Positions 1-54,934 of a stretch of 54,934 nt of DNA are shown in pieces. Within the stretch, counting starts at the first letter, position 1. The number at the start of each line of letters is the position of its first letter. The notes under the pieces are model-generated. The model was not told where the DNA came from and did not search any database. It saw nothing but the letters and a program-made list of their open reading frames with translations. The stretch comes from Candidatus Uhrbacteria bacterium (GTDB lineage Bacteria > Patescibacteriota > Patescibacteriia > UBA9934): NCBI GenBank assembly GCA_018673485.1, contig JABHCP010000016.1, positions 1 through 54,934 on the forward strand. The letters run 5' to 3'. The translations under genes and the position numbers were made by a program.

Positions 1-10
1 AATCTAGCCT

Positions 11-31
11 CCCCTCCTTCCCAAGGAGGGG
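11..31. repeat. REP-like palindrome CCCCTCCTT-CCC-AAGGAGGGG just downstream of uvrB
   Basis: Perfect 9-bp inverted arms; element may continue beyond the window edge. Confidence 0.5.
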
Positions 32-47
32 CTGGGGGTGGTTGCCG

Positions 48-2057
48 TTATTTTTTATTCTTTATCAGCTCCTCCTCTAGAACCTTAATTTCATCACGAA
101 GTAGTGCCGCAGTTTCAAACAGTAAGTTTGCAGAAGCCTGCTTCATCTCCTCACGCTTTTCTTTAATTACTTTTTTTAGCTCGTGTGGCTCTGCGGTCAT
201 CTCGATTTTTAAAATATCTTTAATATCCTGACTCGATTCACCTGACATTAACATTTCACGAATATCTTCAATTGATTTACTGATGGTCTTTGGTGTAATC
301 CCATGCTTTTTATTGTACGCGAGCTGTATATCACGACGACGGTCCGTCTCCTCAATCGCTCGGGTTAAAGACCCGGTCATCTTGTCGGCATAAAGTATAA
401 CTTCACCATCAGCATTTCGCGCAGCACGCCCAATTGTTTGCACAAGCGATGTTTCTGATCGAAGAAAACCTTCCTTGTCAGCGTCGAGAATTGCAACTAG
501 TGATACCTCTGGAAGATCCAGCCCTTCACGCAACAAGTTGACACCAACGACAACATCATACGTTCCACGTCGAAGGTCCGTAAGAATTTCCACACGGTCA
601 AAGGTCTTAATATCTGAATGTATGTACTGTACTTTCACGCCTTCGCCCTCCAAATATTGACTCAGATCTTCGGCCATCTTCTTTGTAAGCGTTGTAACAA
701 GCGTCCGCTCATTCTTTTGAACGCGACCCTTAATTCGCTCCATAAGATCATCAACCTGACCTGGTGCTCCATCCTTTTGCTCCGTAACTGGCTTGATTGT
801 GATAGTCGGATCAACAAGCCCTGTTGGCCGAACGATCTGCTCAACCACCTTTTCTGACATATCCAGCTCATATGGCCCCGGTGTTGCTGATATATAAATA
901 GTCTGAGCAGTCTTCTCTTCAAATTCAGAAAACTGTAATGGTCTATTGTCCTTTGCAGATGGCAATCTGAATCCATGATCAACCAATGTTGCCTTACGTG
1001 CCTTGTCCCCAAAATACATTCCACGGACCTGCGGCACTGTAACGTGAGACTCATCAATTACAACTAAGAAATCGTCTGGAAAGTAGTCCATTAATGTTTG
1101 TGGCGAGCTTCCTGGTGCACGTCCTTCAAATTGTGCTGAGTAATTCTCAATACCACTGCAATATCCAACATTGCGAATCATTTGAATATCATAATTTGTC
1201 CGACGCTTCAGTCTTTCATATTCAAGAACCTTTCCTTCTCGCTCAAGTTCCGTCAATCTATCCTCAAGCTCGGACTCAATGGACTTTATTGCGCGAGAAA
1301 TCGTATCCTTATCTACAACATAGTGACGAGCTGGAAAAATCCAAGCATCTTTTGACTCCTCTTGTATGCGACGGGTCACGGGGTCGAGCAAAAAGATCTG
1401 CGATATCTTCTGATCGTCTAAAATAATTCTAAATATAAATGAGTTATCAGAAACTGGCATAAGCTCGAGCACATCACCATGAATCCTAAAACTCCCACGC
1501 TTAACATCAGCATTAGTGCGCTCATACTGCATGTTTATTAGCTCACGCATGAGTGTAGTTCGATCAACCTCCTCTCCAACACGCAAATGCTTCACTTCTT
1601 TTTGATACTGCTTTGGTGATCCAAGGTTATAAATACAAGATACTGAAGAAACGATGATCACATCCTTACGGCTCAAAACTGACTGAGTCGCAGCATGACG
1701 CAATCGATCAATCTCGTCATTGATCTGCGCTTCTTTTTCAATATACGTGTCAGTACGCGGCATGTAAGCCTCGGGCTGATAGTAATCATAGTAAGAAACA
1801 AAGTACTCGACTTTATTATCGGGAAAAAACTGCCGGAATTCGTTACATAGTTGCGCCGCGAGCGTCTTGTTGTGCGCAATTATCAAAGTTGGCTTCTGAA
1901 CCTTCTCAATCACATTAGCAATCGTAAACGTCTTTCCAGATCCAGTAACTCCAAGCAAGGTCTGCTTATCCAGACCTTCATTTATTCCTTTGGTTAACCC
2001 CTCAATAGCCTGAGGCTGATCACCAGAAGGTTGGAAGTTTGATTTGAGTTTAAACAT
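48..2057 (-). CDS. uvrB: Excinuclease ABC subunit B
   Basis: GVTGSGKT Walker A, HNKTLAAQL, YYDYYQPEAY beta-hairpin, DESH, GRAARN, C-terminal UVR motif; start set at MFKLKS. Confidence 0.98.
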   Translation of the reverse strand: MFKLKSNFQPSGDQPQAIEGLTKGINEGLDKQTLLGVTGSGKTFTIANVIEKVQKPTLIIAHNKTLAAQLCNEFRQFFPDNKVEYFVSYYDYYQPEAYMPRTDTYIEKEAQINDEIDRLRHAATQSVLSRKDVIIVSSVSCIYNLGSPKQYQKEVKHLRVGEEVDRTTLMRELINMQYERTNADVKRGSFRIHGDVLELMPVSDNSFIFRIILDDQKISQIFLLDPVTRRIQEESKDAWIFPARHYVVDKDTISRAIKSIESELEDRLTELEREGKVLEYERLKRRTNYDIQMIRNVGYCSGIENYSAQFEGRAPGSSPQTLMDYFPDDFLVVIDESHVTVPQVRGMYFGDKARKATLVDHGFRLPSAKDNRPLQFSEFEEKTAQTIYISATPGPYELDMSEKVVEQIVRPTGLVDPTITIKPVTEQKDGAPGQVDDLMERIKGRVQKNERTLVTTLTKKMAEDLSQYLEGEGVKVQYIHSDIKTFDRVEILTDLRRGTYDVVVGVNLLREGLDLPEVSLVAILDADKEGFLRSETSLVQTIGRAARNADGEVILYADKMTGSLTRAIEETDRRRDIQLAYNKKHGITPKTISKSIEDIREMLMSGESSQDIKDILKIEMTAEPHELKKVIKEKREEMKQASANLLFETAALLRDEIKVLEEELIKNKK

Positions 2058-2218
2058 ACAATGATCCAAATATGGAAATATATAAAGACACCAGATCTCC
2101 GTTTTGCTAGGGGGTATACAAACCTCCTACAAGTTGGGATCTGGTTGTACAAGAATGATAGCACCTTGAGCCAACTTTGCAACTTCACTAGTTTTAGCCC
2201 TAAATTTAAGGCTGTTGG

Positions 2219-2247
2219 TTGACAAAAGGCGTTTTTTCTGCTATAGT
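2219..2247 (+). promoter_or_regulatory. Sigma70-type promoter with extended -10
   Basis: TTGACA-N17-TATAGT with TG immediately upstream (TGn). Confidence 0.8.
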
Positions 2248-2316
2248 TACTGGCTTTCTCGATCTCGAGACAAGCTCCCCCAAGCACCTGGGAGACCCCC
2301 AGGGAAAGGCTCAGCA

Positions 2317-2907
2317 ATGAGCACCGACAGCAAGACCGTCCTCAACGCCCTCCAAGCCCTCATCGAAACGGCCGCCGCAGGAACCAACCCGCGGATCAAC
2401 GCCGAGTACGTCGAAGGCATGGTACGAGTGAAGCCCGACGGCACCAACCGAGGCAGCTACGTCGAGGGCGTGAACACCCTCGAGGCCACCAAGCGGCTCC
2501 TGGAGCAGCTCGGGTGGACGCTCGTGGCCCACGAAGACCTGCCCGAAGGTGTGGCCTTCCCGCCGGCGTCCTACTTCTGCGCCGAACTACCCGAGGGAAT
2601 GACAGCGCGCACCGGGATGATCCTCTACAAGGATCTCTCGGGCGAGCAGAAGAGCCAGGTCCAACTGGTCGAAGGCGACCACGGTCCCGAGATGGTGCTC
2701 CGGTGGTCTGGCCCCCTGGCCACCACCACCCAGGTCTGGGCCATCATCGGAACAGACGGCTGGATGCTCTGGTCGTGGTACCCCGCGCCCCTCGCGCCCC
2801 GGTACAACGGGCTCTTCGACGCCCTGCGAACCCTCTTCCGCGGCGAGACAATTGACCACGAGAGCATGGCCAAGATCGAAGCCCTGCCCGTGAAGTTGCT
2901 CTGCTAG
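2317..2907 (+). CDS. Hypothetical protein (GC-rich stand-alone gene)
   Basis: 196-aa ORF with strongly G/C-ending codons, GGGAAAGG upstream of ATG, dedicated promoter; no recognisable motif. Confidence 0.8.
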   Translation: MSTDSKTVLNALQALIETAAAGTNPRINAEYVEGMVRVKPDGTNRGSYVEGVNTLEATKRLLEQLGWTLVAHEDLPEGVAFPPASYFCAELPEGMTARTGMILYKDLSGEQKSQVQLVEGDHGPEMVLRWSGPLATTTQVWAIIGTDGWMLWSWYPAPLAPRYNGLFDALRTLFRGETIDHESMAKIEALPVKLLC

Positions 2908-3095
2908 CAGCACCGGAGCTCGTTGACTCCTTAAAAACAACCATCGCAGCAAGCTATGCGCGCTGCACATGGGATAATCGATTGTTGGCACAAACCAACT
3001 GGAACATCGATTAATCAAAGACCTAAAAATCCAACAGATCCAGGTATGTACCTGTCGATCAACCGGATAAGGCAAACACCCAAAGTTCCCAACGT

Positions 3096-3125
3096 ACCCT
3101 GCGATTCGTATCGTAGGGTTCTTTA
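3096..3125 (+). terminator. Intrinsic terminator-like hairpin
   Basis: ACCCTGCGAT-TCGT-ATCGTAGGGT (one G-U on + strand) followed by TCTTT. Confidence 0.55.
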
Positions 3126-3135
3126 GTTGCAAAGC

Positions 3136-3164
3136 AAAAGAACTGAGATGAGCCCAGTTCTTTT
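3136..3164 (-). terminator. Intrinsic terminator of lipoprotein gene
   Basis: AAAAGAACTG...CAGTTCTTTT inverted repeat just after the stop at 3183. Confidence 0.55.
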
Positions 3165-3182
3165 AAATATCAAAGTTCAAGT

Positions 3183-3668
3183 CTACTTAACGTATGTTGA
3201 GATTGTATAGAAGCTGCAATTAAGTCCATCATCAAAGCAAACATCAAATGCACCCCTCCAAGTACCACTCTCCAATGCTACTGCGTGGAAAGTTACGGTC
3301 GATCCACCAACTGGCACATCAGTTAATAGTGTATGTGTATATGTTCCATCATCAAGCAAAAATGCATCAGAAAAATCTGGGGTTGATGATGTAATTGCTA
3401 CTCCTTCCAAATATGTTGCTCCAATATCAATACTGTGCAAAATTTGAGTCTCATCAGCGTCATGTGTGATTGTTGCCACTACATCAAACTCCTCTCCCAC
3501 ATCAACGGCAGATGGCACACTAATACTCGCCTCCGGAATGGAATCATACTCTCCCCATGAATAATCATATTCAGCTGAGTCGTCAGAGCTCCACTCATAG
3601 GACTTTTCGCAACTCGCTCCCATTAACACTAGAGCGAACACGCTCATCAATAGTACTGCTTTTTTCAT
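3183..3668 (-). CDS. Predicted lipoprotein with a beta-sandwich-like domain
   Basis: MKK + hydrophobic stretch + LMGASC lipobox; acidic beta-rich mature region. Confidence 0.75.
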   Translation of the reverse strand: MKKAVLLMSVFALVLMGASCEKSYEWSSDDSAEYDYSWGEYDSIPEASISVPSAVDVGEEFDVVATITHDADETQILHSIDIGATYLEGVAITSSTPDFSDAFLLDDGTYTHTLLTDVPVGGSTVTFHAVALESGTWRGAFDVCFDDGLNCSFYTISTYVK

Positions 3669-3733
3669 AATACTTTGTTTATAATTATCTTAAATATTAT
3701 ACAAGAGACTCACAACGTCTGAAAGCCCGCTTA

Positions 3734-4753
3734 TTAATAAGTGTAATCCTGCTCATCAATCTGATCGAAGAGAAAGATTTGAGGCTCAGAGCCATAATCT
3801 TCACGCCAAATATCAGCAATCTCTGTGTACGATGCAAAAACAACATTTTCCTCGTCTTTGATGCCATTGAGCATTCTAATAATCTCAGCGGCTTCTGTTG
3901 CTCCACCAAAAAGACTTGATTGTGGAATTGGGATAGCGGCAGTAAGCATCTGATTCTCTACTCTGCCGTCGTCGATATACTTCAATAGTACTTTTATATA
4001 ATCAGCCTCGGTCGCAAATAAATTATCGTTTCGTCTCCCATTGCGATTCGCGTGTGGACCAGAGCCGATCGTTATCATTCGTCCCTCAAAATCATGAACT
4101 GTGAAGTCGTCCCCAGTGCCGGCTGGAATCCAGACACCTGACGTAGCGTCATCATCACTAAAATCTCCCAGATGATGATTGTACCCAACTGCACCACTAA
4201 TTATCTCGGGGCAAAAAGTAAAATCTGTGTGCGTATCCCCTTGCTGGCATGCATCGAATTCCTCAAACTGAGGCTCGTAATCCCAAACAACACCAACCAT
4301 GTCAGTAATATCATCAGTGACTAATTCACCGACGTATCTTGTATCTGCATAATTATATTCACTCTTCCAATCCCAGGCACCCTCGTGATGAGGATCAATT
4401 TCAAAGTCATATTCGTCAACCAAGAACTGAACAACGTTCTTTCCATCAGTTAATTCCTGCATTTCACCTGTCTCGCAGTTCAACACACCTTCAAAATATT
4501 GATAAGAAGCTTGCAGATTTAACTTATAACCATTCTCATGCAAGATACTTGAAAACTCCAACAATCGATCGCGATAGTCCTCATAAGGAAGACAACTTGT
4601 ATAAATGTCACCCTCCTCGATATGCGCCATCAACGTTACATAAACCTTTGATTCTGGCTCCTGATCCTTCTGCATTAAAAATGCAGCCAGAAAACAAAAA
4701 ACGATCAATACGATCGCGACACTTGTAAAAATATATATCTTCTTCATACCCAC
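3734..4753 (-). CDS. Membrane-anchored hypothetical protein, possibly polysaccharide-deacetylase-like barrel
   Basis: N-terminal TM helix; AHIEE and IDPHHE putative metal-binding motifs; fold is inferred. Confidence 0.6.
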   Translation of the reverse strand: MGMKKIYIFTSVAIVLIVFCFLAAFLMQKDQEPESKVYVTLMAHIEEGDIYTSCLPYEDYRDRLLEFSSILHENGYKLNLQASYQYFEGVLNCETGEMQELTDGKNVVQFLVDEYDFEIDPHHEGAWDWKSEYNYADTRYVGELVTDDITDMVGVVWDYEPQFEEFDACQQGDTHTDFTFCPEIISGAVGYNHHLGDFSDDDATSGVWIPAGTGDDFTVHDFEGRMITIGSGPHANRNGRRNDNLFATEADYIKVLLKYIDDGRVENQMLTAAIPIPQSSLFGGATEAAEIIRMLNGIKDEENVVFASYTEIADIWREDYGSEPQIFLFDQIDEQDYTY

Positions 4754-4786
4754 ACATTGTATCGCCTATGAAGCGTTTAGAGAAGC

Positions 4787-5266
4787 TCAGCCAAAACGTA
4801 ACTTTTGTGCACCGGTGTAGGCTACAGCTAGTGCGTCTGCGGCGTCATCTGGCTTTGGTATTTCATTTAATTTAAAGATTGTCTTAACCATCTCCTGCAC
4901 CTGTTGTTTTTCTGCTTTTCCATAACCAGTGACTGCGACCTTAACTTCGTTTGGCTTCACTCCTATAACTTGAATGCCTGATTTTGCTGCTAGGTATTGA
5001 ATCATGCCACGCACCTCCGCTACCTGCAAAGCAGTTGTGGTACTTTTTGCAAAAAATAACTCCTCAAGCGCCAAGGCTTGAGGCTTAAATGTATCAATAA
5101 GCTCCTGAACGTCTCGACCAATCTCGAGCAATCGAACCTCAAAATCCAAACCAGCGTCAGAGGTCATTACACCATGATGAACACATTCCCAATCCCTACC
5201 TTGCAGCTCAATAACTCCAAAACCACAACGACCATAGCCTGGATCGATACCCAAAACTCTACTCAT
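4787..5266 (-). CDS. ruvC: Holliday junction resolvase RuvC
   Basis: VLGIDPG, ALEELFF, GYGKAEKQQV, PDDAADALAVA. Confidence 0.97.
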   Translation of the reverse strand: MSRVLGIDPGYGRCGFGVIELQGRDWECVHHGVMTSDAGLDFEVRLLEIGRDVQELIDTFKPQALALEELFFAKSTTTALQVAEVRGMIQYLAAKSGIQVIGVKPNEVKVAVTGYGKAEKQQVQEMVKTIFKLNEIPKPDDAADALAVAYTGAQKLRFG

Positions 5267-6281
5267 ACCGAACCTTCCCAGTGTTAATGATCAACTTCTT
5301 TTCTTCTTGAGGAACTTCTTCTTTCATCTGCAACAACATTGCAAGCCCTGCAATGCCTGACGGCTCACATACTAGATTGTTCATCTCTGCAATCTTCATA
5401 GCTTCTTGCAAGTATTCCTCACGCACAATACCAACACGCGACTTAGCGCCGATATGCCCCTTACGCTTTGCAAGATTGATCCAATGCGGATCAAGATGTA
5501 CAAAAGGTAAATGTGGAGAGTACAACTTGTCGGCAATACTGCTTGGATTATTGGTTGTTGCACCTACAAAATGGCACTTACCTATCTTGCGATGGTCACC
5601 CTTAAAGCGCTTATCATGGAATACGAATGATGAGGCTTCTCGCTGAGCGATATTAACAATGTTCTCATACAAGTGTCCTGTGCCATATGGCACAAAAACC
5701 CATTCTGGATTTTGATTCAAAATATCGTAGCTCATCCAGTCATAAAACACATCAAATGGCCCTAATGCCTCATCTGACGTGATATCAATCCCCCCATCAT
5801 TATCTGTTAGCTTTAAAATGTCTTCTGTTAACAAAACGCGCTTATCTAGATCGGTCTCGTAAACCTCACAGCCGATATTTTCAAGATACTTTTTAACCTT
5901 ATCATCGAGACCGAAATGAACTAAGACTTTTAAATTAGGCAGATCATATTTCGACAGCATTGACTGAACAGCAACGGCAGCCGAACCCGAAGAGATGATC
6001 GACATTTGCGGTAAATAGTTCGTCACTCCTGACTCCTTTGCTAACAAAAGATTTTTGAATGTAACAACCATCTCCCAAGCCATGCGATCTTTATGTGTGC
6101 CAGTTGGATTCACGCTCTCGTCCTTAACCCAAACATTCTTCATGCCAGGAACCTGAATCTCAAATGTTGGTGTTGAAGGATAGTGAGGATCACCAGGAGG
6201 AAACTCTGGTTTTTTGGGATCATTATCAGATGGCACATGGATCGAATCCAGAATCTGTTGTTCTTTTTCTGTAAGTGACAT
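5259..6281 (-). CDS. Fold-type II PLP-dependent enzyme (threonine synthase-like)
   Basis: WVKDESVNPTGTHKDR PLP-lysine motif, SSGSAA, VPYGTG, EPSG, INTG. Confidence 0.85.
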   Translation of the reverse strand: MSLTEKEQQILDSIHVPSDNDPKKPEFPPGDPHYPSTPTFEIQVPGMKNVWVKDESVNPTGTHKDRMAWEMVVTFKNLLLAKESGVTNYLPQMSIISSGSAAVAVQSMLSKYDLPNLKVLVHFGLDDKVKKYLENIGCEVYETDLDKRVLLTEDILKLTDNDGGIDITSDEALGPFDVFYDWMSYDILNQNPEWVFVPYGTGHLYENIVNIAQREASSFVFHDKRFKGDHRKIGKCHFVGATTNNPSSIADKLYSPHLPFVHLDPHWINLAKRKGHIGAKSRVGIVREEYLQEAMKIAEMNNLVCEPSGIAGLAMLLQMKEEVPQEEKKLIINTGKVRYE

Positions 6282-6295
6282 ATTCCAATCGTAAT

Positions 6296-7012
6296 TTACT
6301 CCGCGTTTGTAAATACCGCATCAACATCATCATCCTCCTCTAGCAAATCAATAAATTTCATCAGCCTGGCACCTTGGTCATCGGTGAGCTCAACTGTTAT
6401 ATTCGGAACGTATTCTAGCCCAGCGGCAGAGATTGCAAGTTCTAAAGCCTCAACCGCGTTTGATGTTTTCTTAAAATCTTGAACTTCTGAAGTTACGATT
6501 AAACCATCTACTTCATGCCAATCAATATCCATGGCGCCCGCATCAATTAGCTCAAGTTCAATAGAGTCTCGATCTTCGATCTTTGAAATATCCTCAACTC
6601 TTACCACAGCCCTTTGATCAAACTGCCACTTAACCTTAGCCTCCATATTTCCTCCATTCTTGTTGCTGGTGGTTTTAATATTAGTGTAAGCACGATTCGT
6701 ATTGTCGGTAAGTGCCACTATCAACATCGATACGCCGCCTGGGCCCATACATTCATATACTGCGTTTTCAAGCGCTGCCCCTTCGCCATCCCCTGCACCT
6801 CGAGAAATTGCTCGTTCTATATTATCCTTTGGCATGTTAACAGCCTTTGCTCTGTCCACTGCCAACCTTAGAGAAAAATTCATGGCAGGGTCCGAACCAT
6901 CACGTGCAGCAACCGAAATAAGCTTGGCAAGTTTTGAAAATGCCTTACCGCGCTTAGCGTCAGCTGCTCCTTTTTTGTGGCGAATAGACGCCCATTTACT
7001 ATGTCCTGACAT
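6296..7012 (-). CDS. yebC: YebC/PmpR family protein
   Basis: MSGHSKWASIRHKKG, NMPKDNIERAI, YECMGPGG, LEEDDDV. Confidence 0.96.
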   Translation of the reverse strand: MSGHSKWASIRHKKGAADAKRGKAFSKLAKLISVAARDGSDPAMNFSLRLAVDRAKAVNMPKDNIERAISRGAGDGEGAALENAVYECMGPGGVSMLIVALTDNTNRAYTNIKTTSNKNGGNMEAKVKWQFDQRAVVRVEDISKIEDRDSIELELIDAGAMDIDWHEVDGLIVTSEVQDFKKTSNAVEALELAISAAGLEYVPNITVELTDDQGARLMKFIDLLEEDDDVDAVFTNAE

Positions 7013-7024
7013 AAATGATAATTA

Positions 7025-7105
7025 TAGTATGCAGTAGACAGTATGCAGTATGCGGTTCACCTTAATTCGATCAACTGCCTACTGCATACCGCCTACTGTA
7101 TACTG
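7025..7105. repeat. Inverted array of heptamer repeats (CAGTATG-like x4 / CCTACTG-like x4)
   Basis: tagtatg-cagtaga-cagtatg-cagtatg-cggtt ... aactg-cctactg-cataccg-cctactg-tatactg. Confidence 0.8.
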
Positions 7106-7112
7106 TTTTTAC

Positions 7113-7146
7113 AAACAAACCGGCGCCCTCAATAGGCGCCGACTTA
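7113..7146 (-). terminator. rpoC intrinsic terminator
   Basis: CGGCGCC...GGCGCCG stem then T-rich tail on the minus strand. Confidence 0.65.
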
Positions 7147-7147
7147 T

Positions 7148-10100
7148 TTATTCTTCGTTTGTTTCCTTATCTCCATCGCCATCTTGAACTTCATCTTTTG
7201 AAGCTTCTTCTGCTTCCTTGATGATCTCTGGCGCTTCTATCTCGATCTTTACTTCATCTTTATCCTCTACCGCCGCACTTTCTTCCTCTACTTCAGGCAT
7301 GTCGATATAGTCATTATCATAACCAGTTCCTGCTGGAATCAAGCGACCAATGATAACATTTTCCTTTAGACCATTGAGCCCGTCAACCTTTCCAGTAACT
7401 GATGCATTGATAAGCACTCGAGCAGTCTCCTGGAATGAAGCGGCTGATAGCCATGACTCGGTAGACAGTGACACCTTAGTGATTCCAAGGAACATATCTT
7501 CATATTCCGCGACCTTCTTCTTATCCTTTTTAACACGACCATTTTCAGACTCCATAGAAGCACGCTCCACAACCTCACCTGGCAAAAAGTCTGAGTCCTT
7601 AGCGTCCAAAATGCGGACTCGGCTAAACATTTGTCTGGCAATGATCTCGATGTGTTTACTATTAAGCTTCTGACCCTGTGATGCGTATACCTCAGTAATC
7701 TGCTTTAGGATGTAATCCTGAACAGCCTCTCTTCCCTTGTACTTGAACAAGGCCTGAAGATCTAGGTGGCCTTCTGTTAGAGCATCACCCGCCAAGACCT
7801 CATCACCGTCTTTAACGTATAGAGTGTATCCCTGTGGAATAACGTACTCGCGAACCTTTGGTGCATCGTGGGTAACAGTAATCGTTGTCTTTTTTGCGAC
7901 AACAGCACCCTCAACGTCAGACAGAATTTTCTCTCCCGTTGTAGTCTCACCGATTACGTCCCCATGTCGCAACATGTCACCATCTTTGACCATCAATTTC
8001 CCACCACGACCAACTGAGAACTTCTTCTCTTCCATCGCAGTGTATCGAATTCTGATGATCGACTGACCTGGACGTACATCAACCATCTTCTTTCCAGTTC
8101 CAACCTGCTCGATTGTTCGTTCAGCACGTTCTATTGAAACACTTCCAGAAATTTCGGTCATTGTCGCCTTCTGCTTTGGCATTCGAGCTTCGAAAAGCTC
8201 TTCAACACGCGGAAGTCCAGAAGTAATATCTTTTCCAGCAACTCCTCCAGTGTGGAAAGTTCTCATCGTTAGCTGTGTTCCAGGCTCACCAATTGATTGC
8301 GCTGCAATAATTCCTACAGAAGTTCCCATCTTCACTGGCTTGTTGTAAGCCAGGTCATATCCATAACACTTCTTACAAACTCCACCGTATTCCTTACATG
8401 TAAGTAAGTATCGAATGTGAGCTTCTTCCAAATCTTTTTTACCACTTTGCAATGTTCGAATGTGGTCTTCTTTAATAAGCTCTCCAGCCTCCACGATAGT
8501 CTTGCGACCACCTGGCATAATAATTGGCTTAAGTGCGGTTCGTCCCAGAATTCTGTCATAAATTGTTACTCCCATCTCCTCAGCTTGTGCCGTTGTAACA
8601 ACCATTCCCTCTTTATCGCCACAGTCCTCAGTTCGAACTACAACATCTTGCGCAACATCCACCAAACGACGTGTTAGATATCCCGCGTTTGCAGTCTTCA
8701 AAGCCGTATCAGTCAATCCTTTTCGCTGACCATGTGAAGAGATAAAGAATTCCAATACATCTACCCCTTCTTTAAATGATGATTTTACCGGAAGCTCGAT
8801 AGTCTCTCCAGACGCTGACGCCTTCAGACCAATCATTCCAATCATCTGTGTCATCTGACCCCAAGATCCACGCGCACCAGAATCAATCATAGTGTAGGCA
8901 GAGCTTCCAGATGGCAACATTCCCTTTGCGATATCAGCGATTCGATCTTTTACCTCAGCCCAAACTTTAATAATTTGTGTGTGTCGTTCACTCTGGGTTA
9001 GCAATCCTTGAGAGAAAAAGTCATCAATCTCTGCAATTCTCGCGTTTCCGTCGGTAATAATTTCCTTCTTTTGAGGAATCTCTGGCAACTCACTCATTCC
9101 CCATGAGTAACCTGACTTCTCAGCATACTTGAATCCTAGCTCCTTAAGCTGATCCAAAAGAATTGATGTGTACTCTGATCCGTGCTTCTCCAAAGTTTCA
9201 CGAACAATGTTCGCCAACTGCTTCTTACCCATTGTCTCGTTCATGAATGGAACAAAATCAGGGAATCGTTCATTCAAAATTATTCTTCCAACAGTTGTAA
9301 TTACCATTTCACCGTCTAGACGTGCACGAATCCACTTATGCAATTCCAACTTTTCTGCCTGATATGCATACTTAGCACTTCGAGCGTCAGCAAACGACTT
9401 TAGATTTTCCTCATCTGGCTCATCATATGTCATTGAAAGGTAATACGCACCCCAAGCAATATCTTTTCCTGGAGTAGCCACTGGTCCACCGTGGGACGGC
9501 TTCAAAAGGTTATGAGTTGAAAGCATCAACTCTTCAGCTTCACGATTTGCCTCCTTAGTAAGTGGAACGTGTACTGCCATTTGGTCCCCATCAAAGTCGG
9601 CGTTAAATGCGTCACAAACCATTGGGTGAACCTGAATTGCCTTACCCTCAACCAGCACAGGCCTAAATGCCTGAATACCAAGTCTATGGAGTGTAGGTGC
9701 ACGGTTAAGCATCACAAACGCACCTTGGACAACTTCTTCCAAAATATCCCAAACTTCTGGTCGATCTGATTCTATAAATCTATTCGCAGAGCGAATGTTG
9801 TGAACATACTCACGTGAAATAAGCTTTGAAATAACAAAAGGTCTAAACAGCTCAAGCGCCATCTTCTTAGGAATTCCACACTGATCAATACTAAGGTGTG
9901 GTCCCACAACAATCACTGATCGTCCTGAATAATCAATTCGCTTTCCAAGCAAGTTCTGCCTAAATCGTCCCTGCTTACCCTTTAGAATATCTGCCAATGA
10001 CTTCAACTGACGCTTTCGTCCGGTTGCAGCAATAACAGTCTTAGAGCTCCTAGCAGAGTTATCAATGAGTGAATCCACCGCTTCTTGAAGCATTCGCTTC

Positions 10101-11191
10101 TCATTTCTTGTAATAACCTCCGGAGCGTTCAAAGAATACAATCGCTTTAGACGATTATTTCTATTAATAACTCTTCGATATAAATCATTCAAGTCACTTG
10201 TTGCAAACCGACCTCCGTCGAGCGCCACCATTGGTCGCAAGTCTGCAGGAATAACTGGGATTGCACGCAAAACCATCCAATCTGGGTGAATTCCGTTCTT
10301 TTCAAGTGAATGCAGAAGTTTTAGACGACGAGTAATTCGATCATGTTTCGTACGAGACCGTGTCGCTTCAAGTTCTCCATTTAGAATCTCGATTGTTGCC
10401 TTAACATCTATTCGATCAAGCAACTTCAGGATCGCCTCGGCTCCAATGCCAGCATCAAAGATGTGACCAAAACGAATTGACCACTCTTGGTAGGTGCTTT
10501 CAGGAATTACTTTCATGATCTTCATCTCCTTAAGATCCTGATCAACTGTTAGGAAATCTTCCTCAAGCTCTTCGAGCTTTTTATCTGACAATTCTTGAAT
10601 GCGTTTTTGCTCAGCATCGATCTGCTTCTTATCATCCTTAAACTTCTCGATTACTCGACCCATGTCACGCTTTTGCTCACCCTCAATCATCTTTTTCTTT
10701 GACTTGTACTCAGCCTTAACCTGCTCAAGCGTTTGCTCGAGCGCCTCCTGGTTAATATCAGTGATGATGAAACTTGAGAAATAAATAACCTTCTCAAGAG
10801 CCTGCACTCCCATGTCCAATATTGTTCCAATCTTTGACGGAACTCCGCGTAAGAACCAAATGTGAGTCACTGGGCTCGCTAACTCAATGTGCCCCATGCG
10901 CTCGCGTCTTACAACAGCTTGAGTAACCTCTACTCCACATTTGTCGCAAATGATTCCTTTGTATCGTATTTTTTTATACTTTCCACAGTAACACTCCCAG
11001 TCCTTTGACGGTCCAAAAATTTCTTCCGCGAAAAGCCCATGCTTTTCTGGCTTCTGTGTTCTGTAGTTGATAGTCTCTGGCTTGGTGATTTCACCATATG
11101 ACCACGACCGTATGGCATCAGGTGACGCTAGCCGTAATCGGATAGAGTCAAAGTCTGTGCCTTTGAGTGTATTTAGTTGATGTATTGCCAT
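7148..11191 (-). CDS. rpoC: RNA polymerase beta' subunit
   Basis: CYCGKYK...CDKC zinc finger, NADFDGDQMAVH catalytic motif, GEPGTQLTMRTFH. Confidence 0.99.
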   Translation of the reverse strand: MAIHQLNTLKGTDFDSIRLRLASPDAIRSWSYGEITKPETINYRTQKPEKHGLFAEEIFGPSKDWECYCGKYKKIRYKGIICDKCGVEVTQAVVRRERMGHIELASPVTHIWFLRGVPSKIGTILDMGVQALEKVIYFSSFIITDINQEALEQTLEQVKAEYKSKKKMIEGEQKRDMGRVIEKFKDDKKQIDAEQKRIQELSDKKLEELEEDFLTVDQDLKEMKIMKVIPESTYQEWSIRFGHIFDAGIGAEAILKLLDRIDVKATIEILNGELEATRSRTKHDRITRRLKLLHSLEKNGIHPDWMVLRAIPVIPADLRPMVALDGGRFATSDLNDLYRRVINRNNRLKRLYSLNAPEVITRNEKRMLQEAVDSLIDNSARSSKTVIAATGRKRQLKSLADILKGKQGRFRQNLLGKRIDYSGRSVIVVGPHLSIDQCGIPKKMALELFRPFVISKLISREYVHNIRSANRFIESDRPEVWDILEEVVQGAFVMLNRAPTLHRLGIQAFRPVLVEGKAIQVHPMVCDAFNADFDGDQMAVHVPLTKEANREAEELMLSTHNLLKPSHGGPVATPGKDIAWGAYYLSMTYDEPDEENLKSFADARSAKYAYQAEKLELHKWIRARLDGEMVITTVGRIILNERFPDFVPFMNETMGKKQLANIVRETLEKHGSEYTSILLDQLKELGFKYAEKSGYSWGMSELPEIPQKKEIITDGNARIAEIDDFFSQGLLTQSERHTQIIKVWAEVKDRIADIAKGMLPSGSSAYTMIDSGARGSWGQMTQMIGMIGLKASASGETIELPVKSSFKEGVDVLEFFISSHGQRKGLTDTALKTANAGYLTRRLVDVAQDVVVRTEDCGDKEGMVVTTAQAEEMGVTIYDRILGRTALKPIIMPGGRKTIVEAGELIKEDHIRTLQSGKKDLEEAHIRYLLTCKEYGGVCKKCYGYDLAYNKPVKMGTSVGIIAAQSIGEPGTQLTMRTFHTGGVAGKDITSGLPRVEELFEARMPKQKATMTEISGSVSIERAERTIEQVGTGKKMVDVRPGQSIIRIRYTAMEEKKFSVGRGGKLMVKDGDMLRHGDVIGETTTGEKILSDVEGAVVAKKTTITVTHDAPKVREYVIPQGYTLYVKDGDEVLAGDALTEGHLDLQALFKYKGREAVQDYILKQITEVYASQGQKLNSKHIEIIARQMFSRVRILDAKDSDFLPGEVVERASMESENGRVKKDKKKVAEYEDMFLGITKVSLSTESWLSAASFQETARVLINASVTGKVDGLNGLKENVIIGRLIPAGTGYDNDYIDMPEVEEESAAVEDKDEVKIEIEAPEIIKEAEEASKDEVQDGDGDKETNEE

Positions 11192-11202
11192 ATGATTGTG
11201 CC

Positions 11203-14200
11203 TTAATGGTCGTTTTGTTGTGATTTTGTATCAATATCAATGGCAGCTCCCTTCTCTAAGAGTTCAACGTCCAAACAGAGACCCTTCAACTCACGAATGA
11301 GCACATTGAATGACTCTGGAATATTAACCTTTTTGATTGGATCTCCTTTGATGATCGCTTCATAAGCCTTTGAACGTCCTGGGACGTCATCGGACTTAAT
11401 CGTCAAAATCTCTTGTAAGGTATGCGCTGCCCCGTATGCTTCCAGTGCCCAAACTTCCATCTCTCCGAATCTCTGTCCACCAAACTGAGCCTTTCCTCCA
11501 AGTGGCTGCTGTGTGATTAAAGAGTATGGACCAATTGATCGCTGGTGCATCTTGTCCTCAATCATGTGGTTTAGCTTGAGCATGTACATCACACCAACAG
11601 TAATCTCATTATCGTACTGCTCTCCAGTTCTTCCATCGAGCAAGAACATTTTACCGCTAATGTCATGCCCCGCAGCTTCCAATTCTTTTCTAATTAGATC
11701 TTCTGATACTCCAGAGAAAACAGGTGACGCAACGTGATAACCAAGCGTGTCAGCTGCAAGACCTAGGTGAACCTCCAAAATCTGACCAAGGTTCATACGT
11801 GATACAACTCCAAGTGGAGTTAGAATAACGTCAACCGGTCGACCATCTTTTGTAAAAGGCATGTCCTCAATTGGAACAACTCTTGAGACAACGCCCTTGT
11901 TACCGTGACGTCCCGCCATCTTGTCTCCAACTTGCATCTTTCGAAGATCTGCCATTGTTACCTGGACAGACTTTACAACTCCAGCTGGCAAATTATCACC
12001 ATCCTCTCGAGAGAAAATCTTAACATCAACTACCTTTCCTTTATTTCCGTGTTGCAAGTACATTGAAGAGTCTCGAACATCGCGAGCTTTTTCTCCAAAA
12101 ATTGCCCGTAGTAACTTTTCTTCTGCTGAAAGTTCAGTCTCTCCCTTTGGTGTAATCTTTCCTACTAGAATGTCGCCCGACTTAACCTCGGCTCCGACAC
12201 GGATAATCCCTTCTGCATCCAAGTTCTTCAACTTTTCCTCAGAAACGTTTGGAATGTCTGACGTTACAACCTCAGGGCCTAGCTTTGTATCACGCACATC
12301 TAATGTGTGATGCTCAAGGTGCAAAGTTGTGAAACGATCATCTTGTACTACTTTTTCTGAAAGAATGATCGCATCCTCATAGTTGCAACCGTCCCAACTC
12401 ATGAAAGCAACCATCATGTTCTGACCAAGCGCCAACTCTCCCTCATCAACTGATGGCCCATCTGCTAGAATGTCACCCTTTTTAAAATTGTCGCCAACTT
12501 TAATGATCGGTCGCTGGTTAATTGAAGTTGAGTGGTTTGACCGTTTAAACTTATTTAATGTATATGTAACTTCTCCATCTTTTTTATATTCAACAACTAC
12601 TTTTCCGCCATCTACGTACTTAACAACACCGTCTTCACGAGCTGTAAGAACGTGTCCTGAATCAACTGCAGCTCGACGCTCTCGTCCAGTTCCGATTCTT
12701 GGCGCTTCAGGCTTAATTGGAGGTACTGCCTGACGTTGCATGTTTGATCCCATCAATGCTCGAGTTGCGTCATCGTGCTCGAGGAATGGAATTAATGATG
12801 TTCCAATAGAAACAATTTGTGCTGATGAAACATCGAGAAAATCTACCTCTTGAGCTCTTACCAATCGAGCTTCGCCATACTTTCGAGCCTCAACAGTATC
12901 TGACTCGATGTATCCGTCCTCTGTAATCTTAATAGTCGCCGGACAAGTAACAGATTTTTCTTCTTTAAATGCATTAATGTACTCAATATCATCAGTCACC
13001 TTCATTCTTCCATCTTCATTTATGACCTTTCTGTACGGGGTTTCGATAAATCCGTACTTATTGATACGCGCGTAACTCGCCAGCTGTCCCACAAGCCCAA
13101 TATTTGGTCCCTCAGGAGTCTGCACGGGACAAATTCGTCCGTAGTGAGTTGTGTGAACGTCACGAACCTCAAATCCAGCACGCTCACGTGACAAACCACC
13201 TTGCCCCAGCGCTGAAAGTCGGCGCTTGTGCTCGAGCTCAGCCAGTGGATTGGTTTGGTCCATGAACTGAGACAACTGAGAAGACATGAAGAACTCACGC
13301 GTTGATCCAATAACTGGTCGGGCATTAATCAAACGACCTGGGGTAATACTTTCAATATCGTGCGTACTCATTCGATCACGTACGATTCGCTCCATTCGAG
13401 CAAGACCAATTCTAAATCGTCCCTGAATAAGCTCACCAACTGCACGTACTCGTCTGTTTCCAAGGTGATCAACATCATCTGGTTCTTCCTGAGTGATATT
13501 TAATCGAATAATCTCACTAATAATATCTACCAAGTCTTCTTTTGTAAGGATTCTATTCGCCTCAACTGTAACGCCGTCTTCTGGGTTCTCCTTATTAAAG
13601 CGTGTATTGAATTTAAATCGTCCAACTGGCCCTAAGTCATACCGATCAAAGTTGAAGAACATTGAATGAATCAACTGCTTAGCGTTTTCTGCCGTTGCCA
13701 AGTCTCCTGGTCTAATTCTTTTATAAACTTCTTTGAGCCCCTCTTCTTCGTTTGTAGAAACATCTTTTGCAAGCGTCGTCTCTATATACTTATTCAATGG
13801 ATGAGTGTCGATGTCTTTGAAAAGATCAAGAATCTCTTCATCTGTAAAATATCCAAAAGCGCGCAAAAGTGCAGTAACTGCAACTTTTCGCTTTCTATCG
13901 ATCTTAACCCAGATCACGTTCTTGGCATCAGTTTCAAACTCCAACCATGCTCCACGATTAGGAATGATCTTAGCTCCATAATAACGGCGCCCTCGCACTG
14001 CCTCTGCAGTAAAGAATGCTCCAGCTGATCGAACTAATTGCGAAACGATCACTCGCTCTGAACCATTAATGATAAATGTACCTCTGTCAGTCATAACTGG
14101 CAGATCTCCAAGGAAAATCTCCTGCTCCTTACTGTCTTTTGTACGAAGGTTGGTTAATTTTGCCTTCACACGTAGTGGAGCCTCAAAGGTAATATTCTTG

Positions 14201-14442
14201 TCCTTTGAGGTTTTCTCATCAAATTTCGGCTCATCGATGAAATATTCACCGAATGTTAGCTCCAAATCACGACCAATGAAGTCCGCAATCGGAGAAACCT
14301 CAGATAAGAGCTCAGAAAGCCCTTCTTCAAGGAACCACTTATAAGATGATTTCTGAACCTCAATCAAATCAGGAAGGTCCATTGCCTCGCGTGTTGAATT
14401 AAAGTATTTGCGCTCACGCACGGAAGTTGATTTTTTCGCCAT
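11203..14442 (-). CDS. rpoB: RNA polymerase beta subunit
   Basis: [49 protein letters not shown]. Confidence 0.99.
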
Positions 14443-14651
14443 ATAAACAAAAATCGCCTCATTACCCTCAATGAAGCTTGTTATTGGGTTGAATTTTGCA
14501 CCTCCAGAGACTGCACCAGTGTGATCACAGCGCTCGGAAGTAGGTGTTTGGGGGTCACCTGTTGTAAAACTTATTTACTAACGTTAGAGAACTTTCACCC
14601 CTTTTACATCGTAGTATGGGTGAGGATGTTCTACCTCGCTAAAGCGTCGAA

Positions 14652-14681
14652 AGTATATCAAAGTACTGTATGTTTAGTCAA
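14652..14681 (-). promoter_or_regulatory. Probable rpoBC promoter giving a ~200-nt leader
   Basis: Minus strand TTGACT-N18-TATACT with TGn extension. Confidence 0.6.
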
Positions 14682-14714
14682 ATGACGGCAGCAGATAACA
14701 GCATTCCAAAAGCC

Positions 14715-14836
14715 GTCATCCCGAGCGAAGCCGAGGGATCTGCGTCAGTAAATAGCATTATTCCATACGCGGTCATCCTGAGCGAAATTATATTGTCGCC
14801 AGGCGAAGCCTGGCCCGGCTACGCCGGGAAGGATCT
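14715..14836. repeat. REP-like elements (GTCATCCCGAGCGAAGCCGAGGGATCT family), second copy interrupted by nested hairpins
   Basis: Copy 1 at 14715-14741; copy 2 split between 14772-14786 and 14828-14836, with CCAGGCGAAGCCTGG and CCCGGCTACGCCGGG between. Confidence 0.65.
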
Positions 14837-14857
14837 CGAGAATGAAGTTTCGAGCCC

Positions 14858-15012
14858 CACGTTCCCTTCCACTCCTCCCATGAACTGCAGGGCAAGGACA
14901 CAACGTCTACCAAACCAATGCTAGTGCACAAGAGGAGAGAAATCCCTATCTATAACAGGGAACGTGCAGACACTGACCTGAAAGCCTGCGCCTCACCCCG
15001 CAGTTTATGAGA
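14858..15012 (-). ncRNA. Candidate structured RNA (long rod plus tail-loop pairing), class unknown
   Basis: ~25-bp closing helix with many G-U pairs on the minus strand; additional CACGTTCCCT/AGGGAACGTG complementarity. Confidence 0.4.
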
Positions 15013-15155
15013 AAAGCCTACAAGTACTTACCTTATGCCTGTATAATAAATCATTTCACACACCTTGAACATGTGCACAATTGCATGAATGGGTTCGTCA
15101 TGCTAGATTGAATCGTCTCCCACACCCGTTGGGCGATTGCCCCAAAGGAGCCAGC

Positions 15156-15668
15156 ATGGCACGCGATGCCGAGCAAAGCCCCGAAATCACCATCAAAGTC
15201 GGTGGTCTCTCCATCACAGCGCCAAGGCACGAGATTGGTGACACGCTCAACCAACTCACCCAGAGCGCTGACACGCTAGAGCTTGATTTCAGCGCCTCGA
15301 GCAATCAAGGTTGGGCCCTAAAAATGATGGAACTGCTGATAGAAAGACAGCGGGTCATCTGCTACTTGATGCGGCCGATCGGTGACCTTGAACTCTCAGA
15401 CGCCACACGCGCCATGATTGAGGGTCTCAACCTCATCGACGCGCCTCAGTGGGTCGTTCTAGACAGGTTCACCAATGCCAGAGCATGCGACTCGACCTCT
15501 GAAGCCACTCTCTACACTAGGCTGGCGGAAAAAGTCATGCGCGAGCTAGGCTATCAGAATACATGGGAAATTCGCTGTGCGATTATGGCCATCTCTACGG
15601 TGAAGATCCTTGAAGCTCGCAGCGCCCACGGAAGCCGCATCCTGCAAAGCCACCACACTCACTCGTAG
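15156..15668 (+). CDS. Hypothetical protein (stand-alone gene)
   Basis: AAAGGAG SD 5 nt before ATG 15156; GC-richer codons; own terminator. Confidence 0.7.
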   Translation: MARDAEQSPEITIKVGGLSITAPRHEIGDTLNQLTQSADTLELDFSASSNQGWALKMMELLIERQRVICYLMRPIGDLELSDATRAMIEGLNLIDAPQWVVLDRFTNARACDSTSEATLYTRLAEKVMRELGYQNTWEIRCAIMAISTVKILEARSAHGSRILQSHHTHS

Positions 15669-15687
15669 AGCCATACACCTACACACG

Positions 15688-15718
15688 AACCCCGCGTTCC
15701 TTGAAACGCGGGGCTTAC
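15688..15718 (+). terminator. GC-rich terminator-like hairpin
   Basis: CCCCGCGTT...AACGCGGGG stem. Confidence 0.55.
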
Positions 15719-15766
15719 TGCTTTCTAAACTTGTTCTTTGATTGCTTTTTCAAAAACTTTTAATCA

Positions 15767-17554
15767 TTATAGAGATTGTTCTTTTATAATCACAAGCGTT
15801 TGCATTGCGCGCGTGAGGCCGACATAGAAAAGATTTTTATTTATATGCCTCAACTCTTTTTGTAATTTCTTGTTTTTATGAATAGGTTGAAGAGCCTCAT
15901 CACCCACTCCGACCAAAATAACTGTATCGAACTCAACACCCTGAGCTTCCTTAATTGTCATAACTTTAACCTTCTTGCTTTTCAAATATTCATACTTGCG
16001 TAAATCCTTGTCCTCAAATCCTAGCACCCCAACAAGAAGCCCTTCTTTTTCTGATATCAGCTTATCAATGTGCAGCTTTGCTTCTTCTGATTTCTGATAT
16101 TCAAGAACTTCGGAGCCACTCGGAATCGCATCTGGTACCTCTATTTCGTATCCTTGACCCTTAATGTATTGAAGGATATTCCTAGTATTTCGATAGACTT
16201 TCTTTAATTCTGCGCATCTTTCAGATGAAAACTCTTCATCGACCTCATTCCAAATAGTCATAGTACCAATGCGCGTGCGTTGTCCTAGGTCTCCAGTGTA
16301 AAGCATTGACTTGGTATCTGGATGGAGACAGGATTTAATAGTCTGTATTTGCTTTGCTGAGTAATTTTGCACTTCATCAAGCATCACGAGTGAGTATTGA
16401 AGTGGAACTATCTCTTTCTTTCTTATCAGTCTAGAATTTTTCCCCTCAAAGTATCTTTCAATTTCTGTGAGCAATGCACCGTCTCTATTTATTATCCCTG
16501 ATTGTAAAAACGTTAGATCGAAATAATCCAGTCTATTTTCTTTCTCTTGATAGATAAGTGCTTCAACGAGCTGTTTGTCCTTTGAATAAATGCTTCTTAA
16601 CCATGCAAACGGATCAAATCCTTTTTTACTCATCTTTGGAAGCTCCTTATGTTGAATCATGGCTTTTTTAAAGCTTATTTCATTCCAATCGATTTCTATC
16701 CCACCCTCAATGCCGGTGTCACCACATATATATCCTTGAAGCCCCATCTTGGACAAAGCCCAAATTCCGTATGTTGTAATCTCAACATTGTGAATACCTA
16801 ACTCTGGTAACAAGCTTGAAAAGTACTGGCGAGTTGACTCATCTTGAACAAAAACAATTATAGGCGCCTTGCCATACAACTCTATGGTTTCTGGTGACTG
16901 CAGAAGATAAGCGATACGATGAAGTGCTAACGTTGTTTTTCCAGACCCAGCAGGGCCAGAAATAAGAAAGGAACCATCTGGATTTGCGCGTATGACCTTG
17001 TCCTGAGCTTTTTCCATTTGCGCAATAATTTCAGGAAGGACGAAACCAGTTTTACGATTTGTGAGGTATTCTTGATGGATAAGTGTGCGTTCGTATTCCC
17101 CTGACTCTGACGCCATGAAAACAATCTTTTCCTTTGATATAAGAAACTGATCCTTTCTACTAAGCTTTGCGTTTCGTTTCTCTCCAGATGACAGCGTATA
17201 TGAAACCTCACCCAGATTTTCAAAACGTATCCTTGCAGCTGGGGTGATCCATGAATAAATAGATTCCTCAATTAATGAAAACTTTCCAAAATATAGCGTC
17301 TCTTCAGCATCGCCAAATGAAACATCACAACGAGCTACAAAGGGTGATGGTTTCAAATGAAAAAGCTCATCTGCGCGATTTGCGTATATTGAACCAATCT
17401 TCTTTCTCACCGAATCATCATATTCGTGCACATTTGAATTCAGATTTTTTATCTGCTTGATTGCTTTTTTATGTTCATCGGAAATAGAGCAAACAACACC
17501 TTTTAAATGTTTTTGCGCGCTATTAAATAGATTTTTCTTTTTCTTATCGATCAT
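15767..17554 (-). CDS. HelD-like / UvrD-Rep SF1 ATPase
   Basis: IIAQMEKAQDKVIR..LISGPAGSGKTTLALHRIAYLL resembles the HelD signature; LDEVQN, GDLGQ, AQGVEFD, YVGLTRA. Confidence 0.8.
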   Translation of the reverse strand: MIDKKKKNLFNSAQKHLKGVVCSISDEHKKAIKQIKNLNSNVHEYDDSVRKKIGSIYANRADELFHLKPSPFVARCDVSFGDAEETLYFGKFSLIEESIYSWITPAARIRFENLGEVSYTLSSGEKRNAKLSRKDQFLISKEKIVFMASESGEYERTLIHQEYLTNRKTGFVLPEIIAQMEKAQDKVIRANPDGSFLISGPAGSGKTTLALHRIAYLLQSPETIELYGKAPIIVFVQDESTRQYFSSLLPELGIHNVEITTYGIWALSKMGLQGYICGDTGIEGGIEIDWNEISFKKAMIQHKELPKMSKKGFDPFAWLRSIYSKDKQLVEALIYQEKENRLDYFDLTFLQSGIINRDGALLTEIERYFEGKNSRLIRKKEIVPLQYSLVMLDEVQNYSAKQIQTIKSCLHPDTKSMLYTGDLGQRTRIGTMTIWNEVDEEFSSERCAELKKVYRNTRNILQYIKGQGYEIEVPDAIPSGSEVLEYQKSEEAKLHIDKLISEKEGLLVGVLGFEDKDLRKYEYLKSKKVKVMTIKEAQGVEFDTVILVGVGDEALQPIHKNKKLQKELRHINKNLFYVGLTRAMQTLVIIKEQSL

Positions 17555-17596
17555 ACTAAAATATTTTATCACAGTTCTGAATTAAATTTAGCCATC

Positions 17597-17628
17597 AAAA
17601 AACCCCTCGCCGTTACTTGCGAGGGATT
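17597..17628 (-). terminator. recA terminator
   Basis: CCCTCGC...GCGAGGG stem with T-tract on the minus strand. Confidence 0.65.
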
Positions 17629-17657
17629 TCTAGCTCGAAGATCGAAGTTAATCAACT

Positions 17658-18662
17658 TTAAACTTGTTCTTTGATTGCTTTTTCTGTTGCTTTGCGGATC
17701 TCTTTTAGCAGCTTCTTGTCTGCTCTTAGGAATTGTCGTGCATTCTCGCGTCCGACGCCGAGCTTTGCTTCTCCGAATGTATAAGTATTTCCTTTTTTAG
17801 TGATTGACTCAACTTGAATTCCAACATCGAGCAAATCACCGGCGACTGATATTCCTTCGTTGTACATAATATCGAACTCGCAACGTTGGAAGGGGGGCGC
17901 CACCTTGTTTTTCACAATCTTCGCCTTAACTCGGTTTCCTACGATCTGCTCTGCTTGCTTAATTTGCGCTGATCGACGTACCTCAATACGAACTGATGAG
18001 TAAAACTTCAATGCGTTTCCACCGGACGTTGTCTCTGGGTTTCCAAACATGACTCCGATCTTGTGACGAATCTGGTTAATGAATATTACAGTTGTATTAG
18101 ACTTTGAAACGATCCCCGCAAGCTTACGCAAGGCCTGACTCATCAACCGTGCCTGTAAGCCCATGTGATGGTCACCCATATCTCCTTCAATTTCTGCCTT
18201 TGGAGTAAGTGCTGCCACGGAATCAATAATAATAACATCGACCGCGCTTGACCGAACAAGCGTGTCCACGATCTCGAGTGCCTGCTCTCCCGTATCGGGT
18301 TGCGAAATAAACAATTCATCGATATTAACACCGATTTTTGCTGCGTACTCAGGATCAAGGGCGTGCTCAGCGTCAACAAACGCTGCAACACCACCAATTT
18401 TTTGAACCTCTGCAACGATGTGCTGTGCTAATGTTGTTTTTCCAGATGATTCCGGACCATAAATCTCAATAATTCGCCCACGAGGGACTCCACCGATTCC
18501 TAGCGCTAGATCTAATGAAAGACACCCAGTGGATACTGATTCAACATTCAAAGCTTTGGCGTCACCCAGGCGCATAATTGAACCTTCGCCATAACGTTGC
18601 TTGATTTGCGCTATCGCTTCATCTGCTGCTTGGAATTTTGCTTTTTGATCTTCTTTTGACAT
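17658..18662 (-). CDS. recA: Recombinase RecA
   Basis: [44 protein letters not shown]. Confidence 0.99.
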
Positions 18663-18748
18663 AGTAAACTTTTATGAATAAGACGCGCGTCCTGAGAGAA
18701 AAAAATAAAAGAACGGGTATCACGCGTCCTCCTCAACTACATTATATC

Positions 18749-19453
18749 TTATTGTGCAAAATATCCCACCTGACTTATCCACGACTGTGGATCAAATACA
18801 ACAGATCTTTCAATTATAGCTCTGCGCGAGTATCTTCGCTCAGCCTCGATAACAATGTCATTTAAACCCTGATTGAGGTCTACAATACTCTCGAACGTAA
18901 AATCATCATTAACTACGATTGGGGTTCCGTTTATATAGACGCTCGCTTCCCCTTCAACAAAACCCTGCACAGATATCATTGCATCATGGGTAAGAACATC
19001 ATCAGCTGGAGACAATAATACAATCTCCGGTGGTGAAATAATGGAGATAACTTGATATCCGATATAGGTCAAAACACACAGAAGCAAAGATGCTATCAAT
19101 CCATAACGCACAAAACGACTCCAAATATAAAATCGTTTGCTTTTCACTCTCTGTCTGGGCGAACACATTGGCTTAATCAAATCACACAACCCGCATTCCT
19201 CATCGTAAAGCTCCAAAAAGTACTTTTCATCAGCGCCAAGCACCCTTGCATACGCGCGAATGAAGTTTCTTGAATAAAGCGGTTCAGGCAAATCCTCAAA
19301 TCGACCAGACTCAAGTGCTTCCAAATAATTACGCTGAATATGAGTCTTTTTCTCCATCAAATCCAATGTGATAGCTTGATTTCTACGCAAAGCACGTAGC
19401 TTCTCAGACAAGCTCTTTGGATCTTCATCTAATTTTCGCTTTACAAAAACCAT
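18749..19453 (-). CDS. RodZ-like HTH membrane protein with C-terminal Ig-like domain
   Basis: YLEALESG..LPEPLYSRNFIRAYARVLG HTH signature, TM helix, beta-rich C-terminus. Confidence 0.8.
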   Translation of the reverse strand: MVFVKRKLDEDPKSLSEKLRALRRNQAITLDLMEKKTHIQRNYLEALESGRFEDLPEPLYSRNFIRAYARVLGADEKYFLELYDEECGLCDLIKPMCSPRQRVKSKRFYIWSRFVRYGLIASLLLCVLTYIGYQVISIISPPEIVLLSPADDVLTHDAMISVQGFVEGEASVYINGTPIVVNDDFTFESIVDLNQGLNDIVIEAERRYSRRAIIERSVVFDPQSWISQVGYFAQ

Positions 19454-19458
19454 TATTG

Positions 19459-19500
19459 AAAGGTTATAAAAGGTAAAAAAGGAATAAAAGGTTTTAAAGG
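19459..19500. repeat. Degenerate 9-bp tandem repeat (AAAGGnnnA x5)
   Basis: aaaggttat-aaaaggtaa-aaaaggaat-aaaaggttt-taaagg. Confidence 0.55.
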
Positions 19501-19565
19501 TCTACTTCGAAATAAACATCTTAAACAAGTGAGACGAAGCCGAACGATTCATCATGTTAAACATC

Positions 19566-21818
19566 CTACTCTTCATCTTCATCGTACCCTTCATCTGTAT
19601 CTTCTACAAACTCCTCGCCCACATCTTCATCAGAGTCTTCCTCATACTCTTCCTGCACATCTTCATCGTCGTCATCTGAACCAACTCCGGCCATGTCGCG
19701 CAACTCAGCTTCTCTTTCTTTGCGTCCACCCTGAGGCCACTCATCAACTAAAACTTCTCGTGGTTTAGATCCATTCGCAGGTCCTACAATTCCCATTTCC
19801 TCCATCATGTCGATGATACGAGCGGCGCGAGAATATCCGACCTTGATTCTGCGTTGCAAATATGAGGTTGAGGCTTTACCGGATTCCAAAACTATCTCAA
19901 TTGCTTCATTTAACATTGGGTCTGCATCCTCTCCGGCAAATGATGTTCCGCCCGTGCGAACATCCTCTGTAACCTGGTAGTTATAATCCGGCTCACCCTG
20001 CTCCTTCAAAAATGCTACAACTCGTTCTATTTCATTATCAGAAACATAAGCTCCCTGAATGCGTTTAGGTTTAGAAATCTGAGGCGTGGTAAGCAACATA
20101 TCTCCTCGACCCAACAACTTCTCTGCTCCAGCCTGATCTAGGATAGTTTTGGAATCGACTTGGGACGCAACAGCGAAAGCTATTCGAGTTGGAATATTTG
20201 CCTTAATTAAGCCAGTAATAACATCCACTGATGGTCTTTGCGTGGCAAGCACCAAATGAATACCAACCGCACGCGCCATTTGCGCTATCCGCACAATTAC
20301 CGCCTCAACATCACGCTTGTTTTGACTCATCAAATCCGCAAGCTCGTCGATAACAATAACAATTTTTGGCATTCTATCCTTACACTTTTTATTGTACGCA
20401 TCAATGTCCCGTGTTCCCTGCTTCGCAAGGTGGTCAAGCCTACGCTCCATCTCACGCACTGCCCATTTGAGTGCATTGATCGCCTCTTCTACCTTTGTAA
20501 TTGGCGGAATCAGCAGATGTGGAATACCAGAATAAACTCCCATCTCAACTCGCTTTGGATCAACCATTATCAGCTTTAAATCATCCGGACCATTTTGGTA
20601 CAAAAGCGACAAAATGATTTCGTTTAAACAAACTGACTTTCCCGACCCTGTAGCACCGGCGACCAACATATGTGGCGCCTTATCTACGGCAACCATATTC
20701 ACTACGCCACCAACATCCTTTCCAAGTGGTGCTGTAAAGTTTGTTTTTCTGTGTTTAAAGGTCTTTGACTCCAACAATTCACGCAAACAAACAATTCCGA
20801 CCTTTTGATTTGGAACCTCGATTCCTACTAAAGACTTTCCTGGGATCGGTGCCTCGATTCTAATAGGATGCGCTGCGAGTGCGAGTGCCAAGTCGTTATG
20901 AAGTGCGACAATTCGAGAAAGCTTAATTCCTTCAGCTGGTCTAAGTGCAAATTGCGTAACTGTTGGGCCCACTCGTACATCAACCATCTCAACATCAATA
21001 CCAAAATTCTCAAATGTGCGTCTGATTATTTCTTGACTGCGATCAATATCGCCGGCTTTTCCTTCGGTTCCAGCCTCGTCCAAAATTTCAACCGGGATCT
21101 CCACCTTTCGTCTTCTCCGACTAGTCATCACGGACTCGTTCTCATCCTCTTCCTCCATTTCGATGCGCTCATCCTCCACTTCTTCCTCCTCTGGACTCTC
21201 TTCTTGCTCATCCTCATCGAATTCCTCGTCCTCATCTGCATACAAAACAGAATCATCCTCCTCTGATTTCTTCATGAACACTCCCAGCTGAGCAAAATGT
21301 CCAGGAACAGTGAGGATGTTTTGCAATGAAATATCAAATATCAAAATAATGGCGATGCACAGTGAGGCAAACACAATAACGAAAGACCCCCAAAATCCAA
21401 GCCAACCAACTAAAAGCTCGGAAACCAACATTCCGATATAGCCTCCGGCGTTTGAAAGTTCTGCTATTGAAAATACATCATCTAATATGAATAGATTGAG
21501 CAGTCCATTAAACGACATAAAGAACAAAACTAGCCCGATGTAGTTAACAACGCCAAATACTGTTTTATCCGGAAAGACAACGTGCCAGCCGATAACAAGC
21601 AACACCAAAGAAAACAGCCAACGGTCCCAACCAAATACTTGGGAGAGTAGTCCGTCTGCCCAAACACCAGCCGATCCGGCTAGATCAAAGAAAGCGAGCA
21701 AAAAGAACACTGCCAGTGCAGCTAACCCAATTGCAATAATGCTTTGTTTTACCCCATCTGAAAGACCAGATGATTTACTGCGCGATCCACCGCGCTTTCT
21801 GCGACGTTTTTTTGCCAT
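19566..21818 (-). CDS. ftsK: DNA translocase FtsK/SpoIIIE
   Basis: 4TM N-terminus, AGATGSGKS, IDELADLM, ATQRPSVDVITG, gamma domain STSYLQRRIKVGYSRAARIID. Confidence 0.97.
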   Translation of the reverse strand: MAKKRRRKRGGSRSKSSGLSDGVKQSIIAIGLAALAVFFLLAFFDLAGSAGVWADGLLSQVFGWDRWLFSLVLLVIGWHVVFPDKTVFGVVNYIGLVLFFMSFNGLLNLFILDDVFSIAELSNAGGYIGMLVSELLVGWLGFWGSFVIVFASLCIAIILIFDISLQNILTVPGHFAQLGVFMKKSEEDDSVLYADEDEEFDEDEQEESPEEEEVEDERIEMEEEDENESVMTSRRRRKVEIPVEILDEAGTEGKAGDIDRSQEIIRRTFENFGIDVEMVDVRVGPTVTQFALRPAEGIKLSRIVALHNDLALALAAHPIRIEAPIPGKSLVGIEVPNQKVGIVCLRELLESKTFKHRKTNFTAPLGKDVGGVVNMVAVDKAPHMLVAGATGSGKSVCLNEIILSLLYQNGPDDLKLIMVDPKRVEMGVYSGIPHLLIPPITKVEEAINALKWAVREMERRLDHLAKQGTRDIDAYNKKCKDRMPKIVIVIDELADLMSQNKRDVEAVIVRIAQMARAVGIHLVLATQRPSVDVITGLIKANIPTRIAFAVASQVDSKTILDQAGAEKLLGRGDMLLTTPQISKPKRIQGAYVSDNEIERVVAFLKEQGEPDYNYQVTEDVRTGGTSFAGEDADPMLNEAIEIVLESGKASTSYLQRRIKVGYSRAARIIDMMEEMGIVGPANGSKPREVLVDEWPQGGRKEREAELRDMAGVGSDDDDEDVQEEYEEDSDEDVGEEFVEDTDEGYDEDEE

Positions 21819-21931
21819 AGCTATGAAAAATTCCTGAAATTTATTTCGTTCACTTAATATTTTATCATAAATTCACTTTTCAAGCTCTTTCATGTAATCT
21901 ATTGTCAGACCGTGAAACAACTGGAGGAATC

Positions 21932-22693
21932 ATGTCCCTTAGACTCGACATCGGTGTGGTATGCGACATTGGCGGAGCTGACCCCCAAAAAGGCAATGAA
22001 GATACCTACTTCATCTATCTACCCGCACACGCCATTGGTGTAATCGATGGGATGGGAGGACCAGGCGATGGCAGATTGGCTGCAGATATGGTGAGCACAG
22101 CCTTCCAAGGTCTAATGCACATCGAGGAGCCCGATGAAAGCATACTGGCAGCCGCTGTTCGCGATGCCAATAGCCGGGTATTGCGAGCCAACAAGACCGC
22201 GCGACGCAAGCCTGGAAATCGTATGGGCGCTGTTGGTACCATCGCTTGGATTGATGTGCGAACAGGCACAACCCTAATCGCCCAAGTTGGTGACTCACGT
22301 GCCTATGTGCACAGCGATGGTTCTATCGAACAAAAAACCGTCGATCAAACACCTTTGGCTGGAATGAACGAAGCCCAGCGCATGTGCCACCCGCACAAAC
22401 ATCACATCCAATACGCGTTTGGGCTAAAGGAACAATTACCTGCTGATTATTACCAGATCAGTCTTACTCCAGGAGACACGCTCCTCCTATGCTCAGACGG
22501 GCTTACGGACTATGTTGGATCTACAACGCTCATCCGTATACTCGACATGGACGTAAGTGCGCAGAAGATTGCATACGAACTCCTCAAAGAGGCACTTAGA
22601 TGCGGTACTTGCGACAATGTGACAGCAATCGTCGTCAAGGTGCTGCCCGATAAAAGTCTTGCAGGCGCTGGACAAACACTCTGTCCCGTATAG
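21932..22693 (+). CDS. PP2C/PPM family Ser/Thr phosphatase
   Basis: NEDT, IDGMGG, VGDSRAY, LLLCSDGL, DNVT; GGAGG SD before ATG 21932. Confidence 0.92.
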   Translation: MSLRLDIGVVCDIGGADPQKGNEDTYFIYLPAHAIGVIDGMGGPGDGRLAADMVSTAFQGLMHIEEPDESILAAAVRDANSRVLRANKTARRKPGNRMGAVGTIAWIDVRTGTTLIAQVGDSRAYVHSDGSIEQKTVDQTPLAGMNEAQRMCHPHKHHIQYAFGLKEQLPADYYQISLTPGDTLLLCSDGLTDYVGSTTLIRILDMDVSAQKIAYELLKEALRCGTCDNVTAIVVKVLPDKSLAGAGQTLCPV

Positions 22694-22804
22694 CAGACGC
22701 TACGCAACACGACCCCGGACTGTCTGACGACACTTCGGGGTTTCATGCAACCAAAAAATCAGGTTTCCCTGATTTTTTTTGCTTTGATTGACTTGTCGAT
22801 CCAC

Positions 22805-23371
22805 CTATTTATTTACTCGCTCCAAATAAGTTCCTTCTTCGGTATTTACTCTAATCGTGTCACCCTGCTTGATAAATATTGGCACGCGGACCTTTAATCC
22901 ATTGTCCATCACAGCGTCTTTCTGAACGTTGCCAGAAACTGTATCTCCCTTTGTTGCTGGCTCGGTTTGCTCTACCACAAAATCAACCTTAACTGGAATA
23001 TCAACTGCGATTGGCTTATCGCCATACATCACAACGGTAACCTGCAGTCCTTCCTTCAAATATGATGCCGCCTCGCCGACCGTATCCGCGTCAATCATTA
23101 CCTGCTCATATGTCACACCGTCCATGAAAGTGAACGAGTCACCCTCTGCAAAAATATATTGCATGTTCTTATTCATGACATCAGCAAACTCAAGTGTTTC
23201 ACCTGACTTGAAATTCTCCTCAATAACTTTTCCAGATGTGAGCGACTTCATTCTTGTTCTAACGAAACCACCACCTCGGCCAGATGATGATCGGGTGTAA
23301 TTTACAACCACCCAAAGATCATCCTTATATTTTATTACTGTACCGCGCCTGATTGAAGTCGGAGAAGCCAT
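22805..23371 (-). CDS. efp: Elongation factor P
   Basis: GRGGGFVRT loop, TEPATKGDT, VPIFIKQGD..VNTEEGTYLERV. Confidence 0.95.
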   Translation of the reverse strand: MASPTSIRRGTVIKYKDDLWVVVNYTRSSSGRGGGFVRTRMKSLTSGKVIEENFKSGETLEFADVMNKNMQYIFAEGDSFTFMDGVTYEQVMIDADTVGEAASYLKEGLQVTVVMYGDKPIAVDIPVKVDFVVEQTEPATKGDTVSGNVQKDAVMDNGLKVRVPIFIKQGDTIRVNTEEGTYLERVNK

Positions 23372-23430
23372 ATGGTGTTTAAAGTGTTTAAATGTTTACT
23401 CTTAGAATAGTATAGCAAAACTTGGACCAA

Positions 23431-23553
23431 AAAAATGAGCAGATTTGGATACAGTGCAAGGAGAAACCGAGCAAGTCGCGAGGCGTACTAAAATGTACTG
23501 TGAGCGAGTAGCACAGGTTTCGACACAGCAATGCGCCAAATCTGCTTATTTTT
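23431..23553. mobile_element. MITE-like / palindromic intergenic element
   Basis: 18-bp terminal inverted repeats (1 mismatch) AAAAATGAGCAGATTTGG / CCAAATCTGCTTATTTTT with internal GTAC-N6-GTAC. Confidence 0.55.
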
Positions 23554-23558
23554 ATGAT

Positions 23559-23795
23559 TTACTTATGAACAAATGGAAGCAATGCCATTACACGCGAGCG
23601 CTTAATCTCAAGTGAGAGTTTTCGCTGGTGTCTCATACAAACTCCACTTCGCTTTCTTGGAACGATCTTTCCAAATGATGAAAGATATCGTCGCAAAAGG
23701 TCAGTATTTTTATAATCAAGTGCTGCACCCTTGTTCACGCAGAAGTAACAATATCGTGATGACTCCTTCTGCTTCATTGTTGTAATTTTTGCCAT
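23559..23795 (-). CDS. rpsR: 30S ribosomal protein S18
   Basis: CYFC..LDYKNTDLLRRYLSSFGKIVPRK.SGVC..HQR..IKRSR.MALLPF. Confidence 0.96.
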   Translation of the reverse strand: MAKITTMKQKESSRYCYFCVNKGAALDYKNTDLLRRYLSSFGKIVPRKRSGVCMRHQRKLSLEIKRSRVMALLPFVHK

Positions 23796-23796
23796 A

Positions 23797-24240
23797 TTAG
23801 AATGGAATATCTTCTAGTTTAATTTCGTCGTCAGCTGCAGGGGCTGGAGCTGAACTCTCTTGTGGCTCAGGTATTGATGCCGCAGCAGAAACTCCTGATG
23901 ACTCACCGCGTCCTCCGAGCATAACCATGTTCTCTGCAATAATCTCGGTTCGATATCGCTTTACGCCGTCTTGCCCTTCCCAATCTCGAGTCTGCAATCG
24001 TCCTTCAACGTAAATTCGATTTCCTTTTTTAAGATACTGCGTAATGATCTCTGCCAAACGTGCCCAGGCAACAATATTATGGAACTCAGCTTGCTCCTGC
24101 TTTTCTCCGCTTGAGTCCTTCCAAGTTCGGTTAGTTGCAACTCCGAATGAACATACTGCTGTTCCTGATCCAGTTTTTCGCAATTCTGGGTCTCTTGTCA
24201 GATTACCGATCACCATTACTTTGTTAAGTGAAGAAGCCAT
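23797..24240 (-). CDS. ssb: Single-stranded DNA-binding protein
   Basis: LNKVMVIGNLTRDPELR, EGRLQTRDW, C-terminal EDIPF. Confidence 0.97.
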   Translation of the reverse strand: MASSLNKVMVIGNLTRDPELRKTGSGTAVCSFGVATNRTWKDSSGEKQEQAEFHNIVAWARLAEIITQYLKKGNRIYVEGRLQTRDWEGQDGVKRYRTEIIAENMVMLGGRGESSGVSAAASIPEPQESSAPAPAADDEIKLEDIPF

Positions 24241-24241
24241 A

Positions 24242-24715
24242 TTATACGTTGGTTAAATCTGAATCAAGTATCTCGTCTAACTGCTTATCCAAGTCGTCAA
24301 CTGACAACTTTCCCTCGTCAGCTGGCTTTGGAGCAACTTGAACCTTCTTCTCCTTCTTTGGAGCTGTTCGCTTTCCTTCAGGTGTTAGTGGCTCTTGGTA
24401 TGAAGTGAGCGTGAAGTCACCTGACGGGATTCCATCAAAGCGCTTTACAACTACGTGACGTAAAATGTCGTCTGAAAGCTTGAAGTTCTGATCAATCTTC
24501 TGCAAGTTTGATCCATCATGCTCAAAATAAGACAACACATACGTTCCATGCGTTACCTTCATGACTGGGTATGCAAGCTTAACTTTTCCAAGGTTTTTTG
24601 TTTGCTGCACCTTGGTACCAGCGTCTTCGAGCAACTTTGATGTTCGCTCTATCACTCCGTCGATCTCAGAATCTGAGAACTTTGAAGGAATGATATATAA
24701 AATCTCGTAGATCAT
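24242..24715 (-). CDS. rpsF: 30S ribosomal protein S6
   Basis: YEILYII, LGKVKLAYP, ILRHVVVK; rpsF-ssb-rpsR synteny. Confidence 0.92.
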   Translation of the reverse strand: MIYEILYIIPSKFSDSEIDGVIERTSKLLEDAGTKVQQTKNLGKVKLAYPVMKVTHGTYVLSYFEHDGSNLQKIDQNFKLSDDILRHVVVKRFDGIPSGDFTLTSYQEPLTPEGKRTAPKKEKKVQVAPKPADEGKLSVDDLDKQLDEILDSDLTNV

Positions 24716-24786
24716 AGATTTATAGGCCCCATTTGGGGCGGTCATTAGTGACCATGGACTAGTAAGTCCTATGAATTAATGCCTGA

Positions 24787-24815
24787 ATACTAGCTCAGAG
24801 CGACAATTTCGTCAA
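24787..24815 (-). promoter_or_regulatory. Probable rpsF operon promoter
   Basis: Minus strand TTGACG-N17-TAGTAT. Confidence 0.55.
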
Positions 24816-24833
24816 GCATTGGCCATTTCTCCT

Positions 24834-25079
24834 AATTCACATAACTGACGATCGTCAGTTATGTGAATTTATCAAATTCTGGCTTGCAGGAAGCTAGACT
24901 CTACATATAAATTGATCATACTCATTCATAAATGTTTCACAATGTGAACGATCGTCCACATTGTGAAACCCGACAGTTAAGCTCGCGAATGCGAATAAAG
25001 GCTTAACTTAGAGAATTTCTAGTCATTATTGAAGATTAGGAACTATTCATAATTGGTTCGATCGAACATAGTATGAAAA
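24834..25079. repeat. Cluster of three ~36-bp palindromes TTCA-N9-CGATCG-N9-TGAA
   Basis: 24834-24869 perfect; 24934-24969 one mismatch; 25044-25079 degenerate. Confidence 0.85.
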
Positions 25080-25162
25080 TTTCTATTTCTCAGATTTCTG
25101 GTCTAAAAGCACGAAACCGCCCACCGAAGCGAGAGGCTTCAGGGACGGTGAGTTGTTCGGAG

Positions 25163-25471
25163 CTAGGTCCTGTAAAAAACCACGCTGATCACAGCTATGG
25201 AAATAAGGATACTCGCGAGCATACTCCAGAACATCAATGTATTTTTGGTCTTGATGCCCACGAGAGTGAATACGATCTGGATCACACAGAAGATCGCCCA
25301 CATCGGGATCGAAATAGCCCGCACATCCTCGGCGATGATCACATCTTTGAGCTGTGGCACGAGTGCGATGGGGTTGAGGATCGTAATCAGACCAGATACA
25401 CGGTTGAAGTACCTGTGCTCCAAGGGCCAAGTCAGCCAGCGATAGAGTCTATCGATGAGCCTTTCGCTCAT
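25163..25471 (-). CDS. PQ-loop / SemiSWEET-like small membrane protein
   Basis: ALVPQL..IIAEDVRAISIPMW motif, three hydrophobic helices; GGAGGTGA SD. Confidence 0.75.
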   Translation of the reverse strand: MSERLIDRLYRWLTWPLEHRYFNRVSGLITILNPIALVPQLKDVIIAEDVRAISIPMWAIFCVIQIVFTLVGIKTKNTLMFWSMLASILISIAVISVVFYRT

Positions 25472-25500
25472 GGTTCACCTCCAGTGAAGTTCGACGTTTG

Positions 25501-25529
25501 AGAGTACTGCATTTTGACGGAAATGTCAA
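25501..25529 (-). promoter_or_regulatory. Sigma70-type promoter of PQ-loop gene
   Basis: Minus strand TTGACA-N17-TACTCT. Confidence 0.65.
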
Positions 25530-25571
25530 TCACTAGACCAAAACGCGCTTCTCGACTATTATTCACATCGT

Positions 25572-26735
25572 ATGAAACAATTTGCGATTTTGGGGATTCA
25601 TCCGGAACTTAGTGTTACTGAGCTTGAGACGGTGATAAAGGCAGAAGTCGATCAGGGCTCTGATCAGGTGGCTCTTTTTGAGTCGGATTTGCATTTGCCG
25701 GAATTGCAGGCAAAGCTTGGAGGGACACAAAAGCTTGGAGAGGTATTAGGAACTGTTAAGGATCATCAAGATATTCAAAAACATCTTCGGGCAATACTTG
25801 TAGAACATGAGGTTGAGGGTAAATTGAAGTTTGGAGTTAGTGTTTATGATCTTGGAAGTCCAAAACGTACAAAGGAAATCCAGAAGTACATGCATAAGGT
25901 AGGAATATCGGTAAAAAAGGATGTGAAAGACTCGGGTCGTTCTGTTCGACTAGTTACATCTCAAGAACCTGTGCTTTCAACTGTGGTTATAAAGAAAAAT
26001 AAGTTGGTAAGTAAAGGTATCGAGTTCGCGATATTGGTCAGTGATGCCGAGATTCACATTGGAGTCACAAAAGCTATCCAAGATTTTGAAGATTGGTCGT
26101 TCCGTGACTACGAGCGGCCAGGACGAGACGCAAAGTCTGGTATGTTGCCACCAAAACTCGCTCGCATGATGGTAAATCTTGCCGGAGTCGACGCTAAATC
26201 TTCATATTTGCTCGATCCATTTTGCGGATCTGGAACAATACTCATGGAAGCATCGCTTTTAGGCTTTGATAATGTGATCGGATCTGATATTTCGCAGCGT
26301 GCAATTGATGACACGGGTGACAATCTTGTTTGGCTTCAGGATGAGCAGTACAGAGTTGCAGATAACACACTCATATGCGAGTCGGCAACCGAGCTTGGTA
26401 AACATTTAGAGAAAAATTCAGTCGACGTAATCGTCACGGAGCCATTTTTAGGCAATCCTCGTTCAGGCAGAGAACGTGTGCAAGACATCGAGCACGCAGT
26501 CGAGGCACTAACCGAACTCTACGAATCATCTTTCGAGGAACTTGATCAAATCCTAAAACCAGGCGGAACAATAGTAGTCGCATCACCAATCCACTTTGTT
26601 GACGACCAAGCGTTCCCAGTACCAACAATTGAAATCCTAGAGAACCTTGGCTACGACCAGATTCACACACCACTTTTATACAGACGCGAAAAGCAATTTG
26701 TAGGACGAAATATCCTAACTTTCCGCAAAAAATAG
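25572..26735 (+). CDS. Trm11/UPF0020-like SAM-dependent RNA methyltransferase
   Basis: GMLPPKLARMMVNL, LLDPFCGSGTILMEA, GSDIS, TEPFLG. Confidence 0.85.
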   Translation: MKQFAILGIHPELSVTELETVIKAEVDQGSDQVALFESDLHLPELQAKLGGTQKLGEVLGTVKDHQDIQKHLRAILVEHEVEGKLKFGVSVYDLGSPKRTKEIQKYMHKVGISVKKDVKDSGRSVRLVTSQEPVLSTVVIKKNKLVSKGIEFAILVSDAEIHIGVTKAIQDFEDWSFRDYERPGRDAKSGMLPPKLARMMVNLAGVDAKSSYLLDPFCGSGTILMEASLLGFDNVIGSDISQRAIDDTGDNLVWLQDEQYRVADNTLICESATELGKHLEKNSVDVIVTEPFLGNPRSGRERVQDIEHAVEALTELYESSFEELDQILKPGGTIVVASPIHFVDDQAFPVPTIEILENLGYDQIHTPLLYRREKQFVGRNILTFRKK

Positions 26736-26822
26736 GCCAAAATTAGCATAAATGGCTTGACAAAAAGCCATTTTTGTGTTTAAATACTCAGTCTTTCGTT
26801 CCCCCTACAACCTGGAGTGATC

Positions 26823-27902
26823 ATGAACAAGGACACGCTCATCCGCATTGGCGGCCGCCTGTGGGCAGCCGTCATCAAGTACACCCCCATCGTCATCGGT
26901 GCCATCTGGTGCTTCCTGCGCAAGTGGACACCCATCATGTGGTCCGCGCTCGTGAGCTGGAGCTGGCGCTTCATGTGTTTCGTTGGTCGATTGATCCGCA
27001 CCACGGCCATCAGCCCTCTGCGTGGCAGCCCCAAGGTCTGGCTCTTCGGAGCTACCTGGGGAGTCCTCTGCACTGGTATCGCCGTATTGTGCTTCACCGT
27101 CTTCTACGGTCCGGTCGAAAACCCGATCACCAAGGATTCGCTGATCGCCACCTGCGACATCGAGGATGGCCCGGAGGAGTGCGACGAGGACGGCCCGGAA
27201 GCCCCAAAGGCTCGCTCGCTCGTTCGTGGTATCGAACCCAACGAAACGCAGTACGTGCTCAAGCAGTACAATGAGTTCGTGGGCAACCCCACCTGGGCCA
27301 AACGTACCAATGACTGCCTGACCGAGTACTGGCACTACTTCGAGGACGCGGAGCGCTTGACCCGATACCCTGCCGAGCTCATCGCTGGCATGTCGCTGAT
27401 CGAGGCCGAAGGCTGTCAGTTCATCCCTGCCCGAAACGGTGACGGTGGCATCGGCCCAATGCAGATCACTGGCTACCCCGGTAGCGGCATCATCAAGCGC
27501 GCAGCCAAGATCCTCAGCATCTCGGAAGGCGAGGTGGATTACAAGAACGACTACCTCCACAACGTGGTGGTCGGAACCGCGATCCTCGCCAACTACGAGA
27601 GCCAACTGCAGAGTCGCGGCCCGGGTCTCTTGGCCTATAACCGTGGGCCAGGGAACGTCCGCAAGGACATGCGTCGCGCCAAGCTCACCAGCCTGAAGCG
27701 CCGCGTGCTCTCGGATTTCCGTGGAGCGATCCCCTACAGCGCCGGGCGCGGTGGCAAGCCGCGGATCTACGCAGACAAGGTCTTGGCCGGCATGGTCATG
27801 ATTGACCGCATGTCGCGTGGCCTCACACTGAACACACTCTCGAGCCTAGATCTCGACGAAATCCCTGGATCCGACCCGTCCCAAGACGGTAAGAACCGCT
27901 GA
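26823..27902 (+). CDS. Membrane-anchored lytic transglycosylase (SLT-like) protein
   Basis: MSLIEAEG (catalytic Glu candidate), GIGPMQI, NVVVGTAIL, LLAYNRGPGNV; N-terminal hydrophobic segments; GGAG SD; high GC. Confidence 0.8.
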   Translation: MNKDTLIRIGGRLWAAVIKYTPIVIGAIWCFLRKWTPIMWSALVSWSWRFMCFVGRLIRTTAISPLRGSPKVWLFGATWGVLCTGIAVLCFTVFYGPVENPITKDSLIATCDIEDGPEECDEDGPEAPKARSLVRGIEPNETQYVLKQYNEFVGNPTWAKRTNDCLTEYWHYFEDAERLTRYPAELIAGMSLIEAEGCQFIPARNGDGGIGPMQITGYPGSGIIKRAAKILSISEGEVDYKNDYLHNVVVGTAILANYESQLQSRGPGLLAYNRGPGNVRKDMRRAKLTSLKRRVLSDFRGAIPYSAGRGGKPRIYADKVLAGMVMIDRMSRGLTLNTLSSLDLDEIPGSDPSQDGKNR

Positions 27903-27922
27903 GATCGTTGACCAATCGAGAC

Positions 27923-27960
27923 TCTCCGACCTCCGCCCACTTCGTGGCGGGGGTCTTTGC
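27923..27960 (+). terminator. GC-rich terminator
   Basis: GACCTCCGCC..TTCG..GGCGGGGGTC followed by TTTG. Confidence 0.6.
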
Positions 27961-28006
27961 ATTCAAAAAAGACCTTTTTGGGTCTTTTTTTACTTTCTTT
28001 GATATT

Positions 28007-29083
28007 TTATACACCTACGCGGAAGTGGCAGACGTCTCCATCTTGGACAACGTACTCTTTTCCTTCTACACCCATCTTTCCAGCTTCGCGTGCGCCGGCT
28101 TCGCCTTTGTATGTTTCAAAATCTTCGTAGTGAATTACCTCGGCACGGATGAATGCACTTTCAAAATCTGTATGAATCACTCCAGCGGCCTGAGGAGCTA
28201 ATGAACCTTTTTTAACTGTCCAAGCTCGTGTTTCTTTTTCCCCAGTAGTTAGGAAAGTGACCAACTCAAGCATTTCATAACTTTTTCTAATTACCTTATC
28301 GAGGCCTGACTCACCGATACCAAGCTCCTGCAAGAAATCAGCAGCTTCCTCGACGGTTAGAGTAGACAACTCAGCTTCGATCTTTACCGAAATTGGAATT
28401 GCAATCTGTCTTTCACCCAAAGGTGACTTCCAATCGTGATTTTTTATAGTTTCCTCGTCAACGTTCACGATGTACAGAATCTTCTTTGTGGTTAAAAGCC
28501 GCATGTCGCGCAAAGCATCACGTTCTTTATCACTTAACTCAACCGTAATCGCGAGATTGCCATCATCAAGTGCCTCCTTATACTTACGCAACCCAGAAAC
28601 CTGCACGAGCAGCTCTTTATCTTTTGTACTTTCTGCTTTTTTCTCAATTGACTCAAGGCGCTTATCAACCACTGCAGAGTCGGCCATCATTAATTCCATT
28701 TCAATAATCTCACTATCGCGTGCCGGGTCAATACTTCCATCAACATGCGCAATATCACCGTCATTAAACTCACGAACTACGTGCGCGATCATGTCGCACT
28801 CACGAATGTTGGAAAGAAACTTGTTTCCAAGCCCCTCACCCTTGTGAGCACCTTTGACTAAACCTGCGATATCGACGAATTCGATAGCCGTAGGAATGAT
28901 CTTCTCTGAACCAGAAAAGTCAGACAAAACCTTCAAACGGTCATCTGGAACTTCTACTATTCCAACGTTTGGCTCAATTGTACAAAACGGAAAATTAGCA
29001 CAATCTACTTGCTTCTTGGTAAGTGCAGTAAATAATGTCGATTTGCCTACATTTGGGAGCCCTACAATTCCTACTTTTAACAT
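28007..29083 (-). CDS. ychF: Obg-family ATPase YchF
   Basis: GLPNVGKST, PFCTIEPN, DIAGLVKGAHKGEGLGNKFL, APQAAGVIHTDFE. Confidence 0.98.
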   Translation of the reverse strand: MLKVGIVGLPNVGKSTLFTALTKKQVDCANFPFCTIEPNVGIVEVPDDRLKVLSDFSGSEKIIPTAIEFVDIAGLVKGAHKGEGLGNKFLSNIRECDMIAHVVREFNDGDIAHVDGSIDPARDSEIIEMELMMADSAVVDKRLESIEKKAESTKDKELLVQVSGLRKYKEALDDGNLAITVELSDKERDALRDMRLLTTKKILYIVNVDEETIKNHDWKSPLGERQIAIPISVKIEAELSTLTVEEAADFLQELGIGESGLDKVIRKSYEMLELVTFLTTGEKETRAWTVKKGSLAPQAAGVIHTDFESAFIRAEVIHYEDFETYKGEAGAREAGKMGVEGKEYVVQDGDVCHFRVGV

Positions 29084-29136
29084 ACGCAAAGAAGTCTACC
29101 TGATTATAAAGCACTTGAAAAGCGCTTGATCTCCAA

Positions 29137-29165
29137 TTGACAAAGAGCTAAAATCAGGCTAATGT
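29137..29165 (+). promoter_or_regulatory. Sigma70-type promoter
   Basis: TTGACA-N17-TAATGT upstream of the caspase-like gene. Confidence 0.65.
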
Positions 29166-29202
29166 CCCTTCTTCGCCCCTTCAACCCCCACCGGAGATCA
29201 AT

Positions 29203-30405
29203 ATGATCCACACCATGCTTCTGACCCTGTGCCTCGCTATGTCCTCTGTGGCCCTTGGGCAGGAGGATGAGATGCCCGGTCAGCTCGACATCCAAGAGCT
29301 TGAAAGCGCACAACAGCTCGACCCGAGCCACGAAATCGAACCAGAACTCATTGCCGCGCTCGAAGAACGGGATCCGAAAACGTTCGCTCTGCTGGTTGGA
29401 ACTTCCAGCTTCCGGCACCTCGATGAACTTTCGCGACCCGACGCAAAAACGCTGTGTTTTGCCAGTGCGCTGTCGCTGTACAAATCGATCCCCACCGGAG
29501 ATGTGATCGCATTGTGCGAACCAGAGGACGCAATTCGGGCTCAGATCATCGCCTCGGCTACGCAGATTCGCGATCGAGCACAAGCGGGAGACACAATCCT
29601 GTTCGTATTCATCGGCCTAGGTGTCGGTAGCGACTTTGACGAGCCGACATTTTTAACCCATGACATGACGCCACTTAGCGACCAGCTACAAGCAACGTCT
29701 ATCGGGGTAGATGAAATGGTCTCAAGCCTACGTAAGGATAATGTAAAACTGATCATGGTGCTCGATGCCTCGATCGATGCTACCCTTACATTGAGCTCAG
29801 GTGGCACCCTTGTTACTACAGGCCCTATTGCCTCGAACATTTCAGGCAAACACCTGACAATCTCTTATAGTGCCAGTCCTCGTGAATGGCAACTGGATGA
29901 GAATTTGTTCGGCCGTACGCTAGCCGACGGACTCGCTGGCGCCTCTGACCTGGATCAGGACAGCCAAATCTCGGCCGCTGAGCTCAAGAGCTTCATGGTG
30001 ATGCAGATCGATGCGCACACCAGTAAGTCACTTGGCTTGCGTGGTGAGTGGAACGATTCGACCGAGCCGTTCCTGACGCTACCCACCCCCGAACCGATCG
30101 TCGAGGTCATCGAACCACGCTCCTGGCGTCCCAGTGCACCACCCGCAATGCGCAAGATCGTCATCATTGGTGGTAGCTCCATGCTCGCGACAGGTGCGGT
30201 GACCTACGCCCTGGCCTGGCGCTCACAAAACCAATTGGAAGATCTGCACTACAACAACCAGTCTGAGTACAACTCGATGGTGTCGCAGCGCAACGCACTT
30301 CTCTGGACCAGTCGTGGTACCGGCGCCCTCGGCGCTATCGCGCTCGGTGGAGGGCTCATCCTTCACCCGCAAGGTGCAACCGTGAGCGTCACCGCTCGCT
30401 GGTAA
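29203..30405 (+). CDS. Secreted caspase-like (peptidase C14 fold) protein, catalytic dyad apparently absent
   Basis: Signal peptide; TFALLVG, GDTILFVFIGLG (usually SGHG), IMVLDAS (usually DAC), LAGASDLDQDSQISAAEL; C-terminal Gly-rich hydrophobic helices. Confidence 0.7.
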   Translation: MIHTMLLTLCLAMSSVALGQEDEMPGQLDIQELESAQQLDPSHEIEPELIAALEERDPKTFALLVGTSSFRHLDELSRPDAKTLCFASALSLYKSIPTGDVIALCEPEDAIRAQIIASATQIRDRAQAGDTILFVFIGLGVGSDFDEPTFLTHDMTPLSDQLQATSIGVDEMVSSLRKDNVKLIMVLDASIDATLTLSSGGTLVTTGPIASNISGKHLTISYSASPREWQLDENLFGRTLADGLAGASDLDQDSQISAAELKSFMVMQIDAHTSKSLGLRGEWNDSTEPFLTLPTPEPIVEVIEPRSWRPSAPPAMRKIVIIGGSSMLATGAVTYALAWRSQNQLEDLHYNNQSEYNSMVSQRNALLWTSRGTGALGAIALGGGLILHPQGATVSVTARW

Positions 30406-30423
30406 CACCAAACTCGAACTCAA

Positions 30424-30465
30424 ACGCCCGGACTCTCACTCGAGAGGCCGGGCGCTGTTTTTTTA
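30424..30465 (+). terminator. GC-rich terminator
   Basis: CGCCCGG...CCGGGCG stem then CTGTTTTTT. Confidence 0.7.
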
Positions 30466-30487
30466 AAAAAATAATGGAAGGCTATTA

Positions 30488-30525
30488 ATTTTCATGATTG
30501 GTTCGATCGAACCAATCATGAAAAT
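30488..30525. repeat. Perfect 38-bp palindrome of the TTCA-N9-CGATCG family
   Basis: ATTTTCATGATTGGTTCGA|TCGAACCAATCATGAAAAT. Confidence 0.9.
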
Positions 30526-30572
30526 AATGTTTTTAAAGAGCCGTATTACGACGGCTCCATTATTCATATCAT

Positions 30573-32921
30573 TTATTCAATTATCTCATCCTCAAGTGGC
30601 TCAACTACCTCCTCACTCACCAGTCCAGCTTGAAGCCTTTCCAATCGCGAAATAATCAATTCGTTTTCTGGATTTTCAATTAACACAAATTGAATTTGCT
30701 CGATAGCTGATTCTAAATCTTCTTTCTGTTCAAATACTGATGAAAGGAACCAGCGAGCATTACTGTATTCAGGCGAAAGGTCGAGTACATACTCCAACTG
30801 AACCTGTGCTTGATCTAACTTTCCTTGTTGTAAATATAAAACTCCTAGTTGAAAGGCCAGTCCAGCGTCATATGGACTTACACTTTGTAATGCCTCCAGT
30901 CCCGCAATGGCGTCGGATAAGTTTCCCTGTCGCTCATATGCCAATGTTAGATAATACTGAGCCGTGGCATAGTCACTCTTTAGCATCAGCGCGCTCGTGA
31001 ATGCCTCGACTGCAGACTCTAAAACCTGAGCCTTTAAAGTTTGGGCCTGCTGCGCAACTTCTTGATCATCGCTCGTAGCTATCGCGCTGAGCAAATCTGA
31101 TTGCAGAATATGTGCACGTCCTAAAGATACGTAATAAACCGGGTTAGCCGGTGAAAGCGCGATTGCATTATTGTATGCGATAATCGCAAACTCATCAGCT
31201 CCGGCAACAAATGGTGTTACTTCACGATATACATCACCCAAGTTTGATTGATTTTTAACATCATTTGGAGAAAGCTCAACTGCCCTCTGCGCATAATAAA
31301 TTGCATTTGCAATGTAGCCTTGAACTGACTCGGGATTAACCTCTGGGTCCAAGAGCAACTCACCGGTTTTAATAAGCAATAGACTAGATAAATTGCGTGC
31401 GTAAACATCGCTCCATTTATTCAACTTCGTCGCGCTTACTAAATCTTCAATAACTTCATCAATGGTCTCGCCTGAATCACTACGAGCTACAGCCTGTGCA
31501 AATGATATATCAGCAGCATATCGTGATGTCGTGATGAATCCAGTTGTAATTACAGCGATGGCACAAACTATGAACATGAAGGAAACCGCAAATGCCGCCT
31601 TGGGTGTTTTTTTGTAGGTTATTAACTTCTCCTTAGTGAGTATCGCCCCGAGCATTGCAGCGCTAAAAATCCAAAACAATCCCAGAATAGTTATATTTGA
31701 TGAATAGAAAATCTGTGAAGTAGCCAGAACAATCCATGCCAGTGAGATTATAAAAACTGGCAACCACTTTTCATCATCCTTTGTTTTTAAAAGCCAGCTC
31801 ATCACCTTAAGTTTTATCCAAGAAATAACTATAAGGTACGTGATAAAACCAAACAGTCCCATTGTCGCTAATATTGTAAGGATATGACTTCCAGATCTAT
31901 TAAACGACAGGTTCCAAAAATCAGACTGGTTAACGCTCTCCAGCTTGTGCTGATTGTAATCGATTTCAAAAGTGCCAAGACCTGAACCGAAAATCCATGA
32001 TGTGCCAACAAGTGTTTCCTCGGCTATTTGGTAGCTAGACGAGTAAGTGGGTGCAATCTCAACTGGAAATACTTCACCCCCTGGCGTTGGTACAAAGGCA
32101 AAAAGCAATGATAGAACTAAAATCGTTACTGGTAACAATATCTTAGATAAAGTCACATGCTTCATGTCATGCAAGAGCATGACACTCATAATAATGGCTA
32201 TGCCGAGAATACTTAACGCCCACAAAAACCAATAATCAAGTCCGTAGAGAATTATAAAAGAAAAAACAATTACTGGAGCAGTGCAAAATGTTGCAAAGCT
32301 CGACATTGCCCAACGCTGCGTTTTTTTAAAATCCTTTTTCAAAAAATTCACACCCAACGCCATCACCAATGCCATCACTGCCAATACCCCAAGAGAATTC
32401 GGAGCTCCGATGAAATTCTCAGTAAACACATATATATCAAATGCAGATAGTGCACCAAACAATAGTATGAAGGCACTCACGATTAAAGTTAAATCTATAA
32501 CCTTAAATAAACTGCGTGTATCGTTTAAAGTATTTATTCCAACAATGAAAATAATAGCCATGGACAACCAAGACAATAAACTCATGTACTCTTGACCTGC
32601 ACCACCAAATAAACTTGTAAATGGAGCCAGGGAAAAGCATGTTGAAAGTATAGCTCCGAAAATCAACAGCACTACTCCAACATATAGCCCCGTTTTTTTA
32701 TAAGACAGGGACTTCTGCACTATGAAAGATGCCAGCCAAGATAGGAGTGCAAATATCGCGCAAAAGATCAGTACTGTTTGTTTGTTAATCTCCAGTGCAT
32801 CTGACGTCCATGGCAGATATGCCAAGGGAACAAGCACCAAAGCTGCATACAAAAAAAATCTTGCAGATTTTGTAAAAAATAAAACAAGACGATGCTCAGA
32901 GCGATGTAAAACATCCAACAT
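30573..32921 (-). CDS. O-antigen-ligase (Wzy_C)-like membrane protein with C-terminal TPRs
   Basis: Many TM helices, IFGSGLGTF periplasmic-loop motif, LATMGLFG; TPR repeats (AIALSPANPVYYVSLG). Confidence 0.75.
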   Translation of the reverse strand: MLDVLHRSEHRLVLFFTKSARFFLYAALVLVPLAYLPWTSDALEINKQTVLIFCAIFALLSWLASFIVQKSLSYKKTGLYVGVVLLIFGAILSTCFSLAPFTSLFGGAGQEYMSLLSWLSMAIIFIVGINTLNDTRSLFKVIDLTLIVSAFILLFGALSAFDIYVFTENFIGAPNSLGVLAVMALVMALGVNFLKKDFKKTQRWAMSSFATFCTAPVIVFSFIILYGLDYWFLWALSILGIAIIMSVMLLHDMKHVTLSKILLPVTILVLSLLFAFVPTPGGEVFPVEIAPTYSSSYQIAEETLVGTSWIFGSGLGTFEIDYNQHKLESVNQSDFWNLSFNRSGSHILTILATMGLFGFITYLIVISWIKLKVMSWLLKTKDDEKWLPVFIISLAWIVLATSQIFYSSNITILGLFWIFSAAMLGAILTKEKLITYKKTPKAAFAVSFMFIVCAIAVITTGFITTSRYAADISFAQAVARSDSGETIDEVIEDLVSATKLNKWSDVYARNLSSLLLIKTGELLLDPEVNPESVQGYIANAIYYAQRAVELSPNDVKNQSNLGDVYREVTPFVAGADEFAIIAYNNAIALSPANPVYYVSLGRAHILQSDLLSAIATSDDQEVAQQAQTLKAQVLESAVEAFTSALMLKSDYATAQYYLTLAYERQGNLSDAIAGLEALQSVSPYDAGLAFQLGVLYLQQGKLDQAQVQLEYVLDLSPEYSNARWFLSSVFEQKEDLESAIEQIQFVLIENPENELIISRLERLQAGLVSEEVVEPLEDEIIE

Positions 32922-32931
32922 ATAATTTTTA

Positions 32932-35900
32932 TTACTCAGCCGAAACCTCCTCTACAACTGCAGGGGGTTGGCTGTCTGATTCACTAACTTCTTCAGGAGC
33001 TGTCTCCGGCTCCGGTAACTGCTCGATAACTGTCTCAACGGCCTCTTCAGCTACTGGCTCCTCGATTACTTCTTCGATAATTGGATCTGCTGGCTCGGGC
33101 TGAGTTTCTTCTTCCGCGATCTCCTCGTCAGTATCAGTTTCATCATCCTGAGAATCAACAGCATCTTCGAATACGTCCTCAGCAACCTCTTCAGCTTCAT
33201 CAATTTCGTCAATAACCTCCTCAACCTCCTCTTCGACAACCTCCTCAACCTCTTCAGCTTCTTCCTCGATAATATCATCCTCGCTTGGATCCGCGATGTT
33301 ATCTTCTACTATTTCCTCTTCAGGTTCAAAGTCTTTATGGTAAGCGATCACAAGCCAATCGACGTTTACATGAGATACGCCCTCGGTATCACGAATGATG
33401 AATCCATCATTCTCTCTGTTTAATGCATAAAGCGAGCCTGTTGCATTGTGTGCGGTTAGGAACACTCGGTAAGGTGCGGTCAGTGACACGACGTCAGCAA
33501 AGCTCTCATCGAAATCATCAAAGAATACGTGCGCTCGGCCTTGATCAAGCTCGATAGTTCCTGAAAGCTGTATTGTAGTTTCACGCGCAGTTACAGCATA
33601 TGTTTCGATTGTCTCTCCACCATATGACTCAACCTCCTGCACGAATCGCTCGCCAGTTCTGAATGTTCCATCATCGTCAATTGACCATGCATCTCCTATT
33701 CCGGAGAGTGAACTTACGGAAATCAAACTTCCGCCGTTAAGATTCACAACACCTGAAAGATCCAAAGATGATGTAGGAATTAATGAGGTTACAGAATTGT
33801 CAGATATGTCTACGTCCTGACCGTCATAATACGAAGGTCGCACAAATACCGTTATTGATCCGGTGTCGCCCGCAAAATCATCCATTGCATAACCCACAAC
33901 TGGACCGGCGCTCGTTGCCTTCATCGCGTATCCAGGCATTGATGAAGTGGTAAGAGGATCACCAACTTGGATCGCTCCATTTTCACCACTTACATAAGTT
34001 GGAACACGTCCAGCAAGTGCTATTGGAACGTGACCATCGATATTTTCACCAGCTAAAAATCCAGGTTGAGTTGAAACTATACCTGCAATCTTGTCGTCGT
34101 ACGCTACTCCAGTTGAGCGCATGACAGACTCTTTATTATTTGAAAATACTACAACCTCTCCTGGCGCGACCGATTCAATTGATGGGAACATCTCGGCAAA
34201 GTCATATGACCCCGATCCCCAACCTGATGCATTAGTCCGCATAAAGTCACCACCAAGCCCAGTTGATCCATCGTAGTAAATATATTTATCAGTTTGAAGT
34301 ACACCTTGGTCTGACGGATAAAGCCTGCCAGACAGCGCCAAGTCTCCATCTTGATTCACAAAGGCTAATTCGTTTGAATCTTCATCCTCAATTGATAGCT
34401 TATACTCACTAGCGTCAGTGACGTGAGTCACAAACCCCAAAGAAACATCTTGCGCGCTCGTTCCATCCCAACCAGATCCACGCAACATAAGTCCGTATGA
34501 ATCCATTCCTTGAGTTGATACGCTCGCATTTCCAGTAGCACCTAACGCTAAGTCATCCGACACAAGTGTCATCGATCCTGAATCAGTCAAAACTCCAACC
34601 GCCTGCCAGGTTGGTTTAATGTAAACTTGAATTGCTCCAGTGCCTCCAGAGTGAGACTCCAAAGCTTGTCCTAAAACGTAACCAACGCCTGTTGCCTTTT
34701 TCGCCACCCCTGTGGTTGCGGAAAGTGTCACGTAATCCCCTGGCAATATCGCTCCACCCTCCATATTCACCGTAACTGGAACTTGACCGAGCAAAGCAAC
34801 TGGGACATGCGTGCCAGCATCTTGCCAACCATCGAACCAGTTACCAAGCGTATTAGGTGATACTGAATATGCACCAATGATTTTGTCAGAGTCTGACGCT
34901 AACGCAACATTGCCCAAGGAATCTAAACCAATCACATCTCCTTGAGTAAAACTAGATAGTGCTCCAGGGAAAAGCTCAGCGTAATCCGATCCTGGAGACG
35001 CATAGCTCACACCTCCACCATTACCTTCTATGGCACCTATCTGAAGCCCATCTCCATCCATAAGAGCAAGAAAATTACACGCCGTAGTCGGGTTGGTGTT
35101 CAAACATGCTTGGATTTTAATCCCCATGTTCGTATCTGCATTTCCACCGTTTGTAAAAGTCGCTATATAATCAGTAGTCCCGTTCGCGCTTACAACAAGT
35201 GGAATCTGATCTCCAAGTTGATTTATATTAATAGAAGCGCCGGTTCCTCCATTTTGTATATTTAGCACTGTACCGCCTGAACCCACATCATCCACCGCAA
35301 GGTGTGCCAAGCTTCCTGTCATGTCTGTACCACTGTCATCGCGCACAATATAAAGAGCGCTTCCCGATGTTAATGTCGAATTTTCAATATCAATCACCTT
35401 CCCACTTGTACTACCCGCACCATCTACTTCAAGTTGATCGTATACATACAAGTCTCCTGCACCAATCGCATTACCAGCAGTCGATGGAGTGATAGAGCTA
35501 TCTACATGAACGGCAGAGCCATAAAAATATCCCGCATAATTATTCGTTCCACCCGACGCATTACCACGAACTCCGTAACGAGTGACTCCTGCGGATGCAG
35601 AGAAATCTCCTCCATAAGACCTTGTCATTATTGTGCCAGTCGATGAAACAGTTCCCCAAACACCATATGCATCAGTAACAGTTCCGGCGCCACCAGATGT
35701 ACCACCATAAATACCGGCTGCGACGGGAATCGTAGCGCCTGCACCTGAACTAGTAGCCTGACCCCAAATTCCTAACAAAGAACCAGCAACTGCACTCGCA
35801 GCTGTTGAACTATTTGTCGCGCTTCCATTCACACCAACTAAATTTTGAACCGTCCCGGTGCTACTATTTGTCGCACCACCGATTAGGGCATGCGGCACAT

Positions 35901-36987
35901 AAGTTTCTCCCGCGCCTTCAACAGCCGTGTTTGTTATCGCAAACGATCCTTGGTTGATATAGTATTCTCCTGCACCACCAATAGCAGCGGCACTAACTGT
36001 GGAGGTTGCGCTTAATAGAGAGCTTGTCCCAGGTGCTGCCGAATAAACCGCTGTCGGGCTATGAATGATATCCGCGCCTGAGAATGTCCAATTGTCAGAG
36101 CTAAAGGCCAAACTAGCTGTGCCGCTAGAAGAGTCTTGGAATGTCAGTGTAGGATCTGCGGACGTATCTCCAAAATATATAACGTCAGTGCTGGTTGATA
36201 CTCCAAACGTTGATGCCGCGGCAGTAGCTCCTCCGACTGCAATGTCATCGGTTGAAGTAGTAAGGGCTACAACAGCTCCTCCGTCCGTCCAACCCGCGTC
36301 ACCTAAAAACGCCACTGTACCCGACTCGTCTTTGAAGGTAATAGTTCTGTTGGCTGTTGGATCAGCAAACGCAAATGATGTCTCCAGATTGTCTCCAGCG
36401 GATAGACCATCGAATGTCAACGGCGTTGCGCCAGTAAATAGCGCATTGATAAAATTATTTGTACCGGTAACTGTGTTGTCTGCAGTTAATTGAAAGAAAC
36501 TGGCAGAAGTAACACCGTCCAATGTATCGGCATTTGATGCATACGGCACAGCCGTGAACTGCTTAAGTGGAGTAAGTGCTTCACCTTCGATTGTTACCTG
36601 CAGATATACTCCTCCATTGTCACCAAATATATCAGCCGTGATCGCTGCATATGAATCAGTCGTATCTCCCAAGTCTTCAGAATACAATCCATCAGTAAGC
36701 GTTACGGTTTGCACTGTACTAGTTGCACAGGTTGAAGATGAGTTTGACCAAATACATGTATCGGTAGCTGCATCGTCACCATCAAAGAACTTAAAGACCA
36801 TATCAACTGAGGTATCTGAAATTGGCACCCCATTTGAATTCAAAATGCGCCCTTGATAAGAAATGATTCGTGGAGGTGCGGTGGCAGCTAAAGCTAACTG
36901 AGAAAAAACTCCGAAAACCATAAACAAAGCCAGCAAAAGCACTGTGGCCTTTTTTGTTTTTCTCCATCGTTTACTTCGCATCTTCAT
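32932..36987 (-). CDS. Large secreted surface protein with tail-fibre-like chaperone domains
   Basis: Signal peptide, PRIISYQGRILNSNG..VPYA N-domain, Gly/Ser/Thr-rich stalk, two D[YF]AE..VP[VI]AL.G.VP domains, acidic tail; start uncertain (36981-37017). Confidence 0.75.
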   Translation of the reverse strand: MKMRSKRWRKTKKATVLLLALFMVFGVFSQLALAATAPPRIISYQGRILNSNGVPISDTSVDMVFKFFDGDDAATDTCIWSNSSSTCATSTVQTVTLTDGLYSEDLGDTTDSYAAITADIFGDNGGVYLQVTIEGEALTPLKQFTAVPYASNADTLDGVTSASFFQLTADNTVTGTNNFINALFTGATPLTFDGLSAGDNLETSFAFADPTANRTITFKDESGTVAFLGDAGWTDGGAVVALTTSTDDIAVGGATAAASTFGVSTSTDVIYFGDTSADPTLTFQDSSSGTASLAFSSDNWTFSGADIIHSPTAVYSAAPGTSSLLSATSTVSAAAIGGAGEYYINQGSFAITNTAVEGAGETYVPHALIGGATNSSTGTVQNLVGVNGSATNSSTAASAVAGSLLGIWGQATSSGAGATIPVAAGIYGGTSGGAGTVTDAYGVWGTVSSTGTIMTRSYGGDFSASAGVTRYGVRGNASGGTNNYAGYFYGSAVHVDSSITPSTAGNAIGAGDLYVYDQLEVDGAGSTSGKVIDIENSTLTSGSALYIVRDDSGTDMTGSLAHLAVDDVGSGGTVLNIQNGGTGASININQLGDQIPLVVSANGTTDYIATFTNGGNADTNMGIKIQACLNTNPTTACNFLALMDGDGLQIGAIEGNGGGVSYASPGSDYAELFPGALSSFTQGDVIGLDSLGNVALASDSDKIIGAYSVSPNTLGNWFDGWQDAGTHVPVALLGQVPVTVNMEGGAILPGDYVTLSATTGVAKKATGVGYVLGQALESHSGGTGAIQVYIKPTWQAVGVLTDSGSMTLVSDDLALGATGNASVSTQGMDSYGLMLRGSGWDGTSAQDVSLGFVTHVTDASEYKLSIEDEDSNELAFVNQDGDLALSGRLYPSDQGVLQTDKYIYYDGSTGLGGDFMRTNASGWGSGSYDFAEMFPSIESVAPGEVVVFSNNKESVMRSTGVAYDDKIAGIVSTQPGFLAGENIDGHVPIALAGRVPTYVSGENGAIQVGDPLTTSSMPGYAMKATSAGPVVGYAMDDFAGDTGSITVFVRPSYYDGQDVDISDNSVTSLIPTSSLDLSGVVNLNGGSLISVSSLSGIGDAWSIDDDGTFRTGERFVQEVESYGGETIETYAVTARETTIQLSGTIELDQGRAHVFFDDFDESFADVVSLTAPYRVFLTAHNATGSLYALNRENDGFIIRDTEGVSHVNVDWLVIAYHKDFEPEEEIVEDNIADPSEDDIIEEEAEEVEEVVEEEVEEVIDEIDEAEEVAEDVFEDAVDSQDDETDTDEEIAEEETQPEPADPIIEEVIEEPVAEEAVETVIEQLPEPETAPEEVSESDSQPPAVVEEVSAE

Positions 36988-37052
36988 ACGTCCGACCTTG
37001 TATGCAGTGATGTACACAAGTGCTGACTTACGACGACGACATTATACCGCGT

Positions 37053-39563
37053 TTAGGATTGTTTTTTTAGTAATGTATCAACAGAAATTAATTCCGGTTC
37101 TTTTTTGCCTGACAAATCAATTTGTCCAACCTCCTGTTTTTCATATCCAGGCTTTTCAAAAGTCATGTAATACTGATTCGGGCCGGCCATAAACGCGTAC
37201 CGACCGGAGCCGTCCGTAATAGTAGACTCGATCAACTTATGAAACTTTGGCTCAAACAAACGCACAACGGCATTAGGTAGAGCTTTCTTTATACCCGCGT
37301 CACTTACTATTCCCCAACCTTTCTTTTTACGCCATTTAGTTAATAGCTTTGTGACTCCGTAAACCATCACGTGCACCGCAACCAATCCAATACTTACAAT
37401 TGACGGCTGTATAACTAGAATCACAAGCGCCATAATCAAACCAGCTATAGCTAACACATTCTGAAAAGTTCGCAAAAACCGTTTAAAGATGAGCTTTTTA
37501 GGCGCGTGGTACTTATCATCCTGCGATGGGTCGATCGGGATATTTGCCGCAATCACAACATCACCCTCTGTGACCTCTATTATTCCTTGCGTATATATAT
37601 CTTCGAACATTTCGTCTGCATCCGCCCCTTGCACGTACTCACTTGGAAAAACAAATCCTGCTTTCTTTACTTCTACTCTATATTTACCTGGCTTCACTCT
37701 TAGTATGTAGTTACCTGAGCCATCTGACACAGTCGTCTTTACCAACTTACCGCTTTCGGAATACAAACGAATGGTAGCTAAATCAATCGGCAGCTTTGTG
37801 ATGGCATTATAAATCGTTCCAATCCTTTTACGCTTTCGTCTTGCAAAAAATAGAATCGGAGAACTAAATAAATATCGCAAGAACGGAATCAAATTGAATG
37901 ATGAAGATAATACTCCGGCACTTCCGACCACCGTCGCAATAGCAACGGGCTTCGTCACACTCGCCGCCGCCTGAACAGCTGGAAGCTCTCTAACTTCATT
38001 TATCGTTTCAGCAAACACCACCACGGTATCAACCGCTGCCGTGACGGTGGTTACCACCACACCTTCAGGCTCCTCATCTACGACCCCAACAATTTCAATT
38101 GTTCTAACAACCTCAATTACCGGAGCTAAAACATTATTAGTTACACGGACAGTCACCTCAGCATCCTCATACCCATTCTTTCCGGCTGTTACCGTATACG
38201 TTCCATTAGGCACGTAAAAAGCAATTGCCCCGCTGCCACCTGAGAACGTTGGATTTGATTGCCCGTATGATCCGGCGTCCCATTGCACTCTTTCATCGCC
38301 ACTACCTTCATATATGATGACTACCACGTCTTCGACCCCCCGGCTCTCACCTTCAAGATCTTCATAAACCCAACCGTATTGGGCAACGCCCCACGACTGT
38401 ACATCAGTTACAACTTCGCCATCTGTATAATCAACAATTACTGTGACTACTTGATCATCTTTAGTCACTGGGATGATGCCTTGGTAAATACCATCGAGCA
38501 CTTCAGCGAATCCATACGTTGTATCGTCGACCACAACAATGACTTGATCAATTTCTTCAGGATCACCAACCGTCACCTCGACTTGGGCGTAAGTTCCAGG
38601 AATGAGGTCGTCTTGATCAATAAATATTTGCCCATTACCAACAGTAATTTGAGTATCGACCTCACGCTCAACAACCTCGTCAGGAACACCGCCTGAAGAG
38701 TCGGGATCATCAGGTGCCCCACTCGTATCTGAGTCAGTGCCATCGGTTGGCTCGCCATCATCAACAGGATCACTGTCGTCAACGGGATCTCCGTCGTCAA
38801 CTGGATCTTCGTCATCGATTGGGTCTTCATCGTCTACCGGGTCTTCGTCATCGATTGGGTCTTCATCGTCCACCGGGTCTTCGTCATCAACTGGATCTTC
38901 GTCATCGATTGGGTCTTCATCGTCTACCGGGTCTTCGTCGCCACCGCCGTCATCACCACCATCGCCAGGCCCAGGCCCAGGTCCACCACCACCAGATTCA
39001 GGAATGGTTGTGCTAACATTCCCATCATCATCTGCCACTATCGGGATTAGCACTGAACCAGAAAGTTCATTTGTATTTGTTTGCACCCACACAAAATATG
39101 TAGCAGCGCTTGATGGATTAGTAATCCTATTTGCACCTGATCCGCTAGAAGATGCATTGGATCCAATTTCAATAACAACCTCACTGCCGAGAACTACTGT
39201 ACCGCCATCTCCGGCACAAATTTCAAAAAGCAAACTTTGTGATGAGACGGAAAAGCCAACTTCTTCTGTGTTAGCGCAATCTGAAGCAGTTGTTAAATCA
39301 ATCGCGCCACTTGAAATGTCAATGTCATCTTCTGCAATTGAGGTGAGGTCGAATCCTGATGGGAATGTGATGGTGACAATGTCACTTTCTGGAATCGCTA
39401 CCGGCGTTGTAAAAACAAAACGGTGGTTTGAACCAGAGCTCGTTTTAAGAGATGTTGTTTGATCATACAAATCTGTAGGCGTTGAAAAAGCAAAAGCAAA
39501 ATTCGCAGGCATTATAAATGCCATGATCGCTAGCATTGAAAATATTCTAACTACGCTTCGCAT
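37053..39563 (-). CDS. Surface protein with DDEDP[VI] linker and carboxypeptidase-regulatory-like domains
   Basis: Signal peptide; SDGSGNY..PGKYRVEVKKAGF and TDGSGRY..KPGY beta-sandwich motifs; internal TM segments. Confidence 0.75.
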   Translation of the reverse strand: MRSVVRIFSMLAIMAFIMPANFAFAFSTPTDLYDQTTSLKTSSGSNHRFVFTTPVAIPESDIVTITFPSGFDLTSIAEDDIDISSGAIDLTTASDCANTEEVGFSVSSQSLLFEICAGDGGTVVLGSEVVIEIGSNASSSGSGANRITNPSSAATYFVWVQTNTNELSGSVLIPIVADDDGNVSTTIPESGGGGPGPGPGDGGDDGGGDEDPVDDEDPIDDEDPVDDEDPVDDEDPIDDEDPVDDEDPIDDEDPVDDGDPVDDSDPVDDGEPTDGTDSDTSGAPDDPDSSGGVPDEVVEREVDTQITVGNGQIFIDQDDLIPGTYAQVEVTVGDPEEIDQVIVVVDDTTYGFAEVLDGIYQGIIPVTKDDQVVTVIVDYTDGEVVTDVQSWGVAQYGWVYEDLEGESRGVEDVVVIIYEGSGDERVQWDAGSYGQSNPTFSGGSGAIAFYVPNGTYTVTAGKNGYEDAEVTVRVTNNVLAPVIEVVRTIEIVGVVDEEPEGVVVTTVTAAVDTVVVFAETINEVRELPAVQAAASVTKPVAIATVVGSAGVLSSSFNLIPFLRYLFSSPILFFARRKRKRIGTIYNAITKLPIDLATIRLYSESGKLVKTTVSDGSGNYILRVKPGKYRVEVKKAGFVFPSEYVQGADADEMFEDIYTQGIIEVTEGDVVIAANIPIDPSQDDKYHAPKKLIFKRFLRTFQNVLAIAGLIMALVILVIQPSIVSIGLVAVHVMVYGVTKLLTKWRKKKGWGIVSDAGIKKALPNAVVRLFEPKFHKLIESTITDGSGRYAFMAGPNQYYMTFEKPGYEKQEVGQIDLSGKKEPELISVDTLLKKQS
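38745..38940 (-). repeat. Coding 18-bp tandem repeat (about 11 x DDEDP[V/I])
   Basis: Visible in both DNA and protein, with synonymous variants between units. Confidence 0.9.
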
Positions 39564-40401
39564 ACCTCCATATAAATGCCAGGGTGATAAGCACAAATGC
39601 AATCAACCCCATTGCTCTAAGGGAAAAAAACCAAACCACTAATGAATCCGAATACACCTCACCATCAGCCCAAGGCTGAACATCTACTTTTACCTGATAT
39701 GGCCCGAGTGCCCACGGGTCACTGACAGAAACTGCAAACGTACGCTCCTGACCTTCGGCTATTCTTTTAAATTCCGGGTTTGCGTCAAATATATTTACGA
39801 CGCCACCCATCCAGCTAACCAATGAGACGCTTCCGGATGGTTGAACAAACCGATCTCCTGAATTTCGAACAGTGTAATATGTATCAACTTCGCTAAAACT
39901 TATGGTGCTCTCGGCATCAAAACCTAGCCACTGACTATCTTCTAATATTCCGTCACCAATTGATACAAATAACAGTGTTATAAATCCGGACTGAACCGCG
40001 ATACCAGAGCTGTCTGACGCGCTCTCCACAATCCTCGCTCCAACCACCATGCTCTGCGATTTAGCAGTTTCACTTGGAGCAATTGAAATGACAAATTCCC
40101 TGACCTCGCCTGAAACTAAGTCAAACGACTCCAGCTCAGATGAAAACCAAGACGCTTCATCAACGCTAAGCTCGTAAAATGAATAGTCTGTTTGCTCGTC
40201 TCCAAGTTCAACGCCAATGAAATCAATCAAGTATGTCTTACTCTCTGCGCTTTCATTCTGCACAACAATATCGAACTGCCCTACATCACCCTGCTTTACT
40301 GCAACATCTAGAACGTTTGGATAGAGCAAGGTGGCGCGCGTAATGTTTGCAACACCCAAAAAAACCAAGGCTGTGAAAAATACTCTAGTAATCACCCACA
40401 T
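39547..40401 (-). CDS. Secreted Ig-like protein with C-terminal TM anchor (DUF916-like)
   Basis: Signal peptide, VRNSGDRFVQPSGSV, GPYQVKV, C-terminal TM; family is inferred. Confidence 0.6.
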   Translation of the reverse strand: MWVITRVFFTALVFLGVANITRATLLYPNVLDVAVKQGDVGQFDIVVQNESAESKTYLIDFIGVELGDEQTDYSFYELSVDEASWFSSELESFDLVSGEVREFVISIAPSETAKSQSMVVGARIVESASDSSGIAVQSGFITLLFVSIGDGILEDSQWLGFDAESTISFSEVDTYYTVRNSGDRFVQPSGSVSLVSWMGGVVNIFDANPEFKRIAEGQERTFAVSVSDPWALGPYQVKVDVQPWADGEVYSDSLVVWFFSLRAMGLIAFVLITLAFIWRYAKRS

Positions 40402-41299
40402 ATATAATCGTGATTGTGTGAGAATATGTTCCACTGGCCTCAAATCCATTCGCTGAAGATTTTAGCGTCAGAAAATCTCTAGATTCAAATGTATTCGATG
40501 CTCGGCTCCCCACTTGCTGCAAGGTCGATGTTATCGCAACGTCCTGAGTATCGAAATCTGAAGAAAGAGTCGTGTCGGATGATCTTGCGCCATATTCCCT
40601 AGAACCAACCGTAACTGCACCGTCGGCTACATCGGTAATTGTATCCGTTCCTGTTGTTAAGTCCTGATTCTCATATACATAAACGCTATACCCATCACCA
40701 ACATCGGCTGTAACCTCCCAACCTATCGCCGTTGTTGCAAGCACTGAAGGCGTGGGCTCAGGCATCGTTGTCACAGTTGCATTCATGTTGTAGAGATAGT
40801 CATCCACTCCACCAACTGTTGGCATAACTGTCGCATAGTGCCATTGGTCTACGGTTATAGTTGTGACATTTATGGATGTAATTTTACCCATCGCAGAAAT
40901 CTGTGACTCCCCCTCATCTTCAACAATTAGCACCATATCACCGACAGTAAAGCCAGAGACAGATGAAACCGTCACCGCGGTATCGGTAACTGAAATAGCA
41001 GAAACCTGCGTTGATCTGCTTTCGATGAATATCTCAAAATCAGCTACTCGGTCATAAACACCGGCCCTATACCCCTGGTCCAATTCATAAGATGTGCTCG
41101 ACCCCTGTGATGCGCTGCTAGGATCTACTGAATCTCGCAGTATATATGAGCTCGAGCTTGAAGTATCATCTCCGCCAGCACTAATGCTATCCCACTGAAT
41201 TTGAAAGTTAGTAGAAGTCATCTGGCCAAAAACAGAAAAGCTGCAGCTAAAAATAGCTACAAGAACAACTAGAGCGATAGAAAGCTCTCTTCGTTTCAT
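40385..41299 (-). CDS. Secreted surface-associated protein
   Basis: Signal peptide, MTSTNFQIQWDSISAGG start, C-terminal SGTYSHTITIIYVGDY strand. Confidence 0.7.
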   Translation of the reverse strand: MKRRELSIALVVLVAIFSCSFSVFGQMTSTNFQIQWDSISAGGDDTSSSSSYILRDSVDPSSASQGSSTSYELDQGYRAGVYDRVADFEIFIESRSTQVSAISVTDTAVTVSSVSGFTVGDMVLIVEDEGESQISAMGKITSINVTTITVDQWHYATVMPTVGGVDDYLYNMNATVTTMPEPTPSVLATTAIGWEVTADVGDGYSVYVYENQDLTTGTDTITDVADGAVTVGSREYGARSSDTTLSSDFDTQDVAITSTLQQVGSRASNTFESRDFLTLKSSANGFEASGTYSHTITIIYVGDY

Positions 41300-41378
41300 A
41301 CACAGGAATTATATCAATGAACACAATTTTTAGCCAAAGGCATAATTGGCTAACCTTAGCACAATATCAATGCTTGCC

Positions 41379-41429
41379 TGTGGATAATTATAGCAAATAT
41401 TGGCTCTGGGCCCTACTACCTGTGGAGAA
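41379..41429. promoter_or_regulatory. Two DnaA boxes
   Basis: TGTGGATAA (perfect) at 41379-41387; TGTGGAGAA (1 mismatch) at 41421-41429. Confidence 0.55.
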
Positions 41430-41467
41430 CTCCATTTATTCTTTGTCTACGCCTTGCTAGACAAGCA

Positions 41468-41483
41468 GATTTCACGTGAAACG
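41468..41483. other. parS-like site
   Basis: GATTTCACGTGAAACG, 13/16 to TGTTTCACGTGAAACA. Confidence 0.6.
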
Positions 41484-41933
41484 CTCACATCTAAAGTAAT
41501 ACACTAGAAGTGACCTACGGTGATACAGAACTCTTCTATCTTCTCCGCTCTTCTAGGTGGCAAAAATCCCTACTTGATATGATTGTGGGCTCTCAGACTA
41601 ACAAATTCCAGTATCTTATCCTTGTGCGCACTAGAGACTGCATATACCCTTGCGTTCACATATTTACTACCGAACAAGTCATGTCGATCCTGCATCACCA
41701 ATAACAACATAAGCGATCCAAGAATAGGGCCCATCATCACACTTATTGCAGTCCAAATCATAACCCAGTCTTTACCACTAATAAGGAACGGCGCTCATCA
41801 GATGTGGTCCACAATCCCCTATCACATCTCAAACTCTGCACTTTCGATATTCACTAATATCTCTTGGCTTCCAAAAGAGGTCACTAGCAACGAGTCTCGG
41901 CTGATGCAAAAACTCATATTGAGTGAATAAAAC

Positions 41934-41961
41934 AAAATCACCGCATCTAGTGCGGTGATTT
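41934..41961 (-). terminator. tRNA terminator
   Basis: AAAATCACCGCA-TCTAG-TGCGGTGATTTT inverted repeat. Confidence 0.75.
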
Positions 41962-42038
41962 TGGTGACCCCGGTAGGACTCGAACCTACAACCTTATCCT
42001 TAGGACGGATCTGCTCTATCCAATTGAGCTACGGAGCC
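41962..42038 (-). tRNA. tRNA-Arg (anticodon CCT)
   Basis: GGCTCCGTAGCTCAATTGGATAGAGC...GT-CCT-AA...GGTTCGAGTCC...CACCA cloverleaf with encoded CCA. Confidence 0.95.
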
Positions 42039-42040
42039 AT

Positions 42041-42056
42041 AGTTTCACGTGAAACA
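42041..42056. other. parS site
   Basis: AGTTTCACGTGAAACA, 15/16 to the consensus. Confidence 0.75.
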
Positions 42057-42134
42057 TGCGTCGTAAAACATTACACATCGCTGTTGAAGCAACAAAATTA
42101 CGATGGTGGTATAATATCACAAAACCAAAATACT

Positions 42135-43253
42135 ATGAATACTTTTGACCTTATTTTACTCGTGCTTTTGATCGCATGCGCCGCAGCACTAGCAGTCATC
42201 ATCTACAAGCTTTCAAAATCCTCCGGATCCCAAGCGTCGCAAAATACTGATCAGATGCTCATGATGATCAAGGAGGATTTATCAAGAGGATCAGACCAGC
42301 ACAAAAAGGACTTACTAATTCAGATACAGCACTTGCAAAAAGAAATGGGCGAAGGAATCAGGCACTCTCATTCCTCAATGCAGAAACAGTTTGATCAAAC
42401 ATCTCGAATAGTTCAGGACGTAACAAAAAGGCTTACCGACCTAGATCAAACCAACAAACAGGTTCTCGACTTCTCTTCACAACTGCAGAACCTGCAGAAC
42501 ATTCTAAAGAACCCAAAACAGCGAGGCGTCCTAGGTGAGTATTGGCTGGAAACGCTTTTGAGCAACGTTCTACCAAAGGACAGTTACAAAATGCAGTATA
42601 AAATAGGAGTGGACGAAAAGACGGATCAAATCCTTATAGCCGATGCTGCAATCTTCGTGCGCGATCAAATAATTCCAATTGACGCCAAGTTCACATTGGA
42701 AAACTATAACCGCATGATGGAAGAAGCACACAACGAAGAACTGAGAGACAAGCTTGAAAAATTATTCAAGGCTGACGTAAAAAAACGGATTGACGAAACC
42801 TCTAAGTACATCAGGCAAGGGCAGGGGACTATGAATTTCGCATTTATGTTCATACCAGCTGAGGGCGTTTACTACAACCTATTAAACGCGGATGTTGGAT
42901 CGGGAATAAACAGCAGCAATTTAGTGCAGTATGCATTCGAAAAGCACGTAATGATGGTTTCACCAACCTCATTCTATGCATACTTGCAAACAGTATTACT
43001 AGGATTGCGTGAATTACAGCTCGAGGAATCCACTCAAGAAATCATTAAACGCGTTTCAGAGCTGGGTAAACATGTAAACAGCTACAGTGATTACCATGAG
43101 CGACTTGGTAAAAACCTGGGAACAGTAGTTAATCAATACAACAGCTCTAGCAATGAGTTACGCAAGGTCAGTAAGGACGTTTCAAAAATTACGTCAGGGA
43201 CACTCGATAACATCATTGAAACTGACGAGGTAATAAAACCACAAATCAACTAA
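42135..43253 (+). CDS. rmuC: DNA recombination protein RmuC
   Basis: N-terminal TM, coiled coil, KQRGVLGEYWLE, IPIDAKF, FAFMFIPAEG, VSPTSF; TGGTATAAT upstream. Confidence 0.92.
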   Translation: MNTFDLILLVLLIACAAALAVIIYKLSKSSGSQASQNTDQMLMMIKEDLSRGSDQHKKDLLIQIQHLQKEMGEGIRHSHSSMQKQFDQTSRIVQDVTKRLTDLDQTNKQVLDFSSQLQNLQNILKNPKQRGVLGEYWLETLLSNVLPKDSYKMQYKIGVDEKTDQILIADAAIFVRDQIIPIDAKFTLENYNRMMEEAHNEELRDKLEKLFKADVKKRIDETSKYIRQGQGTMNFAFMFIPAEGVYYNLLNADVGSGINSSNLVQYAFEKHVMMVSPTSFYAYLQTVLLGLRELQLEESTQEIIKRVSELGKHVNSYSDYHERLGKNLGTVVNQYNSSSNELRKVSKDVSKITSGTLDNIIETDEVIKPQIN

Positions 43254-43265
43254 AAATTACCATAA

Positions 43266-43370
43266 CAAAAATCAGCCCATTCACCTCTTCCATATCGAGC
43301 GAAGCGAGATATCTCCTCGAGGAGATCCCTCACATTCGTTCGAGATGGATGGGGCAGGGGCTGATTTTTG
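43266..43370. repeat. Bidirectional terminator containing an inverted REP-like doublet
   Basis: CAAAAATCAGCCC...GGGCTGATTTTTG outer arms; inner CCATATCGAGCGAAGCGAGATATCT and inverted AGATCCCTCACATTCGTTCGAGATGG. Confidence 0.7.
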
Positions 43371-43371
43371 T

Positions 43372-43635
43372 TTACGCTACTTTTTTAAGCAACTTCATTG
43401 ACTGCGCTTTTACACGTGCTGCTTTATTCTTCTTGATAATTCCGTGTAGAACCATCTTGTCAGCAAGCTTGTAAAGCTTTGGAACCATAGACTCAACTTC
43501 TTTCATCTTATTTTCATCAGATAATTTCCGCATTTGTCTACGCATTGAATGCAACTCTGATCGGTAGATCTTGTTACGTTCAAAACGTTTTTTACTCTGT
43601 CGAAGAGCTTTCTTGGCATTAGCTAAGTTTGGCAT
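43372..43635 (-). CDS. rpsT: 30S ribosomal protein S20
   Basis: MPNLANAKKALRQSKKR..RN, DK...GIIKKNKAARVK. Confidence 0.93.
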   Translation of the reverse strand: MPNLANAKKALRQSKKRFERNKIYRSELHSMRRQMRKLSDENKMKEVESMVPKLYKLADKMVLHGIIKKNKAARVKAQSMKLLKKVA

Positions 43636-43704
43636 AGTTTTCTATATCGAGCGTGATATAAATAATTTGAGACGTCGCAATAGTACGAAATTTAGCGACT
43701 TTTG

Positions 43705-44691
43705 TCAATTATCAGAAGTTGATAGCGGAGCAATTGATAGATCAACCACTTGTTTTGGGTTCAAAACCCCAGTCTTTACAAGGAAATCATTATCAAACAT
43801 CTCGGATTGAACAGCAATTAGCTCATCTTTAGAAAAGTGTTGCTGCTGCTGAGTTAACTTCTTTGCAACAAATGGATGAACACCCAAAGTTTGCGCCAAA
43901 TCACGCTCAGACGATCCTGGGTTGCACTCAAAGAAGCTCGCAGCTGCGATTAATAGCCTAACTTGCCGAACAAGCATCCCGAATAATTGAGCGTCTGGTG
44001 TCCCAAATAATCTCTGTTGCTCTAGAAGCTGCTTAACCTTTCTTGTGTCTCGTTGACTCAATGCATCTAAAAAGACAAACATTTGATCATCAGCGCTCGG
44101 TCTTACCATTAAATCCAAATCTACCTGAGTGACTTCGCGGCCTCTGCAATAACTAGCAAGCTTCTCAAGTTCTAACGACAACATCCACGCATCAACCCCA
44201 GCCATCATTATAAAACTACGCACCAGGGCAGAGGAAATTCTCAGATCCAACTTCACAGATTCATCCGCAACCCACTTAGCGGCCTGGCCCTCACTCATTG
44301 GTTCAAAAATATACTCATGCACTCCATCGACTTCTTTGAAGTTTAGGACCATCGCGTGCTTGCGTGCCTTGGCGACACTCAACTCATCAAACAAAACGAC
44401 GATAGTGCTTTCTGGAACGTTTTCAAAAATCTCAATCCAAGGTTTTGATTCTGGCTTACGCGTAATCTCGCTCATCAAACCTTTCAAAATCACCATTCGT
44501 TTTTGTGCCAAAAACGGAGGAGATTGAATTGCTTGCGCGACTTGCCCAATGTCAAACTTCTTCTGATCGCGAAGAGGGAACTCGACAACATTTGTCCCCG
44601 ACGGATCAAACTTATCCAAAAAAGCCTCACGCATTACACGCACCTTCTCCTTAGCATTAAACTTGTCCTTACCAAAAACAAATATCAACAT
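43705..44691 (-). CDS. holA: DNA polymerase III delta subunit
   Basis: IFVFGKD, PPFLAQKRMVILK, ELEKLASY, LGVHPFVAKK; holA-rpsT synteny. Confidence 0.9.
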   Translation of the reverse strand: MLIFVFGKDKFNAKEKVRVMREAFLDKFDPSGTNVVEFPLRDQKKFDIGQVAQAIQSPPFLAQKRMVILKGLMSEITRKPESKPWIEIFENVPESTIVVLFDELSVAKARKHAMVLNFKEVDGVHEYIFEPMSEGQAAKWVADESVKLDLRISSALVRSFIMMAGVDAWMLSLELEKLASYCRGREVTQVDLDLMVRPSADDQMFVFLDALSQRDTRKVKQLLEQQRLFGTPDAQLFGMLVRQVRLLIAAASFFECNPGSSERDLAQTLGVHPFVAKKLTQQQQHFSKDELIAVQSEMFDNDFLVKTGVLNPKQVVDLSIAPLSTSDN

Positions 44692-44722
44692 AGTGAGCCC
44701 ATCTTATCATAATCACAGAAGC

Positions 44723-45161
44723 AAAACACCCCGCTCGGAGCACCGAAACGGGGGCAAGACTCTCTCACAATGCACACTTCACACAGTAACGAAGAATCGA
44801 TGTGTGAATTTGTTACCATGGCGATCTTTCCACCTCACGACACAAGGAAACGAATTATCGAGGTCAGAAGGACTTATCACTTCAACTACAATCTCACTGC
44901 AGTCATCGCGCTTGAGCGCCACTGCAACAGCCTTGAAGACGTGAGCATTCACCCCCTCTAAATCATCTTGTACACAAGCACACTCTCGAATCGCATCGTG
45001 AGCTGCCGACGCCATACTATAGGCCCAGATAGATCCAAAATCGATCTGACTCCATTCTCTAGACATGATTAACTCCTTGGGATATTGACTTACACATGAA
45101 GAGTGTAGGTAGTAGATTAATCAATAAAAATTAAAAAGTCAATCCAAAAACACCCCGCTCG
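44723..45161. mobile_element. Putative inserted cassette bounded by 15-bp direct repeats
   Basis: AAAACACCCCGCTCG at 44723-44737 and 45147-45161, each an arm of a terminator-like hairpin. Confidence 0.5.
44779..45066 (-). CDS. Hypothetical protein (stand-alone gene)
   Basis: AAGGAG SD; TTGACT-N17-TAATCT promoter at 45114-45142; own terminator at 44722-44754. Confidence 0.7.
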   Translation of the reverse strand: MSREWSQIDFGSIWAYSMASAAHDAIRECACVQDDLEGVNAHVFKAVAVALKRDDCSEIVVEVISPSDLDNSFPCVVRWKDRHGNKFTHRFFVTV

Positions 45162-45184
45162 ATGAAAAGGGTGTTTTGAAATAC

Positions 45185-45790
45185 CTATCGATACTTTTCA
45201 AAAATCTTGTAGCTCATTCTGTGGATGGGGCAGGGGCCGTGTTTTTCGATTTGTGATCGGTGGAGGGCGGTGCCGTATCCTTTGTGGCGATTGAATTCGT
45301 ACTCTGGATATTCTTGAGCTATCTTCAGCATCATTCTGTCGCGGGTGACTTTTGCGATTATTGAGGCAGCTGCAATTGATTTTACTAACTGATCTCCACG
45401 GATAATTGATTCTTGTTTACAATCGAGCTCTGGAATTTTCCACGCATCGATAAGAGCCACCTCCAAGCCTTCAATATGCTCAAGCGCCCTACGCATTGCC
45501 AGTAGGGAAGCCTGTCTCACATTAATTAGATCGACTTCTTTATGTGACGCCTCACCAACGCCATACGCACTTGCCTTTAACAATATTTGATCAAACAAGT
45601 CTTCACGACGCTTTTCACTTAACAATTTGGAATCGTTAATGTCACCAAGCCTTGAATCCAAAGGCAAAACCACAGCCGCCGCAACAACGGGCCCAGCCAA
45701 CGATCCAGCACCAACCTCATCGGCACCGGCTATAACAGTGAAGCCCTGATCTATATATTTCTTTTCAAAACAGAATGTTGGTCGTTTCAT
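45185..45790 (-). CDS. rnhB: Ribonuclease HII
   Basis: IAGADEVGAGSLAGPV, INDSKLL, IAAASIIAKVTRD, HKGYGT. Confidence 0.96.
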   Translation of the reverse strand: MKRPTFCFEKKYIDQGFTVIAGADEVGAGSLAGPVVAAAVVLPLDSRLGDINDSKLLSEKRREDLFDQILLKASAYGVGEASHKEVDLINVRQASLLAMRRALEHIEGLEVALIDAWKIPELDCKQESIIRGDQLVKSIAAASIIAKVTRDRMMLKIAQEYPEYEFNRHKGYGTALHRSQIEKHGPCPIHRMSYKIFEKYR

Positions 45791-45799
45791 ACGCAATAA

Positions 45800-45828
45800 T
45801 TGACAAAATTGCCATTTTTTGATAATTT
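45800..45828 (+). promoter_or_regulatory. Sigma70-type promoter
   Basis: TTGACA-N17-TAATTT with TGn extension. Confidence 0.6.
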
Positions 45829-45855
45829 ATTCAGTCCCCACGAAGGAGAAAAACC

Positions 45856-46371
45856 GTGTCAGACCTCGAACGCGTCATGATCTTTGTCGATGGCTCCAAC
45901 CTGAGCTCTGCTCTGCGAAAACTGAGGGCAGAACAAGTACTTTATCTACCGATGTTCAGACAGATGTGTGCCGAGGTCTCCGGTAGGCCCATGGCTGTGC
46001 ACTACTTTGACAGCACATCACCTGGCCCAAAACGAGATACTCGCATCACACTTTTTCGTGCGCTCGCTCGCATACCCAAGGTCCATCTCCATATCCACGA
46101 AAGAGTTGCAAATGGAAACAGCTCGCAAGAGCGTGGCGTCGATGTTGACCTAGCTGCCCACATGACATTGTTGGCGAGCACCGACCAGTTCGATATCGCA
46201 ATCCTTGTAAGCGGCGACCAAGACTTCGTGCCGGTGGTAAAGTTAGTGCGGGATATTGGAAAACGCGTCTTCATTATCACTGGCGGACACGGAGCCGCGC
46301 AGTGCTACCATGATGACAACTACTTCGTCCACCTGGAACAAATCCTACGTGATATGCGCAAAAGCGCATAA
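45856..46371 (+). CDS. NYN domain (LabA/DUF88, PIN-like) protein
   Basis: IFVDGSN, ERGVDVDLA, ILVSGDQDFVPVV..GKRV; AAGGAG SD before GTG. Confidence 0.9.
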   Translation: MSDLERVMIFVDGSNLSSALRKLRAEQVLYLPMFRQMCAEVSGRPMAVHYFDSTSPGPKRDTRITLFRALARIPKVHLHIHERVANGNSSQERGVDVDLAAHMTLLASTDQFDIAILVSGDQDFVPVVKLVRDIGKRVFIITGGHGAAQCYHDDNYFVHLEQILRDMRKSA

Positions 46372-46425
46372 GCTCACTTCCTCGCAACCCGCCACAGCGG
46401 GTTGTCATGCTTTCCGCGTTTCTCA

Positions 46426-46800
46426 TTAACGACCAATCCGATCGAGATAATACAACCACGTAGTAGAAAAAATACCAAAGACTATTAGTATGGCCAATAA
46501 CGTGGTAGAAAATTCTGATAATAACGAAATCATGATTGCTAGAATTGCAAACGCTGACCAGATTATCTTGAGTTTGAGCATTGCTCTAAAAACTTCGACT
46601 CCTGATTTGTGAACCGATAGGGAAGTCCCGCCGATTGCAAAAAGTGCGGCGCCGATCAATCGGATTGTGAGAGTGTTCTCATCTTCGATCCCCAATAACC
46701 CAGAGACCCAAACGGGCGCTAGGAACATTGGTATAGCGAAGATCATATCAGTAACAAAATGCGCTATGAACCATTTTCTAAGTGATGATGGTACTTTCAT
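46426..46800 (-). CDS. Small four-TM membrane protein
   Basis: Four hydrophobic helices; start directly follows the polA stop. Confidence 0.7.
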   Translation of the reverse strand: MKVPSSLRKWFIAHFVTDMIFAIPMFLAPVWVSGLLGIEDENTLTIRLIGAALFAIGGTSLSVHKSGVEVFRAMLKLKIIWSAFAILAIMISLLSEFSTTLLAILIVFGIFSTTWLYYLDRIGR

Positions 46801-46801
46801 A

Positions 46802-49369
46802 TTATTTCCAAGCTTTTAATTTACCCCAATGCTTTCCGTGCTCCACGTCCACTATCAAAGGAACCTCGCTATCCCACACGCCTTCCATAATTTTCTTAAT
46901 TTGCACGACGGCCTTCTCAACATCACTATTCTTTACCTCAAAAACTAATTCATCATGAACTTGTAGTAACATCTTTAAATCAAGGTCAGTGCTTTCAACC
47001 CAAGTCTGCACTTTCAACATTGCCATCTTTACCAAATCAGCCTGTGTTCCTTGAATTGGCATATTCACTGCCATGCGCTCAGCTGCGGCGCGCAACATTT
47101 GCATGCCAGAATCAATTTCCGGCAAATATCGACGACGGCCAAACAAGGTCTCAACATATTTATCCTTGTGCGCTTTATCCTTCATCTCCTCAATGTAATT
47201 TGCAATGCCGGGATGAAGTTCAAAGTACTTATCGATGAATCCTTGGGCCTCTTCTTTGGAAAGCCCGCTTGAACGCGCTAGATTGCGTGGACCCATGCCG
47301 TACAAAATTCCAAAGTTTATTGCCTTTGCCGCATGACGCTCATGCTTATCGATCTCGCTCTCTGGCTTGTCTAGAATCTCGGACGCTGTGCGTGTATGAA
47401 TATCCGCACCTTCTTTAAACGCTCTAATAAACGAACTGTCCTTGGCCATCACGGCCGCGAGTCGAAGTTCAAACTGCGAATAATCACATGCCACGAGAGT
47501 GTATCCATGTTTTGACGTAAACGCATTTCGAATCTCGCGACCAAGCTCGGTTCGCACTGGAATATTTTGCAAATTAGGATCTGATGACGACAACCTTCCA
47601 GTCGCAGTGACTGTTTGATTGAATGACGAATGAATTCTTCCATCTTTTTCGATCAACTCAGGTAACGCGTCTACATATGTGGACTTCATCTTGGCAAACT
47701 CTCGATACTTTGAAACCAATGGAATGATTTCATGCGTTTCCCACAGTTTTTCAAGTTCGCTCGCTGCAGTCGAAAGTCCTGTCTTTGTTTTTTTGATTCG
47801 CTTAGTTGGCAACTTAAGCACATCAAATAGAATATGCGAGAGTTGAGAAGGGGATTTGATATTGAATTCCTCACCAGCAAACTTATAGATCTTAGCAGTG
47901 AGACTTTTAAGCTCTTTTTCAAACTTATCAGAGAGTTCTTTTAAATGATCCGCATCAACCTCAATCCCTTCACGTTCCATGATGTACAGATTACGAGCAA
48001 GCGGCATCTCCACATCAGTAGCTAACTTTAAAGAACCTTCTTTGGCGAGCAACTTTTCAAGTTTTTTATATAAACCGATAATGACTTCCATCTGTGAATC
48101 CAAAGCTGCATCTTCTTTTAGATTCTTTTTAAAGTACTTCTTAGCACAAGCTGATATATCAAAATCTCTCTCATGTGAAGCCACCAAATAAGCCGCAACC
48201 ATAGTATCGAATACTTTTCCTTCGATAGAGCTCTCAAGTAAGTGCATTATTGATTTTAAATCATGTCCGATAACCAACTTTGCTTTATTGATAAGCTCGA
48301 TAACTTGCTTCACCTCATCTTGTGTTTGTGCTTTTGCGATTTTAGTTCCGTCTGAGAAAACTATCTCAATTGAACCCTTTCCAAACAAGTCCGCCTGCAC
48401 GTTGCGGGCCGCAACGTATAGATCATCGGCTTTAAGTTGATCGATGGTGGCTACCTTCTGTCTTACAATCGGCGCCTGCTCTGCAGAATCTTCAGACCTT
48501 TTATATTTTCTTAACAAATTTCTAAACTCTAACTGTTCCAACATTGGAACAAGTACTTCTACATCAGGATCTGTAAATTTCGCGTCAGTTATTTTAAATC
48601 CAGGTAGCTTAACCCTATCAATCAACTGAACGAGCGCTTGCATGTCCTTGAGTTCCTTTTCTTTACCACGTAAACGCTTTGCGTACTTCTCCTCAAGCTC
48701 ATCGCGCTTGAGTGCTCGCAGTAAATTATTAATTGATCCATGTTCCTGCAACAAAGTTGCCGCTGTCTTTTTTCCAATACCCTCAATGCCTGGAATGTTG
48801 TCTGACGGGTCGCCCATCAACGCTTTGAAATCGACCATCTGCTTTGGATCTAACCCATAGCGATCTTGGACAGCTTTTTTATCGTATTCAACAGTCTCTG
48901 AAATTCCTTTTTTAAAAGCAATGACTCTAACAGCTCCATCAACAAGCTGAAGCAAGTCCATATCGCCGCTCAATATCTTCACGCTGACATCATCCTTAGC
49001 ATATTTCTTTGCAAGTGTCGCGATCACATCATCAGCCTCATAGCCCTCAGCTGACAACGAAGGGATTCCATAAACATCTAGCGCATCTTTAATGACATCT
49101 ATCTGCTCGTACAATTCATCTGCCTTTTTCTCGCGCGTCCCTTTGTACTCGGCGTATGCCTCATGCCGAAAAGTGGCACCCGGCAAGTCCCAAGCGACAG
49201 CCATGAAGTCTGGTGCATATTGTTCACGCATTTTTTCAATGATATTTAAAAAACCATACACAGCATTTACCACCTGCCCGCTTGAAGTTGTTAGCGGCGG
49301 AATAGCATGCCATGCACGGTGTAAAAGTGCATTTCCATCTAGAACCAAAAAGACTTTTTTCTTTGCCAT
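46802..49369 (-). CDS. polA: DNA polymerase I
   Basis: LDGNALLHRAWHA, YEADD, GDPSDNIPG, TGRLSSSDPNLQNIP, DYSQFELR, AKAINFGILYG, LQVHDEL; start at MAKKK. Confidence 0.98.
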   Translation of the reverse strand: MAKKKVFLVLDGNALLHRAWHAIPPLTTSSGQVVNAVYGFLNIIEKMREQYAPDFMAVAWDLPGATFRHEAYAEYKGTREKKADELYEQIDVIKDALDVYGIPSLSAEGYEADDVIATLAKKYAKDDVSVKILSGDMDLLQLVDGAVRVIAFKKGISETVEYDKKAVQDRYGLDPKQMVDFKALMGDPSDNIPGIEGIGKKTAATLLQEHGSINNLLRALKRDELEEKYAKRLRGKEKELKDMQALVQLIDRVKLPGFKITDAKFTDPDVEVLVPMLEQLEFRNLLRKYKRSEDSAEQAPIVRQKVATIDQLKADDLYVAARNVQADLFGKGSIEIVFSDGTKIAKAQTQDEVKQVIELINKAKLVIGHDLKSIMHLLESSIEGKVFDTMVAAYLVASHERDFDISACAKKYFKKNLKEDAALDSQMEVIIGLYKKLEKLLAKEGSLKLATDVEMPLARNLYIMEREGIEVDADHLKELSDKFEKELKSLTAKIYKFAGEEFNIKSPSQLSHILFDVLKLPTKRIKKTKTGLSTAASELEKLWETHEIIPLVSKYREFAKMKSTYVDALPELIEKDGRIHSSFNQTVTATGRLSSSDPNLQNIPVRTELGREIRNAFTSKHGYTLVACDYSQFELRLAAVMAKDSSFIRAFKEGADIHTRTASEILDKPESEIDKHERHAAKAINFGILYGMGPRNLARSSGLSKEEAQGFIDKYFELHPGIANYIEEMKDKAHKDKYVETLFGRRRYLPEIDSGMQMLRAAAERMAVNMPIQGTQADLVKMAMLKVQTWVESTDLDLKMLLQVHDELVFEVKNSDVEKAVVQIKKIMEGVWDSEVPLIVDVEHGKHWGKLKAWK

Positions 49370-49396
49370 ATAGATAGATTTTACTTGATTTTTGCT

Positions 49397-49570
49397 AAAA
49401 AAAGAAGGCGCCCCCAGCTGTGCCTTCCCGTACAGCTGAGGACTAGTTCGTGTGTTGGGCGCCATCAAGGCAAGGCCAGGAAATGCAGAGCACTTCAATT
49501 TGCCCCAGGCCGCAAAGGATCGTACCGACACACTATCGCACTCCTGCAACTTCACCCGCGGAAGTACGAT
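49397..49570 (-). ncRNA. Candidate ~170-nt sRNA or leader with intrinsic terminator upstream of polA
   Basis: TTGACT-N18-TACGAT at 49577-49606; stems ATCGTACT/GGTACGAT and CCTCAGCTGT/ACAGCTGGGG; then TTCTTTTTTT. Confidence 0.45.
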
Positions 49571-49605
49571 ATTTACATCGTACGTTGAAATACATAATTA
49601 AGTCA

Positions 49606-50066
49606 AAAAGTGATCCGCCCGGCATCCATGAGGACGCCGGGCGGGTGGAGAGACGCGAGAGGAACGAGGTCCGCTCACATCAAGGAGGGTGAGATCAGGT
49701 GGTCGCCAAGACGATGGCGCGCGTGGGGGGGGACAAGCGGGCGCAGGACCCGACAACCACCTGATCTCGAAATGTAGGACCGGACCAACAAGCTCAAGAG
49801 CTCATCGGCGACAGCGAGCATCCGGCGAACCGGGGGAGTCTCGCTGCAGAAGGGCTGCGCGACAAGAGGATCGCGCGCCGTGCATCGTTCAGCCGTAGCT
49901 CCGTAGAGCAAGCGGCCCGGTCCAGGGTCGTAAGGAGTCTGCAGCGAAGGGGAGGCTCGAGGTTCCCCTTACCCTCATCCGGGCGCGACTCGCACGCTGT
50001 CGATATTCCTTAACCCTTCGTGACAGCACACGTGAAACGCGCGGGATCACGAATTTCTAAATCTGC
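49606..50066 (-). ncRNA. Candidate ~450-nt GC-rich structured non-coding RNA, class unknown
   Basis: Promoter-like TTGACG-N17-CACTAT at 50073-50101, many nested stems with minus-strand G-U pairs, UACG and UUCG tetraloops, terminal terminator; no credible ORF. Confidence 0.6.
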
Positions 50067-50155
50067 TCCAAGATAGTGCCATAAACTACAAAACACGTCA
50101 ACAATAAAGGACTCGCGTTTTACAGCGAGCCCTACGACGAGCGATGCACGGGTCG

Positions 50156-50533
50156 TTAGATCAGCCCCGACAAGATCAGGCCCAAGTCCACTGCAACGTG
50201 GCAGAACTGATCCATCTTGATGGTCTTGATGATGTTATAGCGGGCCTTGAGCGCATCGATCACCATGTGCGAGACGATCCTGATCACAAGTGCCAGTGCC
50301 GTCATGCTAAAGCTCAGTGCCAGACTCACACCAGGCACGATACTGAGCTCGAAGCTTGGCATCAGCCAGAGCAGCATGATCGGCGCATTGGCAGTGACGG
50401 CGTGGTAAAAGAGCACTTCACGTGATTTACCCTTTTCCATCGCCATCCATGCGCTTTGCAGACCAAAGTCCCCCCACACGAACAGAAGGTACATGACAGT
50501 CAGCTTAACGAGAACGAGCAGAGCGAAGTCCAT
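50156..50533 (-). CDS. DUF3307-like membrane protein
   Basis: GDFGLQSAWMAMEK..H..SHMVIDALK..DQFCH pattern; AGGAGG SD; high GC. Confidence 0.7.
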   Translation of the reverse strand: MDFALLVLVKLTVMYLLFVWGDFGLQSAWMAMEKGKSREVLFYHAVTANAPIMLLWLMPSFELSIVPGVSLALSFSMTALALVIRIVSHMVIDALKARYNIIKTIKMDQFCHVAVDLGLILSGLI

Positions 50534-50663
50534 GAATACCTCCTGGTACGCACATCATTGTGCACTCAAACCATCTCATGGATCATATACACCGCCCAGA
50601 GTATCTGTCGTCATTTTCGACACTTTTTGACGTGTCAGCAATATTGCATTATCCTTATACTAT

Positions 50664-51434
50664 ATGCATATGGGATACAACGATCACTTACTTGCCGGAC
50701 TCGAGACTTATGGACTGTCTAAAAAAGAGGCAGAGATTTATCTTTCAATCCTGCACCTTGGGCCAGCAACTGTTTTGCAAATATCACGCAAAACGCAGTA
50801 TCCAAGAACCACACTTTACCCAATATTAGACATATTGGTCGCCAAAGGCGTCCTAAGATCAGGAAAAGATAAAAAGAAAACAGTATTCGCTGTTGAACCG
50901 CCAAAGGTGCTTCGCCGCAAATTAAAGGAAAAGGAAGTCGCATTTGATGATATCTCCTCAGAACTAGGTGCTTTGTATGACCACGTGGCCGCGAGCCCAG
51001 ACATTATCCTATACGAAGGAACGGATGGCTTTAAACGCCTATGGCAAAGAATCTATAACTCTGAGGTGAAAGAATACAGAATACTAACGAGTGCCACCGG
51101 CATGCTCGAATACGTGAAAGTGCCATATATTATTAAAAGTGTTATCGCAAGGCGCATCGAGCTAGGCATCAAAAGCCTGCAGATTGTTCCAGACAATCCT
51201 GAAACTCGCCGAATTACACAGCACGATAAAAAGCAGCTGCGCGAATCTCGTTTTTTACCCAATAACACCAACATTCCAGCAACAATCATCCAATTCGGTG
51301 ACGAAATAGCGTTCATGACAACTCGGCGGGAGAACGCAATGATAATCATGGCCAGTGGTGACGTTGCGCTAACTTTTAAAACAATGTTTGACCTTGTTTG
51401 GAAATGCGCCAAAAATCCTTATTCTGAGATATAA
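50664..51434 (+). CDS. TrmB family transcriptional regulator
   Basis: GLSKKEAEIYLSILHLG..ISRKTQYPRTTLYPIL..LVAKG winged HTH; FKTMFDLVW C-terminus. Confidence 0.88.
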   Translation: MHMGYNDHLLAGLETYGLSKKEAEIYLSILHLGPATVLQISRKTQYPRTTLYPILDILVAKGVLRSGKDKKKTVFAVEPPKVLRRKLKEKEVAFDDISSELGALYDHVAASPDIILYEGTDGFKRLWQRIYNSEVKEYRILTSATGMLEYVKVPYIIKSVIARRIELGIKSLQIVPDNPETRRITQHDKKQLRESRFLPNNTNIPATIIQFGDEIAFMTTRRENAMIIMASGDVALTFKTMFDLVWKCAKNPYSEI

Positions 51435-51443
51435 TGTACACAT

Positions 51444-51665
51444 ATGCAATACACACAAAAATCACTCGAGCAGTACTTTGCAGAGCATGGCGTAACCGAC
51501 GCTGATGCAAAGGCAAAACTTTTACCACTCATCACAGACCTTATCTATGATCGCAATATGCATGTTGTAGAGCTGGAAAAAGAAGAGGACGAGTATAAGA
51601 TCAAACAGATCCAAGAAGGGATTACGGACCTGGAAGATGAAATCAAACGTCAATTCGAAAATTAG
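51444..51665 (+). CDS. Small hypothetical protein
   Basis: 73-aa ORF tightly packed between trmB-like gene and gpmI. Confidence 0.7.
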   Translation: MQYTQKSLEQYFAEHGVTDADAKAKLLPLITDLIYDRNMHVVELEKEEDEYKIKQIQEGITDLEDEIKRQFEN

Positions 51666-51668
51666 ATT

Positions 51669-53237
51669 ATGAAACCTACTGCACTAATTATTCTCGACGG
51701 CTTTGGCATTGCACCACCATCAGACGCCAACGCAATTTGGACAGCAAACACACCGTTCATCGACTCACTTATAAATACATATCCTGCTCACCTCCTCCAC
51801 GCCTCTGGAGTCGAGGTTGGACTTCCAAAAGGAGAAGTGGGGAACTCAGAAGTTGGTCACCTTACTATTGGTTCTGGAATTCTCCGCTATCAAAGCTTGC
51901 CCCGAATTGATAAGTCAATTGAGTCAGGTGATTTTTTTGAAAATGAAAAACTCGCAGATGTAAAAGCACACCTTAAATCAACAAAAGGGAAACTCCACGT
52001 TCTTGGACTTATCGGAAACGGTGGAGTGCACTCGCACGGACGCCATCTTGAAGCACTTTTACAGTGGTCGCGAAAAAATAAACTTCATAAAAAAACTTTC
52101 ATCCACGCTTTTTTGGACGGACGTGATACAAAAAAAGATCTTGGAGCGCAATTCATGCAAGAACTACTCACAACCTGCAAAAAACAAAAGATTGCCGGTA
52201 TCGCATCAGTTTGCGGACGCAAACTTGCGATGGATAGAAATAATAATTGGGATAGAATCCAGAAAGCCTACAATTCAATCGCGTTGGGATCATCAGAGCA
52301 CACTCATCAGGATCCGCTTGAGGCAATTCAAGATTTCTACGCGCAAGAAATGTTTGATGAGGAACTTGAGCCTGTAGTTATTACAGATAAAAAAGGAAAT
52401 TCAGTCGCCACTTTTGAAAATGGCGACGCTGTAATCTTCTTTAACTTCCGTGCTGATCGAGCTCGCGAACTTACTCAGGCAATCGTTGATCCAACGTTCG
52501 ATAAGTTTGAACGTACACTGACTCCGAACCTTCACGTTCTAACTTTCACAGAATATTCAAAGGAACTCCCAGTAAATATCATCTTCAAACCGGAGTTAGT
52601 CACAAACCCAATTGCTAAAGTTGTATCTGACGCCGGACTTAAACAACTTCACATCGCAGAGACCGAGAAGTACGCCCACGTCACATTCTTCATGAACGGA
52701 ATGATTGAGAAACCGTTCCCAGGTGAAGATCGTGAACTCATCCCGTCTCCATCGGTAGCAAGCTATGATGAAAAACCTGAGATGTCAGCAGCGGAAGTTA
52801 CATCGAAGATCATCGAATCGCTTGATAGTAAAAAACACGACTTCTACATTATCAACTTTGCAAATCCTGACATGGTAGGGCACACCGGAAACCTTGAGGC
52901 ATCTCGAAAAGCGGTCGAGGCAGCTGACTCGTCACTCAAACAAGTCATCGATAAGATTGTCGAGCTTGGAGGAAATGCATTTGTAGTAGGGGACCACGGA
53001 AATGCAGAAGAGCTCCTCCACCCAGTAACAGGTCGCGTCGATAAAGAGCACAACAACTACCCAGTTCCACTCTTTATCATCGGGGAACAATACAAAGAAC
53101 TCCGCAATCCTGACGTAACGCCCGAGAACCTCCACCTCCAACCACCAATAGGAATCCTGGCAGACGTCGCGCCAACGGTCCTGCAATCTGCAGGCCTACC
53201 AATACCTGAAGAAATGACCGGCGCACCGTTGATTTGA
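51669..53237 (+). CDS. gpmI: 2,3-bisphosphoglycerate-independent phosphoglycerate mutase
   Basis: LIILDGFG, GNSEVGH, LDGRD, FNFRADRAR, AETEKYAHVTFF, NPDMVGHTG, DHGNAE. Confidence 0.98.
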   Translation: MKPTALIILDGFGIAPPSDANAIWTANTPFIDSLINTYPAHLLHASGVEVGLPKGEVGNSEVGHLTIGSGILRYQSLPRIDKSIESGDFFENEKLADVKAHLKSTKGKLHVLGLIGNGGVHSHGRHLEALLQWSRKNKLHKKTFIHAFLDGRDTKKDLGAQFMQELLTTCKKQKIAGIASVCGRKLAMDRNNNWDRIQKAYNSIALGSSEHTHQDPLEAIQDFYAQEMFDEELEPVVITDKKGNSVATFENGDAVIFFNFRADRARELTQAIVDPTFDKFERTLTPNLHVLTFTEYSKELPVNIIFKPELVTNPIAKVVSDAGLKQLHIAETEKYAHVTFFMNGMIEKPFPGEDRELIPSPSVASYDEKPEMSAAEVTSKIIESLDSKKHDFYIINFANPDMVGHTGNLEASRKAVEAADSSLKQVIDKIVELGGNAFVVGDHGNAEELLHPVTGRVDKEHNNYPVPLFIIGEQYKELRNPDVTPENLHLQPPIGILADVAPTVLQSAGLPIPEEMTGAPLI

Positions 53238-53268
53238 CAATGCGCAGATCAAAAAAATTAAAAACCAC

Positions 53269-53352
53269 CCATTCCGAGCTCTGCGAGGAATCCCGCTGTT
53301 TACGTCAACGTTCTATCAATACGCACGGGATCCTTCGCTCCGCTCTGGATGG
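53269..53352. repeat. Inverted REP-like doublet (same family as 14715 and 43290)
   Basis: CCATTCCGAGCTCTGCGAGGAATCCCG and inverted CGGGATCCTTCGCTCCGCTCTGGATGG. Confidence 0.65.
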
Positions 53353-53440
53353 ATTCTTATAGCTAATTTCAATACCACTTAAATTTTTATAAACGAAAAG
53401 CCGCCTTATGTCAGGCGGCAGACTAGCCAGATGGCCAGTA

Positions 53441-53848
53441 TCAAACGGCGAGCGCCTCTGCGAGCTCAGAGCTGAGCGAGTGCCAGAAGCTCCCGACCTC
53501 GAGGTCAACGACCCTTCCGATCAGGAGGGTCCTGCACGAGCGCGAGCGATGCGGCCGCAAGATGTGCAGGGAGACGTCACCGAGAATGAACACGTCTGCC
53601 GTGCACTCCCCGACTTTTCTCACTGCCGTGCCACGCACTGCGCTCCCTGGCATGGTCACGCGGAAGTTGAGCCGGGGAAGCCCATGGTGCGCCGACCGAA
53701 CCTCATCGACCGTGCAGCCGAGGCTATGAAGCTCTTCCGCGATATCCTGCCACACGAGATCACCGTGCGCAGTTACATCGAAGAAACAGTGGGTAACAAC
53801 CCACAACCCTTCGTCTTTCTCGACAGTTGTCGTAGGATCTCCGCTCAT
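53441..53848 (-). CDS. Hypothetical protein (GC-rich stand-alone gene)
   Basis: AAGGAG SD; TTGACA-N17-TATATT promoter at 53895-53923; terminator GCCGCC..GGCGGCTTTT near 53396-53419; overlapping + strand ORF lacks such signals. Confidence 0.65.
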   Translation of the reverse strand: MSGDPTTTVEKDEGLWVVTHCFFDVTAHGDLVWQDIAEELHSLGCTVDEVRSAHHGLPRLNFRVTMPGSAVRGTAVRKVGECTADVFILGDVSLHILRPHRSRSCRTLLIGRVVDLEVGSFWHSLSSELAEALAV

Positions 53849-53975
53849 CGCATGCTCCTTGGTGCATGAAGTTATTGAAACGAGTCAACGAAGTAATATA
53901 GCAAAAAAACAGGCCTTTGTCAATACTTTCGCCTGTTTTTTTGACTAATGTTTGCCTATTTATTTGAAATACTCC

Positions 53976-54175
53976 CTACACCTTTGCATCAATTATAATA
54001 GCCACTGGGTAATGATCAGATCCGTATACGTCCGTCATAATCATCGCGTCTTTGATTTTTGACTCAAGGCGCTTGTCGGCCCAGAAGTAGTCAATGCGCC
54101 AACCAACATTGCGCTCTCGTGCACGCGTAATTACGTCCCACCACGAATACATGTCTCGTTTTTTGTGAATAAAAA
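53976..54175 (-). pseudogene. xth: C-terminal fragment of exodeoxyribonuclease III
   Basis: YSWW..ARERNVGWRIDYF...GSDHYPV motifs only; upstream part replaced by a terminator. Confidence 0.8.
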
Positions 54176-54206
54176 AAGCCGCCCACCGAGGTGAGCCGAT
54201 AGGCAG
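54170..54206 (-). terminator. GC-rich terminator downstream of the M23 gene
   Basis: GCTGCCTATCG...CGGTGGGCGGC with G-U pairs then T-tract on the minus strand. Confidence 0.65.
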
Positions 54207-54370
54207 CTCAGCTTCTCGTGGACGACACGTACGATTACCCAGCAACGCTCTGCAGGAATAATTGCGCGATGCCCAGCAGAATAAGAGTTAGTGACAAGAA
54301 CATTATGACTGCGGTCTGACATCCGATGATTACGCTTGTTCCGCTATACCACACGATCATCTGTACTTTT

Positions 54371-54910
54371 CTACCCATCATGACTTTGCTCCTGCCAGTG
54401 TCTTACATTAAAGCGAGGTTTCAGGCTCATAAAGCCGAATGCTCCGCGGCCGTCATCACTCATGAACGCCATGAAGTGAAGATGGTCACAAGAGGTCCAG
54501 CCCGTCTTACCAGTTCGGGCAATAGGCTGGCCTGCGCTCACATGATCACCAACGTGAATATCGAACTCACGTTCTGATCCCCGCGCCAGATGACAGTACT
54601 GAGTCCAGTAATGGTACTCGGGTGGTCCGGAGTGATGATGCGTACGCCACGTATGGTGCGCGATCGTAATGAAGTTGAGATGATCAGCAAACTCGGGACT
54701 AGGCCCCCAGATATCAGAGCTAGTCACAATCTCCTCCACGCGGCCCATATCAGCCGCGCACACTACGGTTCCGTCTGGCACTAAGAAGTCGACAGCGTAA
54801 CGATAGGGACCAATGTGGCTCGCTGGACTCTTGCAACACAGGAATGGACCCACTTGAAACAGAAGTTCTCGGCGAAGACCCTTAGCAAGCTCATGTGCTC
54901 GCTCTTGCAA
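54371..54910 (-). CDS. M23 family metallopeptidase
   Basis: AVDFLVPDGTVVCAADMGRV, YCHL, GQPIARTGKTGWTSCDHLHF; start uncertain, near window edge. Confidence 0.85.
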   Translation of the reverse strand: MQERAHELAKGLRRELLFQVGPFLCCKSPASHIGPYRYAVDFLVPDGTVVCAADMGRVEEIVTSSDIWGPSPEFADHLNFITIAHHTWRTHHHSGPPEYHYWTQYCHLARGSEREFDIHVGDHVSAGQPIARTGKTGWTSCDHLHFMAFMSDDGRGAFGFMSLKPRFNVRHWQEQSHDG

Positions 54911-54934
54911 ATTCAGGTCATTATGAAAAGGGAC

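What the first reader, a model, noticed from the sequence alone, without database searches (positions are those of the whole stretch)
2219..54910. Two gene classes in one chromosome: dispersed self-contained GC-rich single-gene units with SD signals among SD-less backbone genes
SEEN: backbone genes start after AT-rich, SD-free sequence ending in T-ATG (recA aaagtttactATG, efp aacaccatATG, polA atctatctatATG, yebC atcatttATG, rmuC aaaatactATG, gpmI attagattATG). About 11 isolated genes are GC-richer: 2317, 15156, 21932, 26823, 29203 and 45856 on +; 25471, 45066, 50533, 53848 and ~54910 on -. Ten have an SD-like motif (AAGGAG, GGAGG, GGAGGTGA, GGAG; weaker GAAAGG at 2317), often after a C-rich stretch; the last is at the window edge. 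At least six have a TTGAC[A/T]-N17-TAnnnT promoter and most end in a GC-rich terminator. No integrase or transposase is in the window. Cargo is rich in wall hydrolases (SLT, M23), a signalling phosphatase, a nuclease, a pseudo-caspase and orphans. INFERENCE: either a gene-by-gene capture system that inserts complete transcription units, or a separately regulated gene class in an episymbiont. A speculative version is that these transcripts are tuned for a GC-rich host's ribosomes.
Basis: partly seen in the sequence, partly recalled or inferred. Interest (0 to 1): 0.85.

Follow-up and report, generated by a model that had tools for sequence, protein, structure and literature searches.

The report
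Two gene classes with different expression signals
A tiny marine bacterial genome holds a core of genes that start translation without a ribosome-binding site and about 130 scattered, GC-rich, mostly unknown accessory genes that each carry a textbook promoter and ribosome-binding site.

Summary
GC3 is bimodal, with modes at 0.39 and 0.69. A model trained on upstream sequence alone splits genes into a T(-1)/no-SD class and an SD class. The SD class takes 106 of 125 genes with GC3>=0.56 but 40 of 700 with GC3<0.45.

Backbone genes look leaderless or coupled: a -10 box ends 8-9 nt before the ATG in 75 of 373. GC-rich genes are stand-alone and leadered, often with TTGACA-N17-TAnnnT promoters, C-ending codons and mostly TAG stops. 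They are mostly orphans: 27 Pfam families in 140 proteins, against 229 in 134 controls.

Relatives carry the same split. The GC-rich genes sit in conserved intergenic slots, where they diverge fast, are lost, or are replaced.

I found no integrase, flanking repeats or donor. My best reading is a flexible pool of self-sufficient accessory genes turned over gene by gene, not a dedicated capture system. Why they stay GC-rich is unexplained. rpsU carries the strongest SD in the genome, as in Bacteroidia, so a ribosome-state switch remains possible.

The parts
2219..2247 (+). Promoter-like site TTGACA-17-TATAGT with an upstream TG, 70 nt before the 2317 start.
   Evidence: 11 of 12 matches.
2317..2907 (+). 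GC-rich orphan gene of 196 aa, GC3 0.87, with a weak SD (GGGAAAGG). It has no syntenic homologue in G001-G003.
   Evidence: One search found only 2 homologues among 5.8 billion proteins, and one search found none.
3096..3119 (+). Terminator-like hairpin downstream of the 2317 gene.
15156..15668 (+). GC-rich ORF of 170 aa, GC3 0.65, SD AAAGGAG. Whether it is a real gene is uncertain.
   Evidence: There is no Pfam match and no protein in the large collection, not even itself.
21932..22693 (+). PP2C/SpoIIE-type phosphatase, GC3 0.50 (borderline), SD GGAGG. Syntenic homologues are only 30-37% identical and have GC3 0.57-0.72.
25163..25471 (-). Hydrophobic protein of 102 aa, GC3 0.70, SD GGAGGTGA. 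TTGACA-N17-TACTCT lies upstream. It is present in G003 (67% identity) and the site is empty in G001, G002 and G005.
26757..26785 (+). TTGACA followed after 17 nt by TTAAAT, overlapping the terminator hairpin of the upstream gene. The scan tool does not call it.
26823..27902 (+). SLT-domain lytic transglycosylase of 359 aa, GC3 0.80, SD GGAG at 26814-26817.
   Evidence: It lies in the same slot and is GC-rich in G001, G002 and other genera. G003 carries a LysM/vWA-like ORF in this slot instead.
27928..27955 (+). Terminator-like hairpin (10 pairs, 8 of them G-C) after the SLT gene.
29126..29154 (+). Promoter-like site TTGATC-17-TAAAAT before the 29203 gene.
   Evidence: 9 of 12 matches.
29203..30405 (+). 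Caspase-like (Peptidase_C14-like) protein of 400 aa with hydrophobic N- and C-terminal stretches (read by eye), GC3 0.62, SD GGAG.
   Evidence: One search gave no Pfam match; one search gave the Atlas lead. It occupies the same slot in 3 same-genus genomes and in G176, G006 and G015 at 23-51% identity, and is GC-rich there.
30488..30557 (+). Two terminator-like hairpins after the 29203 gene. The first is a dispersed palindromic repeat.
44779..45066 (-). ORF of 95 aa with SD AAGGAG but backbone-like GC3 (0.44). It has no homologue in the syntenic regions.
45800..45828 (+). TTGACA-17-TAATTT before the NYN gene. It falls below the scan tool's threshold.
   Evidence: Read.
45856..46371 (+). NYN-domain nuclease of 171 aa, GC3 0.57, GTG start, SD AAGGAG at 45843-45848.
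50156..50533 (-). DUF3307 membrane protein of 125 aa, GC3 0.73, SD AGGAGG. It is 71-75% identical in G001-G003, with GC3 0.71-0.76 and the SD conserved.
50108..50133 (-). Terminator-like hairpin after the DUF3307 gene.
53895..53923 (-). Promoter-like site TTGACA-17-TATATT with an upstream TG, before the 53848 gene.
   Evidence: 11 of 12 matches.
53441..53848 (-). GC-rich orphan of 135 aa, GC3 0.71, SD AAGGAG. The slot is an empty 104-bp site in G001 and G002.
   Evidence: One search found only itself in the large protein collection.
53400..53419 (-). Terminator-like hairpin after the 53441-53848 gene.
54371..54910 (-). M23 peptidase, GC3 0.53, at the window edge, so its upstream region is not readable.
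17658..18662 (-). recA, an example of a backbone gene: GC3 0.39, T at -1, no SD. The same holds in G001-G005, including GC-rich G004.
22805..23371 (-). efp, a backbone gene with T at -1 and no SD.

Best explanation
The window is a typical sample of a two-tier genome found throughout this family of very small genomes.

TIER 1 (about 85% of genes) is the lineage's native mode of expression.
- First genes of a unit have a -10 box ending 8-9 nt before the ATG, so their mRNAs have almost no leader.
- Later genes follow the previous stop by 1-4 nt.
- Nearly all have U at -1 and no Shine-Dalgarno sequence.

TIER 2 is about 125-135 stand-alone accessory genes. They are mostly orphans, plus wall hydrolases, a phosphatase, a nuclease and a few second copies of housekeeping genes.
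- They sit one or two at a time in intergenic slots.
- Each has its own -35/-10 promoter, a C-rich leader, an SD, GC-rich and C-ending codons, and usually a TAG stop.

SHOWN. The two classes exist; they coincide in composition and signals; and the slots are conserved while their contents diverge fast, vanish or are replaced between species.

INFERRED. Tier 2 is the flexible gene pool of the lineage, gained and exchanged one gene at a time, probably by DNA uptake and recombination. A gene dropped between operons cannot use leaderless or coupled initiation. So only units that bring their own promoter, leader and SD are expressed and kept. SD-dependent initiation remains possible because the 16S keeps its anti-SD. 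No dedicated capture machinery is involved.

OPEN. I cannot say why the pool is, and stays, GC-rich. It may come from a GC-rich source that uses SD, with turnover faster than amelioration. Or a GC-ward force may act on this class only.
For: BIMODAL COMPOSITION. GC3 modes lie at 0.389 and 0.691 with weights 0.85 and 0.15.

SPLIT BY START CONTEXT. EM on the upstream 22 nt alone gave two classes. The SD class holds 106 of 125 genes with GC3>=0.56 and 40 of 700 with GC3<0.45. Most exceptions look like mis-set starts.

BACKBONE INITIATION.
- A TATAAT-like box ends 8-9 nt before the ATG in 75 of 373 first-in-unit backbone genes. No GC-rich gene (0 of 125) has one within 17 nt.
- All 17 listed starts of the tuf/ribosomal-protein cluster have T at -1 and none shows an SD by eye.

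ISLAND PROMOTERS. TTGAC[AT]-N16-18-TAnnnT precedes 46 of 125 GC-rich genes but 27 of 749 backbone genes; shuffles give 0.3%.

STAND-ALONE LAYOUT. 2% of GC-rich genes have a gap under 30 nt to a neighbour, against 34% of backbone genes. 47 of 84 lie opposite the local strand majority, against 115 of 566.

ORPHAN STATUS. 27 Pfam families in 140 GC-rich proteins, against 229 in 134 length-matched backbone proteins. Three species-specific island proteins have 2, 0 and 0 homologues among 5.8 billion proteins.

TURNOVER. Empty sites of 52-278 bp occur in relatives. SLT is replaced by a LysM/vWA-like ORF in G003. Slot genes are 23-54% identical where their flanks are 65-87% identical.

FAMILY-WIDE PATTERN. 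T at -1 without SD holds even in G004, whose backbone GC3 is 0.8-0.9. The SD is kept in island orthologues.

ANTI-SD. The 16S 3' end keeps the anti-SD.

JUNCTIONS. Independent metagenome contigs confirm the island/backbone junctions.
Against: - No donor was found, and homologues outside the lineage are nearly absent, so import from elsewhere is not shown.
- Positional orthologues are GC-rich in every genome looked at. The logit GC3 offset over flanks averages 1.23 (sd 0.28) in 10 genomes. G004 has SD-led slot ORFs at GC3 0.95-0.96 against a backbone near 0.82. After that much divergence, plain foreign DNA should have drifted towards the backbone. This fits a class-specific force at least as well as import does.
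- Islands share the lineage's rarity of TGA stops (16%; backbone 9%; 2 of 16 in G004). That argues against ordinary GC-rich bacteria as donors.
- The gene calls are my own two-model ORF caller, so starts of GC-rich genes are often uncertain.
- Leaderless transcription is inferred from box spacing alone. No RNA data were available.
- Terminators are no commoner after GC-rich genes than after backbone genes by my strict detector (22% against 21-30%).
Confidence: 0.55

Rival explanations
1. Tier 2 is a native, separately governed gene class. It is kept GC- and C-rich and SD-dependent by selection or by biased gene conversion. Its translation is gated by the state of the ribosome: most ribosomes ignore SD, and those with a free anti-SD (for example, lacking bS21) translate the SD-led class.
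For: - rpsU has the strongest predicted SD/anti-SD duplex of 925 genes (-19.2 kcal/mol).
- Its AGAAAGGAAGGTGA-type motif is conserved, with one or two base changes, in five relatives with backbone GC3 from 0.3 to 0.85. In Flavobacterium, rpsU is the one gene with a strong SD and is translated by bS21-free ribosomes (PMC13000453 abstract; PMC9976891 passages).
- The GC3 offset of islands over flanks is similar in 10 genomes.
- The caspase-like gene sits in the same slot in three genera and is GC-rich in each.
- Sense-strand C3>G3 holds whatever the orientation.
- Islands share the lineage's stop-codon habit.
Against: - Selection on synonymous sites of about 130 mostly orphan genes in a reduced genome is hard to credit.
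- Island SDs are short (4-6 nt), whereas in Flavobacterium an extended SD is needed.
- Sequestration of the anti-SD was not testable here.
- Many island genes are species-specific with empty sites in relatives.
- Four island coding regions are no more structured than shuffles (z -0.8 to -1.3).
Confidence: 0.22
2. The islands are recent transfers from ordinary GC-rich bacteria that use SD (for instance hosts), and they still carry donor signals.
For: - GC1, GC2 and GC3 (0.62, 0.48 and 0.81 for the 2215-2907 ORF) look like genes of a genome of about 63% GC.
- They carry canonical -35/-10 promoters and SD.
- GC-rich second copies of NDK and the H+-pyrophosphatase stand beside backbone copies at 32% and 44-49% identity.
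Against: - Almost no homologues exist in 5.8 billion proteins for the three tested.
- TAG is the stop in 65% and TGA in 16%. By my recollection, TGA is the commonest stop in GC-rich bacteria.
- Syntenic GC-rich orthologues occur across genera.
Confidence: 0.1
3. A dedicated capture system, integron-like or otherwise, inserts complete transcription units.
For: Single-gene units lie in intergenic slots, with presence/absence differences between species.
Against: - There is one tyrosine recombinase in the whole genome and none in the window.
- Repeats are not enriched beside islands.
- Units are dispersed, have their own promoters, and face either way.
Confidence: 0.03
4. The units are meant for expression in a host cell: host-type signals on DNA or RNA that is delivered to the host.
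For: Only the contrast between the textbook signals of the islands and the atypical signals of the backbone.
Against: - The bacterium's own 16S has the anti-SD.
- The units are scattered over 89 places, not in a transferable block.
- Their stop-codon use follows the lineage.
- No host is known.
Confidence: 0.02
5. The pattern is an artefact: chimeric assembly, contamination, or chance ORFs in GC-rich non-coding DNA.
For: - GC-rich DNA gives long chance ORFs.
- 15156-15668 is not in the protein collection.
- One GC-rich unit (49605-50075) has no ORF.
- 8 of 42 contig ends are GC-rich, against 9% of windows genome-wide.
Against: - Contigs from four runs cross the junctions at 100% identity.
- The same layout occurs in relatives.
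- GC3 far exceeds GC2, as in real coding sequence.
- Protein-level homologues and Pfam domains exist for several islands.
Confidence: 0.02

Closest known systems
Atypical (horizontally acquired) genes and flexible genomic islands of the replacement type
   Same: The islands have deviant composition, a patchy distribution among relatives, fast divergence and many genes of unknown function. Different genes occupy the same chromosomal slot in different species. GeneMarkS-2 reports 8-9% atypical genes on average (PMC6028130, passages).
   Different: The units here are mostly single genes at 89 places. They are GC-richer, not AT-richer, than the host genome, whereas PMC6028130 says atypical genes are frequently lower in GC. 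They differ as a class in promoter type, leader, initiation signal and stop codon. They also stay GC-rich in positional orthologues across genera.
Genomes with leaderless first genes plus SD-led other genes (GeneMarkS-2 group C; Actinobacteria, Deinococcus)
   Same: A Pribnow box stands at a fixed short distance from the start of first genes, and a second set of genes carries SD.
   Different: In group C, internal operon genes are expected to use an RBS. Here none of the 17 starts of the tuf/ribosomal-protein cluster shows an SD. SD use is nearly confined to the compositionally foreign accessory class.
SD-blind ribosomes of Bacteroidia with rpsU autoregulation (PMC7797042 listing; PMC9976891; PMC13000453)
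   Same: Most genes lack SD although the 16S keeps the anti-SD. rpsU carries the strongest, extended SD-like sequence in the genome, and it is conserved among relatives.
   Different: In F. johnsoniae only rpsU has an obvious SD; here more than 100 other genes have one. The lineage differs too: uL30 was not found, and all 120 sampled genomes of the phylum are 0.5-2.1 Mb. The backbone signal is U at -1 and a -10 box, not upstream adenines. Sequestration of the anti-SD is untested.
Integron gene cassettes
   Same: Single genes are added one at a time, and many have unknown function.
   Different: Integron cassettes sit in an array beside an integrase, are flanked by attC sites and mostly lack promoters (recalled). 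Here there is no integrase nearby, no shared flanking repeats, dispersed positions, and a promoter per unit.

Membership tests
Horizontally acquired / flexible accessory genes | Composition deviates from the rest of the genome. | tested here: met
   GC3 modes lie at 0.39 and 0.69, and codon use differs.
Horizontally acquired / flexible accessory genes | Patchy presence among close relatives, with empty or differently filled sites. | tested here: met
   5 of the 11 window genes have no syntenic homologue in G001-G003. Relatives show empty sites of 52-278 bp. A LysM/vWA-like ORF replaces SLT in G003. SLT is found in 10 of 41 genomes and the caspase-like gene in 7 of 68.
Horizontally acquired / flexible accessory genes | An identifiable donor, or a gene tree at odds with the species tree. 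| tested here: inconclusive
   No donor was found. Island proteins of G000 are not closer to G003, the nearest species, than to G001 and G002. No tree was built.
Horizontally acquired / flexible accessory genes | Mobility genes, tRNA genes or repeats at the borders. | tested here: not met
   One search found one recombinase, on another contig. One search found no repeat enrichment. One search found one tRNA in the window, not beside an island.
Integron cassettes | An integrase with an adjacent cassette array and attC sites. | tested here: not met
Leaderless-type genome (GeneMarkS-2 group C) | A -10 box about 10 nt before the start of first genes. | tested here: met
   A sharp peak at 8-9 nt: 75 of 373, with a background of about 1-8 per position. 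The set was limited to backbone genes with an ATG start and T at -1.
Leaderless-type genome (GeneMarkS-2 group C) | Internal operon genes use an SD-type RBS. | tested here: not met
   No SD is visible before any of the 17 starts of the tuf/ribosomal-protein cluster. The T class makes up 80% of genes.
Bacteroidia-type SD-blind translation | Most genes lack SD while the 16S keeps the anti-SD. | tested here: met
Bacteroidia-type SD-blind translation | rpsU carries an exceptionally strong, conserved SD. | tested here: met
   It ranks 1 of 925 and the motif is conserved in 5 relatives.
Bacteroidia-type SD-blind translation | The anti-SD is sequestered by bS21, bS18 and bS6, and ribosomes fail to use SD. 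| not testable with these tools
   This needs ribosome structure or biochemistry. The presence of more than 100 SD-led genes argues that SD is used at least at times.

The most novel reading that the evidence does not exclude
In this lineage of tiny-genome bacteria the default ribosome initiates without SD pairing and may even hide its anti-SD, as in Bacteroidia. On this reading rpsU, with the strongest SD in the genome, senses bS21 supply. The roughly 130 GC-rich, SD-led, stand-alone genes (wall hydrolases, signalling enzymes, nucleases and orphans) would form a translational regulon read only by ribosomes with a free anti-SD. The whole accessory or interaction gene set would then switch on together. 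Its GC- and C-rich make-up would be kept because it makes these mRNAs invisible to the default pathway.
Probability: 0.1. Interest if true: 0.9.

Novelty: new variant of a known kind. Interest (0 to 1): 0.66.

Why it matters
If confirmed by transcript and ribosome data, this would be a clear natural case of one cell running two expression 'dialects'. The core uses leaderless or coupled, SD-free initiation. The accessory genome uses textbook promoter-plus-SD units.

- It would explain why a lineage that hardly uses SD keeps its anti-SD.
- It would give a simple rule for finding the flexible, probably interaction-related genes of uncultured tiny-genome bacteria.
- It warns that single-model gene callers will mis-call about one gene in seven here. 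A single-model pass of my own caller put 2 of the window's islands on the wrong strand (2311-2532, 26805-27605) and left 6 of the 11 uncalled.
- The persistence of GC-rich composition in fast-evolving positional orthologues, across genomes whose backbone GC3 runs from 0.3 to 0.85, is unexplained. It bears on the debate over what sets bacterial GC content.

My four full-text searches found nothing on this split. These cover open-access papers only. I did not ask for supplements.

Tried and rejected
DONOR SEARCHES.
- Pattern scans of species genomes with the 2317 and 29203 proteins confirmed nothing. These find only close relatives.
- Viral contigs gave nothing for SLT and one weak 51-residue hit for DUF3307.
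- PHROGs and PADLOC tallies of 140 island proteins showed no phage-structural or defence signature: 39 and 7 families, mostly single hits.

TAXONOMY. The Atlas search with RecA was uninformative. I infer Patescibacteria/CPR only from the missing uL30 and from genome sizes of 0.5-2.1 Mb across the phylum sample. bL9 is present, which by PMC9297842 argues against Saccharibacteria.

EXPRESSION. No RNA holder was listed. The laid runs were DNA contigs, and no joint skipped an island.

REPEATS AS BORDERS. Not enriched.

RNA STRUCTURE AS THE REASON FOR GC-RICHNESS. Four island coding regions gave z -0.8 to -1.3. I ran no backbone controls. A genome-wide z-score script timed out without output.

DIRECTION OF SUBSTITUTION AT SYNONYMOUS SITES. 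In a four-species parsimony test, islands gave 37 S>W against 13 W>S over 183 columns. The backbone gave 624 against 1298 over 6219 columns. Saturation and composition bias this test, so I draw no conclusion from it.

SD ENERGIES OVER ALL CANDIDATE STARTS. Taking the minimum over all candidate starts was too noisy. I replaced it with the EM model.

MraZ AS A CORE GENE IN THE GC-RICH CLASS. Rejected: its GC3 is 0.55, it has T at -1 and no SD, so it is a borderline backbone gene.

RF2 LOSS AS THE CAUSE OF RARE TGA. Rejected: prfB is present.

Full report
WHAT THE WINDOW IS. The window is the whole of contig C16 of a 1,028,129-base, 21-contig genome with about 44.5% GC.
- Ribosomal protein uL30 was not found and bL9 is present.
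- All 120 other genomes drawn from the same phylum are 0.5-2.1 Mb.
- This fits a member of the Patescibacteria/CPR that is not a Saccharibacterium. That is an inference, using PMC9297842 passages on which lineages lack bL9.
- Near-identical DNA occurs in marine and seawater metagenome runs of several studies.
- The 16S gene ends in ...GGATCACCTCCTTTCTA, so the canonical anti-SD is present.

CHECK OF THE OBSERVATION IN THE WINDOW.
- Sliding GC shows islands of 0.50-0.60 in a background of 0.39-0.46.
- My first, single-model gene caller skipped 6 of the 11 listed genes and put 2 on the wrong strand. A two-model caller recovered most of them.
- GC3 is 0.87, 0.80, 0.73, 0.71, 0.70, 0.65, 0.62, 0.57 and 0.53 for nine of the eleven listed genes. 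It is 0.50 for the PP2C gene and 0.44 for 44779-45066. Backbone genes have 0.33-0.47.
- All ten readable island starts have an SD-like motif at the right distance. Seven have C at -1.
- 25 of 33 backbone starts, as listed, have T at -1 and no SD.
- Pfam confirms recA, efp, polA, yebC, SLT, PP2C/SpoIIE, NYN, DUF3307 and M23. The 29203 protein resembles caspase-fold proteins in the Atlas, which is a lead only.
- The scan tool finds 11-of-12 promoters before 2317 and 53848(-), 9-of-12 sites before 29203 and 50533(-), and terminator-like hairpins after 7 of the 11 genes.
- The only tyrosine recombinase in the genome is on C5.

THE WHOLE GENOME SHOWS THE SAME SPLIT, AND MORE SHARPLY.
- Composition. 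Of 935 called genes, 134 have GC3>=0.53 (84 kb). A two-component mixture (0.389 and 0.691; weights 0.85 and 0.15) beats one component by about 740 BIC units.
- Start context, unambiguous starts. Among genes with an unambiguous start, T is at -1 in 81% of 178 low-GC3 genes. Among 29 high-GC3 genes, G reaches 52% at -10 and -9, and C is at -1 in 52%.
- Start context, EM. An EM mixture that saw only the 22 bases before candidate starts converged to the same two classes from 6 of 6 seeds. One class (weight 0.80) has T at -1 in 88% and ATG in 95%. The other (weight 0.20) has G at 41-67% from -10 to -6, a C-rich stretch further upstream, and C at -1 in 46%.
- Coupling to GC3. The SD class holds 40 of 700 genes with GC3<0.45, 13 of 80 at 0.45-0.50, 11 of 20 at 0.50-0.56, and 106 of 125 at >=0.56. 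By eye, most exceptions are mis-set starts.

HOW THE BACKBONE IS EXPRESSED.
- I took backbone genes with an ATG start and T at -1; other backbone genes were dropped from this count. A TATAAT-like hexamer ends exactly 8 or 9 nt before the ATG in 75 of 373 first-in-unit genes, against roughly 1-8 at other positions. This is also true of 19 of 217 internal genes.
- Internal genes mostly start 1-4 nt after the previous stop.
- All 17 listed starts of the tuf/ribosomal-protein cluster on C11 have T at -1, and none shows an SD by eye.
- This is the signature of leaderless or near-leaderless first genes and coupled later genes. GeneMarkS-2 describes the box-at-about-10-nt pattern for its group C, but expects RBS sites on internal genes (PMC6028130 passages).
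- The regime is old. In five genomes of the same order or class, 57 of 58 r-protein starts have T at -1 at GC3 from 0.27 to 0.67. Of 15 other lineages of the phylum, most lack SD, and two (G069, G123) use it.

HOW THE GC-RICH GENES DIFFER.
- Leaders and promoters. None of 125 has a -10 box within 17 nt of the start. Exact TTGACA lies 25-130 nt upstream of 52 of 125, against 48 of 749 backbone genes. TTGAC[AT]-N16-18-TAnnnT lies upstream of 46 of 125, against 27 of 749; shuffles give 3% and 0.3%.
- Layout. They stand alone. The runs are 60 singles, 23 pairs, 3 triples, two of five and one of nine. Only 2% have a neighbour within 30 nt, against 34-35%. 47 of 84 lie opposite the local strand majority, against 115 of 566.
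- Codons. Third positions are C 0.43, G 0.28, T 0.17 and A 0.11, with C3>G3 whatever the orientation.
- Stop codons. TAG 65%, TAA 20% and TGA 16%, against TAA 63%, TAG 28% and TGA 9% in the backbone. RF2 is present.
- Folding at the start. The region -30..+30 folds more stably: median -10.3 against -5.3 kcal/mol.
- Size and kinship. They are shorter (median 171 aa against 263), and few are paralogues (15 of 134).
- Annotation. 140 GC-rich proteins hit 27 Pfam families. 134 length-matched backbone proteins hit 229. These tallies count families, not proteins with a hit.
- The few known domains include M23, SLT, PP2C, NYN, GGDEF and pentapeptide repeats. There are also GC-rich second copies of NDK and the H+-pyrophosphatase beside backbone copies.
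- Three species-specific island proteins have 2, 0 and 0 homologues in the 5.8-billion-protein collection.

RELATIVES.
- The window is colinear with G003 and, in pieces, with G001 and G002, all of the same genus.
- Backbone proteins are 62-94% identical to G003 apart from one at 54%, and mostly 55-87% to G001 and G002, a few falling to 34-50%.
- Island genes behave otherwise. DUF3307 is 71-75% identical in all three. The caspase-like gene is 40-50%, PP2C is 30-37%, and SLT is 51% in G001 and G002 only. 25163-25471 is 67% in G003 only. Five have no syntenic homologue.
- Wherever a homologue exists, it is GC-rich (GC3 0.56-0.77) and keeps its SD.
- Some slots are empty in relatives. The 53441 slot is 104 bp in G001 and G002. 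The 25163 slot is 145-278 bp in G001 and G002 and 127 bp in G005. The slot between 43705-44691 and polA is 52 bp in G002.
- In G003 the SLT slot holds an unrelated GC-rich ORF with what I read by eye as LysM-like and vWA-like motifs.
- SLT homologues lie beside the same flanking genes and are GC-rich in five other genera.
- The caspase-like gene lies in the same slot in G176, G006 and G015 at 23-28% identity, where the neighbouring YchF is 67-71% identical.
- The family's backbone GC3 ranges from about 0.3 (G001) to 0.8-0.9 (G004). T at -1 without SD persists throughout. In G004, SD-led slot ORFs have GC3 0.95-0.96.
- Across ten genomes, island homologues exceed their flanks by a logit GC3 offset of 1.23 on average (sd 0.28).
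- TGA stops are rare even in G004: 2 of 16.

WHAT THIS MEANS.
- Artefact is excluded. Independent contigs from four runs cross the junctions without a difference, relatives share the layout, and codon-position GC is that of real genes.
- A dedicated capture system finds no support. There is no integrase nearby, no enrichment of repeats at island borders (69 of 227 intergenic repeat segments against a 32% baseline), and nothing recognisable at the empty sites.
- Recent import from ordinary GC-rich bacteria is unlikely. Homologues are nearly absent, and the islands share the lineage's unusual stop-codon use.
- What remains is a flexible pool of self-sufficient accessory genes that turns over gene by gene in conserved slots.
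- I propose the reason they all carry a full promoter, leader and SD is a filter. In a genome whose own genes rely on a promoter placed at the start codon, or on an upstream cistron, an inserted gene can be expressed only if it brings complete signals. The retained anti-SD makes those signals work. This step is inference.
- The persistent GC-richness is not explained. Turnover faster than amelioration from an unknown GC-rich source, and a class-specific GC-ward force, both fit. My substitution-direction test was confounded by saturation. Four island mRNAs are not unusually structured.

A LEAD WORTH FOLLOWING.
- rpsU has the strongest predicted SD/anti-SD duplex of all 925 genes scored (-19.2 kcal/mol, 13 pairs with one bulged base).
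- The motif AGAAAGGAAGGTGA is kept, with one or two base changes, in five relatives of very different GC content.
- In Flavobacterium johnsoniae the anti-SD is sequestered by bS21, bS18 and bS6. There, rpsU is the one gene with a strong SD and is translated by ribosomes lacking bS21 (PMC13000453 abstract; PMC9976891 passages; PMC7797042 seen in the search listing only).
- If ribosomes of this lineage behave likewise, the SD-led class could be a translational regulon. I give this 0.1.

LITERATURE. Full-text searches found no description of this split:
- Saccharibacteria or Patescibacteria with Shine-Dalgarno;
- candidate phyla radiation with ribosome binding site or leaderless;
- bS21, anti-Shine-Dalgarno and rpsU.

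From recall, not from a call:
- a pyrimidine at -1 and a purine at +1 are favoured at transcription starts;
- U at -1 can pair with A37 of the initiator tRNA;
- TGA is the commonest stop in GC-rich bacteria.

VERDICT. The capture-system and host-ribosome readings are not supported. The finding is a new variant of known things (atypical accessory genes; dual initiation modes) with an unusually clean, multi-layer coupling and one unexplained feature, the persistent GC-richness.

Noticed in passing
window 49605-50075 (-): A GC-rich unit without an ORF of 80 aa or more on that strand. A TTGACG-containing stretch read by eye lies upstream and a 13-pair terminator lies at 49644-49615. It folds at -233.5 kcal/mol, z = -7.7 against 100 shuffles. 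It has no Rfam match and was not found by DNA in 40 relatives. It may be a species-specific structured RNA or a decayed island.
   Followed up: partly
G000 contig C19:30307-30564 (-), locus L030; relatives L071-L075: rpsU (bS21) is preceded by AGAAAGGAAGGTGA. This is the strongest predicted SD/anti-SD duplex in the genome, and it is conserved in five relatives. The same is described for rpsU in Bacteroidia.
   Followed up: partly
whole genome; e.g. window 40385-41299 (-), 51444-51665 (+), 6296-7012 (-): Backbone first genes have a TATAAT-like box ending 8-9 nt before the ATG, which suggests leaderless mRNAs. T at -1 without SD extends to the whole class and to much of the phylum sample.
   Followed up: partly
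window 8-51, 14683-14734, 53283-53337, 24934-24969, 30487-30527: Short dispersed repeats. Most are palindromic (a GC-rich hairpin CCCCTCCTT..AAGGAGGGG, a GTCATCCCGAGCGAAGCCGAGGGATC-type element, and AT-rich palindromes around CGATCG). The first two of these types are also found in many places in same-genus genomes.
   Followed up: partly
locus L014:7137-8027 (+) of relative G003 (P0005): A GC-rich 297-aa ORF with what I read by eye as LysM-like and vWA-like motifs. It occupies the slot that holds the SLT gene in G000, G001 and G002.
   Followed up: no
whole genome; relatives G001-G005: TGA is a rare stop codon (9% of backbone genes and 16% of GC-rich genes; 2 of 16 in the GC-rich relative G004) although prfB is present. 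prfB has an uninterrupted frame, so there is no sign of the usual +1 frameshift.
   Followed up: partly
contig ends: C16 end with C5 end; C7 end with C13 end: Several contig ends share sequence, in the same or the reverse-complement orientation. Two GC-rich H+-pyrophosphatase fragments lie at the ends of C7 and C13, which suggests the assembly broke inside a GC-rich gene. 8 of 42 contig ends are GC-rich, against 9% of windows.
   Followed up: no
window 41962-42038 (-): tRNA-Arg(CCT), the only RNA gene the tools found in the window. My longest-ORF call 41955-43253 (+) overlaps it, so that ORF's start is probably downstream.
   Followed up: no
locus L004 (G001:C6:1291-2367, -): The SLT homologue of G001 has one in-frame TAG within the matched stretch. 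It may be a broken gene or a shorter gene with an upstream extension.
   Followed up: no

Follow-up and report, generated by a model that had tools for sequence, protein, structure and literature searches.

A predicted large structured RNA gene of narrow distribution between a DUF3307 gene and polA in an ultra-small bacterium

INTRODUCTION

6C RNA of Actinobacteria is a short RNA, well under 100 nt, with two C-rich loops and a sequence that is highly conserved across a phylum. In Firmicutes, RoxS/RsaE occludes Shine-Dalgarno sequences by means of several exposed C-rich motifs. Other bacterial RNAs, among them OLE, GOLLD, HEARO, ROOL and raiA, are stand-alone molecules of hundreds of nucleotides with complex multi-stem folds, and were first seen as GC-rich intergenic regions at a time when their function was unknown. 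To our knowledge, the non-coding RNAs known from ultra-small, host-dependent bacteria include little besides rRNA, tRNA, RNase P RNA and tmRNA; a literature search, with most subscription journals lying outside it, found no report of a structured non-coding RNA for Patescibacteria or Saccharibacteria. For 6C RNA, one study reports binding to G-rich ribosome-binding sites (AGGGGGG of panD) via the C-rich loops and with no chaperones (PMC6486639).

The window analysed here is the whole of a 54,934-nt stretch of DNA from a Candidatus Uhrbacteria bacterium (contig JABHCP010000016.1). Its host is a tiny marine bacterium, in which the RNA gene lies between a gene for a small DUF3307 membrane protein and polA. 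CPR membership is plausible for it, the genomes sampled from its order and class being 0.5-1.3 Mb in size. We consider it very probable that the locus is a genuine non-coding RNA gene of ~460 nt that is transcribed independently and restricted to a single lineage, with a sigma-70-type promoter of its own, an intrinsic terminator and stable, modular GC-rich domains. The gene boundaries are read from sequence signals, which also point to transcription and to the probable RNA ends.

RESULTS

The RNA unit and its neighbours

The features of the region are as follows.

50156-50533: DUF3307 gene, upstream neighbour of the RNA unit
50108..50133, minus strand: intrinsic terminator of the DUF3307 gene, 9 pairs followed by a T-rich tail
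50073..50101, minus strand: predicted RNA promoter, with -35 TTGACG (50101-50096), 17-nt spacer, and TGG plus -10 CACTAT (50081-50073)
49605..50067, minus strand: predicted transcript of ~460 nt, both ends being predictions
49605..49644, minus strand: intrinsic terminator of the RNA, with a 13-bp stem (49644-49615) of which 11 pairs are G-C, a 4-nt loop and a T-run (49609-49605)
49370..49606, minus strand: second small unit, separate from the RNA and located on its polA side

Comparisons were made between the host's own genome (G000), other species of its genus g1 (G001, G002 and G003) and G038, from another family. The terminator of the DUF3307 gene separates that gene from the RNA unit, and an equivalent hairpin, made of other letters, stands at the matching place in G003, G002 and G001. 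A consensus promoter scan did not list the RNA promoter, because its -10 matches at 3/6 positions only. The promoter layout is common to G003 (TTGACT, 17 nt, CATAAT) and G002 (TTGATT, 17 nt, CACAAT); in the G001 version of the unit the -35 is degraded. From these signals, the RNA would begin about 7 nt past the -10 (GGAGCAG...) and end within the T-run. Terminators with different stem letters are present in each of G003, G002 and G038. The gene is single copy in its own genome, and both of its junctions are covered, with 0 differences, by contigs that derive from public DNA runs in at least two studies. The 12 public runs listed for the locus include no RNA run, and the DNA runs come from marine and seawater metagenomes of several studies. 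Contigs from four DNA runs are identical to the window and hold no variants, so that no population-level covariation can be read from them.

The second small unit, of ~235 nt, consists of a promoter-like site at 49606-49577, ~170 nt of sequence, and a terminator-like hairpin and T-run at ~49462-49393; its layout is identical in G003. As a structured RNA, this unit (49372-49606) was rejected, its fold giving z -1.7. Ahead of polA, a -10-like TAAAAT (49383-49378) lies 8 nt before the ATG (49369), and a -10-like hexamer at exactly this distance is seen in 4/4 species, a set of signals that suggests a leaderless-type start. In G002 and G001, the terminator of the large RNA stands directly before the polA -10 and ends ~20-35 nt before the polA ATG.

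Fold and domain organization

The minus strand of the predicted transcript (window 50067-49605) folds at -233.5 kcal/mol, compared with a shuffle mean of -178.7 (z -8.91, 0/100 shuffles as good), and the antisense plus strand gives z -3.20. A repeat run of the test returned z -8.7 for the minus and -3.8 for the plus strand. This signal is the strongest among 12 regions tested in the genome, the RNase P RNA of the same genome reaching z -6.5. The RNA has a GC content of 62-64% against 44.5% for the genome; locally, the GC fraction is 0.64 at 49600-49899 versus 0.37-0.47 in the polA gene. GC-rich islands number 126 in this genome, with a total of 61 kb, and most of them are spanned by open frames. 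Both the minimum-energy and the centroid fold are multi-branched, with three or four separate domains; the predicted elements are these.

50018..50052, minus strand: 5' hairpin H1 (CGUGAUCC...), from the fold
49925..50017, minus strand: domain A, multi-branch, from the fold, including the AAGGGGA/UCCCCUU stem
49777..49924, minus strand: domain B, multi-branch, from the fold, closed by GGACCGGGCC/GGUCCGGUCC
49691..49768, minus strand: domain C, a 20-bp helix, an irregular stem cap and an apical loop holding a C8 run (49732-49725)
49652..49681, minus strand: 3' hairpin, from the fold, with loop CCUCGU, identical in G003
49646..49650, minus strand: P1 strand CUCCA, whose predicted partner is UGGAG at 50070-50066, close to the 5' end

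An earlier note on this DNA had named a promoter and a series of stems on the minus strand. The promoter, GCTGTC/GACAGC, AAGGGGA/TCCCCTT and CGCGA/TCGCG are all present there, as is the multibranch domain with GCTC-TACG-GAGC (49909-49898) and CAGCGAG/CTCGCTG around CCGG-TTCG-CCGG. The perfect 13-bp helix that it described as enclosing the C-run, GAGATCAGGTGGT/ACCACCTGATCTC, belongs to domain C and reaches 20 bp with G-U pairs (49768-49749 with 49710-49691), and the 13-bp terminator stem was found at 49644-49615. The minimum-energy fold keeps most, not all, of these stems: other pairings take the place of GCTGTC/GACAGC and of the local GCTC/GAGC hairpin, and the 5' third of the fold is therefore tentative.

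Conservation differs from one element to the next. H1 is common to G002, reading CGTGATCC in G000 versus CGTGGTCC in G002 in alignment A5, and is missing in G003 (a 24-nt gap in alignment A1). Domain A is poorly kept in G003, with 50-100% of cells paired in helices 3-8. The closing helix of domain B (helix 9; in DNA letters GGACCGGGCC at 49923-49914 with GGTCCGGTCC at 49786-49777) has 16 pairs, and 93.8% of its cells are paired in G000 and G003; an analogous domain in G002 is closed by GGCCGACCGG/CCGGUCGGCC. The domain C helix is kept in G003 through A-U to G-C changes, and helix 17, in the 3' hairpin, has 2 pairs changed on both sides. The closing stem P1 is weak (5 bp) and absent from the G003 fold; G038 shows an analogous GGGAG/CUCCC closure.

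Known RNA families and coding potential

At Rfam gathering thresholds, the whole window yielded only a tRNA (41965-42038). Using Rfam 15 at E <= 10 across 49300-50400, we obtained 4 weak matches, which lie without exception on the terminator hairpin or the flank and of which the best scores 18.9 bits where the threshold is 60; the models searched included RNase P, tmRNA, SRP, 6S, 6C, RsaE, OLE, GOLLD, HEARO, ROOL, raiA, group I/II introns and riboswitches. The earlier note's statement that the element lacks the hallmarks of RNase P RNA, tmRNA and group II domain V agrees with these searches of window and element, in which the element had no match at gathering score, and ARAGORN likewise detected no tmRNA in the window. 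Identity with RNase P RNA or tmRNA was rejected because, as that note had thought worth confirming, rnpB (G000:C18:39252-39683, 158.8 bits) and ssrA (C1:7219-7604, 94.9 bits) are found elsewhere, on other contigs. No match to 6S RNA (RF00013) was found in the genome, nor in any of the order's genomes searched (0/41).

No SRP model matches the element, and the genome yielded neither a small nor a large SRP RNA. Scanning for a degenerate helix-8 motif produced a single weak candidate (C21:8383-8400), which Rfam did not support. SRP_SPB and SRP54 domains were not found in the genome, and the idea of a divergent SRP RNA was dropped because neither Ffh nor FtsY was found; the element is also not conserved across the order. 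Genes with the APY09 locus-tag prefix, cited in PMC10768705, were taken to be host genes.

Pfam gave no real match for the 5 internal ORFs tested. Stop-to-stop frames stay open for up to 97 codons in this GC-rich sequence, and the best of them covers 59% of the RNA island, compared with 85-100% for most of the 126 other GC islands. In a six-frame comparison of the RNAs of five homologues (60 segments of at least 20 aa), only two cross-species matches appeared, of 14 and 30 aa at E 0.003-0.004; no protein ORF is conserved among them. Between G000 and G003, indel lengths are not divisible by three. No Shine-Dalgarno sequence was read before candidate starts, in keeping with the earlier claim that the region has no SD-led ORF.

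Homologues and turnover

A promoter-plus-terminator RNA unit stands between the DUF3307 gene and polA in 4/4 species of the genus, with lengths of about 460, 437, 300 and 150 nt, the 300-nt version being that of G002 and the 150-nt version that of G001. The intergenic region ranges in length from 262 to 786 nt, and its identity is 24-56% versus 63-90% in the flanking genes. In the sense direction, z ranges from -6.3 to -6.8 for G003 (antisense -1.8) and from -6.3 to -7.0 for G002 (antisense -5.6), and the G001 version has no fold signal (z -0.17). The C-run domain is missing altogether from G002. A G001 version that is short, lacks a fold signal and has a degraded -35 implies that the RNA is dispensable or replaceable; together with the loss of the C-run domain from G002, the unfolded G001 version also means that the C-run cannot be a universal working part. 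We conclude that the gene has been kept at the DUF3307-RNA-polA site across the genus and that its sequence and domain content turn over quickly.

Covariation was read from one species pair, G000 and G003, which alone are alignable over their full length, and from one distant match. In the G000/G003 alignment, 81% of cells pair, versus 37-45% with slid partners, and 14 pairs are changed on both sides, versus 2-8 when slid, a count that 2/500 shuffles reach; MAFFT misaligns parts of this pair, and 54/154 G000 pairs are broken in G003 and 24 lie in gaps. The letters of the C-run and CCUCGU loops are kept while the stems change.

Primary sequence searches recovered little. A BLAST search with the 470-nt element among 60 relatives recovered the own genome only (1/61) and missed even the G003 homologue, which was later located by synteny. 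By blastn, no match was found among phages or among plasmids, and a pattern scan of viral contigs returned 0. The pattern scan of genome contigs returned 52 stretches, one of which (L058) scores 150.1 bits with the covariance model R1 and is identical to the G003 locus L011, so that it was taken as G003 itself in a public record; the other 51, at no more than 23.5 bits with R1, were taken as chance matches in high-GC genomes. R1, which covers domain C, scores 145 bits in the own genome and 150.1 bits in G003 and, in a search of 151 genomes, matches G038 at 30 bits (E 1.4e-5). R1 did not match G002 or G001. A further R1 match, in G150 (24.2 bits), falls within an ORF of 541 aa and was dismissed as chance. 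By model, the RNA is found in 3/151 genomes of the order. With model R2, 4/151 genomes of the order were matched, the fourth being G126 at 18.3 bits (E 0.096), and over the class 1/151, the own genome only.

Outside the part matched by R1, the G038 locus carries a TTGACA promoter, a 5' GGGAGCAGC, a closing stem and a terminator, and it folds with z -6.9; its neighbours are unrelated to the flanks in genus g1. G038 is likely to hold a further member of the RNA family, about 300 genomes having been sampled. DUF3307 occurs in 15/68 genomes of the family, and outside genus g1 other genes lie downstream of it. A metagenome scan with the DUF3307 alignment gave 13 loci, of which 3 are identical to the G001 type and the remaining 10 have no RNA unit downstream. 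In G004 and G005, coding sequence lies upstream of polA, and neither flank led to the RNA in other genera. The RNA is narrowly distributed: four species of one genus and one likely member elsewhere. The earlier note had called it a new large non-coding RNA. That reading is supported: neither a match to a known family nor a conserved ORF was found, and the promoter and terminator kept at the syntenic site, strong sense-strand folds in three species and compensatory stem changes speak for it. The RNA is not widespread, however, and its very fast evolution means that it is not a universal housekeeping RNA.

Exposed loops and candidate targets

The conserved C7-8 run is exposed in an apical loop and is predicted to be unpaired with P 0.89, 1.00 and 1.00 in G000, G003 and G038. 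Exposed C/U-rich motifs comprise UCCCCCCC, ACCCUCCUU, CCUCGU and CCUCUU. Among predicted unpaired positions, 38-44% are C in G000, G003 and G038 (29% in G002) and 20-27% are A; in the RNase P RNA and tmRNA of the same genome, 54% and 45% of unpaired positions are A and 9-20% are C. Neither Hfq nor CsrA was found in the genome.

A genome scan detected G5-6 runs just upstream of some likely start codons, in a search that was noisy through its inclusion of internal starts. Among 5,394 G4-holding genome windows, the RNA's own antisense aside, the best loop complements lie mostly inside coding regions, and the best perfect one (C18:55214) is within a reading frame. The loop UUGUCCCCCCCCAC is complementary at 11/12 positions to DUF3307 codons (VWGD, window 50481-50470), which is about the 11th best loop complement in 2 Mb of both strands and was noticed after the fact. 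In G003, the DUF3307 target is changed to GGGGAGAC and the loop to GUCCUCCCC; the match there requires a bulge or mismatch, and RNAduplex prefers another site. G002 and G001 keep the G6 target, and in them the C-run loop is absent.

DISCUSSION

We put the probability that the locus is an RNA gene of this kind and that its product pairs in trans at roughly 0.4 for the explanation as a whole. The regulatory part, a trans-acting, chaperone-free riboregulator that pairs with G-rich or Shine-Dalgarno-like sites as 6C and RoxS do, is put forward tentatively. On this model, the GC-rich helices would form a rigid, nuclease-resistant scaffold that presents pyrimidine-rich single strands, namely the apical loop with its C7-8 run and loops of CCUC type, CCUCGU and ACCCUCCUU among them. 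The displayed strands would pair with G-rich or Shine-Dalgarno-like stretches of mRNA, and translation would thereby be blocked or altered. Counting against pairing, the RNA is at ~460 nt far larger than known C-loop sRNAs, the best complements of its loop lie mostly in coding regions, and its C-rich loops are equally candidates for protein binding.

The latter point leads to a protein-binding or sequestering scaffold, which would titrate RNA polymerase in the manner of 6S and Ms1, or ribosomal protein S1, or a pyrimidine binder of KH or cold-shock type. A length of ~460 nt with several independent domains suits an RNP RNA better than a pairing sRNA, exposed C/U-rich loops are classical protein-binding sites, and the lack of 6S RNA in the order (0/41 genomes) leaves a niche without a recognised occupant; with no Hfq or CsrA matches in the genome, the partner would be another protein. 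We regard a scaffold of this type as somewhat unlikely, since the fold lacks the 6S rod and central bubble, and the 6S model gives no match at E <= 10. A housekeeping partner would moreover predict broad conservation, whereas the model finds the RNA in 3/151 genomes of the order, the G002 version has 300 nt and G001 shows no fold signal; nor is any candidate partner gene linked, the neighbours in genus g1 and G038 being different. It is quite unlikely that the RNA is a cis or local element of DUF3307-polA, that is, a leader or attenuator for polA read-through or a loop acting on the DUF3307 mRNA. The position directly upstream of polA is indeed kept in 4/4 species, the terminator lies near the polA ATG in G002 and G001, and the 11/12 loop complement falls in DUF3307 codons, with both partners changed in G003. 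However, in 4/4 species a -10-like hexamer belonging to polA itself stands 8 nt ahead of the ATG, the extra promoter-plus-terminator unit of ~235 nt intervenes between RNA and polA in G000 and G003, the likely homologue in G038 sits beside unrelated genes, and no riboswitch or leader family matches. The G003 pairing is also imperfect, and G002 and G001 lack the C-run loop despite their G6 target.

GC-rich insertions are common in this genome (126 islands, 61 kb), the region is variable in length and changes more quickly than the genes beside it, the copy in G001 has a decayed look, and searches at both flanks did not find the RNA in other genera. All of this would fit a non-functional sequence: either a hypervariable spacer that happens to fold well, or a GC-rich remnant, for instance of a mobile element or of a gene that was horizontally acquired or has decayed. 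We nevertheless judge this very unlikely, given a z of -8.9 with strand asymmetry that recurs in G003, G002 and G038 although their primary sequences are unrelated, a promoter and terminator kept in three species, compensatory changes, and C-run and CCUCGU loops that are kept as stems change; there is no phage, plasmid or viral similarity, no second genome copy and no shared frame remnant. That the region encodes one or more small proteins, for example from the 53-, 78- or 52-aa minus-strand ORFs, is barely credible: the frames of up to 97 codons that are open in this GC-rich sequence speak for it, but no frame is conserved or matches Pfam, no Shine-Dalgarno sequence precedes the starts, the best frame covers 59% of the island, and the indels are not multiples of three.

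Returning to the pairing riboregulator, the narrow distribution limits its impact and makes a universal machine unlikely, and function is offered as a hypothesis. Even so limited, the RNA is a candidate for how reduced genomes regulate expression without the usual RNA chaperones, and the rapid turnover of domains within one genus gives a rare view of a large structured RNA being built up or lost. We think it improbable, though worth stating, that it is the first representative of a new class of RNAs, large and modular, in ultra-small bacteria of CPR type, serving as a global, chaperone-free translation regulator or as a sponge for ribosome-binding sites or pyrimidine-binding proteins. If that were true, a GC scaffold that grows and shrinks by whole domains within one genus (150, 300, 437 and 460 nt) would display anti-Shine-Dalgarno-like C/U-rich loops and would act in organisms in which searches for Hfq, CsrA, 6S RNA and SRP components found none; its gain and loss of domains would then be a natural example of RNA gene birth and decay.

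Comparison with known systems

6S and Ms1 RNAs are also stand-alone, abundant-type RNA genes with promoter and terminator, and since no 6S RNA was found in the order (0/41), an analogue could be expected there. 6S RNA differs in its rod with a central bubble, absent here, and the present RNA is not conserved across the order. The resemblance to RNAs of the OLE and GOLLD type lies in a large, complex, stand-alone RNA in a GC-rich intergenic region; those classes, however, span many genera with strong covariation, whereas this RNA is found in 3/151 genomes of its order by model and in two further, divergent copies by synteny. Like RoxS/RsaE, it exposes several C/U-rich motifs. RoxS/RsaE, in contrast, is roughly 100 nt long and conserved across Bacillales, while the RNA described here is four times larger and has no match to the model. 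A further parallel is 6C RNA of Actinobacteria, which likewise has GC-rich hairpins with an apical-loop run of at least six C. It is reported to pair with G-rich ribosome-binding sites without Hfq or ProQ (PMC6486639). Our RNA differs in being ~460 nt long and multi-domain, with one long C-run plus CCUC loops, in evolving fast and in belonging to another phylum-level lineage. Membership of 6C was rejected on grounds of size, lineage, lack of an Rfam match and fast turnover; by analogy, the two RNAs may nonetheless work alike.

A probable self-contained RNA unit upstream of polA

Between a gene for a DUF3307 membrane protein and polA, the minus strand of the window carries a GC-rich element with its own predicted promoter and terminator. 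Its GC content reaches 0.64, compared with 0.37-0.47 in polA and 0.445 for the 1.03-Mb genome.

Features of the locus, in transcriptional order
50156-50533, minus: DUF3307 membrane-protein gene (Pfam DUF3307, E 3.8e-9)
50133-50108, minus: predicted terminator of the DUF3307 gene
50101-50073, minus: RNA promoter as read from the sequence (TTGACG 50101-50096, 17-nt spacer, TGG + CACTAT 50081-50073)
Between promoter and terminator, minus: GC-rich RNA body, about 460 nt (predicted transcript)
49644-49615, minus: predicted RNA terminator, 13-bp stem with 11 G-C pairs; T-run 49609-49605
49370-49606, minus: second small unit, between RNA terminator and polA (promoter-like site 49606-49577, about 170 nt, terminator-like hairpin and T-run at about 49462-49393)
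46802-49369, minus: polA, the downstream flank

The second small unit is weakly structured (z -1.7). It is present in the genome of the window (G000) and in one congeneric species (G003; locus L011, about 4070-4300, minus) and absent from two others (G002 and G001). A -10-like hexamer (TAAAAT or TACACT) lies exactly 8 nt 5' of the polA ATG in 4/4 species of the genus (window 49367-49383, minus; loci L011, L012 and L013 elsewhere), suggesting that the polA mRNA may be leaderless or near-leaderless, its -35 region overlapping the preceding terminator.

A strong, strand-specific fold

The minus strand of the element folds at -233.5 kcal/mol (z -8.91), a value equalled by 0/100 shuffles; the plus strand gives z -3.20. 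When the fold test was repeated on 12 regions of G000, the element (z -8.7) stood above RNase P RNA (-6.5, sense) and tmRNA (-2.3), as well as above seven further GC-rich stretches, whose values on either strand ran from -0.4 to -4.5. These results confirm a structured element at the site, far past chance. Every stem listed by the earlier note, which had called 49606-50101 (minus) a new large structured ncRNA, was found in the minus-strand sequence; the minimum-energy structure swaps two of them for alternatives, and the exact pairing predicted in the 5' third is provisional.

No known RNA family and no shared protein frame

The element is in no Rfam family. Rfam 15 at gathering thresholds returned only a tRNA from the whole window. 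At E <= 10 over 49300-50400 it gave four weak matches, of which the best reached 18.9 bits where the threshold is 60; every one lay on the terminator hairpin or in the flank. ARAGORN found no tmRNA in the window. RNase P RNA (C18:39252-39683, 158.8 bits) and tmRNA (C1:7219-7604, 94.9 bits) lie on other contigs of the genome, and no conserved protein ORF was found in the homologues as tested, six-frame segments of five homologous RNAs matching over 14 aa and 30 aa only. The earlier note's picture of an unassigned, non-coding gene is thereby supported, and the check it proposed for rnpB and ssrA elsewhere in the genome came out positive. The best open frame spans 59% of the element's GC island, most of the genome's 126 GC islands being 85-100% spanned; no Pfam family was found in the five internal ORFs tested, and G000/G003 indels in the RNA measure 24, 5, 8, 3, 10, 1, 7... 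nt. Coding sequence was rejected on the low frame cover, the lack of a Pfam family or shared frame, and the irregular indels. Mobile or repeated DNA was also rejected, since the element is single-copy in the genome and has no match among phage, plasmid and viral-contig collections. So was an assembly artefact, since both junctions are spanned without differences by contigs of public DNA runs that come from at least two studies, one of these runs possibly being the sample behind the window assembly.

GC islands, G-run repeats and SRP components of the genome

The 126 islands of G000 (GC >=0.60 in 200-nt windows; 61 kb in a genome of 44.5% GC) lie mostly within a single open frame; the window also holds islands at 2237-2984, 26808-27953, 29904-30472 and 53383-53826. 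No Rfam family was found in the other islands of low coding cover, among which C20:12449-12950 has a moderate fold signal (z -4.5/-4.0) and C5:9150-9604, adjoining two tRNAs, has z -4.1. The G-runs of the genome also include two families of short repeated sequence: a small hairpin with a closely spaced pair of G6 runs after it, in no fewer than seven places (C7:27838, C13:66868, C13:48348, C13:68674, C13:10447, C17:20889, C3:38533), and an approximately 60-nt unit containing G6-7 and G5 runs, in four places (C8:3192, C11:73882, C19:60603, C21:8710).

As a separate observation, the small and large SRP RNA models had 0 matches in G000, and the small model 0/41 in G000 and 40 relatives of the order. 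The Ffh M domain (PF02978) and SRP54 GTPase domain (PF00448) likewise had 0 matches in G000, and relatives showed only marginal Walker-A-type pieces of PF00448 (8/41, <=22.7 bits). Control genomes were positive in each search (e.g. 12/14 for RF00169, 14/14 for PF00448). These results point to an Ffh/FtsY/SRP RNA system that is either missing throughout the order or very divergent there.

Rapid divergence within the genus

BLAST of the element against 60 relatives gave no match; synteny located homologous loci that BLAST had missed. The DUF3307 gene stands directly upstream of the polA-side intergenic region in each species.

The RNA unit in four species of the genus (polA identity is to G000)
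G000: intergenic 786 nt; promoter TTGACG, 17 nt, TGG + CACTAT; RNA about 460 nt; z sense -8.9, antisense -3.2
G003: polA 81%; intergenic 742 nt; promoter TTGACT, 17 nt, TGG + CATAAT; RNA 437 nt; z sense -6.3 / -6.8, antisense -1.8
G002: polA 67%; intergenic 402 nt; promoter TTGATT, 17 nt, TGG + CACAAT; RNA about 300 nt; z sense -7.0 / -6.3, antisense -5.6
G001: polA 67%; intergenic 262 nt; -35 degraded; RNA about 150 nt; z sense -0.17

The G002 RNA has the 5' leader and first hairpin in common with G000 and a 10-12-bp GC helix that closes one of its domains, and is without the C-run domain; the G001 version looks reduced or decaying. Intergenic identity between species is 24-56%, compared with 63-90% for the flanking genes; between G002 and G001 the DUF3307 gene is 90.5% identical and the intergenic region 44.7%. 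The terminators of the RNA units vary in sequence between species and keep their form.

Structure is maintained while sequence changes

The G000 minimum-energy structure (154 pairs) was laid on the G000/G003 alignment, in parts of which MAFFT misaligns (54 pairs broken, 24 in gaps). Paired cells amounted to 81%, compared with 37-45% when partners were slid 1-3 columns, and 14 pairs were changed on both sides, compared with 2-8 when slid; 14 was reached in 2/500 column shuffles, these controls being biased by the derivation of the structure from G000 and the covariation resting essentially on this one species pair. In the 16-pair closing helix of the multi-branch domain B (49777-49924, minus), 94% of cells are paired. 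Domain C (49691-49768, minus) keeps its 20-bp helix in G003, with A-U pairs replaced by G-C pairs and a single bulge. Loops stay constant while stems vary: the apical C-run of domain C (49732-49725, minus) is C8 in G000, C7 in G003 and C8 in G038, a genome of another family of the order, and the 3' hairpin loop CCUCGU (hairpin 49652-49681, minus) recurs in G000 and G003. Altogether, these results show a free-standing unit, delimited by sequence signals, whose strong strand-specific structure is maintained comparatively.

A probable homologue outside the genus

DUF3307 was found in 15/68 genomes of the family; outside the genus, other genes stand downstream of it and also occupy the region upstream of polA. 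A covariance model of domain C and the 3' hairpin scored 145 bits in G000 and 150 bits in G003, and had two further matches among 151 genomes of the order, in G038 (30 bits, E 1.4e-5) and G150 (24.2 bits); the latter was rejected, lying inside a long ORF. Outside the model, the G038 locus has a TTGACA promoter, the predicted transcript start GGGAGCAGC (GGAGCAG in G000), a GGGAG/CUCCC closing stem, a long hairpin whose loop is C8, and a terminator; its fold z is -6.9 to -7.4. From the 30-bit match and the features outside the model, it is probably a homologue, some 215 nt long. Adding G038 to a second model brought up nothing new among 151 genomes of the order and 151 of the class, and a metagenome scan via the flanking protein returned G001-type loci only.

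C/U-rich loops predicted to be exposed

The C-run is predicted to be unpaired with P 0.89 in G000, 1.00 in G003 and 1.00 in G038.

Composition of unpaired positions
RNA in G000, G003 and G038: C 38-44%, A 20-27%
RNA in G002: C 29%, A 22%
RNase P RNA, same genome: C 9%, A 54%
tmRNA, same genome: C 20%, A 45%

Predicted exposed stretches are UCCCCCCC, ACCCUCCUU, CCUCGU and CCUCUU in G000, CCUCCCCCCC, CCUCGU and CUCCUCC in G003, and GCCAACCCUCCCCCCCCG in G038. The modelled structures thus show conserved, exposed C/U-rich loops, and the RNA would present, on a scaffold of rigid GC helices, pyrimidine strands that resemble anti-Shine-Dalgarno sequence.

Possible functions

The leading possibility (probability about 0.35), by analogy with C-loop sRNAs, is a trans-acting riboregulator whose C-rich loops would base-pair with G-rich or Shine-Dalgarno-like sites. 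The C-rich loops of RoxS/RsaE act likewise on such sites. In the 6C RNA of Actinobacteria, C-rich loops are reported to pair with G-rich sites with no chaperones (PMC6486639). In G000, G5-6 runs lie upstream of some likely start codons, and no Hfq or CsrA domains were found. Against a pairing mechanism, a target search for the loop found no complement that stands out genome-wide, the C-run is missing in G002 and G001, and the RNA is several times bigger than known examples.

A protein-binding scaffold RNA is a lesser possibility: 6S RNA (RF00013) was found in 0/41 genomes (G000 and 40 relatives of the order), yet the fold here is not 6S-like. That the RNA acts locally or in cis on the DUF3307-polA locus seems unlikely. 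The C-run loop (49723-49736, minus) is complementary, in 11/12 positions, to the stretch of the DUF3307 gene that encodes VWGD (50470-50481, minus), a site that ranks about 11th best genome-wide; in G003 both sides are altered (gene GGGGAGAC, loop GUCCUCCCC) and pairing survives only with a bulge or mismatch, and the hexamer before the polA ATG in all four species also speaks against this role. That the element is a non-functional remnant is more doubtful still, and that it encodes a small protein is very improbable.

Comparison with known RNAs

A literature search that reached a minority of subscription journals found no account of structured ncRNAs from these lineages. The sequence evidence makes a solid case for a well-bounded new RNA gene of odd composition, with 4-5 known members, which would take its place among the stand-alone regulatory or structured RNAs of bacteria. 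Its closest likeness in proposed mode of action would be to the C-loop sRNAs (6C, RoxS/RsaE); in size and manner of discovery it is akin to the large orphan ncRNAs that came to light as GC-rich intergenic regions. Unlike both groups, it combines a very narrow distribution with rapid turnover of whole domains inside a genus and with pyrimidine-rich loops.
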